This document shows positions 1-32,000 of a stretch of 32,000 nt of DNA, piece by piece. The DNA is from Vulcanisaeta distributa DSM 14429 (lineage in GTDB: Archaea > Thermoproteota > Thermoprotei > Thermoproteales > Thermocladiaceae): the NCBI RefSeq assembly GCF_000148385.1, contig NC_014537.1, positions 120,001 to 152,000 of the forward strand, in the 5' to 3' direction. Both the position numbers and the translations under genes were made by a program. The notes under the pieces were generated by a model. It saw nothing but the letters and a program-made list of their open reading frames with translations. It was not told the origin of the DNA and ran no database searches. Each line of letters opens with the position of its first letter. Within the stretch, counting starts at the first letter, position 1.

Positions 1-1749
1 ATCACCCTGCTTAACGCGGCCCTTAACGCCCTTAGATATTAATGGACTCACAACGGCAATCACATCCTCATAGTGCACATTGGGCCTTATCTTAACAATA
101 CTCATTAAATCAAGCCAACGCCTGATCCTTGGGGTCATGGCCGCTAAACCAATAATGCCCAGAAATAGTGCTGAATAGTATGTCGTGTTTATCAGCAGCC
201 CTATTAACGTGCCTAAATTAAATGGATTTAACTCAGCGTTTTTAATTATCATTAGTGAGTCATTAAGCCAGGTAATGTATGAGCCATTCCACAACGCATA
301 GTAATTAAGCCTATACGGCTTAATACCAATAATCACAATACTAATCACCGTCTCATTACAAGTGCCGCGGCACGTGAGGGACGCCGTAACCCTAAAACTC
401 CTTAACTCATTAATTGCACTTGTGTAATTACCCAAGCCACCGCATGACTCATTAACTATGCCAAGTATCGCACTAACCACCTGCTGTGGCACGGTGGTTC
501 CCTGGTAAATAATTGATGGGTTAAGCACCTGCTCAAGGTCTTGGCAAAAGAGTTCGTGGTTTCTAATAATGCTGTTGATCCAGGACTGTGGGACTATGTT
601 TGTTGGCGTGCCCTGTACCGTTGAGTACGTTATTGAGCAGTTACCCCCTATGGGATTAATGGGCCTTACTAGCACCTGCGATGCGTATGCAATTACCGTA
701 ATATTACCACTACAGGGCGTTGTTACGTTTATGACTGCGTAACCATCATTCACGTTAACCCCAGCATTACCAATGCCATTCCACTCATAATTGAATAAGG
801 CCACTAATGAGTCGCCATTAAATACTGCGATTAACGGTAACCTAATGAACACAGTCCTATTATTAAACCCAGGGCTTATGGCTATTAGGTAATTCACGTT
901 AAACCTCATGAATAGGGCCACCACGCAATTAACCTTGTAAAGTATTGGTTGTATCCTCAACGTGTAAATTGGTAGGGCTATTAAACCCACACCATTGGGT
1001 AGACCAACAACCTCGCTGTATGTAAAACCATAGCCATTAATGCACAGGACCGACGGTACTGACCTACCCAACTCATCAACCACCTCAATATTTATGAAAC
1101 CCACGTTAGTCGGGACAACACTCATCGTGCTAGGCATACTTATTACCGGTGATGAATACGTGGTGTTTATACCCAGGGGTAGCGCAACGCCAAGGATTAG
1201 GTAAATCGCGACTGGGATAGCCACCGTACTCCTAACCCTAGGTATAACAAGGAGGGGTGCCATGTACGGCATGAACAGCCTAAGCACTCCGCCGATGAGC
1301 ACGGCATACTTAGTGAGCCACAACGCAGCAACAAGTGTTGAGAGGACACGAACAACATAATTAATTACCAGAGTTACTAGGTGCTCAATGACATCGATGA
1401 CGAGAATGATCGAGCCGAGGCCCGACCCAGTGACTACATACATTGCGGCCTCGGCTATGGGTAGACCCACGTTAACGACCACCGAAAGGACTGCGTCAGC
1501 CATACCCAATGAGCCTATCAAGCCATTGTAAGCACTCAACAACCCATCGATTGTATTTATCGCAGTGTTGGTTGAGTATAGGCTACTGGGTATTAAGCCG
1601 TAGAAATTAGTGACCAGGGCAAGGGCTATGGCATACCAAACAAGGTCCTCAACATCAACCCTAAACTCCCTACCCCTAATCACGGCATTAAGCGCCCTAA
1701 CCAATAATGAACCAACCATCACAACTACAACGAGAGTCAGACCCAACAT
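1..1749 (-). CDS. large polytopic membrane / surface glycoprotein; N-terminal 583 codons, gene continues past the left window edge
   Basis: Absent from the ORF track because it has no stop in the window. By-eye translation of the reverse frame is open from ATG 1749-1747 down to base 1 (MLGLTLVVVVMVGSLLVRALN...). The first ~200 aa contain several hydrophobic helices, followed by a Cys- and N-x-S/T-rich domain. The architecture resembles the 1444-aa ORF. It shares an LSAYN segment with the neighbouring 134-aa ORF. Confidence 0.65.
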   Translation of the reverse strand, partial: MLGLTLVVVVMVGSLLVRALNAVIRGREFRVDVEDLVWYAIALALVTNFYGLIPSSLYSTNTAINTIDGLLSAYNGLIGSLGMADAVLSVVVNVGLPIAEAAMYVVTGSGLGSIILVIDVIEHLVTLVINYVVRVLSTLVAALWLTKYAVLIGGVLRLFMPYMAPLLVIPRVRSTVAIPVAIYLILGVALPLGINTTYSSPVISMPSTMSVVPTNVGFINIEVVDELGRSVPSVLCINGYGFTYSEVVGLPNGVGLIALPIYTLRIQPILYKVNCVVALFMRFNVNYLIAISPGFNNRTVFIRLPLIAVFNGDSLVALFNYEWNGIGNAGVNVNDGYAVINVTTPCSGNITVIAYASQVLVRPINPIGGNCSITYSTVQGTPTNIVPQSWINSIIRNHELFCQDLEQVLNPSIIYQGTTVPQQVVSAILGIVNESCGGLGNYTSAINELRSFRVTASLTCRGTCNETVISIVIIGIKPYRLNYYALWNGSYITWLNDSLMIIKNAELNPFNLGTLIGLLINTTYYSALFLGIIGLAAMTPRIRRWLDLMSIVKIRPNVHYEDVIAVVSPLISKGVKGRVKQGD

Positions 1750-1755
1750 GCATGG

Positions 1756-2160
1756 TCACGACAACGCAGACCTAATGGCGTAAATTACAGCAAAGAGCAT
1801 AGCATAGAGGATAATGACTATGACATCCGCCTGCGCAATATACACAGCAAGCCTATTGTAGGCACTAAGCACATCGCCAAAGCCACTAACGCTAAGACCC
1901 ACGTTCTGACACCAGGTAGTCTCAAAGCTCCTAGGGTTAATTATCGACTGTATGACCTTATCACTAATCATGGCGCCATAGAAGGGCTGCGAAGCTATTA
2001 CGGCAGCACCACCCACCACAACCACGTAGAGGCCAAGACCCACGGCAACAAACAACGAACCAACACCCCTAAGCCTAGACACGGAAAGACCAAGCCCAAT
2101 CACTATCAACAATGAGGACAGGCCCGGCGTCCACTGGGCCAGGTAAATCATGGGCACCAC
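1756..2160 (-). CDS. small multi-TM membrane protein
   Basis: 134-aa ORF with 3-4 hydrophobic segments. The track start is GTG at 2160; an in-frame ATG at 2151 is an alternative. It ends 6 nt before the next minus-strand start at 1749. Confidence 0.6.
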   Translation of the reverse strand: MVPMIYLAQWTPGLSSLLIVIGLGLSVSRLRGVGSLFVAVGLGLYVVVVGGAAVIASQPFYGAMISDKVIQSIINPRSFETTWCQNVGLSVSGFGDVLSAYNRLAVYIAQADVIVIILYAMLFAVIYAIRSALS

Positions 2161-2243
2161 ATCCTCCGTCGACTCCAGTATTATCGTAGCATTCTCAGTC
2201 TGTACACTCCTAACATCACACCAGGGATACGTGAGGGGGCATG

Positions 2244-3791
2244 CTAATTGCCGCGGCCGCCCCCCTTTATGGGTAGCGTGAGTCTCGTGAGATGCTTAAC
2301 GATTATTTGCTCCTTCCTTTCACTCTTTATCATCCTAAGTTTCTGACATAATACTCTAATTACTTGCACTCTAATATCGTCATATCTCTCAATTAGGCGC
2401 ATTGGTACTACGATCGTCAAATACTTACCACCTTTCTCAGGATAAACGTTTATTTGGCTGACAAACTCATCGCCATAAATACTCTTCAACTTCTCAAGAA
2501 TTTCCTTAACCTCCTTCTCATCTTTGGCGTGGTGTCGTAGTTCAACTGTACCCTCCTTAATCGTTACGCTAAATGCATGATCAGCAATAACAATAATCTG
2601 CATACCTTTTCTAAACTTTGGTTCAAACTCTGCTATCTGCTTTATATTTATCCATGTCTTAACAGCTAAAGCATCAATAACATCCTTTATTATTGATGGC
2701 AGGATACTAATCATTCCCCTAGCAAGCTTAATAGCATGAGAACCATTAAATACCACATTAACCGAATTTCTGTCAGTGCGAGGAACCTTATTCCACGAAA
2801 ATCCAGTACTCTTCAATTTCTCGAGCAATGGCTTCCACATTTTATACTTTTCGGACGACATAACTATTTCTATTACAGGTTTAGCATAGTGACCATTATC
2901 AGCAATAAAAGCGCTTCCATCACCAAGTACGGCGGTAAACAAAATGGCAAGTAGCGCCTCCCTGCTGAGCTTACTAAGCTTTTCAGTGTCCTTTAAGAAG
3001 CCTTTAAGCGATTTATGATCAAGTGACCTTAAGTGCCATGTTACTGTTACATCATACTTATTCACATTAACAGAATGTATATGCATGTGTACCCTGCCAT
3101 AATATATCAACGACCATAACACGGCTTGCCAAGGCTTACTTGTACCCATAACAGGCTTACTCTCATCCACGCTCTCATCCGTCTCTGCGAATCCCACTTT
3201 TAATGGTATAAGTAATTCTCTAATGAACTTCTCATACTCATCTTTACTCATTACTCTCATGAAAATATTGGGTATTTCTATTGTCATGCCTTCAAGGTCC
3301 TTCAACACTAAATGAAGCACTACCCCCTCGGTCTTACTTACATTAAGCAGTATATTCTTACCATAAACACTTAATCCAGACATATTCTCCCAAATAACAA
3401 CCTCTGCCTTACCACCTACTAAATTATCAATGATCTCCTTAACCTCAATACCATTCTCAATCCAGTACTCCCTGAACCTATCAATATAACTAATGAACTC
3501 ATCAAACACGTTAAGAATGCCGTTAACGACATCATCATTATATACGCCCCTTAGTCTCTCATAAACATTCCTCTTCTTCGCTTGCCACTCCATCTTATAT
3601 ATATCAATCCACCACGGCTCCCAAATACGCCACTTAAACATTCTATCAATAGCCTCAGCCAGCAGGCTAACATACCGATTAATTATATCTGAATCGTTAA
3701 CTGTATTACCACAAATATATTTTCTACCGTGTTTAATACCAAAATAGAAGCTATTTCTCTTCAATTTAATGTCAAGGGGCCCCAGGCCCAT
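2244..3791 (-). CDS. hypothetical protein with a LAGLIDADG-like motif (possible homing-endonuclease-derived domain)
   Basis: The track ORF runs to 4130, but its first 113 codons are Gly/Pro-rich read-through of GC-rich structured repeats. I start at ATG 3791 (MGLGPLDIKLK...). The motif LAILFTAVLGDGSAF resembles LAGLIDADG. The gene body is clearly more AT-rich than its neighbours. Confidence 0.6.
   Translation of the reverse strand: MGLGPLDIKLKRNSFYFGIKHGRKYICGNTVNDSDIINRYVSLLAEAIDRMFKWRIWEPWWIDIYKMEWQAKKRNVYERLRGVYNDDVVNGILNVFDEFISYIDRFREYWIENGIEVKEIIDNLVGGKAEVVIWENMSGLSVYGKNILLNVSKTEGVVLHLVLKDLEGMTIEIPNIFMRVMSKDEYEKFIRELLIPLKVGFAETDESVDESKPVMGTSKPWQAVLWSLIYYGRVHMHIHSVNVNKYDVTVTWHLRSLDHKSLKGFLKDTEKLSKLSREALLAILFTAVLGDGSAFIADNGHYAKPVIEIVMSSEKYKMWKPLLEKLKSTGFSWNKVPRTDRNSVNVVFNGSHAIKLARGMISILPSIIKDVIDALAVKTWINIKQIAEFEPKFRKGMQIIVIADHAFSVTIKEGTVELRHHAKDEKEVKEILEKLKSIYGDEFVSQINVYPEKGGKYLTIVVPMRLIERYDDIRVQVIRVLCQKLRMIKSERKEQIIVKHLTRLTLPIKGGGRGN
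2251..2280. repeat. left arm of an imperfect ~30-bp inverted repeat
   Basis: CCGCGGCCGCCCCC(c)tttatGGGTAGCGTG. Its inverted partner is at 5419-5446. Confidence 0.5.
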
Positions 3792-3867
3792 TGCCGCCCC
3801 GCCTACGTTATTATCGATTTCACGCTGCTTAGGTGTCTCAACACCCCCACTCGCTGTGTCCCTAACC

Positions 3868-3978
3868 GCCCCGGCCGCGGGGGCGGTGGAGGATGGCTGG
3901 TTTTGACCCCCACCCAGGCCCACGGGACTGGGGGTTGGGTCCCATGGGGCGGCCCCCTGGGCGGGGGGCTCATTGGAT
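3868..3978 (-). repeat. GC-rich leader repeat, copy E5 (related to the copies at 5449-5507 and 8141-8200)
   Basis: It shares GGGGGCGG..GGTGGA at one end and GGGGnCTCAT at the other with the E1 and E2 copies. An internal imperfect hairpin is gacccccacccag / ctgggggttgggtc. It lies just upstream of the 3791 start. Confidence 0.45.
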
Positions 3979-3996
3979 TGAGGTCTAGTCGTCATC

Positions 3997-4247
3997 CCGA
4001 CCACCTGGGGTCCTACGCCCCGCAGGGCTTTCGTCCCGACAGTGCCTGGTAGGCCTACACGGGACCGACTCAGCCCCTGTCGGCCACCCAGGGTGTCGGG
4101 ACTATAACCCCACGGGGCCATACCACCCACCTAGCCGTGAGCCAAAGTACGGAGAGACAAAGAGGGGTAGGAAGGAAGAAAACAAGCCAGGATGGGTAGG
4201 CGCCCCGTGGGGTAGACCCCACGGGGCGTAGGACCCCAGGTGATCGG
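3997..4247 (-). ncRNA. candidate ~250-nt structured RNA (or structured 5' leader) closed by a 26-bp long-range helix
   Basis: 3997-4022 (ccgaccacctggggtcctacgccccg) is complementary to 4222-4247 (cggggcgtaggaccccaggtgatcgg). The single non-Watson-Crick position is U-G on the minus strand but C-A on the plus strand. Internal helices include GUCCCGACA/UGUCGGGAC and a perfect 12-bp hairpin at 4201-4228. A TATA-like box at 4288-4295 sits upstream in the minus sense. Confidence 0.45.
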
Positions 4248-4287
4248 CCCCACCCCCACGGGGCCCACTACCTCCTATCGTCACACC

Positions 4288-4295
4288 CTTAAATA
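4288..4295 (-). promoter_or_regulatory. TATA-like box (sense TATTTAAG) upstream of the structured RNA
   Basis: Same box family as the gene promoters in this window. The predicted start near 4267 is the beginning of the GC-rich structured segment. Confidence 0.4.
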
Positions 4296-4494
4296 CCCAT
4301 TGCTCCACGGCATTCGATAAAACAATCAAGCATTTGTTTAGTAATTCCCTGGGTTTTGTGTATTATTTTGCTAGGGTGTTGGACAATTCATTAATAACTT
4401 GTTTCGCGTATTAGTAAAACATTATATCACTTATTCCATTTATGAGTTGCATTTTATTCTTTTTAGCCTTGGATTTGCTAAATATTATTGCTTT

Positions 4495-4724
4495 CCCCTG
4501 CCCATCCTCTCCATCCCTCCCGCCGGCCCTGTGGGTTTGGCTCTTGGTGATCCCAAGCCCCCATCGCCATCCCACGGGCGGCACCCCCAGCCTTCGGACT
4601 CCCGGGGCTCATGGAGATCCCAAGCCCCCACAGCCCCCCACACACGCCGGGAGCCCCCCTACAAGGGGAGCCACCGGCCCGCAAGGGAGAATGGGGGAGG
4701 AGGGGGTGGGAGGATGGGCAGGGG
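4495..4724 (-). ncRNA. GC-rich structured element immediately 3' of the 232-aa gene
   Basis: Terminal 15-bp helix: 4495-4509 cccctgcccatcctc pairs with 4710-4724 gaggatgggcagggg. Internal 15-nt direct repeat gatcccaagccccca at 4549-4563 and 4616-4630. It contains the ATGAGCCCC motif (minus sense) shared with E1, E2 and E5. An abrupt 165-bp AT-rich tract follows at 4331-4494. Confidence 0.4.
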
Positions 4725-4733
4725 TTTGAGTGG

Positions 4734-5432
4734 TTAAAGCCAAAGCCACCATGGGTGCTTTGTTAGTTCAATGCTTATGTCGTACTTACGAGCCAATCGT
4801 TGCAGTTCTGCGAGGATTTGACTAAGTTCCATGTTGTAGAGTAGCAGGTCAGTGCAGTCTAATTCTTCGCCCTCGTAAATCACCTTACCCTCCTTACTAC
4901 AATTCTTCAGTAGTAACTCAATCCTAGTAATCTGGGCCAGTAAGTCGCCAATACCTGAGTTAATTAATTTACTAATCACCACATCATTGCTTATTGACGA
5001 TATCCTCCTAACGTTATTCATGACATAGCCAATCACCGCATCATATACTGCATTACTTAAATCCTTGATTAAGCTCTCCCTAACGTCTATCCTTGATAGG
5101 TCGACCTCCTTAATCGCTGACTCAGCAATTTTCTTACCATAAGCCTTAACCAGCGGATGTAAAAGAGACGCAATTGTTATTAATGCGCGGAAATACCACG
5201 TGCGTAAACACCGCTTAATCCTCTTATCATAATGCCGATCAGCTAGGTCGTACCTAAGGCAATCCTTCGTGAAATACCGCTTAACGCTTTTTTCATCATA
5301 ATCCCTCAAACGCTTAAGCAATATGCTTGCAAGCCTAACACTCTCATTCCAAGCATTAACCATACTCATCACCATTACCGTACTTACTACAGACACAACC
5401 AACAACATCACCACCATCCACGCACTACCCAC
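4734..5432 (-). CDS. hypothetical protein with an N-terminal TM helix
   Basis: 232-aa ORF. The track start is GTG at 5432, with an alternative ATG at 5417 (MVVMLLVVSVVSTVMV...). More AT-rich than the surrounding cluster. Confidence 0.55.
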   Translation of the reverse strand: MGSAWMVVMLLVVSVVSTVMVMSMVNAWNESVRLASILLKRLRDYDEKSVKRYFTKDCLRYDLADRHYDKRIKRCLRTWYFRALITIASLLHPLVKAYGKKIAESAIKEVDLSRIDVRESLIKDLSNAVYDAVIGYVMNNVRRISSISNDVVISKLINSGIGDLLAQITRIELLLKNCSKEGKVIYEGEELDCTDLLLYNMELSQILAELQRLARKYDISIELTKHPWWLWL

Positions 5433-5446
5433 GGGGGCGGCCGCGG
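5419..5446. repeat. right arm of an imperfect ~30-bp inverted repeat
   Basis: The reverse complement reads CCGCGGCCGCCCCCgtGGGTAGtGCGTG. The 14-nt core is identical to 2251-2264, and the GGGTAG..CGTG tail is also shared. Confidence 0.5.
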
Positions 5447-5448
5447 TG

Positions 5449-5507
5449 GATCATCCCCAACCCTCCGCCCGGGCTGTTCCCGGGTGGTTTGGTTGGGGAC
5501 TCATTGC
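5449..5507 (-). repeat. GC-rich hairpin leader repeat, copy E1
   Basis: Hairpin CCCCAACC-CT-CCGCCCGGG-ctgtt-CCCGGGTGG-TTT-GGTTGGGG (5455-5498). About 80% identical to 8141-8200. It lies between a TATA box (5531-5538) and the 232-aa gene start. Confidence 0.6.
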
Positions 5508-5530
5508 CTTTAATCAACTGGGTGGCTGAG

Positions 5531-5538
5531 TTAATAAG
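5531..5538 (-). promoter_or_regulatory. TATA box (sense CTTATTAA, preceded by GGCCGC) for the 232-aa gene
   Basis: Matches the local promoter consensus. It predicts an ~80-95 nt leader containing hairpin E1. Confidence 0.4.
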
Positions 5539-5594
5539 GCGGCCTTAGCGCTTGGGGCGATGCCTTTATTAACCCCGGCCAAGCCTTAGTCAGT

Positions 5595-5698
5595 GGCTGG
5601 GCGGGGGTGGTCCGCCCGGGTCAGCACGTCGTCTCTTCTTCAGAGTTCTGCTCGTGCCGTGAACATCAGGCCCGGGCTAACCCACCCCCAACCCAGCC
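5595..5698 (-). ncRNA. C/D box sRNA (core 5621-5669) embedded in a ~22-bp GC clamp
   Basis: The minus strand reads C box cUGAUGU, 12 nt UCACGGCACGAG, D' CAGA, 4 nt, C' UGAAGA, 12 nt AGAGACGACGUG, D box CUGA. This is the canonical archaeal 12-nt guide spacing. The flanks 5595-5620 and 5671-5698 pair with each other (GGCTGGG/CCCAGCC, GGGGGTGG/CCACCCCC, GCCCGGG/CCCGGGC). The D' guide is complementary to CUCGUGCCGUGA, which I recall as a conserved archaeal 16S rRNA segment. Confidence 0.6.
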
Positions 5699-5780
5699 CC
5701 CACCCAAGGCCAGGCCGGGGGGTGGTCAACCCGGGCTTGGCGGCGATGCATTTATTAAGCCCCAAACCAACTGAGCCCTA

Positions 5781-5878
5781 GGGGCCGGGGTGGGTCGGCC
5801 CGGGAAACAGCTGCGAAGCCGCTCATCAACGACAGCTTGTGCCCCATCATCAAGCCCCCGGGCTTCATCCCCACCCCA
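5781..5878 (-). ncRNA. second C/D-box-like unit (core 5807-5853) with atypical CUGU D and D' boxes, in a GC clamp
   Basis: The minus strand reads uUGAUGA, 11 nt UGGGGCACAAG, CUGU, 3 nt, UGAUGA, 12 nt GCGGCUUCGCAG, CUGU. The flanking stem is GGGGTGGG..GCCCGGG / CCCGGGC..CCCCACCCC. It is a tandem paralogue of the 5595-5698 unit, including the shared flank cttggNgcgatgcMtttattaa. Confidence 0.4.
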
Positions 5879-5908
5879 AGCCAACCCCACCCAGTTGGTT
5901 GGGGCGGG

Positions 5909-7285
5909 TTAGCCCGGGTTTTGTTGCTTGGTGCATTGGATTCCGTAGTTCGTTAATTCAGCGCAGTACCGCCTAAACCTCCTGTCGAATAGCACGACGT
6001 CGATAACCTCATTGGGCATTAACCTGCCTATTGCCTGTACGGTCTTCATGACCACTAGGTCGGTGCTCCTTAAGCCCCTCGCCTCAAGCCTCCTCATTAC
6101 ATTGCTTGGTAGTAGGGGGAGTGTGAGGAGTACGGCCCTCCTATAGCAGTTGAGCCTAACACCCTCGGCGAACCTACCGAAGAACCTCAGGACGAGGTTC
6201 CTCCTGCATACATCCTCCCTCCTAACCTCATCCTCATAAACCGCATTCTCGATCAAGACCTCCTTACTACTCGTAGTGAAAATCACCGTCAAAGCACCAT
6301 CACTCAACAAGTCATTGACTTGCCTAGCGACTTCACTCTTAAGTCTCTCTACATTCTCTGTGGTCATGACCACACTCCCTAACCTAGCCCTAACTAATTG
6401 GCTAGGCTCTACCCTAACAACAGGTATTGAGGTTAGTATTGATGGTGGTAGGGTTGCCGACATCAAGAGCACCCTCTTATTGCTCGGCAACTCCAACCCC
6501 TCAAACCTAACACCCACCAGTGCGTCGCTGTCCTGGTCGTAGTATGTAATTGATGACTCAATGAATGCCACCAGGTCATCCATACTAACTATTTCATTGA
6601 CCTCACCATCCATCGCCATTGCAGGTAAGAGCTCACTCAAAACACCCCTAACAAGCTCCGCGCTCCTAACATCCAAGTCCTCAACCCCAAGCCTACCGAG
6701 GAGTAGCTCAACACCCCTCCTGGAAAGGCTGACGAGCTTTGGAATAACTGCATTATGCGCTTCATCAATGATTACACCGCCTACTTTCCCAGCGTACTTC
6801 CCCAGCCTGCTGTAGTTCATAAGCACGACGATGTCATCATACCTACCCAGTAACTCCCTGATCAGCGCCTCCTGGACGTTGTACGGGCATAACCGGCCCT
6901 GCTCAGCCAAATCCCTAACCTCGGCGTAGTCCGAGGCGTTGATTAACGCCTTGACCAGGGGAACCGGCTTATTGAGTTGGCAGAACCCACAGGGCCTCCT
7001 AACAACAAAGTCACTGTGCCTAAAGCCCCTGGTACAAAGCCTCTCCCTACCAGTCGATAGGAAGTGCCTAACGCCGAACTCACCCAAGGCCCTACTCGCC
7101 TGGGCCAGGGCGTTGATTAGGCTTGATGCCCAGACCCACTTACCGCCCAACTGCCTTATTACGTATGATGCCACGTAGCTCTTACCCCAACCGGTTGGGG
7201 CTTGAAGACCAACAATACCCCTCTCCCTAAGTAGAGCCAGTAATTTATTCGCCACATCCAATTGATCACTCCTCAGGTTAGCCAT
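5909..7285 (-). CDS. XPD/Rad3/DinG-family superfamily-2 helicase with a 4Fe-4S Cys cluster (compact, 458 aa)
   Basis: Motif I LQAPTGWGKS and motif II VIIDEAHN. Four Cys arranged C-x16-C-x2-C-x~33-CPY between motifs I and II, as in XPD FeS domains. Also LLMSATLPP, FAEGVRL...LPLLP and QAIGRL...LFDRRF. Confidence 0.8.
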   Translation of the reverse strand: MANLRSDQLDVANKLLALLRERGIVGLQAPTGWGKSYVASYVIRQLGGKWVWASSLINALAQASRALGEFGVRHFLSTGRERLCTRGFRHSDFVVRRPCGFCQLNKPVPLVKALINASDYAEVRDLAEQGRLCPYNVQEALIRELLGRYDDIVVLMNYSRLGKYAGKVGGVIIDEAHNAVIPKLVSLSRRGVELLLGRLGVEDLDVRSAELVRGVLSELLPAMAMDGEVNEIVSMDDLVAFIESSITYYDQDSDALVGVRFEGLELPSNKRVLLMSATLPPSILTSIPVVRVEPSQLVRARLGSVVMTTENVERLKSEVARQVNDLLSDGALTVIFTTSSKEVLIENAVYEDEVRREDVCRRNLVLRFFGRFAEGVRLNCYRRAVLLTLPLLPSNVMRRLEARGLRSTDLVVMKTVQAIGRLMPNEVIDVVLFDRRFRRYCAELTNYGIQCTKQQNPG

Positions 7286-7289
7286 ACAA

Positions 7290-7820
7290 TCACCTCCTCA
7301 CCAGTGCCAGGGCTGCGATTATGATCAGTGGTATGAGCCACGGGGCCAGTTCAGAGGCCACGGCAACAACCACCGCAATGCCAACCGCAACGCCGAGGAG
7401 GAGTAGCACAGCCCTCCTGGCGCCCTCCCTCCTACGCCTAGCCTCAACCTCATTGATCTTGTCAATGATCAACCACCTAAGCCTAGCCTCAACAGCCCCG
7501 ACCTCACGCCTAACAACATCAACGACGCTGGGTTGATTAGATTGACTACTAATCAACCGCCTAAGCTCGTTGATTTCCTCGCCAAGCTCATCAAGCCTCC
7601 TAACGACGTCATTAATACTGCCCGACCCAACCTCGTTAAGCAACTGCCTCCTCAAATCCTCAATCTCCCTAACGAGGATCTTAACAACCTCTTTCCTAAC
7701 ACTCTCCAAGCTCCTGGACCTCATTGAGTCTAGGTAATCAAGCAACTCCTCCCTAAACTCCCCAAGCCTCCTATCAACATACTCCCTAAGCCTCATGAAC
7801 TCTTCATCACCCTCCATCAA
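7290..7820 (-). CDS. coiled-coil protein with a C-terminal TM anchor
   Basis: 176-aa ORF with E/R/L-rich heptad-like sequence, then LLLLGVAVGIAVVVAVASELAPWLIPLIIIAALAL. It overlaps the upstream ORF by 14 nt. Confidence 0.6.
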   Translation of the reverse strand: MMEGDEEFMRLREYVDRRLGEFREELLDYLDSMRSRSLESVRKEVVKILVREIEDLRRQLLNEVGSGSINDVVRRLDELGEEINELRRLISSQSNQPSVVDVVRREVGAVEARLRWLIIDKINEVEARRRREGARRAVLLLLGVAVGIAVVVAVASELAPWLIPLIIIAALALVRR

Positions 7821-8073
7821 TAATCACCTTCCTGATTATCATCTTGCCTTTACTCTTGTGGACAATTTCGTAACCCTCCTCGTAAAGTATCGCAGGCAAA
7901 TACTGGCTTAGTGCAATCATTACGCTGGTAATGATGTTTTCCGGCAAATACCTACTCATGAACCGCCTAACCCTTGCAGTGGTTATTTTGTACGTCTTGC
8001 CACCATCATTACGTCGAATATTCACCCTATATTTCTCAAGCTCCTCATCCAGAAATTTCTTGAACAACCTCAC
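7807..8073 (-). CDS. small basic hypothetical protein
   Basis: 88-aa ORF with a GTG start. It is preceded by a ~130-nt GC-rich leader containing repeat E2. Confidence 0.45.
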   Translation of the reverse strand: MRLFKKFLDEELEKYRVNIRRNDGGKTYKITTARVRRFMSRYLPENIITSVMIALSQYLPAILYEEGYEIVHKSKGKMIIRKVIIDGG

Positions 8074-8140
8074 CGCGATACCTGCGTACTTTGGTTCATA
8101 ATCATGCCTGCGGGCCTGCGGTGGGCCTGGGGCACCCTTG

Positions 8141-8200
8141 AATCACCCCCAACCCTCCACCCGGGCCAAGCCCAGGTGGTTTGGTCAGGGGCTCATCACC
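8141..8200 (-). repeat. GC-rich hairpin leader repeat, copy E2
   Basis: aatcacccccaaccctccacccgggccaagcccaggtggtttggtcaggggctcatcacc aligns with 5449-5507. In the minus sense it begins GGUGAUGAGCCCCUGACC, which contains C-box-like and D-box-like strings. Confidence 0.6.
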
Positions 8201-8224
8201 TCCACTAATAATAGAATAATTTGA

Positions 8225-8232
8225 ATTTAAGG
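8225..8232 (-). promoter_or_regulatory. TATA box (sense CTTAAATT, preceded by CCCCGC)
   Basis: Located ~150 nt upstream of the GTG at 8073. It predicts a transcript starting at the 5' edge of repeat E2. Confidence 0.4.
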
Positions 8233-8237
8233 CGGGG

Positions 8238-8747
8238 TTAGTAGAGCTTGACCCTGCATGGTATTGACCCTCTATACCTATTGGCTAGGTCCCTATCCGC
8301 GTTGTAGCCCGAGGCCCTCAGCATTGCGTGGATTGCATATGACGCCTTCGGCCTTCCCATCCTCACCCAATTCCTGGCCACGATATTTAGTACTCCGTGT
8401 AAGTAAGCAATGTTCCTAATAATGCCCTCGGCACCCACAGCCTTAAACGGCGTTATGTGGGGGTCGGCGTTGACGACTTTGAAGGCATACCTCGGAATCC
8501 CAACTCTCCCCAGGAGGTGCGTTACCAGTGCCATGTAGTGGCTTGGGTACGCGGTCAAGGGTTTAATGCCCTGCCTAATTAAGTCTGTGAGTCCATGTAA
8601 GTCCTCCACACTAATGACTGCATGTTTAATGCTACTTACGGCAATTGCACAGTCATCCATGTCAACGTCAGCAACGCCAACCACGGCCTTACCGCAGAAT
8701 AACAACTCCCTAGGCTCTATGTAGAAGGCTAGGGCCTCCCAACGCAT
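8238..8747 (-). CDS. hypothetical protein
   Basis: 169-aa ORF with an ATG start. It overlaps the upstream ATPase gene by 19 nt, which suggests translational coupling. Confidence 0.6.
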   Translation of the reverse strand: MRWEALAFYIEPRELLFCGKAVVGVADVDMDDCAIAVSSIKHAVISVEDLHGLTDLIRQGIKPLTAYPSHYMALVTHLLGRVGIPRYAFKVVNADPHITPFKAVGAEGIIRNIAYLHGVLNIVARNWVRMGRPKASYAIHAMLRASGYNADRDLANRYRGSIPCRVKLY

Positions 8748-10066
8748 TCCCAGACACCCTCAAGCCTATCCTTCATCTTCGCATCAGTGAAGCCAGACTC
8801 CCTAATCACGTCGAGCCTAACTCCATGAGCCTCGGCGCATTTCCTAAGCGTTGTTGTGCCTGTCTTTGGCTTTATTGTTGGGTCTACCTCGACGGTTAGT
8901 AGGTTGTATGGCTCCCTGTGCTCGTTCCTCATTTGCCTGTTGGTTATGTGTATGTGCATGACGGCGGTCAGTGGGTTCTCCCAGTGTGCCGGTGGTATGG
9001 CGCTCCAGGTCTTCTCTGCATTGTAGTACACGTCCCTACCATAGTGGGCCTTGAAGCCAGGCTCCCTGAAGATTATGTTCTCGGGGTTGAAGTACAGTGT
9101 TGGGAACTCAATGAATAGCTTATTCATGCTTATGAACTCCCTGGGTATGTCGAATGGGCTTTGGGTGATTAGGGCGAAGTACCTCCCGTAGTTCCTACCA
9201 ACCCTGACACTGGTTGTCAACGTCGACTCACCAAGCCTGAAGTATAGGTGGGCCTCATCAATCACAAGGATCAGGTCCCTGGCCTGCATGGAGTTCAGTA
9301 TAGCCAGGAGCGACAGCACGTAGAACCAACGCTGGACCGGCGAGAACCAGCTTAGGTCAATGCCTATGGATTTACCCCTCAACCCACCATTGATTAAGCG
9401 ATTAATCAGTGGGTGGGTCCTACCAAAGAGCCAGTGGTTGAAGTAGGTGAGCCTCCTAATCAAGCCCCTGGCGCTGTTAACCTCGTCCTCCCTAGCCAAG
9501 GCACCGCCACTGACCAAGTCATTGAGGTGCTTAATCAACCCACTAATCGATACCTCACCAACAGCCCTGCCCCTATCGGAAACGGCCTGCGGTATAGGTT
9601 GATTGCCCAATTGATCGTCTGCCTGGCCAGTTAATTCGCCGTAAGCCCTCATGAACATGTACTCCATCGCAGGGGTCATTACGTAGGGCAGTCTCGGGAA
9701 CCTCATGGTGAGGACCTCCTCAATCACATCCAAAGCCTCAATATCACTCAGGTAATCCAGCGGGTTTAGTGGGTACGGCGCGTAGTAGTCGGTGTAGCCC
9801 TCGTAGGTGCCGGCGGCGTCGAAGACCACGACCGCGTAGTCGCAGGGCACGCTCATCAGGGCATTCTTAATGAGCGTGGTCTTCCCAGTCCCAATTGAGC
9901 CGAAGATCAGTGCATGCGTCTCATCAAGGACCATGAAGTGGAATAGGTGCCTAGCCGGGTCATTAATCATGTCCCTAAGGCTCGGCCTGCACGGGTCATC
10001 CCGACCAGCAGAACCCACTTGACCAACCTGCTGGTTAATCCGCCCTTGTCTCCTTATGAACATCAC
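8729..10066 (-). CDS. HerA/VirB4/TraG-type (DUF87-like) P-loop NTPase, soluble
   Basis: Walker A IFGSIGTGKTT, Walker B LILVIDEAHLYF, and ALITQSP. No TM segment. An ATG at 10063 is an alternative start. Confidence 0.75.
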   Translation of the reverse strand: MMFIRRQGRINQQVGQVGSAGRDDPCRPSLRDMINDPARHLFHFMVLDETHALIFGSIGTGKTTLIKNALMSVPCDYAVVVFDAAGTYEGYTDYYAPYPLNPLDYLSDIEALDVIEEVLTMRFPRLPYVMTPAMEYMFMRAYGELTGQADDQLGNQPIPQAVSDRGRAVGEVSISGLIKHLNDLVSGGALAREDEVNSARGLIRRLTYFNHWLFGRTHPLINRLINGGLRGKSIGIDLSWFSPVQRWFYVLSLLAILNSMQARDLILVIDEAHLYFRLGESTLTTSVRVGRNYGRYFALITQSPFDIPREFISMNKLFIEFPTLYFNPENIIFREPGFKAHYGRDVYYNAEKTWSAIPPAHWENPLTAVMHIHITNRQMRNEHREPYNLLTVEVDPTIKPKTGTTTLRKCAEAHGVRLDVIRESGFTDAKMKDRLEGVWECVGRP

Positions 10067-10910
10067 TACTCCAGCCTAACCGCCTTATAAGGGTTAGTGC
10101 CTTTGTCGTTGCTCTTACGGTCATGTCGCTTGGGTTGAAAACCACATATCCCATCGACAGTGCCTTTATCACGGCTTCCTGACCAACTAAGTCCCCCAGC
10201 GCCTTCAACGTCGCCACGCCGCCCAAGTCCTTGATTAGGACCTCGACGGCATTAACCACGTCATTGCTGACCCAAGCCTCGGTGGGCTCAGCGAGGCTGA
10301 ACTGCCTCGCCGGAACCTCAACAAACCTCCTACTAACCCCAATGACCTCAACCCTACTGTTGAATTCCGTGGTCTCCCTAAGCTCGTCAATCCTCGGGAT
10401 CCTAACCAACCTCCTAATGACTTCATCGAAAATGAACACCCTATTAACATCAAAGACGCTTGAGTGCACCGCAATGTCTATGCCCAGGGCCTTTAACTGA
10501 GCCAGTGCATCAGTGAGCCTAGGCCATAAATCCGAGTAGAACTCCACATTAACCCTCAATGAGGATGCAAGGGCCAAGCCAATTATTGTACTGATGGGCT
10601 CGATGATCGATATCGGGGCTGAGTGGAGTATGGCCTTGAGCTCATCCGTGTTGAACTCACTGGTGAATTTAACGCTTGCTGGCATTGCGAATCCACAGTC
10701 CTCAAAGACCTGGCTCAACGACTCTAGGTGAGTCGAGTCGCAGTTGATGTTTAACTCACGGAACACCCTATTGATTAGGGCCTTACCCAAGGCATTGAGC
10801 CTCGCATCAGGCACGCCACTAAGAGCCCTGGCATCCCCGGTGAACCTAAAGGTCACCCCAGTCGTTATCCCACCATAATCAAGCCTACCGAGGACAAGCC
10901 TAAGCATCAT
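10035..10910 (-). CDS. hypothetical protein, possible C-terminal winged-helix
   Basis: 291-aa ORF. It begins 14 nt after the stop of the 1444-aa gene and overlaps the downstream ATPase gene by 32 nt. Confidence 0.6.
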   Translation of the reverse strand: MMLRLVLGRLDYGGITTGVTFRFTGDARALSGVPDARLNALGKALINRVFRELNINCDSTHLESLSQVFEDCGFAMPASVKFTSEFNTDELKAILHSAPISIIEPISTIIGLALASSLRVNVEFYSDLWPRLTDALAQLKALGIDIAVHSSVFDVNRVFIFDEVIRRLVRIPRIDELRETTEFNSRVEVIGVSRRFVEVPARQFSLAEPTEAWVSNDVVNAVEVLIKDLGGVATLKALGDLVGQEAVIKALSMGYVVFNPSDMTVRATTKALTLIRRLGWSSDVHKETRAD

Positions 10911-10924
10911 TAAAGGTTACTCAA

Positions 10925-13900
10925 TCACTTATTAGGCTGGTCACCCACGTACCTCCCCAAGCCATCAATGAGGGCCTCAGCAACCACCACGGCCTCCATC
11001 AAGTTCACCACCTTAAGCCCAAGTTCCGCATCCCTAAACTCATTAATTATCCTGCCCAGTGAGTCCCTTAGGGCGTTTATTGAGGACCTCAACAGCTGTA
11101 TCCTGAGGTCGACGGCGCCGGTGTGGGAGAGGGCGTTGAGTGCGTTGTTGACGGCGCCCAAGGCACTCCCATAAATCGCCAACCTCCTCCTCAACTCACC
11201 AACCTCCCCACTCAGCTCCTCAGCCCCACCAAGACCCCCACTACCCACTAAATCACTTAACTTAGCCTCCAAGTCCCTAAGCCTACCCCTCAGCTCATCA
11301 ACCTCACTACTCAACCTACTCGCCAAGCCCCTCAGCATTACCTCAGCCTCGCCAACCGCGTAGTCCCTTACCTGACTCAGCACTTCAATCGCCAGCCTCG
11401 GTGGCATGTACCTGGCCAGCAAGTGCCTAAGCCCATCATCACTGATTGAGTCCACTCCAATAAACCCACCCCTAACGTGCTTAGCCTGGTCGCTACTCAG
11501 GACGAGACCCCACAGGTCTTTATGGAACTCCCTAAAGACGTCACTGTTCGGCTTAGCCATCGACGCCTTGATTACGAGGTCCCTGGCCACACCCTCGACA
11601 GACTCCATGTCAACAAACCCATCCTCGTGAAGCGCCCTCAAAGCCCTTGCCAAGGCCTTCAGCTCGCCTGGCCCAATCCTAAGCCTACCATACTCCTCAC
11701 TGAATGACTGCCACTCAATGGCCCTGTTAACGTCGACACCCAACTCACTGAGTAGCTCCAGTAGGGCAACCAGCGGCTGCTTGCGGATTGAGTCCGCGTA
11801 GTCGATTAGGCCTATTACCGAAGCCCTACCGCCAACGCTCAACCTATTAATCACACCATCCCTAGCGGTCACCGCAAGGTGCAACCTAACGACGGAGTCT
11901 ACGAGGAGGTCACTCCTCACAATCGAGGCAATCCTGGGGAATACCTCACTAAATGACTTATCACCAACCAACGCATCAACACCATGCCTAAGCAACCCAC
12001 CATACTCCCCCATAAACCTCCCAAACTCCATAAACCCCCTGACCTGCTCCCTAACCCACCCTCCATAATTAACATTCCTGAGGAACTCACCAATAGCCAT
12101 TGGTAGGGCCTCCTTAACGGCGGCCCCCCAAGCCCTCGACTCAAGGGCCTCCCTGAACCTAGCCCCAACGAATGGGCTTAGGGCCTTCGTGAGCTCCCTA
12201 ACACTGAGCCTGTTAATGATCATCAAATCCTCACTACTTGCACCACCGCTCAACGCCTTGTTAATGCGCTCGGTGTGCCTAACCCACCAGCTATTAATCA
12301 CCTCAATTGCCTTGGCATCATCCCTAAACGCCTCAAGGAGTGGCTTGAGGACGTCACGGCTTAGGGCCACGCCACCCCTAAGGTTATGGAGGGCGTCAAT
12401 GATTAGCTTAACATCGCCCCTGGCTAACTCCCTAACCTGCCTATCCCTCATGTGCTTGGACATTAACTCCCTAGCCCTGTTGCCCAGGGCTTTGTCTAGG
12501 AGCTCCCTGGCCCTACCATGCTCAACACCCATTAATTGGCTTAGCTCAACAAGCCTATGGAGTTCACCGTTAATTAGGGCATTGATCACACCCTTAACCT
12601 CACTAAGCCTCCTAATGCCAGTTAATGCCTTGCCGTGGAGCTCCCTAACGTACGGAGTTAGGGCGATGGCCAACAACCTAGCCGAGTCAAGCCTTGAGTT
12701 CTTAACGACCAAGCCCTTACCCCCACCAAGCCAGTACTTACTAACTAAAGACTCCATCAAACCCCTAAGCCTCGGGTCTTTGACAGCCTTAACCTCAAAG
12801 GGCCTTGGCATACTCAAGGATGCAAAGGCGTCCTCCACAGCCCTCTTGATGCCAATCCTCCTGGCAACAGCCCTAGTCACCAGGTGGGCCGGCAGGTCAT
12901 CCCCAGCCCCACCACCGCGGCTGTAAACCCTCCTATCCAGTACGGCACCACCCCTAAACCTAAGCCCAACAACCTCATGAAGCCTACCCCTCATCCCAGC
13001 CTCCCTCCATATTGGGTACTCCCCAACAAACGAAGCCACACCCGCGCCAACCCTGGCCAGCCCAGCCAAGGCACGCCTATGCCGCTGCCCATAAACCACC
13101 GCCTTACCCCTAAGCATGCTCTCCACATCCTCCATCGCGGCACTCACCGGCCTAGCCAGTGGGCTTGGGTCCCAGGGGCTCGGTAGGTGGCGGCTCAGCC
13201 TACGCCAGGCTGGGTGGTTAGGCCTAGAACCCCTCAACGCACTGACCGCCTTAGCGAATTCATGGTGTATAACCATCAACGGCCCAACAACCCCACCAAG
13301 CCTCCCACCTCTACGCATCCTCAATGCGACGCCCTCCCTAAGCCCCCTAACCCTCGAAGCCACTGACGACCTAACCCTCCTAAAAAGCCTACCAAGGACT
13401 CTGCTAACGCCAGCAACCCTTAGGTAGAGTATTAGGGATAGGTCCATGACCACGTTGCTCAGTACCGACCATGCTGGGCTTAGTGGTGTTGGGAGGTTGG
13501 CGATCCACATTGCCGCATCCAATAAGCCGAGTATTGCGACGGCTTCAGCGAGCCACTTGGGTATGAAGTAGCCGACACCGAGTAGCAAGCCGTTGAAGTA
13601 TGACCAGCCGGTGAGTAGTCTTTGGGAGCCAACCACCATGGAGTTTATGACCCAGGTGGTGCTCGGCGTCAAGCCTATTGGGTCCGTGCCGAACCATGGG
13701 TTGTTTATGTTGCCGATTATCGTTATTACCCCCGGCACCGTCACCGTCTCATTGGAGTGATTGATACATGTTACCGTGATCTCCACCTGGCTATACCCAA
13801 CCGGCTCCGGGTTTGGAAGTGCCAGGCTGAGGTTCCTACCCATTCCCGTGATCTCCCTGCCGATGGTTACCTCCTCATTGATCTTACTGACTAGGTCCCT

Positions 13901-15256
13901 TAGCTCACTCTCCTCATCGTTGATGCTCACCGTTCTGTAGAGTGTGCTGTTCAGCACCGAGTATTGGCATGTCGTTGAGTTTCCGACCCTGGTTGGCACG
14001 TTGATTAACGCATCGCCCGCGAAGTACCAAAGCGTTGCAGACGCCACCCCTGGAAAGCACTCCCCATGCGTCACGCCTGTCCTTGGGTTCGTCACGTTTA
14101 TGCACCGCATTGGTGGTACGTTGATTGTGAAGTTTATGGCTGCGGTGTTATTCCCATTAAGCACTGAGTACTTGCTTGGCGAATCAAGCCACTGCCAGGC
14201 GCCGGTGTAGAGGGTTGAGCCGTTTAGCGTTGCAGTTACTACGTTGAATGGTGGGTTGCCGAACTCAATGACCTCCGCGTAGGTGGCGTTACTGCTTAGG
14301 TAAGCCGCTGAGTCGCATGGCTCCGCAGTGCTTTGGTTGCCTGCGTAGGTTAGGAGTAGGCAGTCATGGCCTGGGTTTACCAGTAACCACAGGAATGTTG
14401 TGTTGGTTATCTCCGGAGTGCCGAAGGCATTAATTGGAGTCACAGACCCAGTGAATGCGGTGAAGCCACTCACTGGGTACTCAGTGAGTGCCACAGACCT
14501 GCCAATGACCGTGTAATTCACCCCATAGAGCACCCCACCGACCAAGTACGGGTACGGGCTGCCTAGGATCAAGAAGCCCCTGACCACGGCGTTAGGTGCG
14601 TTTTGGGTGAGCCAATTCATTAGGGCCGTGGTCTCATTCATTAATTGATTTTTCGAGGCAATCATCGCGTCTTTAGCCGCGATCGTTGTTATGAAGAGTA
14701 TGGTTAAGGTGACGATGAACAAAGCCGCGCCAGCCGCCCTAGTCCTATCCATGACCATCAAGGCCGCGGCGATGCCGATGACCAATGGGGCGATTGCGTA
14801 GCTGAACCAGGCCAGGTAGGCGATGGTGTGTAGCACAGCCGTCATAACCTGGGCGACATGCATCACTGCAAAGATTACGTCGGCGATTGGGTCGATGATG
14901 AAGCCAAGGCCCTGGATCACCGTGAACCCCTGAAGCGGGATTGCACCAATGCCGAGGGTGCTTATTACTGCTACCACATTGAGTACCGTCATGCCCACAG
15001 CCCAGGCAAGGCCTGCGTAGGCACTCGAGTAGTAGACCAGGGACCAATCACCAACCAAGCCCTCCACCTCACGGTAGAGGATTAAGTATGTCGGTGAGCC
15101 GGGGGGTGCAATGCCGAGTAATGTGGGTAGTGCATAGGCTAGGATTAAGGCAGTGCCGGCAGCAATGAACCTCCTAACCCCAACACCACCCCTAACCACC
15201 CCGTAAATCATTACCACCAAGCCCTCAATAAGTAATGCGTAGCCGAGTGGATCCAT
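10925..15256 (-). CDS. giant membrane protein: N-terminal polytopic domain, glycosylated ectodomain, further TM helices, then an ~850-aa helical / coiled-coil cytoplasmic domain
   Basis: 1444-aa ORF (ATG at 15256; the track uses TTG at 15259). About 6 TM helices in the first 200 aa. More than 12 N-x-S/T sequons between aa ~240 and 520. More TM helices near aa 560-620, then Arg/Leu/Glu-rich helical sequence. A TATA box lies 21 nt upstream. Confidence 0.8.
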   Translation of the reverse strand: MDPLGYALLIEGLVVMIYGVVRGGVGVRRFIAAGTALILAYALPTLLGIAPPGSPTYLILYREVEGLVGDWSLVYYSSAYAGLAWAVGMTVLNVVAVISTLGIGAIPLQGFTVIQGLGFIIDPIADVIFAVMHVAQVMTAVLHTIAYLAWFSYAIAPLVIGIAAALMVMDRTRAAGAALFIVTLTILFITTIAAKDAMIASKNQLMNETTALMNWLTQNAPNAVVRGFLILGSPYPYLVGGVLYGVNYTVIGRSVALTEYPVSGFTAFTGSVTPINAFGTPEITNTTFLWLLVNPGHDCLLLTYAGNQSTAEPCDSAAYLSSNATYAEVIEFGNPPFNVVTATLNGSTLYTGAWQWLDSPSKYSVLNGNNTAAINFTINVPPMRCINVTNPRTGVTHGECFPGVASATLWYFAGDALINVPTRVGNSTTCQYSVLNSTLYRTVSINDEESELRDLVSKINEEVTIGREITGMGRNLSLALPNPEPVGYSQVEITVTCINHSNETVTVPGVITIIGNINNPWFGTDPIGLTPSTTWVINSMVVGSQRLLTGWSYFNGLLLGVGYFIPKWLAEAVAILGLLDAAMWIANLPTPLSPAWSVLSNVVMDLSLILYLRVAGVSRVLGRLFRRVRSSVASRVRGLREGVALRMRRGGRLGGVVGPLMVIHHEFAKAVSALRGSRPNHPAWRRLSRHLPSPWDPSPLARPVSAAMEDVESMLRGKAVVYGQRHRRALAGLARVGAGVASFVGEYPIWREAGMRGRLHEVVGLRFRGGAVLDRRVYSRGGGAGDDLPAHLVTRAVARRIGIKRAVEDAFASLSMPRPFEVKAVKDPRLRGLMESLVSKYWLGGGKGLVVKNSRLDSARLLAIALTPYVRELHGKALTGIRRLSEVKGVINALINGELHRLVELSQLMGVEHGRARELLDKALGNRARELMSKHMRDRQVRELARGDVKLIIDALHNLRGGVALSRDVLKPLLEAFRDDAKAIEVINSWWVRHTERINKALSGGASSEDLMIINRLSVRELTKALSPFVGARFREALESRAWGAAVKEALPMAIGEFLRNVNYGGWVREQVRGFMEFGRFMGEYGGLLRHGVDALVGDKSFSEVFPRIASIVRSDLLVDSVVRLHLAVTARDGVINRLSVGGRASVIGLIDYADSIRKQPLVALLELLSELGVDVNRAIEWQSFSEEYGRLRIGPGELKALARALRALHEDGFVDMESVEGVARDLVIKASMAKPNSDVFREFHKDLWGLVLSSDQAKHVRGGFIGVDSISDDGLRHLLARYMPPRLAIEVLSQVRDYAVGEAEVMLRGLASRLSSEVDELRGRLRDLEAKLSDLVGSGGLGGAEELSGEVGELRRRLAIYGSALGAVNNALNALSHTGAVDLRIQLLRSSINALRDSLGRIINEFRDAELGLKVVNLMEAVVVAEALIDGLGRYVGDQPNK

Positions 15257-15276
15257 CAATTAATGAGGCAAGGCAA

Positions 15277-15284
15277 TTAATAAG
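15277..15284 (-). promoter_or_regulatory. TATA box (sense CTTATTAA) of the 1444-aa gene
   Basis: 21 nt from ATG 15256. Confidence 0.5.
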
Positions 15285-15321
15285 GCAACCAATGAAGGGA
15301 AACCACAGACAAGAAACAAAC

Positions 15322-16109
15322 CCTCCAATATTCCATTGAAATCTTCATACCTATCCTCATTCGCCGAATCAAGACTCCAGGCTGGGCTCTAACTTTCAAT
15401 ATTCTATTGAAATCTTCGCTACATAACCGTATGGGTGTGGGACTCTATGGCGGAAATGTACCTTTCAATATTCTATATGAAATCTTCTCCCTGATTGAGG
15501 TGAGGTATGAGTCAATGCCTGGCGATATAATACTTTCAATATTCTATTGAAATCTTCCGTTCCATATCATTGCCCTTTTCAACTTTGGCATCATGAGGAT
15601 CTTTCAATATTCTATTGAAATCTTCTGAGGATGGACTACAAATCAGGCTGTTCAAGGGAAGGAAGTACTTTCAATATTCTATTGAAATCTTCCAAATTGT
15701 GTGCTATAAAGTCGGGGAAGATGCATTTAATGGAGACCTTTCAATATTCTATTGAAATCTTCACAAGGATATAGAATAGTAAGGGCGAGTGAGGCATTAT
15801 TACAAAGGGCTTTCAATATTCTATTGAAATCTTCTGCGGAGATGAACGATGCAGGTGTGTGGCAGAAACGCTCAAGCTTTCAATATTCTATTGAAATCTT
15901 CGTGACTGGAGGCTTGCCTCGAGTGTTGGCTTGAGGGTTATCACCTTTCAATATTCTATTGAAATCTTCCCGGGGACGTACAACGGCACGGTCATGGTCG
16001 CCGGCTACCAAGCCTTTCAATATTCTATTGAAATCTTCCAGGGAAAGCATTGCTAATGTTTTTATCAGCGCATAATGGCATCGTCTTTCAATATTCTATT
16101 GAAATCTTC
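15322..16109 (-). CRISPR. CRISPR array with 12 repeats and 11 spacers; no cas genes in the window
   Basis: 25-bp repeat, plus strand CTTTCAATATTCTATTGAAATCTTC. Repeat starts: 15322 (degenerate, 3 mismatches), 15393, 15462 (1-nt insertion), 15533, 15601, 15668, 15738, 15810, 15877, 15945, 16014, 16085. Spacers are 42-47 bp and all unique. The minus-strand form GAAGATTTCAATAGAATATTGAAAG ends in ATTGAAAG. The degenerate repeat is at the low-coordinate end, while a TATA box and a non-coding leader are at the high-coordinate end. Confidence 0.95.
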
Positions 16110-16441
16110 CGGTGCGTTTGTTTATTTAGGTCTTTTTAAGTTTTTCTTCTTGGTGTTTTGGTGCCGTTGGAACGTCTTTCTGCTCTTAATTGCTGTGGCT
16201 CGTGCTTGTTTTCACGGTGTTTAAGTGGAATTGAATTGTTGTTCCCACGGAATTTCTACTCCGCCTAACCGAGCCTGTTCCAATGGTGTTTTATGCATTG
16301 TGAATTGGTGGGTGTGCATGGGACCATACACGCGGTGTGGTTTTGGGTCGTGTGTGGCTTGGTGAAAAACACTCCATGGGCTGTGCATGGTGCCGTGAAT
16401 TTTGCCCTGCCTTGGGTTCTTGGTTTCATGCCCTGAACCCT
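16110..16441 (-). promoter_or_regulatory. CRISPR leader region
   Basis: 332-bp non-coding tract between the ATPase stop (16442) and the first repeat. Strong G/T skew on the plus strand. The only ORF here (16221..16568) is His/Thr-rich and overlaps the ATPase gene. Confidence 0.6.
16132..16140 (-). promoter_or_regulatory. TATA box (sense CTTAAAAAG) driving the CRISPR array
   Basis: Its edge is 23 nt from the first repeat (16109). It belongs to the same box family as the gene promoters, so the predicted transcript starts at or next to the first repeat. Confidence 0.55.
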
Positions 16442-18532
16442 TCATTGTTGTGCTTCCTTGATTCTTGGTTCTAGTTCGATGATGCCCAGCCTCTTTATTG
16501 GCTCCGTTATTATGAGTGCCTTTGTGGTTAAGCCCTGCATGTGCGGTGGCAGTGCCGTTACCAACCACTTCATGTCCTCACTGGTCAACTGGAGGGCTTG
16601 GCTTACTGAGGCTACGTATGCGTCGTTCCCTCCTAACACGATGATTAGGGGTATGTTCTGAAGCACGTCACTCCCTATGCCAGTTAGTGTCTGGGTTATG
16701 AACACCGTGCCGAGGCCGAACTTCCTAACACCCCTAACCAGTAGCTCGGCTAGTGGTGAGTTTAGTAGGTAATAAGCCTCGTCTATGATGAGCAACTGCC
16801 GTAGTTGCTCACCTATGCTCATACTCATCACGTGGCTGTAGACGTGGTCAGCCACCACACCCATCATGAAAGCCATCACGTCCGGCGAAGCCCTAACCGA
16901 GCCGAACAATAGGGCCTTATTGTTTAGTAACTCACTGACCGGCACCACCTCGGCGCCCCTGAGGTGGCTCATTAATCGGTCGAGGGCTAGGGCCACCGAG
17001 TCATCGTCAGTGGCTGCCCTTAGGAACTCCATTGCCTTGAAGAAGTCCCTGTAAATGCCATTTGAGTATATCAACCTCAAGTCCGGCAGCATTGGCTTGG
17101 CGTCAATGCCGAGTATTGAGAATTCGGTAATGAGCCTATGAACCCTCTCAACATCAGTTAAGCCGTCAAGCTCGAAGAAATTAATGAATTTCCTAGTCAC
17201 GTCAATGGGCTCAATGCCCTGTATCCTCAGGTACTCACCGTGCGGGTCCAGGATGAGCGCCTTAATACCACTATTCATCAACCTGTGTAGGATTGTTGAT
17301 ACTGTCCAGGTCTTACCCATACCCGTTGGACCAACAACGAGCATGTGACCACTGGGCAACGCATCGAGGTCTATCTCCAACTCACTTCCCTCCCTATCCC
17401 TACCAAGCCTAACCCTAGCCCTCGAGGATTCGGCAATCAACCTGCCACCGTGGAATATGGGCACGATGGCTACGTCGTGGCTCAACTCATCGATTGTCGG
17501 CATTGACCAGAGTGGTAGCTGTCCCCTAAGCCAAGCCATGCGCATGTTCGTGTCGGGCAGGTCCCTATCACTAAGTATCATGACCCTCACAGGCTCCTCG
17601 GCGTTCTGGGTTATCCTATCAAGGACCACACGCCACCTACTGACTGCAGGCAGTGCCTTACCCCTCTCCTGGACAACGAGTTTTTCGTACTCCCTAGCCA
17701 CCCTAGTCGAGGTTACTGCACGGAACTCTGGATTACCCGAGATGATTAGTGCGTAGTTCTGTAGGTAATTAGCCACCGCCGACGCGACGGCCCTAACATC
17801 ATCATCGCTGGGCATTGTGTAGATTTTGTTCGAGGTAGCAAGCCTACGCCTCAGAACGCTAAATTGGCCACCTCTGATCACGGAGTAATTGCCTAGGCTT
17901 TTAACAGTGATTGCCGCGATTGCGGCGATAGTGATTAATCCATAAACCCTGAATAATAGGTATGAGGCAAGAAGTAGTGTTACCAACGCGGTAATGAGCC
18001 TAGCCTTGCTCGGCGTTGTTGGGAATCCAACCAACCTCCTAAGCTCCTCACCACCCAACTGCCTAAGCACGAAGTACTGCCTGAGTAGGTTCTCCCTGGC
18101 GGTTAGCCAGTTCATGAAGTCCTGGAGCTCGTCCTCGCCCCTAACAACCCTCGAAAGCCTAATGAACTTTTCACCACCAAGCCTAATGAATGCAATAGCC
18201 TCATTGGTGCCTAGGTTTAATCGCCTAATCAACTCATCGAACAAACCAACGTATTGAGCACCGGTCAATCGGCTTATGTCAAACATGGGCTCGGCACTGT
18301 AAAAGACATGCATCAACCTGCCCCTCGCATCATACACGTAGTCCTCACCGAGAACCAGCCTAGGCGCTAAGCCTGGGTAGATCAGCGTGAGGATTGACTC
18401 CACCAGCCACTCCCTAAAGTCCCGGTAAAGCATTGCCAGTGGTAGGAGTAGGATAAGTGGCCTGTAGACAATGCCCATTACAATGACTCCAATTAGGATT
18501 GCCAGGTAGATCCTTGGGTCTATCTCAGGCAT
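16442..18532 (-). CDS. membrane-anchored VirB4/VirD4/HerA-type (CedB/TedB-like) P-loop ATPase
   Basis: ATG at 18532 sits 21 nt from the TATA box (the track uses TTG at 18547). N-terminal TM helices (IYLAILIGVIVMGIV.., LITALVTLLLASYLLF..ITIAAIAAITV). Walker A VVGPTGMGKTWT, Walker B LLIIDEAYYL, and VFITQT. Confidence 0.8.
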   Translation of the reverse strand: MPEIDPRIYLAILIGVIVMGIVYRPLILLLPLAMLYRDFREWLVESILTLIYPGLAPRLVLGEDYVYDARGRLMHVFYSAEPMFDISRLTGAQYVGLFDELIRRLNLGTNEAIAFIRLGGEKFIRLSRVVRGEDELQDFMNWLTARENLLRQYFVLRQLGGEELRRLVGFPTTPSKARLITALVTLLLASYLLFRVYGLITIAAIAAITVKSLGNYSVIRGGQFSVLRRRLATSNKIYTMPSDDDVRAVASAVANYLQNYALIISGNPEFRAVTSTRVAREYEKLVVQERGKALPAVSRWRVVLDRITQNAEEPVRVMILSDRDLPDTNMRMAWLRGQLPLWSMPTIDELSHDVAIVPIFHGGRLIAESSRARVRLGRDREGSELEIDLDALPSGHMLVVGPTGMGKTWTVSTILHRLMNSGIKALILDPHGEYLRIQGIEPIDVTRKFINFFELDGLTDVERVHRLITEFSILGIDAKPMLPDLRLIYSNGIYRDFFKAMEFLRAATDDDSVALALDRLMSHLRGAEVVPVSELLNNKALLFGSVRASPDVMAFMMGVVADHVYSHVMSMSIGEQLRQLLIIDEAYYLLNSPLAELLVRGVRKFGLGTVFITQTLTGIGSDVLQNIPLIIVLGGNDAYVASVSQALQLTSEDMKWLVTALPPHMQGLTTKALIITEPIKRLGIIELEPRIKEAQQ

Positions 18533-18552
18533 CAATTTGATCGCCAACAGCC

Positions 18553-18560
18553 CTTAAAAG
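18553..18560 (-). promoter_or_regulatory. TATA box inside the palindrome CAGCCC-TTAAAAG-GGGCTG
   Basis: 21 nt from ATG 18532. The 6-bp flanking inverted repeat spans 18548-18566. Confidence 0.5.
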
Positions 18561-18567
18561 GGGCTGG

Positions 18568-19071
18568 TCAACGGTGAGGCCTAATGAACCTAGGCAACCA
18601 GGACAACCTATTACTCCTAGCCTGATTAACCCTGTAATCGCCGTTTATGACAGCCTTAAGGTCCTCCGGGCTTATCCTAACACCCTCACCCTGCAGTATG
18701 CCCATGAGTTGGTTAACATCAACCCTCCCAGTCTCCACGTACTCCCTAACCGCGTAATCACCGCATTGCAGTAGGTCGCACTGGGAGAGTAGTATCAACA
18801 CAGCCTCAACGCTCAAGCCCCTAGCCAAAACCTCACTGAGTAATTCATTGATTGACTCGGGGGTGAAGTAATTAACGAGCCTCGAAAGGACTGAGCGGCA
18901 GTAATCCCTAAGGGGCTCTGCGCACCTCAGGGACCAGGAATTAACGAATCTCGCCAACTCCCTGTTATCGCTGATTATCGACTTAACCCTAGCCATCCTG
19001 AGTTTCACCCTCCCCAACTCCACAATCTCCCTCTCCAGGCTCCTCAACCCATCCCTCCTAAGCAGCCTCAT
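18568..19071 (-). CDS. hypothetical protein
   Basis: 167-aa ORF. Its ATG overlaps the upstream stop (ATGA). Confidence 0.6.
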   Translation of the reverse strand: MRLLRRDGLRSLEREIVELGRVKLRMARVKSIISDNRELARFVNSWSLRCAEPLRDYCRSVLSRLVNYFTPESINELLSEVLARGLSVEAVLILLSQCDLLQCGDYAVREYVETGRVDVNQLMGILQGEGVRISPEDLKAVINGDYRVNQARSNRLSWLPRFIRPHR

Positions 19072-19442
19072 TGCCCTTCACCAACACCGCAGCCACACCT
19101 AGCCCTAAGCCACCTCCTGAAGGCATCCCCATACGCCTTGCCCACCCTCTCCTCAATCAATCTAACCCAATCCTCGGGATTCACGCCCCTGAGCGGCTCA
19201 TCACTATTAAGCAGCCTAGTCACTATGATAGCCCTCTCAATACTCGACAACCTATCAATCTCAGCAAGAACAGACTCAAGAATAGCCTGACCAGGCATTG
19301 GGAAGGGCAAGGGCTGACCCTGAGGACCCGGCGGAGGAGCTGGCAAGGAATCAACGACAGGCTGAACACCCGACCGACCATCCTGATCACCCCTACTAAT
19401 TAAACTCCTAAGGAAATTACTCATTGGGCTTTGGCCACTCAT
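19068..19442 (-). CDS. hypothetical protein with a Pro/Gln-rich linker
   Basis: 124-aa ORF. The ATG is 21 nt from the TATA box at 19463-19470. Confidence 0.55.
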   Translation of the reverse strand: MSGQSPMSNFLRSLISRGDQDGRSGVQPVVDSLPAPPPGPQGQPLPFPMPGQAILESVLAEIDRLSSIERAIIVTRLLNSDEPLRGVNPEDWVRLIEERVGKAYGDAFRRWLRARCGCGVGEGQ

Positions 19443-19462
19443 CAGTAGGGATTAATGATTAA

Positions 19463-19470
19463 TTTATAAG
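19463..19470 (-). promoter_or_regulatory. TATA box (sense CTTATAAA)
   Basis: 21 nt from ATG 19442. Confidence 0.5.
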
Positions 19471-19697
19471 GGGTAGGGGTGGTTGTTAGGTATTAAGGTC
19501 TTGATCACCGTTTAAACATGAAATTGACCAATCAACAGATTTAATAACGGAATACGCCATACTCACGGTACAATCACTCATTAAAAGTAGTACGAAAGGC
19601 ACTACGTGGCTAATTACCTCCTCATTAACCATGCACTAAATAACGTATGAAAATCTCGATAAATCCTTATTAATTTTTGTAATTATTAAGAAAAATC

Positions 19698-19889
19698 GTG
19701 ATCGCCGTACCTCTAAGGGTCGGGATTGAGATTAAGAAGGAGTACGTTTATTCAATAACCATCGTGAATGCTCAGAACCATTGCGACGTCCTTAGGAACA
19801 TTAAGACCCATTGTGAATCGACGTATGGTAGGGGTCACCCAGCGTGCCAGGGCTTAGAGACTGCCATTAACCACCTATGCAAAACCTAG
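19698..19889 (+). CDS. possible small Cys/His-rich protein
   Basis: 63-aa ORF with a GTG start 25 nt downstream of CCTTATTAAT (19665-19674). It contains 4 Cys and 4 His. It is convergent with the 225-aa gene and sits in an AT-rich 450-bp gap. Confidence 0.3.
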   Translation: MIAVPLRVGIEIKKEYVYSITIVNAQNHCDVLRNIKTHCESTYGRGHPACQGLETAINHLCKT

Positions 19890-20567
19890 TCATAAGCACT
19901 TTACGTTATTCTTCATTGGAACTTTATTTCTACAGTAGGACTCTAGGCATGCCCTTATCACATCACCAAGTCTTGCATTACATTCAATTCCATTGGCATT
20001 CTCGGCGGCGGCCCTAAATTTTATGGTATTGTTTTCATCAACGTCAGATGCGCATTGACTAAAGAGTTGAGGTTGATTTATGTGATACCTTGCACACATA
20101 ACATTGCCTGGAGGGAATACGAGAATGTATTGTTTATTAACAAATTGGTTAATATTCTGACAGACACTATTCGGTTTAATGTTCCCTAACGGGCCCCAGG
20201 CTGGGACTAACCTAAAGAGTATTAATGATTCCCTACCAACAATGTTCGTACTCACGGGATCATTGGGTAAAGCCCAGGCAGCTGATGCGCCATGAAGTTC
20301 AATATTATTGTCACGTAAGACCCCAACCCAGCCAGTGGCATTCCTCGTAACGAACCTCTCACCAATGCGCCAGTGATACCTAACCTCAAGCCTGGCGCCA
20401 CATTGAATAACCGTGACGTTCTGGCCATAAAAGTTAATATCTAACTCATTACCTGTAATGCCTACTAATTTGAACTCAGGCTTAAGACGCGTAGAAACGA
20501 CATAGCCAACAATACCACCAACAAAGCCAACAATACCACTAATAAGCTCATTTAACCATGCACTCAT
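19890..20567 (-). CDS. secreted or membrane-anchored Cys-rich protein with an N-terminal LNELISGIVGF hydrophobic signal
   Basis: 225-aa ORF with a single N-terminal hydrophobic helix. Its N-terminal motif is shared with the 257-aa ORF at 24638..25411. Confidence 0.65.
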   Translation of the reverse strand: MSAWLNELISGIVGFVGGIVGYVVSTRLKPEFKLVGITGNELDINFYGQNVTVIQCGARLEVRYHWRIGERFVTRNATGWVGVLRDNNIELHGASAAWALPNDPVSTNIVGRESLILFRLVPAWGPLGNIKPNSVCQNINQFVNKQYILVFPPGNVMCARYHINQPQLFSQCASDVDENNTIKFRAAAENANGIECNARLGDVIRACLESYCRNKVPMKNNVKCL

Positions 20568-20590
20568 TAATTAATAATCATATTTTAGCA

Positions 20591-20598
20591 CTTAAAAG
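20591..20598 (-). promoter_or_regulatory. TATA box (sense CTTTTAAG)
   Basis: 24 nt from ATG 20567. Confidence 0.45.
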
Positions 20599-20623
20599 TT
20601 TCCATTATCATTAGTTTTAGGGT

Positions 20624-21442
20624 TCATGATAGGCTTATTGATCCTGTTAGTAATGCCTTTGCTTGCCTTGTTAGTGTGTTGGTTATTGTTTCTATGGCCT
20701 TCTTGAATTGTGTTAGTGAGCCCTTTGGTTCGTATAGTACTGCGGGCTTCATTGTGGCTGTTAGGTACTGCGCAATGGGGCTTGTTGGTACTGTGAATAC
20801 CTCGCCGTTGTGTGCGTAGCCCCTGACCCTGCTCTCCACGGAGTCTAGGCTGGGTAGTGCCTTGTTTAGGATTACGTTGATTATCTTCCTATATCTGAGC
20901 TGGGTTATCATTGGCTGTATGTACGTGTCATCAATCTCCCTAAGCACATACTCACTATACGCCGCGTGGTCAAGGACTATGTTTATTATCTGCGACGTAA
21001 CCAACGCCGGTATTAGAATGGGCATTGGGGCGTTTGCGGGTAGGTCAATGAGGACTAACTGCGAGCCTGTGGCCATCACCAGCGAATTCACCAGGTAAAC
21101 CCACCTATTGAAGGATTCATTGACACCCAGCGTCAATTGGTAGGACTTGACACTGCCCGGGGGTACCACGAGTACGCTGGGCATGTACGTCGACCTACTA
21201 ACCAGTTGGTTAACATCACTCACAGCCCCAACTAGGAAGTCCAGCGCGCCCCGTCTCTCGGGGACAATGCCCAGGGTCCTACTGGACGTCTGGCTTGAGT
21301 CGATGCCGAGGTCGATCAGTAATACGTTAGCCCTAAGTGATTGGCTCATGGTTATCGCAAGGTTGGCGGCCAACGTACTCTTCCCAGTCCCACCCTTACT
21401 CCCACTGAAGAATGCCATCACGGCATACCTAGGCCTAAGCAT
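20624..21442 (-). CDS. ParA/MinD-family ATPase (TadZ/FlhG-like position in the pilus operon)
   Basis: Deviant Walker A FFSGSKGGTGKST. The ATG at 21442 overlaps the upstream stop (ATGA). Confidence 0.85.
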   Translation of the reverse strand: MLRPRYAVMAFFSGSKGGTGKSTLAANLAITMSQSLRANVLLIDLGIDSSQTSSRTLGIVPERRGALDFLVGAVSDVNQLVSRSTYMPSVLVVPPGSVKSYQLTLGVNESFNRWVYLVNSLVMATGSQLVLIDLPANAPMPILIPALVTSQIINIVLDHAAYSEYVLREIDDTYIQPMITQLRYRKIINVILNKALPSLDSVESRVRGYAHNGEVFTVPTSPIAQYLTATMKPAVLYEPKGSLTQFKKAIETITNTLTRQAKALLTGSISLS

Positions 21443-23004
21443 CAATTACCACCCTCATTGGCTTTAAAAGCCTCAGAGTCTAGGCTGAGCAACTCATCGG
21501 GCAGGGGCAGCGGCTTAACCTCGCCGCTGAACTGCTCCGTATTAACCTCGGCAGTCACATCCACAGCCTTAAGGACTGCCTCAGGCTGTTTGTAAAATAC
21601 GTAGAGCAGGCCGGCCAACTGCTCATGATCTATGTTCGCATTGACGGCCTTGGTTAGGAACGCGGTCCTAAGCTCTAACTGCCTACTCACGTAATCCGGG
21701 CCGTAATCCTTAACAAGGGCGTTCATGTAAGGCTCAGTGTTGTGAATCCTCCTAACAAACCTCCTGGTGACAACCTCATAGACCCCCGTCTCCGGGTTGA
21801 ACCTAACGTCCCTACTCATGCCAACCTCAACAACCACCGACAGCTTCAGTAACTCCTCGGCCTCCAGGCCCATGTTTGCCAGCCTAACCTCGGCTGCCCT
21901 GTAGTCCTCCGCGTGGAATGTGGTCAATGCGCCGTGGCCTAGGGTCACAGCCTCGGCCAAGGCCCTGAACTCATCCCTCGACCTAGCCTCATTTAGGACT
22001 ATGACGTCGACTCCGGACCTAAGGGCCTGCCTAATCAACTCAGCCTTATCAATGCCCCTAATCCCATGCGCATAAGCCACCCTCTCAAACATCGGCTTAA
22101 CCACCTGGTGGTGAGGCAGGAAGAGCTCAGCCACATCCATTATCAATGCCATGGACTTTGTGACCAGCATGAAGGCGACTGCGTTCTGCAGGCTCGTCTT
22201 GCCACTCCCCATGGGCCCAGTTATCAGTATGGGCACCTTATGATCAGCCAGGAGCCACAGCCTTGCCGAGTCCTCAATACCAATCATCCCACGCCTAATC
22301 AACTCGGGGAGTGTCCATGGCCTCCTAGGAAGAACCCTAATACTCATTGAGCCCGGGCTCACCGGCTCACTCTCGGCACTAACCCTAACACCGAATTCAG
22401 GATCCACGACAGAGGCTACCGGGTTGTACGTCGTTATTGCGGTCCTAGTCCTCTGGGCCACGCGCCTCATTAGGTAGTCGATGAATGCGTTGAGGTCGAA
22501 GGTGATGGTTTTGACAGCCTTCCCACTCCTCCTCACCTCGTAGGGCTCCCAACCAATGATCACCTGGACCCTACCCAGTAGGGCATGCTCTATGTAGACC
22601 CCACCAAGCCCAAACCTGGTGTTGGCCTTGTTTATGTGTATGTCCGTCACATCATCCATGAGGAGCAGCGGCGTCAACGCACCGTAGTAATTAAACCACC
22701 TATTGAAGACCTTAACAGCCAAGTCAACACTCTCCCTACTTGGCTTAACACCAATCATCCTTAGGCCCCTCTCCACAGCCCTCTCAAGCCTCACCCCACT
22801 GCCGAACCAATCAACGATCCTATCCAGTGGTAGGGCAATTAACCAGTCAGGCACATCATCAATCACGTAAGCCACGTAGTCGTGGACACCATACTGACTG
22901 GACTGAATGAGGTGAACCTCAACGTCAGTCCTAATACCGCCAAACTCAATGATTTGGTGCCTCACCAAGCCCTGGCTAATGACCCTAGGCCTTGACACGT
23001 GCAT
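21442..23004 (-). CDS. type IV pilus / type II/IV secretion family ATPase (FlaI/TadA/VirB11-like)
   Basis: Walker A ILITGPMGSGKTS, Walker B and Glu VDVIVLNEARSRDE, His box TLGHGALTTFHA. I chose the ATG at 23004; the track uses TTG at 23016. Confidence 0.9.
   Translation of the reverse strand: MHVSRPRVISQGLVRHQIIEFGGIRTDVEVHLIQSSQYGVHDYVAYVIDDVPDWLIALPLDRIVDWFGSGVRLERAVERGLRMIGVKPSRESVDLAVKVFNRWFNYYGALTPLLLMDDVTDIHINKANTRFGLGGVYIEHALLGRVQVIIGWEPYEVRRSGKAVKTITFDLNAFIDYLMRRVAQRTRTAITTYNPVASVVDPEFGVRVSAESEPVSPGSMSIRVLPRRPWTLPELIRRGMIGIEDSARLWLLADHKVPILITGPMGSGKTSLQNAVAFMLVTKSMALIMDVAELFLPHHQVVKPMFERVAYAHGIRGIDKAELIRQALRSGVDVIVLNEARSRDEFRALAEAVTLGHGALTTFHAEDYRAAEVRLANMGLEAEELLKLSVVVEVGMSRDVRFNPETGVYEVVTRRFVRRIHNTEPYMNALVKDYGPDYVSRQLELRTAFLTKAVNANIDHEQLAGLLYVFYKQPEAVLKAVDVTAEVNTEQFSGEVKPLPLPDELLSLDSEAFKANEGGN
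21463..21470 (-). promoter_or_regulatory. TATA-like box inside the 3' end of the ATPase gene
   Basis: GGCTTTAAAAGCC, 21 nt from ATG 21442. Possible internal promoter. Confidence 0.35.
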
Positions 23005-23009
23005 GCGGA

Positions 23010-24125
23010 TCACCAAATGAGCGGTATCAACGGCGCCAAGAATATCGGTACCAGGCTGATGCCGAGGCCCACTGAGTGCATCGCCTTACCAACCAGGATG
23101 GACGTGGTTATGGCCAGAGGCATCAACGTGGCATTGACTAGCTGCGGGTCTAGGCTGATGGGCATGCCTAAGCCCGTTATCGCCGTGGCGTGTATGCCGG
23201 CCAGTACGTAGGCTGTGAACACCATGAATGCGTAGCCCACGGCAATGAAGGGCCCGTAGATGAAGCCCATCATTACCGAACGCCTGATGAAGTCTATTAG
23301 TGAGTCGACAACCATGTTCACACGCTCAACAAACTCCCTAACACCAACGCCATATGCATAGTCCCAGAGCGGCTTGAGATCTCGCTCGACCACGGTCAGC
23401 GGCCTTGGTGGTTGTGGGTTTGGTACCGTGAGTAGGTCATTGAATGAGCTCAAAACCCTCTGGGGAAGCCCCAGGTAATTCGCCACGAACCTAATGAACT
23501 GAGGCATGTACAAAACGGCGAAGCCAACGCCGAAGCCCAGGGCGGTTATAAACCAAAGCCTCGTGGCGCCCAGGCCCACTAGGTAATTGCCCAGTGTGAA
23601 TGCCGTTAAACCACCGATTAAGCCTGCCATCGCTGGCTTGGTGTAGTCGTACCTAACTAGCTCCACCTGGTAGTGGTGGATGATTGGTAATAGGGCGATG
23701 CCTATTATGGATACTGTGGGCGGTGCACCGAGTATTGCCATGAAGGATGCTACACCGAGCATTACCGCAATGATGATCACGGCAGTCAACGCCTTACCCT
23801 GCCAATCAAGCTGCTGGTTAAGCCAATTACTGAACTTGCTCATCAACGCCAAAAACGTGATTGATGGATCACTACCGGCGGTGAAGTAGGAGTTGGCTAT
23901 GCTGAGGAGCTCCCTCCTAAAACCCCTGGGTAGGGCCCATGGGTTGTTGAAGGCCCTCATCACAGTGGCTATCCTACGCCAAGCCCTACTGAGCTTAGCA
24001 CTCTCGTTAACCGCATTATCAACCCCATCCACCGGGGCCCTAACTATGAAGACTAAGTCGGCAACAACCTCCCCAACATCCATCAAGAGGACAATAAACA
24101 GGCATTTTAAGGGGGAATTAACCAA
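23010..24125 (-). CDS. TadC/FlaJ/GspF-like pilus platform membrane protein
   Basis: 371-aa ORF with a two-fold pattern of soluble helical segment followed by a TM cluster. It sits immediately upstream of the ATPase. The start is uncertain: TTG at 24125 or ATG at 24083. Confidence 0.7.
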   Translation of the reverse strand: MVNSPLKCLFIVLLMDVGEVVADLVFIVRAPVDGVDNAVNESAKLSRAWRRIATVMRAFNNPWALPRGFRRELLSIANSYFTAGSDPSITFLALMSKFSNWLNQQLDWQGKALTAVIIIAVMLGVASFMAILGAPPTVSIIGIALLPIIHHYQVELVRYDYTKPAMAGLIGGLTAFTLGNYLVGLGATRLWFITALGFGVGFAVLYMPQFIRFVANYLGLPQRVLSSFNDLLTVPNPQPPRPLTVVERDLKPLWDYAYGVGVREFVERVNMVVDSLIDFIRRSVMMGFIYGPFIAVGYAFMVFTAYVLAGIHATAITGLGMPISLDPQLVNATLMPLAITTSILVGKAMHSVGLGISLVPIFLAPLIPLIW

Positions 24126-24163
24126 TGATTTTGATTTTTAACGTCTTCACCGTTTTAACGAGT

Positions 24164-24604
24164 TCATGAGACCGCCGCGGTGTATGTGCCGCTGCTTGTT
24201 ATCACGGCTACGCTTGTGACTTCATCAACCCCTGGGTTGCAGTTTGAGTAGGTTATTGTCAGTGTTTGGCCTGGCTTAAGCGTTATTGGTAAGCCGCCGC
24301 TCAACTGCTGGCCGTCTAGGTAGTACGTGGTTAATGAGCACGTTGCCTGGCCCTGCCCGGCATATAGGATTACGCTCTCAACCCTCAAACTCCCAACACC
24401 AGCATCCTTAATATTCACGAACAATACCCCACTACTCGTTGTTGCAGTCACCATTGGGGCATTCGCCATACCCAACGACCTACTCACACCTCCATACACC
24501 ACGTACATTACGACCAACGCCATGACCATACCCACTAAGGTAACCACAAGCCAAAGCACAGTAAACTCACCACCCCTAGCCCTACTCTCCACCTTAGTGC
24601 TCAT
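24164..24604 (-). CDS. pilin-like protein (class III signal peptide-like N-terminus)
   Basis: ATG at 24604 is 21 nt from the TATA box. The sequence MSTKVESRARG/GEFTVLWLVVTLVGMVMALVV is followed by a beta-rich, Thr/Ser-rich domain. Confidence 0.65.
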   Translation of the reverse strand: MSTKVESRARGGEFTVLWLVVTLVGMVMALVVMYVVYGGVSRSLGMANAPMVTATTSSGVLFVNIKDAGVGSLRVESVILYAGQGQATCSLTTYYLDGQQLSGGLPITLKPGQTLTITYSNCNPGVDEVTSVAVITSSGTYTAAVS

Positions 24605-24624
24605 CAATAGCACTTATTGACTTA

Positions 24625-24632
24625 TTTTTAAG
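24625..24632 (-). promoter_or_regulatory. TATA box (sense CTTAAAAA)
   Basis: 21 nt from ATG 24604. Confidence 0.5.
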
Positions 24633-24637
24633 GGGTC

Positions 24638-25411
24638 TTAGCCATTACATTTCACGTGTATTGTTAGGTCTGTGTTTGGTGATGCGATTAACATGTATGT
24701 GAACTGAATGTAGTTTAGGCCCTCAGTCTTTGATAGGAGTATTGGCTGGACGCCCGGGCTAGTCTCAAGCCAGCATTCAAGTGGCGTAGTACTATTATTG
24801 TATGCCAGGTAGTAGTATCTATACGTAACCTCGATGAGTAATGGGCCGTAGGTGAATATGTCCTTAACAGCATATCCACCGAAGTATGGGTTATTACTCT
24901 CATCAAGTCCGATGGAGCCACTCACGCCCTTATTATCCCCGACACCAACCCAACTCACAGAACCCTCACTAAAGGGATCAACGATTAAGGTTATGTTAAC
25001 CCAGCCGGAGCCTGACGGTGCATCATCAATCATGGACCAACCGCTGGCCCTGGCTATCACGCACACTGAGGGCTTTATTGCGGAGCAAACCATGACTGCG
25101 CTAGGCAAATCACTGGCTTGGTAGAACCAGGCCTGGTCATGGTACAGCACGTTGCTCCTAACCTCGATATGAGAGCCATCACTAAGGAATATCGCCTTAA
25201 CGAAGAATGGCTCATGACCAGCGTTGACCACGGCCATGTAGTAACCACCCTCGTAGGGCACAACATCAACCACAGGCCATAGGTAGTTGGCTAGGACTTG
25301 ACTTTGTACGTATTGGTAATATCCGTAGATCACCCCTCCAACGGCCATGGCCATTATCACCATCGCAATTATAAAGCCAACAACCCCACTAAACAACTCA
25401 TCAAGGTTCAT
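24638..25411 (-). CDS. secreted or membrane-anchored protein with an N-terminal LDELFSGVVGF hydrophobic signal
   Basis: 257-aa ORF with a single N-terminal helix. The motif is paralogous to the N-terminus of the 225-aa ORF. Confidence 0.65.
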   Translation of the reverse strand: MNLDELFSGVVGFIIAMVIMAMAVGGVIYGYYQYVQSQVLANYLWPVVDVVPYEGGYYMAVVNAGHEPFFVKAIFLSDGSHIEVRSNVLYHDQAWFYQASDLPSAVMVCSAIKPSVCVIARASGWSMIDDAPSGSGWVNITLIVDPFSEGSVSWVGVGDNKGVSGSIGLDESNNPYFGGYAVKDIFTYGPLLIEVTYRYYYLAYNNSTTPLECWLETSPGVQPILLSKTEGLNYIQFTYMLIASPNTDLTIHVKCNG

Positions 25412-25431
25412 CAGTTAGAAGGCTTTACCCA

Positions 25432-25439
25432 CTTTTAAG
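25432..25439 (-). promoter_or_regulatory. TATA box (sense CTTAAAAG, preceded by CCCGC)
   Basis: 21 nt from ATG 25411. Confidence 0.5.
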
Positions 25440-25446
25440 GCGGGCA

Positions 25447-25743
25447 TTACTGACTACTTACCACGGTGTTGTTCATTGGAATTGATGGGCATGAGTAGTA
25501 GGTTATGTTGTAGTAGCCGTTATTTACTGTGTAGACTAGGCAGTAACCATCAAGCACAGGCCCATTACCACCCACCTGGGTAACCGGCTTCGGCGGCTCG
25601 TAACTACCCATCAAGCCAGCCCAACGAGCCCTATCAATCATTGACTTACCAAGGGACACGCTGATCGCGATTAAGCCGGTAACGGCAATAATCGCCAAAG
25701 CCACTATAACCGCGGTGGTCACTGAGGTTATGCCGGACTTCAT
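25447..25743 (-). CDS. archaeal type IV pilin-like protein
   Basis: From ATG 25743 the sequence is MKSG/ITSVTTAVIVALAIIAVTGLIAI, a short basic N-terminus followed by a long hydrophobic helix typical of class III signal peptides. The track start, GTG at 25767, is too close to the TATA box. Confidence 0.7.
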   Translation of the reverse strand: MKSGITSVTTAVIVALAIIAVTGLIAISVSLGKSMIDRARWAGLMGSYEPPKPVTQVGGNGPVLDGYCLVYTVNNGYYNITYYSCPSIPMNNTVVSSQ

Positions 25744-25771
25744 GGGCAACCACCAAATCGATTTCACTTAA

Positions 25772-25779
25772 TTTTTAAG
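25772..25779 (-). promoter_or_regulatory. TATA box (sense CTTAAAAA, preceded by CCAC)
   Basis: 29 nt from ATG 25743. Confidence 0.45.
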
Positions 25780-25790
25780 GTGGTTAAGGG

Positions 25791-26201
25791 TCACGTGGGG
25801 CTCCCAATCGCCATCCTGAGGTAGTTAGCCAGGTTCTTAAACATGAGGATTAGCACGTACGTAGCCTCACTAGCCGGGTTCGCGCTGGATGCCCCAATCA
25901 TTGAGGCTATTAGGAAGATTATGTATATGCTCAGCCAAATGCCCAGGGCACCGCCGATTATGCGCTTATGATGCCCGAAGATCTCGTTCAGGGCGCCACT
26001 CCTCCCGAAGCTTGTTGGGTGCACTATGTACTCGACAGTGTTGTATAGTATCATGCCAATACCAATTAGGAGGGCGAGACCACCAATGGCCAGTAGTGCA
26101 TTGAATATTGGCGAGACCACGGTACTAACCACCTCATTAACGACCTGCGTCGCGTTAATCGTATTCCCGGTCTGAAGCACTATGTGTGTTATTGTGCCCA
26201 T
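25791..26201 (-). CDS. small two-TM membrane protein (VirB2/CedA1/TedC-like topology; speculative)
   Basis: Two ~25-aa hydrophobic helices separated by a basic loop (GRSG..GHHKR). ATG at 26201 is 21 nt from the TATA box. Confidence 0.6.
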   Translation of the reverse strand: MGTITHIVLQTGNTINATQVVNEVVSTVVSPIFNALLAIGGLALLIGIGMILYNTVEYIVHPTSFGRSGALNEIFGHHKRIIGGALGIWLSIYIIFLIASMIGASSANPASEATYVLILMFKNLANYLRMAIGSPT

Positions 26202-26221
26202 CAACCATATTTAATAATTGA

Positions 26222-26229
26222 CTTATAAG
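26222..26229 (-). promoter_or_regulatory. TATA box (sense CTTATAAG)
   Basis: 21 nt from ATG 26201. It overlaps the stop of the upstream gene. Confidence 0.5.
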
Positions 26230-27092
26230 GGTAATACATCGATTATCGCCTCATCGAAGACCCTGTACAGGCCGTAGCTCGCGGCAAGGGCCATGGCCAG
26301 GGCTACGTCGACGGTTACGTCGAAGGTCTGCATCACGAGGGCTTGGGAGTAGCCCTGGTCAATTATTAACTTGAGGGAGCCAGTCACGTCACTCCAGAGG
26401 TTTGAGGCCCCAAGCTGAGCCAGTGGCTTGCTTAATGAAGCCACTGTGTAGGCGCTCAGTAGTGGCCCGAGCACCGCCACAATTATGAGGAAAGCCACTA
26501 TGAAGGTGCCGAGGCTCCTGGTCTGCCTGACAATGACTAGACCAATGCCGAGGGGTAGTAGCCACCAGGCGTTGTAGGCTATTAGGTTCAGTGCGTAGAT
26601 GAAGCCTAGGTTTATTATTGTGTACGTGATCATTGTCTGGAGGTACCAGGTACTTTGCTGTAGGTACCACGATAATGGGCTTGTCACTGGGACGAGGTTC
26701 AGTGTGAGGACTGTGCCCCAGAAGGTTGCGTAGAAGCCCGTGGTCTCGTTGAAGTACCTAAACGCCGTTAGGTAGCCCCACCTCAACAGTGCCTGCGGGT
26801 CACCGGCGCTCGGTAGGTAATTGGCGAGCGTGGTACTGCCCACCGGTATTGCCGAGGCAATTTCATGCGTAAGCCAGGGTAAGAAGGAGGAACCTGGGGC
26901 TAGGAGCAATGCGTATAAGGTACCGAGCATTACGGAACCAACAACCACGTCGAGGACCTCATCAACACCCTCACGACGAACCTCTGGGGTGGGCCCATGC
27001 AGGTACTTGACAAAGCCGTGGATGAGGACTGAGGCTGCAATACTGCCAAACAGGCCAACACCGAGGATACCCAATGATGGTGAGGCACTCAT
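26223..27092 (-). CDS. polytopic (~6 TM) membrane protein (VirB6/CedA-like role is speculative)
   Basis: ATG at 27092 is 21 nt from the TATA box (the track uses TTG at 27104). Hydrophobic helices throughout. Confidence 0.7.
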   Translation of the reverse strand: MSASPSLGILGVGLFGSIAASVLIHGFVKYLHGPTPEVRREGVDEVLDVVVGSVMLGTLYALLLAPGSSFLPWLTHEIASAIPVGSTTLANYLPSAGDPQALLRWGYLTAFRYFNETTGFYATFWGTVLTLNLVPVTSPLSWYLQQSTWYLQTMITYTIINLGFIYALNLIAYNAWWLLPLGIGLVIVRQTRSLGTFIVAFLIIVAVLGPLLSAYTVASLSKPLAQLGASNLWSDVTGSLKLIIDQGYSQALVMQTFDVTVDVALAMALAASYGLYRVFDEAIIDVLPL

Positions 27093-27112
27093 CGATTTTA
27101 CCAATCAAGCGC

Positions 27113-27120
27113 CTAATAAG
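27113..27120 (-). promoter_or_regulatory. TATA box (sense CTTATTAG, preceded by CCAC)
   Basis: 21 nt from ATG 27092. Confidence 0.5.
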
Positions 27121-27124
27121 GTGG

Positions 27125-28705
27125 CTACTGCCAGCAATTCACCCTAACCTCAACACTCCCCCTCAGGTTGCTCGGTATTAGGTTCACCAGGTCCGCAACC
27201 ACGTACTGCAGAGTCTCACATACCGCGTTGGCACTGCTCTCCCTAACCGCATTTAGCATCGCCTCCACGTCATTCGAGATCAAACGCAGCGCGCCGAGGA
27301 CCTCCCCACCACTCAGTAGTTTGATTAGGGGCTTGACTATCGCCCTATCCCTCTCGTAAGCCCTAACCAACCCCAGCAATGCCTCGGCCAGGCCCGCATC
27401 ACCTAAGTAGTTAGCCAGTGAGTTCAGGGCCTCGGAGAGGGCGTCACTACCAGCCTTACTAGCTAGCCTGGCGGCTAGCATTATCGATGCCCTAGCCATT
27501 GAGTCAACCCTCCAATCCCTAGAGGCATTGGACAACTCCCTAATGACGGGGCATGTGTCATCATCGCACGTAAACTCAAAATACCTCCTAAACAACACGC
27601 CAGGGCCAGCCTCAGGAGAATCACCAACCCCAGCCTCACTGTTGGCCTCGTCACTAGCCACATTACCAACCACCGAATCACTGAACCGCACATCGCCAGT
27701 GTAAATAAGGACCTTGGCATCACCCAGCCTACCCTCATTAATCAACGCAATAACCCTCTTAACAAGGCCAAGGCCGGAATCGGCGGGCATCCCCTGGAGC
27801 CTCCTTGCCAACACCTCGAGGTCGCGGAGACTAAGCCTAAACAAAGCCCTCAGGTCTGTGGAGTTTACATCGCCACCCCTCAATAAGCCACTAATCTTGA
27901 GGACCCTAAGCCTCTTGGTAATCTCATCGTTGAGGTTATTCGCAGAACCTTGTTCCACGTTCTCACGATCAACGTTTTCGGGAGAACTCACGAAGTCACG
28001 ACGAAAGCGCTCACGATTGCTTTCGTCGTGAACTGCATTACTTCCAATATTTCCACCGTTATTGCTCAGAAGTTTTTCCACGATATTCCTAAGTTCATTG
28101 ATGAAATCGTTATTGAGTATCAACGCCCTTATGTAATTTTCGCCTGTTCGTATGTTGGCTCTTATGTACTTGCTGAATACCTTGGCGAGTTCCGTCGTGT
28201 GGAATCCCCTGCCCAACTCATCAATTAGCTTGAGCGCCTCAGCTGGGCTGTTTATTGCGTGGTCTATCACGTAGTTCTTAATGAGCTCCCTCGCAAAGTC
28301 CAACTTAATCTCCCTATCATCTCTATCCTCATGTACGTGGCATAACTCCGCCGCCAGCGCCATGACCGCAAACCTCTCTGACTCATCATAATCACCAAGG
28401 CTCCACACCATTACCCTAACCCTATCCAGCGCAGGGTGCTCCATGGATGCCACCGCCCTGTATAGGCATGTGCTCGTTAATACGTAATTACCAATGACTA
28501 TGACCGGTAGCAACGCACGCCTTTGCCTACTGTCGAGCAACCTATTCAGGTATGCATCATCGAGGAGCCTACCAACGTCACCCTCACTGCACGGGCACGG
28601 GTGCCAGGGAGGTATCCTAAACCTACTGCGGAACTCCCTAAGCGTCATCTCCTCCCTACCCTTAACGTCAAGGTCCAATGAAAGCTCTATAGCCTCAATA
28701 GCCAT
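27125..28705 (-). CDS. large hypothetical protein with a possible ParB/Srx-like N-terminal domain
   Basis: 526 aa from ATG 28705. LLPVIVIGNYVLTSTCLYRAVASMEHPALDRVRVMVW follows the ParB N-domain strand / 'GxxR..A' / strand pattern, but without the GHHR residues. It has an AT-rich, Asn-rich low-complexity middle and an Ala/Leu helical C-terminus. Confidence 0.65.
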   Translation of the reverse strand: MAIEAIELSLDLDVKGREEMTLREFRSRFRIPPWHPCPCSEGDVGRLLDDAYLNRLLDSRQRRALLPVIVIGNYVLTSTCLYRAVASMEHPALDRVRVMVWSLGDYDESERFAVMALAAELCHVHEDRDDREIKLDFARELIKNYVIDHAINSPAEALKLIDELGRGFHTTELAKVFSKYIRANIRTGENYIRALILNNDFINELRNIVEKLLSNNGGNIGSNAVHDESNRERFRRDFVSSPENVDRENVEQGSANNLNDEITKRLRVLKISGLLRGGDVNSTDLRALFRLSLRDLEVLARRLQGMPADSGLGLVKRVIALINEGRLGDAKVLIYTGDVRFSDSVVGNVASDEANSEAGVGDSPEAGPGVLFRRYFEFTCDDDTCPVIRELSNASRDWRVDSMARASIMLAARLASKAGSDALSEALNSLANYLGDAGLAEALLGLVRAYERDRAIVKPLIKLLSGGEVLGALRLISNDVEAMLNAVRESSANAVCETLQYVVADLVNLIPSNLRGSVEVRVNCWQ

Positions 28706-28726
28706 CACTAAAAAGTCAATAGGCCC

Positions 28727-28734
28727 CTTAAAAG
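28727..28734. promoter_or_regulatory. shared TATA box (CTTAAAAG) between divergent genes
   Basis: 22 nt from ATG 28705 (minus) and 20 nt from GTG 28754 (plus). The 48-bp divergent intergenic region has no other box at promoter distance; the CTTAATAAG at 28741-28749 is only ~5 nt from GTG 28754. Confidence 0.45.
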
Positions 28735-28753
28735 GCTGGGCTTAATAAGTATC

Positions 28754-29737
28754 GTGACTAGGAAGAAGACTGAATCAATTAACGAGCCCAGCGAGCTCTC
28801 CAGACTCACCGAGCTGGGCTTCTCGAGGCAGACGATCGAGCGTTTAATGAGCGTTGGCGTTAGGAGTCTCAGGCACATACTACTATTCAACGCGGAGGAG
28901 CTTCAGGAGTTACTCGGTTCGCCCGATACCGAGCTCCCCCGCCGATTAATAAACACAGCCAGGGAGCTACTTGCCGAGGCCCCGACTGCGACAACCGCTA
29001 GGGAGAGGATTGAAGCATTAAGTAAGGCACCAATTCTTAAGACCGGCGTTGATGGTTTGGATAGTGCGGTTGGTGGTTTGAGGTTTGGGGTTAGTCATGA
29101 GTTTGCCGGTGAGTTTGGGGCCGGTAAGACCATAATGGCCCTGCAGGCGGCGGTGGCGTCAATAGGCCAGTTTGGGTTTAGGGTCGTGTACATAGACACT
29201 GAGAAGACGGTTGACCAGTACCTTGGCTCTAACCTAATCAAGAACATGTGTAGCCGCTTCGGCGTTGATTACGAGAAGGTAATTAATGATTACCTCCTCA
29301 TCTACAACCCAGCCACCGTCGACGACCTAGAGGACTTCATAAAGCTGCGCCTAGCAGACCTAGTACTAAGCAACAATGCCAGGGTGATAATTGTCGACTC
29401 AATAACGGCATTGTACAGGGCGCAGTTCAGGGGCCGTGAGAGGCTTGCCGAGAGGCAGCAGCGACTGCACTACGTACTCGACTGGCTTAGGCGACTGAGT
29501 ATTAGGGCTGGAGTGCTTGTCGTCTACACGAACCAGGTAATGACCAGCCCAACAGGTTTCATAGAGGTCAAGCTGCCGGTGGGTGGGAATGTCCTAGCAC
29601 ACACAGTGAACGCTAGGTGGCTCATGACAAGGGCAAGCAAGGCAAAGAATGAGGGAGTCATGAAGGCACTCGACGTACCAGGCCTACCCCCGGGATTCGA
29701 GATAAGGTACTCAATAATGGATGACGGGCTCCACTGA
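28754..29737 (+). CDS. divergent full-length RadA/Rad51-family recombinase paralogue (HhH N-domain plus ATPase core)
   Basis: HhH-like N-terminus (LTELGFSRQTIERLMSVGVRSLRHILLFNAEELQELLG). Walker A FAGEFGAGKT, then VVYIDTE, Walker B RVIIVDSITALYRAQF, ERQQRLHYVLDWLRRL and TNQVM. Collinear with crenarchaeal RadA as I recall it, but much less similar than expected for the housekeeping copy. Confidence 0.8.
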   Translation: MTRKKTESINEPSELSRLTELGFSRQTIERLMSVGVRSLRHILLFNAEELQELLGSPDTELPRRLINTARELLAEAPTATTARERIEALSKAPILKTGVDGLDSAVGGLRFGVSHEFAGEFGAGKTIMALQAAVASIGQFGFRVVYIDTEKTVDQYLGSNLIKNMCSRFGVDYEKVINDYLLIYNPATVDDLEDFIKLRLADLVLSNNARVIIVDSITALYRAQFRGRERLAERQQRLHYVLDWLRRLSIRAGVLVVYTNQVMTSPTGFIEVKLPVGGNVLAHTVNARWLMTRASKAKNEGVMKALDVPGLPPGFEIRYSIMDDGLH

Positions 29738-29830
29738 AGCCGCTAATTAGCCATATATTAGGTTATATACCACGTATTGCCTTTGTCAAATTCTTAATGA
29801 TTAATTATAAATCATTGGTAAATTTAGAGC

Positions 29831-29838
29831 CTTATTAA
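29831..29838 (+). promoter_or_regulatory. TATA box (CTTATTAA)
   Basis: 24 nt upstream of ATG 29862. Confidence 0.45.
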
Positions 29839-29861
29839 CCCTCTCATAGGCTTATTAATTG

Positions 29862-30635
29862 ATGGGTGCTTACCCCGGTGACGCTAGGTCGAGGGGCCTT
29901 GTGGTTGTTAATGATGATGGGTTCCCCGTGGATGCGGTCAGCGGTGTTGTGCTTAGGGACTACGTGTTCGAAGGCACCGAGGAGCACCCGGCAAGGCCCG
30001 TTAGGTTTGATTATGGTAATACCGGTGTATTAGCTTCACAGAACCCTCTTAACAAGTTAATTAGGTACTTTGGGGCTGACATGGTTGTTGGTGTCAGGGA
30101 TGGCGCCGAGGCCAGGGCGAGGTTAGTTAGGGCGTTGGCTGATGAGGTTGAGGCTGTGCTTAGGGGGCATGGTATTCAATACCACAGAAGCCAGTGCGAG
30201 GCATTAGCCGAGAAGTTGCTGGGCCTTGGGGTTAAGCCCTCGATTGCGGTTAAGGTCCTAGACTGCGCCCTAGACCCCGAGTGCGATGAGTATGGGCCTG
30301 AGTTGAGGAGGCCTGTGGAGGGTGCCTTTGAGGATGTCTTCAACCAATCCCTGGGACCGAACGCCGTTGTTAAGGCCCAGATAATCACAGCCCTCAACAG
30401 GTGGTTCCTAAACGACGTGATAAGCCCAGGCGAGGTTTACGGTGAGTACCAGGAACTAAGCGCCCTGGCTAGGGCATTAGGCAGGCGAGTGTACAGGAGG
30501 AGCCTCATTAAGGCGGCAATAGCCAGCGTAATAGCCAGGGCACTGGGTATTGAGAGGGCTAGGGAGTTACTAAGGGATGTGGGTGAGGAGCAGGCAGTGG
30601 AACTACTCAGGGAGTTAAGGAGGGCGGAGGGCTAA
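29862..30635 (+). CDS. hypothetical helical protein
   Basis: 257 aa from ATG 29862 (the track uses TTG at 29859). Ala/Arg/Leu/Glu-rich. No motif recognised. Confidence 0.6.
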   Translation: MGAYPGDARSRGLVVVNDDGFPVDAVSGVVLRDYVFEGTEEHPARPVRFDYGNTGVLASQNPLNKLIRYFGADMVVGVRDGAEARARLVRALADEVEAVLRGHGIQYHRSQCEALAEKLLGLGVKPSIAVKVLDCALDPECDEYGPELRRPVEGAFEDVFNQSLGPNAVVKAQIITALNRWFLNDVISPGEVYGEYQELSALARALGRRVYRRSLIKAAIASVIARALGIERARELLRDVGEEQAVELLRELRRAEG

Positions 30636-30753
30636 GGCATGTTAAGGCAGACATCAAGCACCACCTCCCAATCGCCGTAATCTCTCCCAACCTCGATACA
30701 CGTGAATCCCCGGTTATTGGGGTCACTTAATGGCTTAATCCCATCCTTAATGC

Positions 30754-31299
30754 TCATACAACCCTAACCCCCAGCTTGGTTAGGGCGTTGTTTATGTACT
30801 GACCGGCGAGGCAGGGCCTCGGGAACCTCCAGAACGGCTTACCCACGCCGAGGGCCTCAACCTCGATTATCCCAACCAACACGGGTGTTGTGGAGGTCAT
30901 TGCCTGTATATTGAGTATTGTGTCAGCCCTTAGGTAGCCCCGATCAACGAGCCTACGGTAAGCCCTAACAACATTCGGCGCCTCAGCAACCCTCTCAATG
31001 ACCAGGGCATAGCCAGAGTCAACCAGCGAAATAAGCGACTCAGCACTCTCGGGAGGCCATATGAAGTTACCATCCCAACAAAACCCCCTCCTAACCCTAC
31101 CCCTAACAAGCACGTCACCCAAGCCTATCGGCGACTCCCTAACCTCAAACACCCTGGGGACCACGGAGGCCACAACAACCAAGCCCCTAACCACCAAGGC
31201 AACGGAGCCAAGACCCACCGGGACAGGCCTACTGGGCCTGTCAAAGCCGTAGACGAACAAATTCCTCCTCCTAATAACCCCATCCCTAAAAACCAACAT
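30754..31299 (-). CDS. hypothetical protein
   Basis: The track ORF starts at 31383, but ATG 31299 (MLVFRDGVIRRRNLFVYG...) lies 21 nt from the TATA-like box at 31320-31327, matching the local promoter geometry. Confidence 0.55.
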   Translation of the reverse strand: MLVFRDGVIRRRNLFVYGFDRPSRPVPVGLGSVALVVRGLVVVASVVPRVFEVRESPIGLGDVLVRGRVRRGFCWDGNFIWPPESAESLISLVDSGYALVIERVAEAPNVVRAYRRLVDRGYLRADTILNIQAMTSTTPVLVGIIEVEALGVGKPFWRFPRPCLAGQYINNALTKLGVRVV

Positions 31300-31319
31300 C
31301 AATAATGAGTAAGTCACCG

Positions 31320-31327
31320 ATTTAAGA
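31320..31327 (-). promoter_or_regulatory. TATA box (sense TCTTAAAT, preceded by GGCCC)
   Basis: 21 nt from ATG 31299. Confidence 0.4.
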
Positions 31328-31596
31328 GGGCCTACACACACCAACGGCCGGAGGCCCCTTGGGTTTGTATACCATGCATCCACGACTGCGGTCCTCGTTC
31401 ACGGCTCTTGGCTAGGCCGTATGGCATTGCGAGTGGGTCCACGCATTCAGTGTTACCCACCGTCCTTTGTTTGTAATGCCGTGTAACACGGGCTCGATTC
31501 TCCATGCCACATGCCCATGCTTCTTGACTGTGAACTTCGTGGCTTTTCGTGCTACACGGTTTCGTGGACCATGACACATTTAGTCCTGCGCATGGC

Positions 31597-31604
31597 CTTT
31601 TAAG
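31597..31604 (+). promoter_or_regulatory. TATA box (CTTTTAAG, preceded by GGC)
   Basis: 23 nt upstream of ATG 31627. Confidence 0.5.
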
Positions 31605-31626
31605 TCCATGTTTCCTAACCATTGAG

Positions 31627-31944
31627 ATGAGGTTTAGGAGCGTTAGGGTTAGGGAGGATGTTTATGAGGTGCTCGCTAGGCTCTCCGAAATCAATGGCAC
31701 GTCAATCAATGAGTTAATTCGGCAACTACTCACGGCTTATTTAGCCATCAACGAGATTAAGGAAATGCTTAGGCAGTGCCTTGGCCGATTAAGCATTGGC
31801 ACGGGCCTCAACGCAGTCAGTACCGAGCCCATTAAGGACTCAATTAGGGAGGTTAATGAGCCATTGATTGAATTTGAGGGTAACCCATGGGTTCGGATCA
31901 TTAGGGCTAGGGTGGTCAATGGTGAGGGTCGAGAGGGACATTGA
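31627..31944 (+). CDS. ribbon-helix-helix (CopG/antitoxin-like) DNA-binding protein
   Basis: From ATG 31627: MRFRSVRVREDVYEVLARLSEINGTSINELIRQLL, the strand-helix-helix signature of RHH proteins. The first 26 codons of the track ORF lie upstream of the promoter. Confidence 0.6.
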   Translation: MRFRSVRVREDVYEVLARLSEINGTSINELIRQLLTAYLAINEIKEMLRQCLGRLSIGTGLNAVSTEPIKDSIREVNEPLIEFEGNPWVRIIRARVVNGEGREGH

Positions 31945-32000
31945 GGGGTTGGCAGTCGAGAGGCTTAGGGCTAGGTTCCCCGGTAAGGGCAATTCATGGA
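31919..32000 (+). CDS. 5' end of an unknown gene overlapping the RHH gene by 26 nt (truncated by the window edge)
   Basis: ATG at 31919, translating as MVRVERDIEGLAVERLRARFPGKGNSW... and open to the window end. Not in the track because it has no stop. Confidence 0.35.
   Translation, partial: MVRVERDIEGLAVERLRARFPGKGNSW

What the first reader, a model, noticed from the sequence alone, without database searches (positions are those of the whole stretch)
3997..4295. ~250-nt GC-rich RNA closed by a 26-bp helix, with a mutually exclusive 12-bp hairpin, upstream of the LAGLIDADG-like gene
Bases 3997-4022 and 4222-4247 form 26 consecutive pairs. The single non-canonical pair is a U-G wobble only if the RNA is minus-sense. 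Seven nucleotides of one arm (4222-4228) are also part of a perfect hairpin, CGCCCCGUGGGG-UCUA-CCCCACGGGGCG (4201-4228). The two structures therefore compete, which is switch-like geometry. The palindromic decamer CCCCGTGGGG/CCCCACGGGG occurs four times in 160 nt. A TATA box at 4288-4295 would start transcription at the edge of the structure. That gives either an independent ncRNA or a ~475-nt leader, in a window where the large majority of genes are leaderless. I could not match it to SRP RNA, RNase P RNA, rRNA or tRNA.
Basis: seen in the sequence. Interest (0 to 1): 0.6.

Follow-up and report, generated by a model that had tools for sequence, protein, structure and literature searches.

The report
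RNA clamp silencing archaeal nuclease genes
This is a heat-stable folded 5' leader, found only in the hot-spring archaeon Vulcanisaeta, whose long closing helix buries the ribosome-binding site of the gene behind it, and the same leader is reused in front of two unrelated kinds of DNA-cutting genes, most likely to keep them untranslated.

Summary
The structure is real (helix 3997-4247, z about -7.6, no Rfam match). It is most likely a cis-acting mRNA leader of about 270 nt, not a free ncRNA or a 475-nt leader. The gene starts at AUG 3995 (583 aa, LAGLIDADG fold), and its Shine-Dalgarno (4006-4002) is paired with a 16S-like anti-SD in the 5' arm.

About 20 related copies were found, only in this genus. 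Outer arms differ between loci but pair with their own partner (-42 vs -15 kcal/mol; G-U 25, A-C 0), and the core covaries. In all 15 long copies tested an AUG lies at the helix end behind a buried SD. The cargo is either a LAGLIDADG protein (as little as 22% identical between loci) or a short TnpB-like RuvC protein.

The rival hairpin recurs but is one state of a sliding four-way junction; both modelled states keep the SD paired, so it is not the on/off switch. The opening route is unknown, and no RNA data were available.

The parts
4288..4295 (-). TATA box (TATTTAAG); inferred start about 23 nt downstream, near 4265
   Evidence: TATA-like box 23-63 nt before the outer helix in 9 of 9 long LAGLIDADG-linked copies, and 23-24 nt in three of them; start site inferred, not mapped
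4229..4247 (-). 5' arm of outer helix P0; carries GAUCACCU (4245-4238), identical to the 16S rRNA anti-SD
4217..4228 (-). repeat r1 (pairs with r4 in the final fold, or with r2 as the 12-bp hairpin)
4201..4212 (-). repeat r2 (pairs with r3 or r1)
4119..4201 (-). conserved core arm: RCCWAC...GUGGY helix, 1-nt bulge, pyrimidine-rich loop (4185-4137), conserved 3-nt bulge (4121-4119)
   Evidence: RNAalifold consensus, 8 of 20 pairs compensatory; loops 78% C+U over 10 copies
4107..4118 (-). repeat r3 (pairs with r2 or r4)
4034..4101 (-). optional arm P3 with a recurring GU/UA internal loop; reduced or absent in several copies
4016..4028 (-). repeat r4 (pairs with r1 or r3)
3997..4015 (-). 3' arm of outer helix P0 containing the Shine-Dalgarno AGGUG (4006-4002)
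2244..3995 (-). 583-aa two-motif LAGLIDADG-fold protein (motifs GFAETDE and AVLGDGS), AUG 2 nt after the helix end; about 70-aa low-complexity N-terminal extension
4325..4490 (.). AT-rich spacer with dyads (TTTCACG-N4-CGTGAAA in relatives, degenerate here), possible operator region
   Evidence: sequence comparison; function not tested
4495..4724 (-). second structured element (A) that travels with most copies of the leader
   Evidence: z -6.0; 95% identical copy at genome 547.5 kb; present in relatives
4734..5432 (-). 232-aa helical protein of unknown function, upstream in the full module and lost in solo copies
5448..5504 (-). kink-turn-like hairpin at the head of the module, 60 nt identical to the 16S pre-rRNA leader

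Best explanation
A cis-acting, translation-blocking 5' leader ('clamp') of nuclease mRNAs in Vulcanisaeta mobile DNA. Transcription from the TATA box (or read-through from upstream) gives a leader in which short palindromic hairpins r1:r2 and r3:r4 can fold first, bring the 5' anti-SD arm next to the SD as it emerges, and then slide by branch migration into a long three-way rod. Either way 19-45 bp of outer helix cover the SD and often the AUG, so the full-length mRNA is inert at 85-90 C. Expression needs removal of the 5' arm (processing and decay, a helicase, or another start site). Shown by computation: structure, covariation, strand asymmetry, SD/AUG position, reuse with unrelated cargo. 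Inferred: transcription, actual repression, folding order, purpose. Unknown: the opening step.
For: AUG at -13 to +6 nt from the helix end with the SD window in the helix in 10/10 long copies, against about 0.09 per copy by chance (in two of them the frame breaks further downstream). One copy found later by covariance model and four simplified TnpB-linked copies behave the same. Cost of opening the ribosome site at 85 C is 13.7 kcal/mol here and 3.3-21.4 across long copies, against 0.1-1.7 in short forms that lack the outer helix and 0.1-5.3 for nine ordinary window genes. Own-locus arm duplex -42.3 vs cross-locus -14.6 kcal/mol. G-U 25 vs A-C 0 in the arms of 14 loci. Core 97% paired, 8/20 pairs compensatory, 0/500 shuffles as high, slid controls at most 52%. 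12 of 14 5' arms contain an anti-SD-like word. Cargo differs: LAGLIDADG proteins 22-65% identical and TnpB-like PF07282 proteins with D-E-D motifs. Precedent: RBS-sequestering hairpins of T4 homing endonucleases (PMC2988022).
Against: All evidence is computational; energies are nearest-neighbour values extrapolated to 85 C. At least six apparently intact paralogues in the same genome have no such leader, and short forms with a free SD precede full-length proteins, so the clamp is not required to tolerate these genes. The cloverleaf core survives in short forms without clamp or TATA box, which SD masking alone does not explain. No opening route was found: internal TATA-like box in only 1 of 14 copies and no shared antisense one; a single nick leaves the halves paired by 16-20 kcal/mol. 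Copies are kin, so counts are not independent, and C-to-U deamination of an exposed strand could add to the G-U excess.
Confidence: 0.65

Rival explanations
1. A discrete ncRNA that is the partner (scaffold, guide or decoy) of the downstream nuclease, with the variable pyrimidine loop as the specificity part.
For: Own TATA box, closed 5'-3' ends, conserved core and variable loop; some LAGLIDADG proteins bind RNA as maturases and TnpB is RNA-guided (own knowledge).
Against: The leader does not follow the protein: near-identical short leaders precede proteins 27% identical, and the same core precedes a TnpB-like gene. The loop has no match beyond chance level in the genome (best 15 nt, E 0.08). 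The helix end coincides with SD and AUG.
Confidence: 0.1
2. A DNA-level single-strand structure (single-strand origin, transfer origin or mobile four-way junction for a resolvase) of the conjugative-type element.
For: Lies in a VirB4/VirB11/coupling-protein cluster beside an AT-rich tract with dyads; strand-specific; the r1-r4 core persists without TATA; pyrimidine-rich single strands suit archaeal primase (own knowledge).
Against: TATA spacing and SD/AUG placement are RNA-level features; related leaders also sit at a mostly single-copy TnpB-like locus with no transfer genes seen nearby.
Confidence: 0.1
3. A true two-state switch (riboswitch or thermometer) in which the 12-bp hairpin opens the long helix.
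For: An r1:r2 hairpin of 9-13 bp and r3:r4 pairing recur across the homologues with different sequences; the two conformers differ by only 2.8 kcal/mol at 37 C.
Against: Both conformers keep the SD-holding outer pairs; the final fold is favoured by about 7 kcal/mol at 85 C.
Confidence: 0.08
4. A substrate of the splicing endonuclease (relaxed bulge-helix motif at the conserved 3-nt bulge), giving an intron-like or circular RNA.
For: A 3-nt bulge next to a 3-4-bp helix in all 13 aligned copies; crenarchaeal endonucleases accept relaxed motifs (PMC6379350); this genome's SRP RNA region also has a 42-bp helix.
Against: No canonical BHB compatible with the fold; the opposite bulge is 1 nt; the ORF lies outside the helix, unlike rRNA introns.
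Confidence: 0.05
5. Chance folding of GC-rich DNA or a fragment of a dispersed repeat.
For: The region is GC-rich and both strands fold well.
Against: Covariation, locus-specific arm pairing and only three diverged covariance-model hits in the genome.
Confidence: 0.02

Closest known systems
RBS-sequestering hairpins of T-even phage homing endonuclease genes (I-TevI, I-TevII, I-TevIII, segB, mobE; PMC2988022)
   Same: A stable RNA helix hides the SD of a homing-endonuclease gene on long transcripts.
   Different: Here the helix is long-range (110-300 nt span, 16-45 bp), encloses a conserved multi-arm core with four palindromic repeats, is archaeal, and in 13 of 14 copies has no internal promoter like the T4 late promoter that frees the site.
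Type I toxin mRNA leaders (dinQ, PMC5066626; aapA3, PMC6733600; hok and tisB from own knowledge)
   Same: Primary transcript predicted inert through SD pairing; short hairpins that can form during transcription; activation would need processing.
   Different: Cargo is a 260-580-aa nuclease-fold protein, not a small membrane peptide; no antisense antitoxin promoter found; toxicity not shown.
Thermoproteales rRNA/tRNA introns with LAGLIDADG genes and BHB processing stems
   Same: Same lineage, LAGLIDADG fold (I-Tsp061I among the hits), long closing helix.
   Different: No host rRNA or tRNA gene, the ORF lies outside the helix, no canonical BHB.
TnpB omega-RNA (OMEGA systems)
   Same: Structured RNA next to a TnpB-like RuvC gene at several loci.
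   Different: It lies 5' of the gene and covers its SD, whereas omega-RNA overlaps the 3' end (own knowledge); no guide match found; it also precedes LAGLIDADG genes.

Membership tests
SD-sequestering cis-regulatory leader (T4 HEG type) | SD and start codon of the endonuclease gene lie in or at a stable helix | tested here: met
   15 of 15 long copies
SD-sequestering cis-regulatory leader (T4 HEG type) | Pairing conserved by compensatory change | tested here: met
SD-sequestering cis-regulatory leader (T4 HEG type) | Second promoter inside the structure that yields an unblocked transcript | tested here: not met
   TATA-like word inside only 1 of 14 copies, none here; motif scan only
SD-sequestering cis-regulatory leader (T4 HEG type) | Repression shown by mutation | not testable with these tools
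   needs a reporter
Riboswitch / two-state switch | Alternative fold frees the expression signal | tested here: not met
   both modelled conformers keep the SD paired
Riboswitch / two-state switch | Ligand-binding aptamer | not testable with these tools
   no Rfam match
Type I toxin-antitoxin mRNA | Antisense antitoxin RNA with its own promoter | tested here: inconclusive
   no shared antisense TATA; no RNA data to test directly
Type I toxin-antitoxin mRNA | Toxic product | not testable with these tools
   catalytic-type acidic residues kept, but intact unclamped paralogues exist
Archaeal BHB intron / processing stem | 3-nt bulge, 4-bp helix, 3-nt bulge at the helix junction | tested here: not met
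   only a half motif at 4121-4119
SRP RNA / RNase P RNA / tRNA / rRNA | Covariance-model match | tested here: not met
   the host copies lie elsewhere
Guide RNA of an RNA-guided nuclease | Variable segment complementary to a target | tested here: inconclusive
   no match above chance in own genome; foreign targets not searched
LAGLIDADG endonuclease (downstream protein) | Fold and two acidic motif residues | tested here: met
   model pLDDT 86; top Foldseek hits are nearly all LAGLIDADG enzymes, best E 5e-5 but low TM-scores; D205 invariant, D291 nearly so

The most novel reading that the evidence does not exclude
A portable, processing-licensed RNA clamp with a built-in branch-migrating four-way junction that archaeal mobile elements attach to interchangeable nucleases (LAGLIDADG or RuvC-only TnpB-like). 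The conserved bulge or junction would be cut or bound by a specific factor, such as the splicing endonuclease, the element's helicase or the nuclease itself, to release translation after transfer or loss. That would be an archaeal counterpart of type I toxin mRNA control with a nuclease cargo.
Probability: 0.2. Interest if true: 0.8.

Novelty: new variant of a known kind. Interest (0 to 1): 0.55.

Why it matters
Cis-acting structured mRNA regulators are barely documented in crenarchaea (own knowledge). This family is not in Rfam, and I found no description in the searchable papers. It offers a compact, covarying, testable case of translational control at 85-90 C, evidence that SD pairing matters in Thermoproteales, and a reusable module that mobile DNA places in front of unrelated nucleases. 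It also corrects the gene start and points to two uncharacterised thermostable nuclease groups.

Tried and rejected
- Rfam at gathering threshold on the window and nine homologous loci: nothing; E-value scan gave only GC-hairpin noise. ARAGORN: none.
- Hammerhead reading of CUGA...GAAA: rejected, CUGA is not conserved.
- PaRep2b label for the protein: no Pfam hit at E 0.1, so not claimed.
- Pattern scans: viral contigs 0; metagenomes 1 hit in unrelated sequence, judged chance. The search for related loci in genome contigs found nothing.
- Covariance model over 120 genomes of the class: hits only in this genus, 8 genomes; simplified TnpB-linked copies were missed by it.
- Guide search with the loop: chance level.
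- Nick at the 3-nt bulge as sole opening step: not enough thermodynamically.
- Fold search of the 232-aa neighbour: only generic helical hairpins; Atlas gave no usable hit.
- Pfam Phage_integrase hits in the genome lie near 740 kb, not near this element.
- Searches stopped with script errors after partial output; the automatic helix detection failed for some loci and was redone with fixed anchors.
- Three G004 copies carry homopolymer artefacts and were left out of the counts.

Full report
Setting. The window is G000:C1:120001-152000 of a 2,374,137-base, 45% GC genome. The region holds VirB4-, VirB11- and coupling-protein-like ATPases, an SF2 helicase and a RadA paralogue, close to tRNA-Met at 118518, so it is probably an integrated conjugative-type element.

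Observation. The helix extends to 32 bp. The minus strand folds to -186.3 kcal/mol, z -7.63. Only five comparable ungapped inverted repeats were found in the genome. Rfam and ARAGORN find nothing. SRP RNA and RNase P RNA lie elsewhere.

Family. BLAST, pattern and covariance-model searches found diverged copies in this genome (548 kb, 1554 kb) and in seven other genomes, all of the same genus among 120 genomes of the class. A protein search added simplified copies in front of a TnpB-like gene. The anatomy is: outer helix P0; repeats r1 and r2; a conserved core arm with a 3-nt bulge, a 1-nt bulge and a pyrimidine-rich loop; r3; an optional arm P3; r4; and the P0 3' arm. The core is 97% paired with 8 of 20 pairs compensatory, above 500 shuffles and all slid controls (kin are not independent). 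Outer arms share little sequence between loci yet pair with their own partner (-42.3 vs -14.6 kcal/mol). Transition mismatches in the arms are G-U 25 to A-C 0 on the gene's sense strand. This points to a single strand of that sense, although biased deamination could contribute. A TATA-like box precedes all nine long LAGLIDADG-linked copies, 23-63 nt before P0.

What the helix covers. In 10 of 10 long copies an AUG lies -13 to +6 nt from the end of P0, against a chance of about 0.09 each. In eight it opens the long nuclease frame; in two G006 copies the frame breaks further on. A copy found afterwards by the covariance model and four simplified copies agree. In the window the SD is AGGUG at 4006-4002, the AUG is at 3995, and the product is 583 aa, the length of the database protein. 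SD strength is -11.0 there against -5.0 at AUG 3791. The 5' arm carries GAUCACCU, the 16S anti-SD itself. Opening the ribosome site costs 13.7 kcal/mol at 85 C here and 3.3-21.4 across long copies, but 0.1-1.7 in short forms lacking P0 and 0.1-5.3 in nine ordinary genes. The leader is therefore about 270 nt, not 475.

The 'switch'. r1 and r2 form a palindrome and r3 and r4 are its inverted copy, so r1:r2 plus r3:r4 and r1:r4 plus r2:r3 are two ends of a branch-migrating junction. But the two modelled conformers are -170.1 and -167.3 kcal/mol at 37 C, -52.2 and -45.3 at 85 C, and both keep the outer pairs over the SD. The junction cannot be the on/off step by itself. My inference is that the short hairpins fold first and deliver the anti-SD arm to the SD during transcription, as metastable hairpins do in type I toxin mRNAs (PMC6733600). 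Prefix folding shows the r1:r2 hairpin at 90-120 nt but also other transient folds, so this step is weakly supported.

Cargo. The window protein models with pLDDT 86, and its top structural matches are nearly all LAGLIDADG enzymes; both acidic motif residues are conserved. LAGLIDADG cargo proteins are only 22-65% identical between loci. In G005 the orthologous slot holds a different subfamily while neighbours stay 50-78% identical. Two full-type and four simplified leaders precede a short TnpB-like RuvC gene instead. The leader is thus independent of its cargo, which argues against a cognate guide or scaffold; the loop has no target in the genome above chance.

Open points. No route to the open state was found. 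There is no internal TATA-like box in 13 of 14 copies and no shared antisense one, no canonical BHB, and a nick at the 3-nt bulge leaves the halves paired by 16-20 kcal/mol unless the 5' piece is degraded. A transcript starting at r3 would be nearly open (0-5.4 kcal/mol). Short forms keep the cloverleaf without clamp or TATA box, so the core may have a second role. At least six apparently intact paralogues have no leader, so toxicity as the reason is unproven.

Comparison. It works like the RBS-sequestering hairpins of T-even homing endonuclease genes (PMC2988022) and like inert type I toxin leaders (PMC5066626). It lacks the internal promoter of the former and shows no antitoxin promoter like the latter. 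It is not an rRNA intron, SRP RNA, RNase P RNA or omega-RNA. I found no description in the searchable papers.

Verdict. A real, covarying, genus-restricted cis-regulatory RNA family; best read as a translation clamp on interchangeable nuclease genes (0.65). It is a new variant of a known kind, interest 0.55. The most novel reading not excluded is a processing-licensed, junction-based control module for mobile nucleases (probability 0.2, interest 0.8).

Noticed in passing
window 5447-5506 and 8139-8196 (minus); genome 633040-633099: A kink-turn-like hairpin of about 57 nt heads transcription units of this element; the copy at 5447-5506 is identical over 60 nt to the 16S pre-rRNA 5' leader, and covarying versions recur in all related elements.
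   Followed up: partly
L068 (G000 1016915-1018100) and L066, L067, L070, L072, L073: A mostly single-copy TnpB-like gene of about 257 aa with RuvC-I at its N-terminus (no N-terminal recognition lobe) and D-E-D motifs, found in 10 genomes of the genus; preceded by C/D-box-like motifs and a clamp, with a second helix pairing into the coding region.
   Followed up: partly
L041 (G005 954000-970000) vs window 1-15259: Orthologous element at the same tRNA-Met with neighbours 50-78% identical, but the LAGLIDADG gene in the same slot is only 24% identical to the window's and 49% to another paralogue, so the nuclease gene appears swapped behind the leader.
   Followed up: partly
window 4495-4724: Structure A holds two hairpins whose loop sequences resemble each other within a locus but differ between loci.
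   Followed up: no
L034 9350-11740 (G000 about 1553350-1555740): Solo 2.4-kb version (hairpin, structure A, short unclamped cloverleaf, LAGLIDADG gene) replacing about 60-100 nt of intergenic DNA relative to five relatives; no target duplication seen.
   Followed up: partly
window 2251-2264 and 5433-5446: Perfect 14-nt inverted repeat around the module; the same word follows the 1554-kb paralogue, and there are only three genome copies.
   Followed up: no
window 5909-29737: Conjugation-like cluster (VirB4-, VirB11- and coupling-protein-like ATPases, SF2 helicase, RadA paralogue), partly repeated in G002, G005 and three G006 loci; no Pfam tyrosine integrase hit nearby.
   Followed up: partly
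G000 869933-870171: The SRP RNA region contains a perfect 42-bp helix, unusually long.
   Followed up: no
G000, 17 tblastn loci: The LAGLIDADG-like family has about 17 copies in this genome, many frameshifted and several next to tRNA genes; only three carry the structured leader.
   Followed up: partly

Follow-up and report, generated by a model that had tools for sequence, protein, structure and literature searches.

A tandem pair of candidate box C/D guide-RNA genes in long hairpin scaffolds behind an XPD-like helicase gene of Vulcanisaeta distributa

Two units on the minus strand of the 32,000-nt stretch of Vulcanisaeta distributa DNA analyzed here (hereafter the window) are probably genuine box C/D guide-RNA genes, arranged as a short tandem array behind an XPD-like helicase gene and carried as exchangeable cassettes in hairpin scaffolds; the strand, ends and size of the RNAs are predicted. 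Across homologous modules, the scaffold is kept nearly invariant and the guide cores are exchanged as cassettes.

The C/D core of unit 1 (5668-5621, minus strand) consists of the C box UGAUGU (5668-5663), the D' guide UCACGGCACGAG (5662-5651), the D' box CAGA (5650-5647), an ACUC spacer, the C' box UGAAGA (5642-5637), the D guide AGAGACGACGUG (5636-5625) and the D box CUGA (5624-5621). That of unit 2 (5852-5807, minus strand) consists of the C box UGAUGA (5852-5847), the 11-nt guide UGGGGCACAAG, the D' box CUGU (5835-5832), a CGU spacer, a C' box that is again UGAUGA (5828-5823), the D guide GCGGCUUCGCAG (5822-5811) and the D box CUGU (5810-5807). Both units thus show the box order of archaeal box C/D sRNAs (C, D', C', D), with guides of about 12 nt and a D'-C' loop within the usual 3-8 nt; guide, loop and guide measure 12, 4 and 12 nt in unit 1 and 11, 3 and 12 nt in unit 2, the cores are 46-48 nt long, and the spacing of guides and loop is the same across all homologous modules. 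The pair of C/D-box sRNA-like units reported in a preliminary description of this DNA was thereby confirmed, with complete box order and spacing on the minus strand. When both strands of the window were scanned for the four boxes, units 1 and 2 were the only loci with at most three box mismatches, versus a mean of 0.14 loci in first-order Markov random sequences (0.01 at up to two mismatches). This comparison and the conservation of the units in relatives rule out a chance origin.

The C/D pair of unit 1 fits a K-turn, combining CUGA with a 7-bp terminal helix (GCCCGGG/CCCGGGC). In unit 2, CUGU stands at both D and D' and the 1n adenine is absent, as it is in the orthologues L033 and L067A. 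CUGU is fixed as the D box in the V. distributa clade, and distant relatives of unit 2 have UUGA at the same place. The concern raised earlier that CUGU would disturb the K-turn was therefore legitimate, the critical D-box A being missing in three V. distributa-like genomes. Because this essential A is lost in both D and D', the C/D K-turns of unit 2 are probably defective, and the unit may be retained solely as an RNA that is bound by way of a second, outer K-turn (see below) or may be a decaying copy. The comparison with C/D models proposed in the preliminary description gave a mixed answer: the Rfam search returned no family at gathering score, and weak sub-threshold matches to C/D-box families were found on the units' own strand, the minus (sR9, with 18.1 bits versus a threshold of 36, sR42, snoPyro_CD and sR2). 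Since Rfam C/D families are guide-specific, the missing gathering-score match is weak evidence against membership. Other assignments were discarded: miRNA matches in the E-value mode of Rfam were GC hairpins and nothing else, a tRNA, intron or known RNA family was rejected because the window contains no tRNA and matches no Rfam family at gathering score, and an H/ACA-like hairpin was rejected for its absent pseudouridylation pocket. An isolated C/D-like match with CUGU in related locus L067 (2273-2319, minus strand) has no homologue elsewhere and is probably a chance occurrence.

Each core lies at the tip of a long minus-strand hairpin, spanning 5720-5573 in module 1 (about 41 bp: 33 GC, 4 AU and 4 GU) and 5904-5760 in module 2 (about 41 bp), where the outer stem pairs CCCCAACCAACUG (5904-5892) with CAGUUGGUUUGGGG (5773-5760). 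The GC clamps noticed earlier are real, but the helices reach about 41 bp and not the roughly 20 bp first attributed to them. A CCCGGG helix of 7-9 bp makes up the terminal stem of the C/D motif, palindromic CCCGGG flanking each core on both sides as inverted and direct repeat at once; beneath it follow a K-turn-like 6x3 loop, an 8-bp helix, further helices and an invariant UUAAUAA. The 3' flanks on the minus strand are TTAATAAAGGCATCGCC in module 1 (5556-5572) and TTAATAAATGCATCGCC in module 2 (5742-5758), and TTAATAA is invariant in this flank in every module found. The flank said to be shared by both units is indeed conserved, but its two copies, cttggggcgatgcctttattaa and cttggcggcgatgcatttattaa, are set apart by a 1-nt indel; for GGCGATGCMTTTATTAA, exactly two occurrences were counted in the window, with 0.13 expected. 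Clamp and flank together form a conserved repeat scaffold, as previously supposed. An ordinary C/D sRNA without a clamp was observed in the same lineage (L165, 132-180), and its existence marks the clamp as special.

The scaffold reaches into the helicase gene. This gene (5909-7285, minus strand), upstream of the modules, encodes an XPD/Rad3-like SF2 helicase of 458 aa whose relatives bear the name Vulcanisaeta. Its stop codon TAA (5911-5909) falls inside the first arm region of module 2, in agreement with the earlier placement of the units in the 3' region of the helicase gene on the minus strand. The segment concerned, 'a' (CCCGGGCUAACC, 5907-5918, minus strand), overlaps the last codons and the stop, mimics the 3' arm and can pair with the G-rich arm to give an alternative upstream hairpin B; this and the long hairpin A are mutually exclusive folds, each of them conserved. 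The 3'-arm mimic of module 1 (GCCCGGGUUGACC, 5724-5736, minus strand) keeps a GA that is changed to AA in module 2.

The clamp had been taken for a plain GC helix, but the hairpin itself holds a K-turn-like motif that had been missed. On the minus strand of module 2, the bulged strand GAUGAA (5864-5869) lies between the C-stem GGGGUGGG (5877-5870) and the helix GCCCGGGGG (5863-5855), and the non-bulged strand CGA (5795-5797) between the helix UUCCCGGGC (5806-5798) and the C-stem CCCACCCC (5794-5787). The resulting arrangement, GGGGUGGG-[GAU]-GA-A-GCCCGGGGG opposite UUCCCGGGC-C-GA-CCCACCCC, conforms to the K-turn motif and would be a putative protein-binding site. This 6x3 loop (5' GAUGAA / 3' CGA) is intact in module 2 and lost in module 1, where GUUA (5681-5678) stands opposite GGA (5613-5611) and does not conform to a K-turn, the GA of the 5' strand being lost because the loop there is GUUA. 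About 31 of 33 modules retain the GA/GA signature, and positions L1-L3 and 3b.3n vary. No one architecture is intact in both copies of the window: unit 2 lacks the A of D and D', and unit 1 the outer K-turn.

The folding strand was assessed on the core-spanning hairpins of 18 modules. These comprise 716 bp in total, with 96 G-U pairs versus 6 A.C 1x1 mismatches, an excess which indicates that the box-bearing strand is the folding strand. The sense strand gave the better fold in 16 of the 18 modules, and when the whole region was folded, z was -5.7 for the minus and -3.4 for the plus strand. Of 32 consensus pairs, 9 show compensatory double changes, those of the outermost stem beside UUAAUAA among them. 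Sequence conservation of the arms is far above the needs of base pairing, and the invariant TTAATAA has no explanation at the RNA level; a role at the DNA level or in protein binding is therefore possible. The hairpins had also been considered as circularization substrates. However, a bulge-helix-bulge motif (two opposite 3-nt bulges and a 4-bp helix) is absent from the predicted hairpins, whose loops are 6x3, 4x3, 1x1, 2x2 and single bulges, so that excision by the splicing endonuclease and circularization is without support. A role of TTAATAAA as promoter of the next module was likewise discarded, because its distance to the UGACC of that module varies (22, 29, 35 and 47 nt), which makes a fixed start site unlikely.

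Homologous modules were found in relatives and in hot-spring metagenomes, 38 in number, every one directly 3' of an orthologue of the XPD-like helicase and with one or two units per locus. The genomic ones lie behind the orthologous helicase in loci L033, L035, L038, L051, L067, L161 and L162, and 25 of 26 metagenome matches are modules behind this helicase. In a set of 20 unique variants from metagenomes, identity is about 100% for the 5' arm, a part not covered by the pattern used for the metagenome search, versus 30-70% for the helicase coding columns alongside, and the cores of these variants are mosaic. Guide cores differ between strains, recombine D' and D halves and swap first and second position, the guide sets amounting to a few recurring families. 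Four loci (window unit 1, L038B, L051B and L161A) share the guide pair CACGGCACGAG / GACGACGU, which L038 retains despite a helicase only 45% identical. Neither the rest of the window nor some 170 kb of related loci yielded a further module, and the matches listed from a genome-wide scan with the arm pattern were an unrelated Sphingomonas repeat and two Vulcanisaeta loci. Capture of sRNA modules by a dispersed repeat family, one of the possibilities raised in the preliminary description, is not seen in these results, every copy found being at one syntenic place. Searches of IMG/VR with the module, the helicase and the 16S motif found nothing, and hence nothing points to a viral origin; the flank pattern GGCGATGCNTTTATTAA gave scattered, chance-like single matches in viral contigs.

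The D' guide of unit 1, conserved in three further Vulcanisaeta loci, is complementary at 12 of 12 positions to the archaeal SSU consensus of Rfam (RF01959), a consensus and not the 16S of the host. The 16S stretch named in the preliminary description was recovered there, CUCGUGCCGUGA being the consensus of the model at about 1004-1015. The same guide pairs with Haloarcula 16S at 11 of 12 positions, which only 1.3% of shuffled guides reach. By the D'+5 rule, the base predicted to be 2'-O-methylated is the U of CUCGU, and the guide would thus direct 2'-O-methylation of this U in 16S CUCGU*GCCGUGA (helix 34/35 region); the site expected in the host, judging from the archaeal consensus and Haloarcula, is CUCGUGCCGUG. 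When all 33 guides were compared with Haloarcula 16S, 23S, 5S and spacer, a proxy for the rRNA of the host, the unit 1 D' guide alone stood out. The other three guides of the window, the unit 1 D guide included, had no significant match in Haloarcula 16S, 23S or 5S or in the window, where all four found only their self-antisense sites and chance-level matches. Two further candidates were rejected. The L162 D' guide forms 12 pairs (3 of them G-U) with 23S UGAGCUGGGUUU of Haloarcula, but 9% of shuffles equal its score; and a supposed target of the unit 1 D guide, directly 5' of the 16S site of the D' guide, had 0 matches in 185,579 genomes (pattern CACGTCGTCAGCTCGTGCCGTG).

If the units are guide-RNA genes, the array would be transcribed with the helicase mRNA or as read-through from it, and the long hairpin would join the C and D boxes at the very high growth temperature. 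The K-turns would then be bound by L7Ae, followed by assembly of Nop5 and fibrillarin, and the flanks trimmed to protein-protected ends. Archaeal C/D sRNAs are reportedly co-transcribed with neighbouring genes and dependent on the K-turn for maturation, as Tripp and colleagues are said to have found in 2017. The neighbourhood resembles the gene cluster of a type IV secretion (T4SS) or Ted DNA-transfer system; searches of the neighbouring proteins against Pfam (E up to 10) and, by sequence, against the PDB detected no Nop domain. At least three genes in the helicase cluster are preceded by element X, a related GC hairpin flanked by AUGAG/UGAU. It is improbable, on our estimate, that the scaffolded cassettes are a dedicated guide-RNA module of this T4SS/Ted-like cluster and not ordinary guides for ribosome modification; in such a module a fixed scaffold of two K-turns would present strain-specific, recombining 12-nt guide pairs, and these would aim a protein of L7Ae/Nop5 type, or an unrecognized partner of the helicase, at nucleic acids other than rRNA (e.g., incoming or resident DNA or RNA). 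Such a module would be an archaeal K-turn-based counterpart of TIGR stem-loop arrays.

Other readings of the locus were weighed against that of scaffolded guide-RNA genes. The arms could be the terminal inverted repeats of a non-autonomous, MITE-like transposon that carries or mimics a C/D sRNA, in which case the tandem pair and the differences between strains would have arisen by transposition or recombination and not by selection on an RNA scaffold. The feature set of the Pyrobaculum calidifontis elements (C/D-like core, variable guides, conserved inverted repeats) recurs here, cores switch position and partner arms between strains, and the CCCGGG palindrome acts as both inverted and direct repeat. 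Yet all 38 modules sit at one syntenic place 3' of the helicase, copies elsewhere were found neither in the 32-kb window nor in the related loci of about 170 kb nor in IMG/VR, and the 96 to 6 G-U excess and the K-turn signature point to selection on single-stranded RNA, which leaves a mobile element, and the origin by transposition or recombination that goes with it, unlikely. Rather more doubtful is a cis-acting element of the mRNA, either a stabilizer or terminator at the helicase 3' end or an L7Ae-responsive K-turn switch between hairpins A and B, with the C/D cores as passengers or L7Ae recruiters. L7Ae is reported to regulate mRNAs through K-turns (PMC5539422). The helicase stop codon within segment 'a', two conserved and mutually exclusive folds that can each form a K-turn, and the element X hairpins ahead of at least three cluster genes would all suit such an element; a stabilizer, however, needs neither four canonical boxes with exact 12-nt spacing nor a conserved 16S-complementary guide, and guide families recur across lineages. 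To our knowledge, hairpin-dependent termination has not been established for archaea.

A non-rRNA guide-cassette array similar to TIGR-Tas, whose dual guides would steer a Nop-type or cluster protein to DNA or RNA handled by the helicase and the transfer machinery, would account for variable mosaic guides in an invariant scaffold, for most guides being without rRNA target in the Haloarcula proxy and for an array adjoining an XPD-like helicase in a cluster of T4SS/Ted type. Even so it is very unlikely, given canonical snoRNA-type K-turn boxes instead of the CCA/UG motifs of tigRNAs, 1-2 units per locus versus 5-15, a neighbourhood without Nop-domain protein by Pfam or PDB sequence search, one guide that clearly matches 16S, and few recurring guide families instead of an open-ended spacer repertoire; membership in TIGR-Tas itself was rejected on the first three of these. 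Little credence can be given to a product of the plus strand, on which TTTATTAA, 24-26 nt upstream of the inner clamp, would be the TATA box for hairpin RNAs antisense to the C/D units, although 39% of reads from the P. calidifontis MITE-like sRNA loci are antisense (PMC6009581). An antisense function, left open in the preliminary description, is disfavoured by the 96 to 6 ratio and by the better sense fold in 16 of 18 modules: read from the plus strand, the 96 G-U pairs turn into C.A mismatches, the fold is weaker in those 16 modules and no box or K-turn motif can be read. Moreover, since the helix runs up to TTAATAA, a start 23 nt downstream of the TATA-like box would cut into the hairpin, which weakens this reading, and no consistent BRE precedes that box on either strand. 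A hairpin site in DNA (oriT-like or attC-like), folded in single strands during T4SS-like transfer, would fit the extreme conservation of the arms, the invariant TTAATAA, the strand-specific folding signal and the DNA-transfer context. However, DNA uptake by the Ted system is proposed to do without a dedicated oriT (PMC9905601). Both tandem G.A K-turn signatures and a full C/D box set are RNA motifs, a conserved 16S-complementary guide has no role in a DNA site, and this reading is extremely improbable.

Archaeal C/D sRNAs are normally minimal, of 50-60 nt, and their biogenesis, the source of new guides and the means by which guides move are open questions. At this locus guide cores are traded between strains and positions inside a conserved scaffold that measures about 150 nt and combines a long closing hairpin with a second K-turn. 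If confirmed as RNA, the scaffold would be a natural "guide-cassette holder", a candidate device for biogenesis or stabilization of guide RNAs near 90 °C and a concrete system for the study of guide turnover, and it would link the MITE-like sRNA elements of Pyrobaculum with TIGR-Tas stem-loop guide arrays. The CUGU variants offer natural test cases for a possible rescue of defective C/D motifs by a neighbouring K-turn.

Compared with archaeal box C/D sRNAs (assembled with L7Ae, Nop5 and fibrillarin; sR9, sR42, snoPyro_CD), the units share the box order, 11-12-nt guides, a core about 48 nt long, complementarity of a guide to conserved 16S (with its target at D'+5), a position at the 3' end of a protein gene whose stop codon overlaps the element, and the frequent degeneracy of D' boxes. 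Ordinary archaeal sRNAs, however, have about 50-60 nt and a few terminal base pairs at most, whereas here the core lies within a conserved hairpin about 41 bp long that includes a second K-turn-like loop, with a mimic of the arm upstream and an invariant UUAAUAA downstream; unit 2 departs from the norm by CUGU instead of CUGA at D and D', and both units score under the gathering thresholds of the curated Rfam C/D families. The outer motif is like L7Ae-bound K-turns outside sRNAs in its 3-nt bulge, tandem G.A/A.G pairs, Watson-Crick C-stem and non-canonical stem, but unlike known K-turns it has A.C, G.U or U.G at 3b.3n, and L7Ae binding is a prediction. Two K-turns stacked in one hairpin are also found in eukaryotic U3 snoRNA (nested B/C and C'/D K-turns), to which, however, the modules have no homology and whose A/A' boxes they lack. 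TIGR-Tas arrays (Faure et al. 2025, Science, PMC12045711) likewise consist of tandem stem-loops with two short variable guides, set between motifs like box C and box D, in a conserved scaffold, but their CCA/UG boxes are bound by the Nop-domain protein Tas without L7Ae or K-turn, and they comprise 5-15 units beside a tas gene and have DNA targets; here, by contrast, there are K-turn boxes, no Tas-like gene by sequence search, 1-2 units and at least one predicted rRNA guide. The closest precedent, compared by its description in Lui et al. 2018 (NAR, PMC6009581), is that of the P. calidifontis MITE-like elements, which have near-consensus C/D and degenerate C'/D' boxes, variable guides and conserved imperfect inverted repeats. 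Like the modules, they belong to Thermoproteales, enclose a C/D-like core between such repeats, show evidence of modular guide rearrangement and may be transcribed in antisense. They are described, however, from one species only, where some 15 copies are dispersed over regions that are gene-poor and non-syntenic, and that description mentions no K-turn within the repeats; the modules studied here combine the conserved imperfect inverted repeats around a C/D-like core with a K-turn, and in place of dispersed copies they occupy one syntenic site across the genus and metagenomes, in one or two tandem copies.

Two tandem modules of ~187 nt each were found on the minus strand, each comprising a C/D box core, the hairpin scaffold around it and its flanks. 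The core of unit 1 (5668-5621, minus) reads UGAUGU - UCACGGCACGAG - CAGA - ACUC - UGAAGA - AGAGACGACGUG - CUGA, and that of unit 2 (5852-5807, minus) reads UGAUGA - UGGGGCACAAG - CUGU - CGU - UGAUGA - GCGGCUUCGCAG - CUGU. A scan of both strands of the 32-kb window for the four-box architecture, with three or fewer box mismatches allowed, retrieved only these two units, against a chance expectation of 0.14 loci at ≤3 mismatches and 0.01 at ≤2 in random sequences keeping the dinucleotide statistics of the window. The units matched no Rfam family at the gathering score; weak matches to the C/D-box entries sR9 (18 bits), sR42 and snoPyro_CD lay on the minus strand throughout, and a tRNA search of the window found none. 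The flank GGCGATGCMTTTATTAA is present in two exact copies in the window (0.13 expected), where the G-rich arm motif is confined to the module region. The preliminary description of the units and their common flank was correct overall, save that the flank has a 1-nt indel and the helices are longer than stated. Unit 1 displays all sequence features of a canonical C/D sRNA; unit 2 fails in K-turn competence.

With the core held unpaired, each module folds into a core-spanning hairpin of ~40 bp (unit 1, 5720-5573, and unit 2, 5904-5760, both minus strand and 41 bp). In the arm alignment, compensatory double changes were observed at 9 of 32 consensus pairs, and the outermost stem beside UUAAUAA has three pairs with such changes. 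The middle part is ambiguous, segment b pairing either with c in a local hairpin or with g in the long one. Segment a (CCCGGGCUGACC), a 3'-arm mimic located 5' of the hairpin, makes possible an alternative upstream fold, hairpin B, which is the one chosen by RNAalifold on a plain MAFFT alignment. Immediately 3' of the hairpin, every module has TTAATAA, whose first bases can form pairs with the 5'-terminal UUGAC; its distance to the next module is not fixed (22-47 nt).

Within this GC-rich clamp, a 6x3 internal loop separates the CCCGGG helix (7-9 bp) from an outer helix of 8 bp. In module 2 it consists of 5' GGGGUGGG-GAU-GA-A-GCCCGGGGG 3' opposite 5' UUCCCGGGC-C-GA-CCCACCCC 3', which fits the K-turn pattern of a 3-nt bulge, tandem G.A/A.G and a Watson-Crick C-stem on the outer side, and may be viewed in effect as a nested C/D-like pair AUGAAG/CCGA. 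About 31 of 33 modules have the GA/GA signature, with variation at L1-L3 and 3b.3n (A.C, G.U, U.G); window module 1 (GUUA) lacks GA on the 5' strand, and locus L035 lacks it on the 3' strand. In segment a the GA is retained by all modules but window module 2 and the first module of locus L161. L7Ae would be a candidate ligand of this outer K-turn.

Loss of the 1n adenine, as in the CUGU boxes of unit 2, should block K-turn folding. Its D box CUGU is common to the orthologues in L033 and L067 (first module), and more distant orthologous cores have UUGA, with GA intact, indicating that CUGU is derived and has become fixed in the clade. As D' box, CUGU or CUGC is widespread in the guide family of unit 2, and archaeal sRNAs commonly have degenerate D' boxes (PMC6009581). 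Judged by their sequences, the window modules complement each other: the C/D motif is intact in unit 1, which has no outer K-turn, and the converse holds for unit 2. Unit 2 could thus be a copy in decay, or else an RNA leaning on its intact outer K-turn.

One or two modules were found directly 3' of the helicase gene in every fetched orthologue locus (L033, L035 and L162 and, with modules A and B, L038, L051, L067 and L161), L051 being a second, paralogous cluster of strain JCM 14467. A metagenome scan with the 3'-arm pattern gave 26 matches, 25 of which were modules behind the same helicase gene. The 5' arm lies outside the search pattern; among 20 unique metagenome variants it was ~100% identical, the adjoining helicase coding columns were 30-70% identical and the cores were variable, so that conservation of the scaffold is far above that of its surroundings. 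The guide pair of unit 1 also occurs (CACGGCACGAG / GACGACGU) in L051B, in L038B, where it is kept although the helicase is only 45% identical, and in L161A, in first position and with the other arm type. Guide cores belong to a handful of recurring families spread unevenly over strains and positions as a mosaic; for instance, L174 and L175 have a D' guide in common, and L175 and L169 a D guide. The palindromic CCCGGG flanking the core and the arm mimic would offer ample DNA homology for cassette exchange. An ordinary clamp-less C/D sRNA of the same lineage (L165, 132-180) indicates that the sRNAs of these organisms do not generally have a clamp.

In Vulcanisaeta sp. JCM 14467 the helicase and module locus is present twice on one contig (L051 3985-4349, minus, and L038/L039 7392-7768, plus), with the 16S-guide module in second position in both copies and different guides in the first (AUCUUGGGGUUA / GUCCCGUAGGCU versus CGUAUCCUAGCG / GGAUUAGAGCCG). 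A lone C/D-like match between short GC inverted repeats (L067 2273-2319, minus; UGAUGA...CUGA...CUGU) lacks homologues in all the other loci, and in its predicted fold the core is not enclosed; it is probably due to chance. An abundant repeat, GGCCGACCCACCCCCGGCCCCTCCCTTCCAGGGAGGGG..., in loci L041-L120 (Sphingomonas and others) has 20 nt in common with the Vulcanisaeta 3' arm, and was set aside as an unrelated, REP-like palindromic element by its look.

The proposal that the D' guide of unit 1 is complementary to 16S rRNA was borne out at the level of the Rfam consensus for archaeal SSU rRNA (...CAGcuCGugccGUGAgg...), to which all 12 positions of the guide are complementary. Against Haloarcula 16S it pairs at 11 of 12 positions, equalled by only 1.3% of shuffled guides, the mismatch falling at a covarying hairpin position. 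The D'+5 rule predicts as target the U of CUCGU, which we take to be about U1073 in E. coli numbering. Binding of the unit 1 D guide just upstream of the D' site was refuted. The other guides of all modules gave no significant match in Haloarcula rRNAs or in the window, and are provisionally orphans as judged against these sequences. The D' guide GAACCUGGCUCA (L162 7484-7495, also L174, L175 and L177) can pair without interruption over 12 nt (9 Watson-Crick and 3 G-U pairs) with UGAGCUGGGUUU, a universally conserved sequence in domain V of Haloarcula 23S rRNA, but 9% of shuffled guides reach an equal score.

The upstream ORF (5909-7285, minus) encodes an XPD/Rad3-like SF2 helicase of 458 aa with relatives in Vulcanisaeta distributa, V. 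moutnovskia and Vulcanisaeta sp. JCM 14467, a match to PDB 3crv (E = 0.004) and, in its homologues, Pfam domains DEAD_2 and Helicase_C_2. The cluster at about 7290-23016 (minus) encodes, on the same strand, a 1444-aa multi-pass membrane protein, TrwB/VirD4-like (445 aa) and HerA/VirB4-like (701 aa) ATPases, ParA and a T2SSE ATPase; most of its small proteins had no Pfam match. T4SS-derived Ted DNA-transfer loci are known in Thermoproteales (PMC9905601), and the gene composition resembles such a locus or an integrated conjugative element. Blocks at 1-4700, 15000-16200 and 19000-21000 have a GC content of 43-46% versus 51-57% elsewhere; the composition around the cluster may be that of a mosaic or of horizontally acquired DNA.

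A further conserved and structured element, X, precedes at least three cluster genes, lying in their 5' leaders (window 5448-5505 and 8137-8197, minus; L033 5074 and 7648; L035 7575; L038 5878, 7816 and 8743; L051 3930, minus; L067 2538 and 5318; L162 7663; L164-L188), and an apparent third partial module at 5440-5500 is element X. It reads RAUGAG-YCCCC...CCCGGG-loop-CCCGGG...GGGG-RUGAUY, lies ~25 nt downstream of a TATA-like box and adjoins an SD-like GGAGG. Its 32 unique variants show compensatory changes at four pairs, and the fold could be either a GA.G/U.GA junction resembling a K-turn or simply a helix interrupted by a 2x1 loop. A conserved ORF was discarded, a stop occurring after 3-17 codons.

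We consider it likely that the modules are genuine C/D box sRNA genes, arranged as a short array in a conserved two-K-turn RNA scaffold and transcribed with the helicase operon. The scaffold would plausibly help the boxes meet at ~85-90 °C and plausibly recruit L7Ae. Rival readings are a DNA-level site and an antisense RNA, the latter in line with the preliminary suggestion of possible antisense transcription. The fold of 5540-5930 has -213.7 kcal/mol (z = -5.7) on the minus strand and -188.6 kcal/mol (z = -3.4) on the plus strand; no consistent BRE was found on either side of TTAATAA, and a plus-strand start 23 nt downstream of it would land within the hairpin. The sense strand was the more stable in 16 of 18 modules, whose hairpin pairs sum to 538 G-C, 82 A-U and 96 G-U, against only 6 A.C 1x1 mismatches. 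Selection on double-stranded DNA or on the other strand would not produce this asymmetry, and it is therefore the box-bearing strand that folds. An mRNA cis-element is a further rival, the first arm of module 2 containing the helicase stop codon (5911-5909). The feature is real, and specialists in RNA and archaea should find it moderately to highly interesting.

A TIGR-like guide module was likewise weighed; the defining features of TIGR-Tas were looked for in the modules and not found, and its stem-loop arrays (PMC12045711) offer a conceptual parallel only. A MITE-like mobile element is another rival reading. The closest precedent is the MITE-like sRNA elements of Pyrobaculum calidifontis (PMC6009581): in both, a C/D core lies between conserved imperfect inverted repeats, whereas the P. 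calidifontis elements differ in their genomics, being dispersed copies in a single species.

Follow-up and report, generated by a model that had tools for sequence, protein, structure and literature searches.

A cas-distant CRISPR array of host type beside the VirB4-like gene of a Ted-like cluster in Vulcanisaeta distributa DSM 14429

A CRISPR array that stands among genes resembling those for DNA transfer, with no cas genes at hand, raises the question of whether it travels with a mobile element or is one of the ordinary arrays of its host. Such a locus is found in the chromosome of Vulcanisaeta distributa DSM 14429, inside a stretch of 32,000 nucleotides (positions 120,001 to 152,000 of contig NC_014537.1) that was analysed as a whole and is called the window here. 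The initial annotation described a cas-less array within a transfer-gene cluster, with a hairpin-forming repeat and a promoter abutting repeat 1, and suggested that arrays of this kind could act in partitioning or in conflict between elements.

The array and the elements on both sides of it are read from the minus strand, and comprise the following features (coordinates are those of the window):

15322..16109, minus strand: CRISPR array, 12 repeats (25 nt, GAAGATTTCAATAGAATATTGAAAG) and 11 unique spacers
15322..15346, minus strand: degenerate terminal (leader-distal) repeat with 3 mismatches, GAAGATTTCAATGGAATATTGGAGG
15462..15487, minus strand: 26-nt repeat variant, with a 1-nt insertion that breaks the palindrome
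16110..16441, minus strand: leader, 332 bp, from repeat 1 (16109) to the stop codon of the VirB4/HerA-like gene (16442)
16132..16145, minus strand: leader promoter element AAAAACTTAAAAAG (TATA-like box), from the alignment of 15 leaders
16365..16369, minus strand: T5 tract, 72-76 nt past the VirB4 stop codon, a candidate archaeal oligo-T terminator of the upstream gene
15260..15321, minus strand: trailer, 62 bp, from the terminal repeat to the start of the giant gene (TTG 15259 / ATG 15256)

The number of repeats and spacers and their positions had been given correctly, but the repeats are not all identical: ten of the 12 copies of the 25-nt unit are perfect in the minus-strand reading, and the other two are the variants listed above. 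The 11 spacers measure 42-47 nt and each of them is distinct. When up to 3 mismatches were allowed, 11 matches to the repeat were found in the window, against 0 expected from dinucleotide-preserving shuffles. The locus therefore shows what defines a CRISPR array, namely at least three direct repeats that are 23-47 nt long, nearly identical and set at regular intervals by unique spacers, and in addition it has a leader with a promoter at one end and a degenerate repeat at the other. The strand assignment stands as well, since the position of the leader on the VirB4 side, the degenerate distal repeat and the box near repeat 1 all agree on it. By class the repeat belongs to the crenarchaeal ATTGAAAG-type family, which is used by type I-A and type III systems; a search with Rfam over the window gave no family at the gathering threshold, which means only that this repeat falls outside the curated CRISPR-DR families. 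The locus is a genuine and well-preserved CRISPR array of the type native to the host, and most likely a functional one.

The leader provides further evidence of this kinship. Its part from 16110 to approximately 16360 (~250 nt) has homologues in the leaders of 14 other Vulcanisaeta arrays, the ~220-250 nt beside repeat 1 are 71-80% identical to the flanks of nine Vulcanisaeta arrays with the same repeat, and the final 80-110 nt before the VirB4 stop codon are locus-specific. The alignment of 15 leaders shows a CTTA[A/T]AAAG box that does not vary in any of them and lies 22-23 nt ahead of the first repeat; in the window it reads CTTAAAAAG (16132-16140, minus strand), and it is separated from repeat 1 by 22 nt, not by 23 nt as first stated. 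The 13-mer AAAAACTTAAAAA has been described as a "nearly invariant CRISPR promoter" in all 37 arrays of six Pyrobaculum species (PMC3396285), and the leader of the window carries the identical 13-mer. Because the box matches the Pyrobaculum promoter and is invariant in 15 leaders, the promoter is real, yet it is the standard CRISPR promoter of the Thermoproteales and nothing special to this locus. At the other end of the array, the trailer includes a TATA-like box for the giant gene (approximately 15274-15284), and, since it holds no run of five or more T, transcription from the array might read through into that gene.

The hairpin that had been noted in the repeat is present as a palindrome of 8 bp, UUUCAAUA-GAA-UAUUGAAA, with a minimum free energy of -4.0 kcal/mol at 37 C, but the same parameters give approximately -0.2 kcal/mol at 60 C and +3.8 kcal/mol at 85 C, near the growth temperature, so that the structure would not be stable where the organism lives. 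It is also absent from related repeats: GAATCTAAAACAGAAGAATTGAAGC, the repeat found at this genomic position in metagenomic relatives, is unstructured, and within the window array itself the indel of the 26-nt variant disrupts the stem. Furthermore, a Cas6 cut that yields the 8-nt handle AUUGAAAG would be expected to lie within the 3' arm of the stem and not at its base. Consequently we see no reason to treat this repeat as a structured one.

The absence of cas genes from the 32 kb was confirmed with Pfam, NCBIfam and PADLOC, which found no Cas family among the ORFs of the window, small intergenic ORFs included; the search covered the 32 kb and another 1.7 kb on the left, by which this flank was extended using Logan contigs. 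Nor was there a Cas match for the 839-aa protein whose gene is cut by the left end of the window. A 458-aa protein with a PADLOC match to type IV-A DinG was rejected as a cas gene, the match being partial and confined to N-terminal helicase motifs.

The lack of neighbouring cas genes is nevertheless nothing that sets this array apart. The genome of V. distributa has been reported to hold 18 CRISPR loci and no extrachromosomal element, at 45.4% G+C (PMC3035369), and the window array is one of these 18. In a scan of one genome per species, the exact repeat was found at at least 16 loci, all of them from three further genomes of the genus (V. distributa JCM 11216, Vulcanisaeta sp. JCM 14467 and JCM 16159). 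The 100 ORFs flanking these arrays include Cas1, Csa1, DevR/Csa2, two Cas6, three RAMPs and Cas_APE2256, together with aconitase, adenylosuccinate synthetase, eIF-6 and seryl-tRNA synthetase. One array lies ~4 kb from Csa2 (L011) and two are near RAMP genes (L004, L009), and two others adjoin ABC and MFS transporter genes (L003, L002). As the flanks are partly cas and partly housekeeping genes, arrays with this repeat appear to be scattered over the chromosome and only some of them are cas-adjacent. The same repeat can thus be found beside cas genes of type I-A or type III in the three other genomes, and an identical repeat with a homologous leader is shared by at least 16 arrays, both cas-adjacent and cas-distant, which removes the special standing given to the array as "cas-less".

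The surroundings of the array, which had suggested a mobile element, are made of the following genes:

16442..18532, minus strand: VirB4/HerA-like ATPase (TedB-like), 696 aa, upstream neighbour of the array, with Pfam DUF87, TrwB_AAD_bind and FtsK_SpoIIIE
10925..15256, minus strand: 1443-aa membrane protein, downstream neighbour, orthologue of VMUT_0998 of V. moutnovskia (60% identity)
8729-10066, minus strand: TrwB/VirD4-like ATPase
20624-21445, minus strand: ParA/CbiA ATPase
21442-23016, minus strand: T2SSE ATPase
28754-29737, plus strand: RadA paralogue (Rad51 match), at the cluster border

The array does lie between the VirB4-like gene and the giant membrane gene and on the same strand as both, and all the genes from 28708 down to 1756 are encoded on the minus strand. 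The DUF87, TrwB and FtsK matches of the upstream neighbour span 16442-18547, and the giant protein has six N-terminal TM segments, a middle part rich in glycosylation motifs and a long helical C-terminus. Pilin-like N-termini are seen in several proteins of the cluster, polytopic membrane proteins are also among them, and the window has a type IV pilus-like module; the pilin-like 149-aa protein gave chance matches only. Ted loci with genes for TedB (VirB4-like), a ParA/VirC1-like protein, a HerA-like protein and a recombinase have been described in Thermoproteales, Vulcanisaeta included (PMC9905601). The VirB4-like TedB, the ParA/VirC1-like ATPase and the recombinase gene that mark such a system are here united in one locus. 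A 137-aa protein with two TM segments (25791-26204) and a 293-aa polytopic protein (26223-27104) are putative TedC/TedA candidates, for which comparison with PDB chains by sequence gave no match; as TedC is unconfirmed by sequence, we call the cluster Ted-like.

We compared the junction between the VirB4-like gene and the giant gene in the four relatives that have these two genes in the same order:

Vulcanisaeta sp. JCM 14467 (L099): gap of ~110-200 bp between the VirB4-like and the giant gene
V. distributa JCM 11216 (L100): gap of ~780 bp
V. moutnovskia 768-28 (L102): insert of 5.8 kb with three ORFs of no known family
metagenome contig NODE_521 (L103): DUF1286 gene between the VirB4-like and the giant gene

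No array, solo repeat or leader remnant was found at the junction in any of these four relatives, so that the array is not a locus kept at this site by all related strains, a possibility that the initial annotation had named as contrary to its proposal. Since the close relatives have no array, the position of the array is a lineage-specific insertion of a leader-plus-array module at a variable junction, and the array appears to be the DSM 14429 version of what this variable spot contains. The homologous cluster of JCM 11216 has its array elsewhere, between the 149-aa pilin-like and the 371-aa membrane genes, and this arrangement occurs in three copies that are 77-88% identical and have different spacers; these cluster-embedded arrays are on the strand opposite to the flanking genes.

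A wider view of the same position was obtained from a metagenome scan with an alignment of VirB4, which recovered 80 hot-spring loci at 52-62% identity, 60 of which were informative (complete VirB4-like gene and at least 450 bp downstream). A leader and array begin 194-233 bp past the stop codon of the VirB4-like gene in 20 of these 60 loci, a count reached from 22 after two calls of the k-mer detector (L019, L055) were discarded as false positives. Nineteen of the 20 arrays are on the strand of the VirB4-like gene and share the promoter box of the window array and its distance from the repeat; the twentieth (L025) has a different repeat and the opposite orientation. The order of the upstream genes is conserved in the metagenome loci, with the RadA paralogue inside the cluster there, and the array-bearing loci are spread over at least three VirB4 clades, each of which is mixed with array-less loci. 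What follows the array differs among them. In three loci (L026, L027, L035) the array precedes Cas6, Cas_APE2256, two Csx1, an inverted second array and a Cas10/Cmr operon, and in three others (L076, L077, L080) an Eco57I-type methylase-endonuclease, a STAND NTPase and a C5-methylase. Array-less loci have restriction-modification (R-M) genes, helicases, DprA or metabolic genes after VirB4. Given the arrays, type III cas, R-M and STAND genes found there, the region after VirB4 behaves as a variable, defence-rich island that often opens with an array. The recurrence of the array may reflect ancestry with many clean losses, or repeated capture.

The spacers gave no clue to a target. The whole array, compared by blastn with INPHARED (cultured phages and viruses of archaea) and PLSDB plasmids, produced chance matches only (E >= 0.2), and exact 22-mers of seven of the 11 spacers, S1-S7, had no match in IMG/VR, collections in which the viruses of Vulcanisaeta are poorly sampled. 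No self-target of the window spacers was found in the window or in the related loci that were fetched. An exact match of 16 nt between S3 and one of these loci (L013) was dismissed as chance, its extension reaching only 21/43. Finally, when 290 unique spacers from 40 arrays were pooled and compared with 900 kb of related clusters, 0 matches fell outside arrays. The proposed role of the array in inter-element conflict thus found no backing in any spacer, and the absence of matches argues against a role in conflict between related elements.

These observations have to be set against three other explanations of the array. The first is that an integrated conjugative element carries its own cas-less array, either to use the host Cas proteins against rival plasmids or viruses or to serve in partitioning, roles that have been proposed for pNOB8 and pKEF9. 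Plasmids have more than their share of orphan arrays (PMC9071438), VirB4-, VirD4-, VirB11- and ParA-like genes are all present in the cluster, the homologous clusters of JCM 11216 hold arrays at another position in three diverged copies, and the VirB4 variants of the metagenomes are highly diverse. An intron-containing tRNA gene lies ~1.4 kb beyond the left end of the window, and the G+C content of the cluster is 50-56% compared with 45% for the genome, which is the sole compositional hint of a foreign origin. Nevertheless, of the integrase, att sites and replication module that mark a mobile element, profile searches found no integrase or replication family in the window, and the window holds no att-like repeat of the nearby tRNA. 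V. moutnovskia has the genes from 1756 to 19442 in the same order, at 50-78% amino-acid identity, the VirB4-like cluster is present in one copy per genome in both DSM 14429 and V. moutnovskia, and the VirB4-like protein has no relatives in the 72,556 plasmids of PLSDB or in IMG/VR. Neither the phage, plasmid and IMG/VR collections nor the 900 kb of clusters contain a spacer match, the repeat and leader are those of the host and not element-specific, and the gene content (TedB, ParA/VirC1-like, recombinase, HerA-like) fits the chromosomal Ted system (PMC9905601). A ParA-dependent partition site was rejected on its own account, the array having the full leader, promoter and repeat of the host and nothing tying it to the ParA-like gene 4.5 kb away. 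The view of the cluster as a mobile element is therefore not upheld, and we regard an array carried as the cargo of one as highly improbable.

The array could instead be the leftover of a CRISPR-Cas locus that once stood beside the Ted-like cluster, no longer acquiring spacers and perhaps unused. The VirB4-adjacent arrays followed by Cas6 to Cas10/Cmr genes in three metagenome loci show what such a locus could have looked like, position and strand of the array are alike in the window and 19 metagenome loci, and both the degenerate terminal repeat and the internal repeat with an indel would suit a decaying array. This we consider unlikely, given that leader and promoter are intact and ten repeats perfect, and that dispersed, cas-distant arrays are expressed in Pyrobaculum (PMC3396285); moreover, because the four closest relatives have neither array nor leader remnant, an ancestral array would need several clean losses. 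A quite different possibility is that the array is kept beside the gene for a DNA-transfer ATPase because the two work together, crRNA production being co-regulated with DNA exchange and imported DNA being screened. In 19 of 60 loci, from at least three VirB4 clades and with differing cargo beyond, leader and array come straight after the VirB4-like gene and share its strand, the same arrangement is repeated in the window, and no strong oligo-T terminator separates the array from the next gene. Against such a coupling, each of these arrays is equipped with a strong promoter of its own, there is a T5 tract past the VirB4 gene, the array is absent from 40 of the 60 loci and from the four closest relatives, and the cluster-embedded arrays of JCM 11216 run opposite to their neighbours. 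The R-M, STAND, helicase and metabolic genes that also occur after VirB4 give this region the look of a general variable or defence island, and we find the coupling very unlikely.

The reading that we favour is therefore the plainest one, and on the comparisons made here it is very likely correct: the locus is one of the ordinary chromosomal CRISPR arrays of V. distributa DSM 14429, probably active, with its cas genes elsewhere in the genome. The leader of the array is the one standard for the family, with a TATA-type promoter, AAAAACTTAAAAAG, placed 22 nt before repeat 1, and transcription would be expected to start at or just before repeat 1 and to run along the minus strand. By analogy with data from Thermoproteales and Sulfolobales, a Cas6 encoded in trans would cleave each repeat to leave the 8-nt 5' handle AUUGAAAG, the resulting crRNAs would be loaded onto type I-A and/or type III complexes of the host, and the host adaptation module would add new spacers at the leader end. 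Ten perfect repeats and unique spacers, none of which is common to other genomes, are consistent with turnover of this kind. We infer the immunity function of the array from family membership only, since no protospacer was found for any of its spacers.

This means that the window holds one more cas-distant array in a genome already known to have 18, and that the cues to its orientation, its promoter box and the absence of cas genes near it are the norm for Thermoproteales. It also calls for caution, an orphan array next to transfer genes not being by itself evidence of a mobile element. The part that merits follow-up is only the recurrence of an array after the TedB-like gene: its presence at this kind of position in 20 of the 60 distant relatives hints that the address may not be purely accidental. 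The variable border of the Ted-like cluster, repeatedly opening with an array and continued by type III cas, R-M or STAND NTPase genes, does not figure in the paper that defined Ted, in which CRISPR is mentioned 0 times (PMC9905601). In Vulcanisaeta-like Thermoproteales, CRISPR arrays and other defence cargo might preferentially land at, or be retained at, the 3' end of the TedB/VirB4-like gene, with selection favouring the linkage of a co-directional array to a DNA-exchange apparatus; on the present comparison this seems improbable. If it were true, the selected linkage could raise the supply of crRNA during the import of foreign DNA, and the window would be one case of a so far undescribed association between Ted and CRISPR.

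Among known arrangements, the CRISPR-2 arrays of E. coli are orphan arrays at a fixed address without cas genes, and are served in trans. The address of the window array, unlike theirs, is patchy, being occupied in 20 of 60 distant relatives and in none of the four close ones. The Sulfolobus plasmids pNOB8 and pKEF9, which are self-transmissible and have integrases, carry small CRISPR loci with spacers that match viruses (PMC4390879). They share with the window a cas-less array linked to VirB4/VirD4-type transfer genes in a crenarchaeon, whereas the window cluster is chromosomal, syntenic between species and without integrase, and no target was found for its spacers. With the Ted system (Beltran et al. 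2023, PMC9905601) the cluster has in common the VirB4-like, ParA/VirC1-like, RadA/"Rad50"-type, HerA-like and membrane components; it differs in having a type IV pilus-like module and the 1443-aa membrane protein as well, and in that its TedC and TedA are unconfirmed by sequence. The closest parallel to the array itself is provided by Pyrobaculum, whose genomes each have several arrays well away from cas genes, with crRNAs that start 8 nt ahead of the spacer (Bernick et al. 2012, PMC3396285). The Vulcanisaeta array is distinguished by a genus-specific repeat with an 8-bp A/U-rich palindrome and by its place within a DNA-transfer cluster, and it is known from sequence. In both genera, repeats of 24-25 nt end in ATTGAAAG, the AAAAACTTAAAAA promoter stands by repeat 1, and cas-distant arrays have repeat and leader in common with the cas-adjacent ones.

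Among 60 informative hot-spring metagenome loci, 20 carry a CRISPR array with its leader, the promoter-bearing stretch beside the first repeat, immediately 3' of the VirB4-like gene (L026-L088); a locus counted as informative when it held the complete VirB4-like gene and at least 450 bp downstream. In these 20 loci the leader and array begin 194-233 bp past the VirB4-like stop codon, the array repeat reads GAATCTA[A/G/T][A/T]ACAGAAGAATTGAAGC, and array and VirB4-like gene share a strand in 19. Beyond the array, some loci carry type III cas genes, and others R-M or STAND genes. At the same VirB4-side junction, the metagenome locus L025 has a 24-repeat array (3105-4718) with a repeat of a different type, reading CCTTCTACTCCCTTTAGGGAGATTC on the VirB4 strand; the orientation of this array is apparently opposite.

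The VirB4-like genes of the metagenome relatives (L019-L098) are unusually diverse, 51 loci from a handful of hot-spring metagenomes forming 47 clusters at 95% amino-acid identity. In the window, an open reading frame overlaps the 3' end of the VirB4-like gene:

16221-16568, minus strand: 115-aa ORF reaching from the last part of the VirB4-like gene into the leader

No family match was obtained for this ORF, and, given this result and its overlap with conserved leader sequence, it is probably not a gene.

The junction between the VirB4-like gene and the giant gene, which holds the array in DSM 14429, is occupied in V. moutnovskia 768-28 by three ORFs instead:

L102, 4466-9928: ORFs of 362, 994 and 432 aa at the VirB4/giant-gene junction

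None of the three contains a Pfam family. Gene order differs in V. thermophila (L017), where a VirD4-like gene is followed by a 173-aa gene, a 1787-aa giant gene and the VirB4-like gene, the last two overlapping; this locus lacks both an array and the pilus/ParA module. The altered order and the missing module suggest that a 'giant + VirD4' block and a 'pilus + ParA + VirB4' block may be separable modules.

In V. distributa JCM 11216, an arrangement of a 149-aa pilin-like gene, an array on the opposite strand, a leader and a 371-aa membrane gene occurs in three copies:

L010, 4481-5581: first copy
L012, 895-1845: second copy
L013, 3438-4313: third copy

The copies are 77-88% identical and the spacers differ in each; the clusters could be paralogous, or the assembly could be mixed or fragmented.

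Toward the left edge of the window (1-4700), G+C content changes from about 53% to about 44% leftward of about position 4000, and the contig extending the window leftward contains a tRNA gene:

L101, 5930-6027: intron-containing tRNA gene, about 1.4 kb past the left end of the window

A search of the window for an att-like repeat of this tRNA gene found none.

Two further genes of the window recur in related loci:

28754-29737, plus strand: RadA/Rad51 paralogue, divergently oriented at the cluster border
5909-7285, minus strand: 458-aa protein with N-terminal helicase motifs

The RadA/Rad51 paralogue is also present in L026 (5673-6641) and about 14 other loci; in the metagenomic relatives it lies within the cluster, co-directional, flanked by the 371-aa gene and the ATPase. 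Conservation of the 458-aa protein extends to the clusters of V. moutnovskia and JCM 14467; in L019 and L024 the protein is found downstream of VirB4. Its helicase motifs match the PADLOC type IV-A DinG model (E 2.8e-10) over residues 5-178 only.

The transfer cluster also includes pilus-related features:

20500-20539: 21-bp tandem repeat (1.9 copies) within a 225-aa gene with a pilin-like N-terminus
21442-26204, minus strand: type IV pilus-like module
25791-26204, minus strand: 137-aa two-TM protein of this module

The module comprises a T2SSE ATPase, a 371-aa polytopic membrane protein, and proteins of 149, 257 and 106 aa with hydrophobic, pilin-like N-termini, and its 137-aa protein is a possible VirB2/TedC-like pilin.

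Follow-up and report, generated by a model that had tools for sequence, protein, structure and literature searches.

A Vulcanisaeta gene block combining a type IV pilus cassette, a RadA paralog and candidate components of a Ced/Ted-type DNA-transfer apparatus

Gene content and conservation of the block

A 32,000-nt stretch (the window) of the chromosome of the hot-spring archaeon Vulcanisaeta distributa DSM 14429 was found to carry, at 16442..28708 on the minus strand, 13 co-oriented genes. Among their products are three ATPases (FlaI/GspE, ParA/MinD and a HerA/VirB4-superfamily member anchored in the membrane), a 2-TM hairpin, a 6-TM protein and four secreted proteins with N-terminal anchors. 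ORF calls recovered on that strand every reading frame listed in an earlier note on this DNA, with start codons a few codons away from those proposed there. The borders drawn in that note (16442-28705) were too narrow, since the conserved unit spans ~5909..31944 and additionally contains a 1444-aa protein, a TraD/CedD-like ATPase, a helicase of the XPD/DinG type and, lying within it, a CRISPR array. Its features are the following (related loci carry the prefix L).

5909..7285, minus: 458-aa SF2 helicase of the XPD/DinG family, with which the part of the block common to L005 ends
7290..8073, minus: 88-aa ORF, and 176-aa protein with a coiled coil and a membrane anchor at its C-terminus
8238..8747, minus: 169-aa conserved protein, downstream of the 445-aa ATPase
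8729..10066, minus: 445-aa soluble HerA/VirB4/VirD4-superfamily ATPase, TraD/CedD (TedD)-like
10035..10910, minus: 291-aa conserved protein
10925..15259, minus: 1444-aa 'extended VirB6-like' protein
15322..16109, minus: CRISPR array of 12 25-nt repeats (minus strand GAAGATTTCAATAGAATATTGAAAG) separated by 11 spacers, each 42-47 nt long
16442..18547, minus: 701-aa membrane-anchored HerA/VirB4-superfamily ATPase, TedB/CedB/CedD-like motor candidate
18568..19071, minus: 167-aa soluble helical protein, second in a conserved trio with the 701-aa ATPase
19068..19442, minus: 124-aa soluble protein, first in that trio
19890..20567, minus: 225-aa secreted protein with an N-terminal anchor, a variable accessory
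20624..21445, minus: ParA/MinD/FlhG-family ATPase
21442..23016, minus: secretion ATPase of the FlaI/GspE/TadA family, motor for the assembly of type IV pili
23010..24125, minus: 371-aa polytopic membrane protein, TadC/FlaJ-like platform candidate
24164..24613, minus: conserved pilin candidate, ~142-149 aa
24638..25411, minus: 257-aa secreted protein with an N-terminal anchor, candidate for a minor pilin or FlaG-like protein
25447..25767, minus: secreted or anchored protein, ~98-106 aa
25791..26204, minus: 137-aa 2-TM hairpin protein, candidate pilin or adaptor
26223..27104, minus: 293-aa membrane protein, ~6 TM, candidate VirB6/CedA/TedA-like channel
27125..28708, minus: 527-aa protein, first gene of the co-oriented run
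28754..29737, plus: divergent full-length RadA/Rad51 paralog with HhH domain and ATPase core
29859..30635, plus: 258-aa conserved protein
30754..31383, minus: 209-aa conserved protein
31549..31944, plus: ribbon-helix-helix (CopG-type) regulator, part of the conserved block

Overlaps of 4-7 bp joined the TadC-like gene to the FlaI start, FlaI to ParA, and the 124-aa to the 167-aa gene (4 bp), and gene spacing suggests two operon-like units, one running from 28708 to 19890 and the other from 19442 to 16442. At least 16 related loci shared the order 6-TM, 2-TM, pilin, TadC-like, RadA paralog, FlaI, ParA, 124-aa gene, 167-aa gene and VirB4-like ATPase. The contiguity of pilus and conjugation-type parts to which the earlier note drew attention was thus found again, both in genomes of Vulcanisaeta and in no fewer than 16 distinct metagenome contigs, a recurrence that excludes chance linkage. 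Copy number and gene content of the block differed between strains. In L005, ParA came immediately after the 2-TM gene, and the remaining genes kept the same order down to the helicase, indicating that the pilus cassette is dispensable.

Several less characterized genes also travelled with the block. Homologs of the 291-aa protein stayed with it in L005 (66% identity), L014 (37%) and L096 (46%), those of the 209-aa protein in L005, L014 and L092, and a 35%-identical homolog of the 258-aa protein lay beside RadA in L005; none of the three proteins had a family match. The 445-aa to 169-aa gene order was kept in L005 and L014, and homologs of the 88-aa ORF and the 176-aa protein, whose C-terminal TM covers residues 133-176, occurred in the same order in L005. 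The regulator (Pfam RHH_1, E 4.3e-5) had a homolog at the same block end in L005 and others beside block genes in L092 and L096. The 527-aa protein (GenBank ADN49564, 'hypothetical protein') had a homolog of 28-40% identity at the same position in L005; it had been called ParB-like, a label that found no backing in Pfam, NCBIfam, PHROG, PADLOC or PDB searches. The CRISPR array ended in a degenerate repeat on its 15322 side and has a putative leader at 16110..16441. Of 59 related loci, 13 had an array that began 144-245 bp past the stop codon of the ATPase gene; L005 had none at the corresponding site.

Pilus cassette and candidate motor ATPases

The product of 21442..23016 belongs, as proposed, to the FlaI/TadA/VirB11 family: it matched Pfam T2SSE (5.1e-22), its best PDB matches were archaeal GspE 2oap (1.7e-19), FlaI 4ii7 (1.1e-15) and CpaF (2.9e-14), and the NCBIfam TadA-type (1.1e-25), FlaI (8.9e-21) and VirB11 (3.3e-18) models all scored below their cut-offs. 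The adjacent platform candidate, always located upstream of RadA-FlaI, has two cytoplasmic regions, each followed by a TM block. Its TadC/FlaJ likeness is supported by position, topology and a published PSI-BLAST link, but not by any match in Pfam, NCBIfam or PDB searches. The link concerns V. distributa GI 307594292, placed in arCOG10359 'TadC/FlaJ family' at E 0.006 in iteration 2 and adjoining ATPase GI 307594291 (Makarova 2016).

A single N-terminal hydrophobic helix was present in four proteins (25447.., 24638.., 24164.. and 19890..), of which only those at 24164..24613 and 25447..25767 (KSG-ITSV) resembled class III signal peptides, in agreement with the earlier count of two such N-termini and two further single-helix secreted proteins. 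The pilin candidate has a class III-like family motif, R-[RSKG]-G-E-F-[TN]-[VI]-L-W, ahead of the hydrophobic helix, and its homologs (39-43% identity) came after the 2-TM gene in all full loci. The product of 25447..25767, with a single N-terminal TM and the N-terminus MKSG/ITSVTTAVIV, had no homolog in the metagenome loci and so represents a variable part of the cassette. The 257-aa protein, anchored by an N-terminal TM, had an N-terminal homolog within a 583-aa protein of L096 and is, by consecutive numbering, probably GI 307594294, described as arCOG10434, 'Arch_flagellin HHpred 52.9, closer to FlaG' (Makarova 2016). The helix of the 225-aa protein lacks a basic leader, and its homologs were placed elsewhere within some related loci. 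The predicted ParA/MinD ATPase was likewise verified (Pfam CbiA 2.6e-10, AAA_31 5e-7; deviant Walker A KGGTGKST), and its gene directly followed FlaI in all loci other than L005.

The 701-aa ATPase carries hydrophobic/TM segments at residues 8-41 and 181-219 and falls within the HerA-FtsK superfamily, as the HerA/VirB4-type assignment had implied. Its strongest Pfam match was DUF87 (4.8e-16), ahead of TrwB_AAD_bind (2.3e-6), AAA_10 (2.5e-6) and FtsK (1.1e-5). A profile of its family (A3) matched HerA 9x1l (1.7e-11), SsoHerA 4d2i (2.5e-10, residues 381-633), VirB4 4ag5 (1.1e-5) and TrwB (0.5) in PDB; PADLOC returned mad8/HerA, and NCBIfam matches to CedD (3e-12), HerA (1e-6), CedB (1.2e-5) and VirB4-like CD1110 (2.1e-5) were all far below cut-offs. 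The 124-167-ATPase order was retained in every related locus. Neither small trio protein had a family match; the distant contig L010 carried a 107/172/675-aa trio at the same position, in which only the 675-aa ATPase matched a window protein. The 445-aa ATPase (GenBank ADN49547, 'type IV secretion system DNA-binding domain-containing protein') matched Pfam TrwB_AAD_bind (1.9e-6) and NCBIfam CedD (1.5e-8) and VirB4_CagE (1.8e-4). A 351-aa homolog (36% identity) adjoined the 6-TM homolog in L012/L013, and one of 366 aa (29%) lay between ParA and the trio in L096. Both ATPases scored highest with HerA-type models, and these data give no VirB4-clade placement.

Candidate conduit proteins and recombination enzymes

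The AF2 model of the 6-TM protein (pLDDT 84, pTM 0.78) had TrwI/VirB6 of R388 (8rt9_F) as its top Foldseek PDB match (E 0.094, prob 0.93, 288 aligned columns) and also matched 8rtd_L, 7o3v_G and 7o3v_F. VirB6, to which the earlier note likened the topology of this protein, is the best solved-structure match of the 6-TM model, a weak one (TM 0.34-0.43). The family was limited to Vulcanisaeta, Caldivirga, Thermocladium and a few metagenome groups. Its members adjoin DUF87 ATPases in loci lacking type IV pilus genes (L005, L012/L013, L010), which ties them to the ATPases and not to the pilus. The 1444-aa protein, with homologs in L004-L007 and L014, has ~7 TM segments in its N-terminal part, an extracellular domain rich in NxS/T and, at the C-terminus, a long helical domain. 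Alignment by hhalign of its N-terminal profile (A5) with the 6-TM profile (A1) gave a score of 34.7 (E 2.6e-4) over IAxxAW...(D/Q)(R/T)TRxxG, a score reached by 0 of 300 block shuffles (mean 14.9, sd 2.8, max 27.2). By this profile comparison, the 6-TM protein has a paralog in the membrane domain of the 1444-aa protein, a pair reminiscent of CedA and CedE of Sulfolobales, which are both reported to resemble VirB6 (PMC11868833).

The 2-TM gene directly followed the 6-TM gene in every locus. N-terminal NxT/S sequons and the conserved basic loop (EYxxHPTSxGRxxALxE...HxKR) between its two TM segments point to termini outside and a loop inside. The two TM segments were confirmed, but the protein could not be linked to VirB2, CedA1 or TedC. 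Neither the single sequence nor two profiles matched any PDB sequence at E<=10, TedC, CedA1 and VirB2 chains included; the poor AF2 model (pLDDT 62) matched none of these folds, and the protein has no Sec signal peptide, whereas TedC has one (PMC11823120).

The RadA-like and XPD-like flanking genes were both substantiated. The RadA paralog matched Pfam Rad51 (5.8e-34) and, over residues 17-326, NCBIfam RadA at 154.9 bits against a cut-off of 259. The helicase matched PDB XPD 3crv (E 0.004, residues 2-221) and PADLOC type IV DinG (2.8e-10), and contains four cysteines (C84, C99, C102, C134). Its homologs in L005, L016 and L071 lay downstream of the ATPase gene.

Relation to known systems and proposed working

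A simple adhesion-pilus arrangement is not what the block represents, because in at least 16 related loci a homolog of the RadA paralog (61-63% identity) separates the TadC-like gene from FlaI. The alternative of an integrated conjugative element was not borne out, as no integrase, att repeats or circular form was found for the block; no relaxase was found either. The novelty claimed earlier was overstated. Makarova et al. 2016 had placed Vulcanisaeta loci of this kind, which carry MinD and two membrane proteins, in type IV pilus subclade 4G, and Ted loci of Vulcanisaeta that include ParA, a recombinase and a HerA-like ATPase were described by Beltran et al. 2023. The gene set agrees with the published Ted list for Pyrobaculum and Vulcanisaeta, namely VirB2-like, VirB6-like and VirB4-like proteins, ParA, the HerA-like/TedD ATPase and a recombinase (PMC9905601; PMC11823120). 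The order differs from that of P. calidifontis, which has tedB upstream of tedC and tedA downstream of it. The parts were thus known, catalogued separately, and the block is probably a variant of a described system.

The presence of adhesive-pilus genes, conjugation-type parts and an extra recombination enzyme in the same cluster points to what is probably one DNA-passing machine, and a Ced/Ted/Ups-like role in DNA transfer is the most economical reading. The data establish which genes and protein families are present, that their linkage is conserved, and that copy number and content vary. In the scheme that we infer, which extends to transfer direction, substrate, the roles of the uncharacterised proteins and self-mobility, the FlaI-type ATPase and TadC-like platform would build a pilus in which the conserved 149-aa pilin is joined by variable minor subunits, and this pilus would draw cells together, like Ups pili in Sulfolobales. 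The 6-TM protein and its 1444-aa paralog would form the membrane conduit, with the 2-TM hairpin as a conjugative-type pilin or as an adaptor to the motor. Two ATPases, the membrane-anchored HerA/VirB4-type one of 701 aa and the soluble TraD/CedD-like one of 445 aa, would drive DNA through it, ParA may place or load the substrate in the manner of VirC1, and the RadA paralog and XPD/DinG helicase would prepare the transferred strand for homologous recombination. Taken together, these results lead us to favour, by a little over even chances, the view that Vulcanisaeta has in this block its own form of a T4SS-derived Ced/Ted-type apparatus for cell-to-cell DNA transfer, whose gene cluster also incorporates a type IV pilus cassette and a recombinase paralog.

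Organization and conservation of the pilus and ATPase genes

ORF calling placed 13 ORFs on the minus strand from position 28708 down to 16442, separated by short gaps or overlapping by 4-7 bp. The lone larger gap, of ~450 bp at 19443..19889, divides the run into two operon-like units. The locus is chromosomal and its host is a member of the Thermoproteales. Exact look-ups in GenBank for strain DSM 14429 returned ADN49547 (445 aa), ADN49549 (1444 aa), ADN49558, ADN49559 and ADN49564. The genes of the run and of the larger block around it are the following.

31549..31944, ribbon-helix-helix (RHH) regulator
28754..29737, RadA paralog
27125..28708, minus strand, 527-aa protein
26223..27104, minus strand, 293-aa protein with about six TM helices (6-TM protein)
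25791..26204, minus strand, 137-aa two-helix hairpin protein (2-TM protein)
25447..25767, minus strand, 106-aa protein
24638..25411, minus strand, 257-aa protein
24164..24613, minus strand, 149-aa pilin candidate
23010..24125, minus strand, TadC-like protein
21442..23016, minus strand, FlaI/TadA-type ATPase
20624..21445, minus strand, ParA/MinD ATPase
19890..20567, minus strand, 225-aa protein
19068..19442, minus strand, 124-aa protein
18568..19071, minus strand, 167-aa protein
16442..18547, minus strand, 701-aa membrane ATPase
10925..15259, 1444-aa protein
10035..10910, 291-aa protein
8729..10066, 445-aa ATPase
8238..8747, 169-aa protein
5909..7285, helicase

The Pfam and PDB assignments confirmed what an earlier note had observed on this DNA, namely that pilus genes and a conjugation-type ATPase gene lie in one co-oriented run. 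The pilus genes are the best-supported assignments of the block. The protein encoded at 21442..23016 is a FlaI/TadA-type ATPase (Pfam T2SSE, 5.1e-22; PDB 2oap, 1.7e-19, FlaI, 1.1e-15, and CpaF, 2.9e-14), and the one encoded at 20624..21445 is a ParA/MinD ATPase (CbiA, 2.6e-10). The proposed TadC/FlaJ platform protein matched no Pfam, NCBIfam or PDB entry, but position, topology and literature favour the assignment: the 371-aa protein is polytopic, its gene overlaps the start of the FlaI ATPase gene, and arCOG10359 has been linked to TadC/FlaJ by PSI-BLAST with an E value of 0.006 (Makarova et al. 2016, PMC4858521). The 527-aa protein had been called ParB-like; it found no match in Pfam, NCBIfam, PHROG, PADLOC or PDB and the name was dropped. 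As proposed, the hydropathy scan detected a single N-terminal helix in each of four small or medium proteins, two of which, the 149-aa and the 106-aa protein, have class III signal-peptide-like leaders. The motif R-x-G-E-F-x-[VI]-L-W followed by a helix is present in the 149-aa family in all loci, and the 106-aa protein has the N-terminus KSG/ITSV, while the 257-aa and 225-aa proteins have the N-terminal helix and lack the basic leader and the conserved G. No pilin profile matched these proteins, and the class III leaders are predictions judged from the sequence. No prepilin peptidase (PibD/FlaK) is encoded within the window; in archaea its gene is usually located elsewhere in the genome.

Related loci (numbered L) were collected from genomes and metagenome contigs by one genome scan, one metagenome scan and exact look-ups, and were mapped by tblastn of the window proteins. 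Their dominant architecture, present in at least 16 distinct contigs (e.g. L008, L015, L037, L058, L071, L096 and L097), begins with the genes for the 6-TM protein, the 2-TM protein, a 149-aa-type pilin, a ~200-aa CxC...CxH protein and a ~110-aa coiled-coil protein, and continues with those for the TadC-like protein, the RadA paralog, FlaI, ParA, a variable stretch, and the trio of 124-aa-type, 167-aa-type and 701-aa-type (ATPase) genes. Thus, the linkage of pilus and ATPase genes recurs in the synteny comparison, with the RadA paralog between the TadC-like and FlaI genes in at least 16 loci. Pilus genes, recombinase paralog and HerA/VirB4-type ATPase form a stable association in these contigs, which is therefore no accident of the V. 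distributa genome. In most metagenome versions of the cluster (L008 2774-3355, L015 2049-2663), the pilin gene is followed by the gene for the ~200-aa protein, whose conserved CxC...CxH motif is SWIM-like; the window lacks this gene.

The extent of the conserved unit was taken from the locus of Vulcanisaeta sp. JCM 14467 (L005), whose order is (numbers standing for protein lengths in aa) RHH, 209, RadA, 258, 527, 6-TM, 2-TM, ParA, 124, 167, ATPase, 1444, 291, 445, 169, 88, 176, helicase. This is the block of the window down to the helicase, with the RadA-258 pair inverted, and comparison of the two delimits a conserved unit from about 31944 to 5909 in the window, a larger one than the earlier note had described. 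The six genes of the pilus cassette are cleanly missing from L005, where the 2-TM gene ends at 8144 and the ParA gene starts at 8208, and the cassette is therefore a separable module. A ~200-aa CxC...CxH protein is encoded upstream of the RHH gene of this locus without pilus genes (1003-1641, minus strand). In other loci the accessory genes accompany the cluster in permuted order, as in V. thermophila (L014), L092 and L096. In L096, a 445-like ATPase gene lies between ParA and the trio, and a 1449-aa gene, the RHH gene and the 291 gene lie upstream of the 6-TM gene; the part compared of the 1449-aa product had no detectable similarity to the 1444-aa protein of the window. In L092, the 445-aa homolog is found beside the 209 and RHH genes. 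In the drafts of JCM 11216 and JCM 14467 (L004-L007) the tblastn matches were split into many in-frame pieces; such breaks are typical of indel sequencing errors, and apparent pseudogenes there are untrustworthy. According to the supplement of Makarova et al. 2016 (PMC4858521), V. distributa has a further ATPase outside the window, GI 307596359, with a 268-aa MinD-type ATPase (GI 307596358) as its neighbour; GI 307596359 is the sister of the ATPase that is apparently in the window. A second and more divergent pilus-ParA module may therefore exist in DSM 14429.

Channel and motor candidates and the recombinase paralog

The hydropathy scan gave about six helices for the protein encoded at 26223..27104, which had been proposed to be VirB6/CedA-like. 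Its AlphaFold model, built from a 34-sequence alignment (pLDDT 84, pTM 0.78), was compared by Foldseek with 350,542 PDB chains. The top match was TrwI/VirB6 of the R388 T4SS (8rt9_F, E 0.094, probability 0.93, 288 aligned columns), and three further VirB6 chains were among the matches, with TM 0.34-0.43. By fold, VirB6 thus ranks first, although at a high E value, and the sequence profile of the family matched nothing among PDB sequences; the modelled resemblance is weak yet specific. An exhaustive HMMER search with this profile over 1.84 billion representatives returned 23 proteins in total, the named ones from Vulcanisaeta, Caldivirga and Thermocladium and the rest unnamed metagenome proteins; there was no named Pyrobaculum protein among them. 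The 6-TM gene adjoins the 2-TM gene in all loci. In two unrelated contexts, L012/L013 and the MGE-like contig L010, a DUF87 ATPase gene lies near the 6-TM homolog without a pilus ATPase, no T2SSE gene being present within 10 kb. On L010 a 107/172/675-aa trio is arranged like the 124/167/701-aa trio of the window.

The N-terminal membrane domain of the 1444-aa protein, judged by profile alignment, is a paralog of the 6-TM protein: hhalign gave a score of 34.7 (E 2.6e-4) over a common IAxxAW...(D/Q)(R/T)TRxxG segment, a score that none of 300 block shuffles reached (mean 14.9, sd 2.8, maximum 27.2). Because the range of the HMMER matches, the DUF87-ATPase neighbours without a pilus ATPase and the 1444-aa paralogy agree with the fold match, we read the 6-TM protein as a putative VirB6-like protein. 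Bacteria possess extended VirB6 proteins, which the short and extended channel pair seen here recalls. The two paralogs likewise recall CedA and CedE of Sulfolobales (PMC11868833). The chromosomal MAG locus represented by L012 (8363-10810) and L013 has a gene for a 269-aa homolog of the 6-TM protein and, divergent from it, a 169-aa gene and the gene for a 351-aa DUF87 ATPase that is 36% identical to the 445-aa ATPase of the window. Ribosomal-protein and housekeeping genes surround this pair and pilus genes are absent within 10 kb; it may be a minimal chromosomal version of the system.

At 25791..26204 the hydropathy scan also confirmed the 2-TM hairpin. From the sequons and the basic loop, its termini are predicted to lie outside and its loop inside, which is the topology of conjugative pilins. 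The suggested kinship with VirB2, TedC or CedA1 was not borne out. Searches of PDB chains at E<=10, TedC 8DFT included, by phmmer and with 5-sequence and 7-sequence profiles, found only a designed repeat protein, and in a fold search with a model of pLDDT 62 the top 50 held generic helical matches only, the TedC, CedA1 and VirB2 entries (8DFT, 8DFU and 8EXH) being absent from them. The protein has no hydrophobic Sec signal peptide. TedC, a VirB2-like two-helix pilin with BLASTP homologs across Thermoproteales (Beltran et al. 2023, PMC9905601), carries a cleavable one (PMC11823120). A true TedC could be encoded elsewhere in the V. distributa genome. Homology between the 2-TM protein and the N-terminal hairpin of the 6-TM protein, after the CedA1/CedA pattern, was considered and rejected, the hhalign score of 15.8 being equalled by 58 of 200 segment-wise shuffles; the rejected alignment covered TM1 and the loop motifs EYxxHPTSxGR and KYxHGPTPEVRR.

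The 701-aa protein (16442..18547) is, as the earlier note had it, a membrane ATPase of the HerA/VirB4/FtsK superfamily, with a Pfam DUF87 match of 4.8e-16 and weaker matches to TrwB, AAA_10 and FtsK. It has hydrophobic stretches at residues 8-41 and 181-219, and four predicted TM helices. In a search of PDB with a 23-sequence profile, HerA models (9x1l, 1.7e-11; S. solfataricus HerA, 2.5e-10) outscored VirB4 (4ag5, 1.1e-5), FtsK (6e-3) and TrwB (0.5), and its C-terminal motifs weakly matched the VirB4-like CD1110, TraC and TrbE models of NCBIfam. PADLOC returned mad8 (9.5e-20) and several HerA defence models, which represent generic HerA cores. The 445-aa ATPase lacks a TM anchor. It matched Pfam TrwB_AAD_bind at 1.9e-6, above the cut-off (27.5 against 20.5 bits), and its GenBank/NCBI name is taken from the TraD/coupling-protein DNA-binding domain. 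CedD was the best NCBIfam model for both ATPases (3e-12 for the 701-aa and 1.5e-8 for the 445-aa protein), followed by HerA, CedB and VirB4-type models, all of them far under the curated cut-offs; the Ced-model scores were 46 and 34 bits against a cut-off of 600. These profile matches place both proteins in the HerA-FtsK superfamily, at the level of the superfamily and not of the VirB4 or VirD4 clade. By the earlier note, a 701-aa ATPase outside the VirB4/VirD4/HerA-FtsK clades would have counted against the proposal, and the superfamily placement suffices to set that objection aside.

The RadA-like and XPD-like flanks reported earlier also held up. The RadA-like protein matched Pfam Rad51 at 5.8e-34 and the NCBIfam RadA model over its full length with 155 bits; this score falls under the cut-off of 259, and we therefore consider it a divergent paralog. 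The helicase is plausibly XPD-like, with a PDB match to XPD (3crv) at E 0.004, a PADLOC match to DinG at 2.8e-10 and four cysteines with FeS-domain-like spacing. Genes left of 5909 had no homolog in any related locus. The G+C content of positions 1-4130 is 43-48%, against 51-55% across the block, and a 628-aa ORF at 2244-4130 has a Gly/Pro-rich N-terminus and a weak PHROG match as its sole family match; positions 1-4130 may be the edge of the conserved block or strain-specific cargo. A 63-nt intergenic repeat containing a GC-rich inverted repeat (CCCCAACC...GGTTGGGG) occurs at 5447-5509 and 8139-8201 in two copies that are 79% identical. The 232-aa gene has one of these copies upstream of it, and the 169-aa gene has the other on its downstream side; the repeat may act as terminator, regulatory site or small RNA.

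A CRISPR array in a variable slot

Between the 701-aa ATPase gene and the 1444-aa gene lies the following array.

15322-16109, CRISPR array of 12 repeats of 25 nt (minus strand GAAGATTTCAATAGAATATTGAAAG) and 11 spacers of 42-47 nt, with an inferred leader at 16110-16441

One of the repeats is altered by an indel, and the outermost one on the 15322 side is degenerate. Two features suggest that the array is read in the direction of the genes: the ATTGAAAG end of the repeat on the minus strand, and the distal position of the degenerate repeat. There are no cas genes within the window. The spacers matched neither phage records, nor the window itself, nor the 95 related loci, and the repeat sequence is likewise absent from those 95 loci. 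Arrays of at least three repeat families, none of them that of the window, begin 144-245 bp past the ATPase stop codon in 13 of the 59 non-redundant related loci, at 212-245 bp in L015, L020, L025, L026, L029, L047, L051 and L055-L057; L089, L090 and L092 also belong to this set. In L089-L092, just the last ~96 ATPase codons are left beside the array, which in L092 is followed by type I-A-like cas genes; these arrangements reflect a deletion polymorphism or else a site where arrays dock recurrently. Filled by the array in the window and by 5-7 kb of P-loop genes in L006 and L007, and empty in L005, the slot between the ATPase and 1444-aa genes behaves as a cargo hotspot. Its contents in JCM 11216 (L006 6482-11604, L007 3335-10354) include genes for large P-loop proteins, for example of 572 aa (with GPPSSGKSF), 839 aa and 635 aa.

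Relation to known systems and nature of the block

The published Ted system consists of the TedC pilin, the TedA channel and the TedB ATPase (Beltran et al. 2023, PMC9905601). TedA is a 6-7-TM protein encoded beside the pilin gene and profile-related to CedA/VirB6, and Ted loci commonly carry HerA-like and ParA genes, with a recombinase gene in Pyrobaculum and Vulcanisaeta (PMC9905601); TedD, a CedD homolog, is encoded in the same locus (PMC11823120). The recombinase was named Rad50, yet the role given to it, single-strand coating and the start of strand invasion (PMC9905601), is that of RadA/Rad51. Compared with this published description, the locus shares the archaeal order of the host, the Thermoproteales, the chromosomal location, a 2-TM hairpin beside a 6-7-TM protein with a VirB4/HerA-type ATPase a few genes off, a second, CedD-like ATPase, ParA and a recombinase gene. 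The TedB, TedD, ParA and recombinase content has its counterpart in two HerA/VirB4-superfamily ATPases, a ParA and the RadA paralog, the correspondence of the ATPases being at superfamily level only. In contrast to Ted, the 2-TM protein has neither the Sec signal peptide of TedC nor a sequence match to the TedC PDB chain, the 6-TM gene is upstream of the 2-TM gene and the ATPase gene downstream, the cluster encloses a complete type IV pilus cassette and a RadA paralog, a 1444-aa protein is present as second channel paralog, and the locus is multicopy and varies between strains. The gene set fits the Ted description well, as the published Vulcanisaeta Ted locus or as a paralogous system.

With the Ced and Ups systems of Sulfolobales the locus has in common a type IV pilus, which serves cell-cell contact there, alongside a T4SS-derived importer, two HerA/VirB4-type ATPases of which one or both are membrane-anchored (CedB, CedD), two VirB6-like paralogs (CedA, CedE) and unprocessed small 2-TM proteins (CedA1/A2); CedD is also the best NCBIfam match of both ATPases, at scores far below the cut-off. 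However, ups and ced are separate loci in Sulfolobales, whereas one cluster, recombinase included, is found here, and no sequence relation of its membrane parts to CedA or CedA1 was detected. Thermoproteales have been reported to lack a Ups-like pilus, so that Ted pili alone may find partners (PMC9905601; PMC11823120). In our literature search we found no published account of the pilus cassette and Ted-like genes as one conserved cluster with the recombinase inside.

Part of the block has been described before as type IV pilus (T4P) subclade 4G of Vulcanisaeta and Caldivirga, with a divergent TadC (arCOG10359), PilA-family and FlaG-like pilins, a MinD/FleN ATPase and two membrane proteins, arCOG10497 (5 TM, about 294 aa) and arCOG10500 (2 TM, about 134 aa) (Makarova et al. 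2016, PMC4858521). The locus agrees with it in the FlaI-family ATPase, TadC/FlaJ, the pilins, the MinD/FleN ATPase and the two extra membrane proteins. The 2016 study, however, took both membrane proteins as pilus parts and drew no link to VirB4/HerA-type ATPases, RadA or DNA transfer (PMC4858521). Its supplement gives for V. distributa GI 307594291 (ATPase), 307594292 (arCOG10359) and 307594294 (arCOG10434) (PMC4858521). Since the consecutive numbering fits, these are probably the FlaI, TadC-like and 257-aa genes of the window (ADN49557, ADN49558 and ADN49560).

Bacterial elements that combine their own type IV pilus with a T4SS-type translocon include the IncI1 plasmid R64, with its thin pilus, and islands of the PAPI-1/ICEclc type. 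Their pilus stabilises mating pairs, and they have double-membrane machinery, a relaxase, an oriT and proven self-transfer; their accessory parts are not known to be homologous to those found here. The conjugative plasmids of Sulfolobales (pNOB8, pKEF9, pING, pARN) encode TrbE/VirB4-like and TraG/VirD4-like ATPases, polytopic membrane proteins and ParA, some of them carry CRISPR arrays, and they can integrate. To our knowledge they have no recognisable relaxase or pilin, no type IV pilus and no RadA paralog. Their integrase and replication genes were not seen in the window. Archaeal conjugative plasmids have been noted to lack a relaxase (PMC9905601), and no relaxase family matched any window ORF of at least 100 aa.

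On this evidence we lean, by a modest degree, towards the view that the block is a DNA-transfer system of the Ted/Ced type, derived from a T4SS and with a type IV pilus and a recombinase built in; the interpretation given in the earlier note is thus supported in part. We take the block to be a strain-variable chromosomal island, probably of plasmid ancestry, the main rival being an active integrated conjugative element (ICE). That rival takes the block (about 5909..31944 or more) as a self-transferring integrated plasmid, with the pilus as mating-pair device and the CRISPR array and defence genes as cargo, and we consider it possible but rather less probable. It accounts well for the three divergent copies that JCM 11216 holds on separate small contigs, with ATPases 74-81% identical to that of the window, where one copy was detected in DSM 14429; for the pair of ATPase copies that share a contig in the MAG of Vulcanisaeta sp. 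EB80; for the many variants at 50-60% identity within single metagenomes; for module orders permuted as though cut from a circle (L096, L092); and for the variable slot behind the ATPase gene. The block has ParA, an RHH regulator and a helicase, and the Sulfolobales plasmids pNOB8 and pKEF9 combine TrbE/TraG-like ATPases and CRISPR arrays with the lack of a relaxase. The earlier note, which had also raised an integrated conjugative element, had asked for a check of presence/absence polymorphism and of att-like border repeats; polymorphism was found (three copies in JCM 11216, no pilus cassette in L005, a 3' remnant of the ATPase gene in L089-L092), whereas border repeats and an integrase were not found in the window. 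The 32-kb window, which does not extend to clear block borders, has no integrase, no tRNA gene, no convincing att-like direct repeat and no relevant Rfam family. No contig had a terminal overlap, none was circular, and an IMG/VR scan gave no relatives. A tblastn search of PLSDB, which seemingly lacks archaeal plasmids, gave one marginal Alteromonas match to the ATPase and no sequence similarity to the Sulfolobales plasmids, and is uninformative. Moreover, all the Vulcanisaeta genomes sampled carry the cluster (V. distributa, V. moutnovskia, V. thermophila, JCM 14467 and EB80), and in many metagenome contigs it lies beside a full, chromosomal-looking CRISPR-Cas locus. It is the weighing of copies, variants and permutation against the lack of integrase, att sites and circles and the presence in all Vulcanisaeta genomes that leads us to the chromosomal island.

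Two further explanations dispense with DNA transfer. The block could be a complex subclade 4G adhesion or aggregation locus, with the 6-TM and 2-TM proteins as pilus accessories and the HerA-type ATPases, RadA and helicase as mere neighbours. Vulcanisaeta and Caldivirga loci with MinD and two membrane proteins were filed under that subclade (Makarova et al. 2016, PMC4858521), the arCOG10497 gene of Caldivirga adjoins a PilA-family pilin gene, the 6-TM homolog of Thermocladium stands alone among housekeeping genes, and the pilus genes are the firmest assignments. We nevertheless regard an adhesion organelle as improbable: L005 keeps 6-TM, 2-TM, ParA, 124, 167 and ATPase with the pilus genes wholly absent, the 6-TM family is paired with DUF87 ATPases in L012/L013 and L010, where no T2SSE gene lies within 10 kb, VirB6 is the best structural match of the 6-TM protein, and a RadA paralog inserted between TadC and FlaI in at least 16 loci is hard to explain. 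Least credible of all is a defence island of HerA-type ATPases, DinG/XPD helicase and CRISPR array with incidental transport-like proteins. PADLOC does relate the 701-aa ATPase to mad8 and HerA defence models and the helicase to type IV CRISPR-associated DinG (2.8e-10), and an array follows directly on the ATPase gene in the window, as it does in 13 of 59 related loci, with type III or I-A cas genes beyond it in some. However, the PADLOC matches are to generic HerA and DinG cores, the array is missing at the other 46 loci, and the partners typical of HerA defence systems, such as a nuclease, Sir2 or a methylase, were not found. Moreover, the ATPase has four predicted TM helices, and its gene always comes after one and the same pair of small genes, after ParA and the pilus genes, and after those for the 6-TM and 2-TM proteins.

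In Vulcanisaeta, a type IV pilus cassette, a recombinase paralog and Ted/Ced-like parts share one conserved cluster. A bolder proposal, which we put forward as doubtful, is that the ~26-kb block might represent an undescribed family of self-transmissible (or recently domesticated) Thermoproteales conjugative elements. One mobile unit would then combine a mating pilus of type IV, a translocon derived from a T4SS, in which two HerA/VirB4-type motors serve beside two VirB6-like paralogs, a recombinase of its own of RadA type and, directly behind the VirB4-like gene, a CRISPR docking site; if so, the block would be the source of the 'domesticated' Ted system. The clean absence of the pilus cassette from one genome offers a natural experiment on whether contact pili and DNA translocon are one machine. 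The RadA paralog, ParA and the 124/167-aa pair stand out as specific candidates for handling the substrate, which of all steps in archaeal DNA exchange is the one understood least, and the variation in copy number and gene order bears on whether these systems were domesticated from plasmids.
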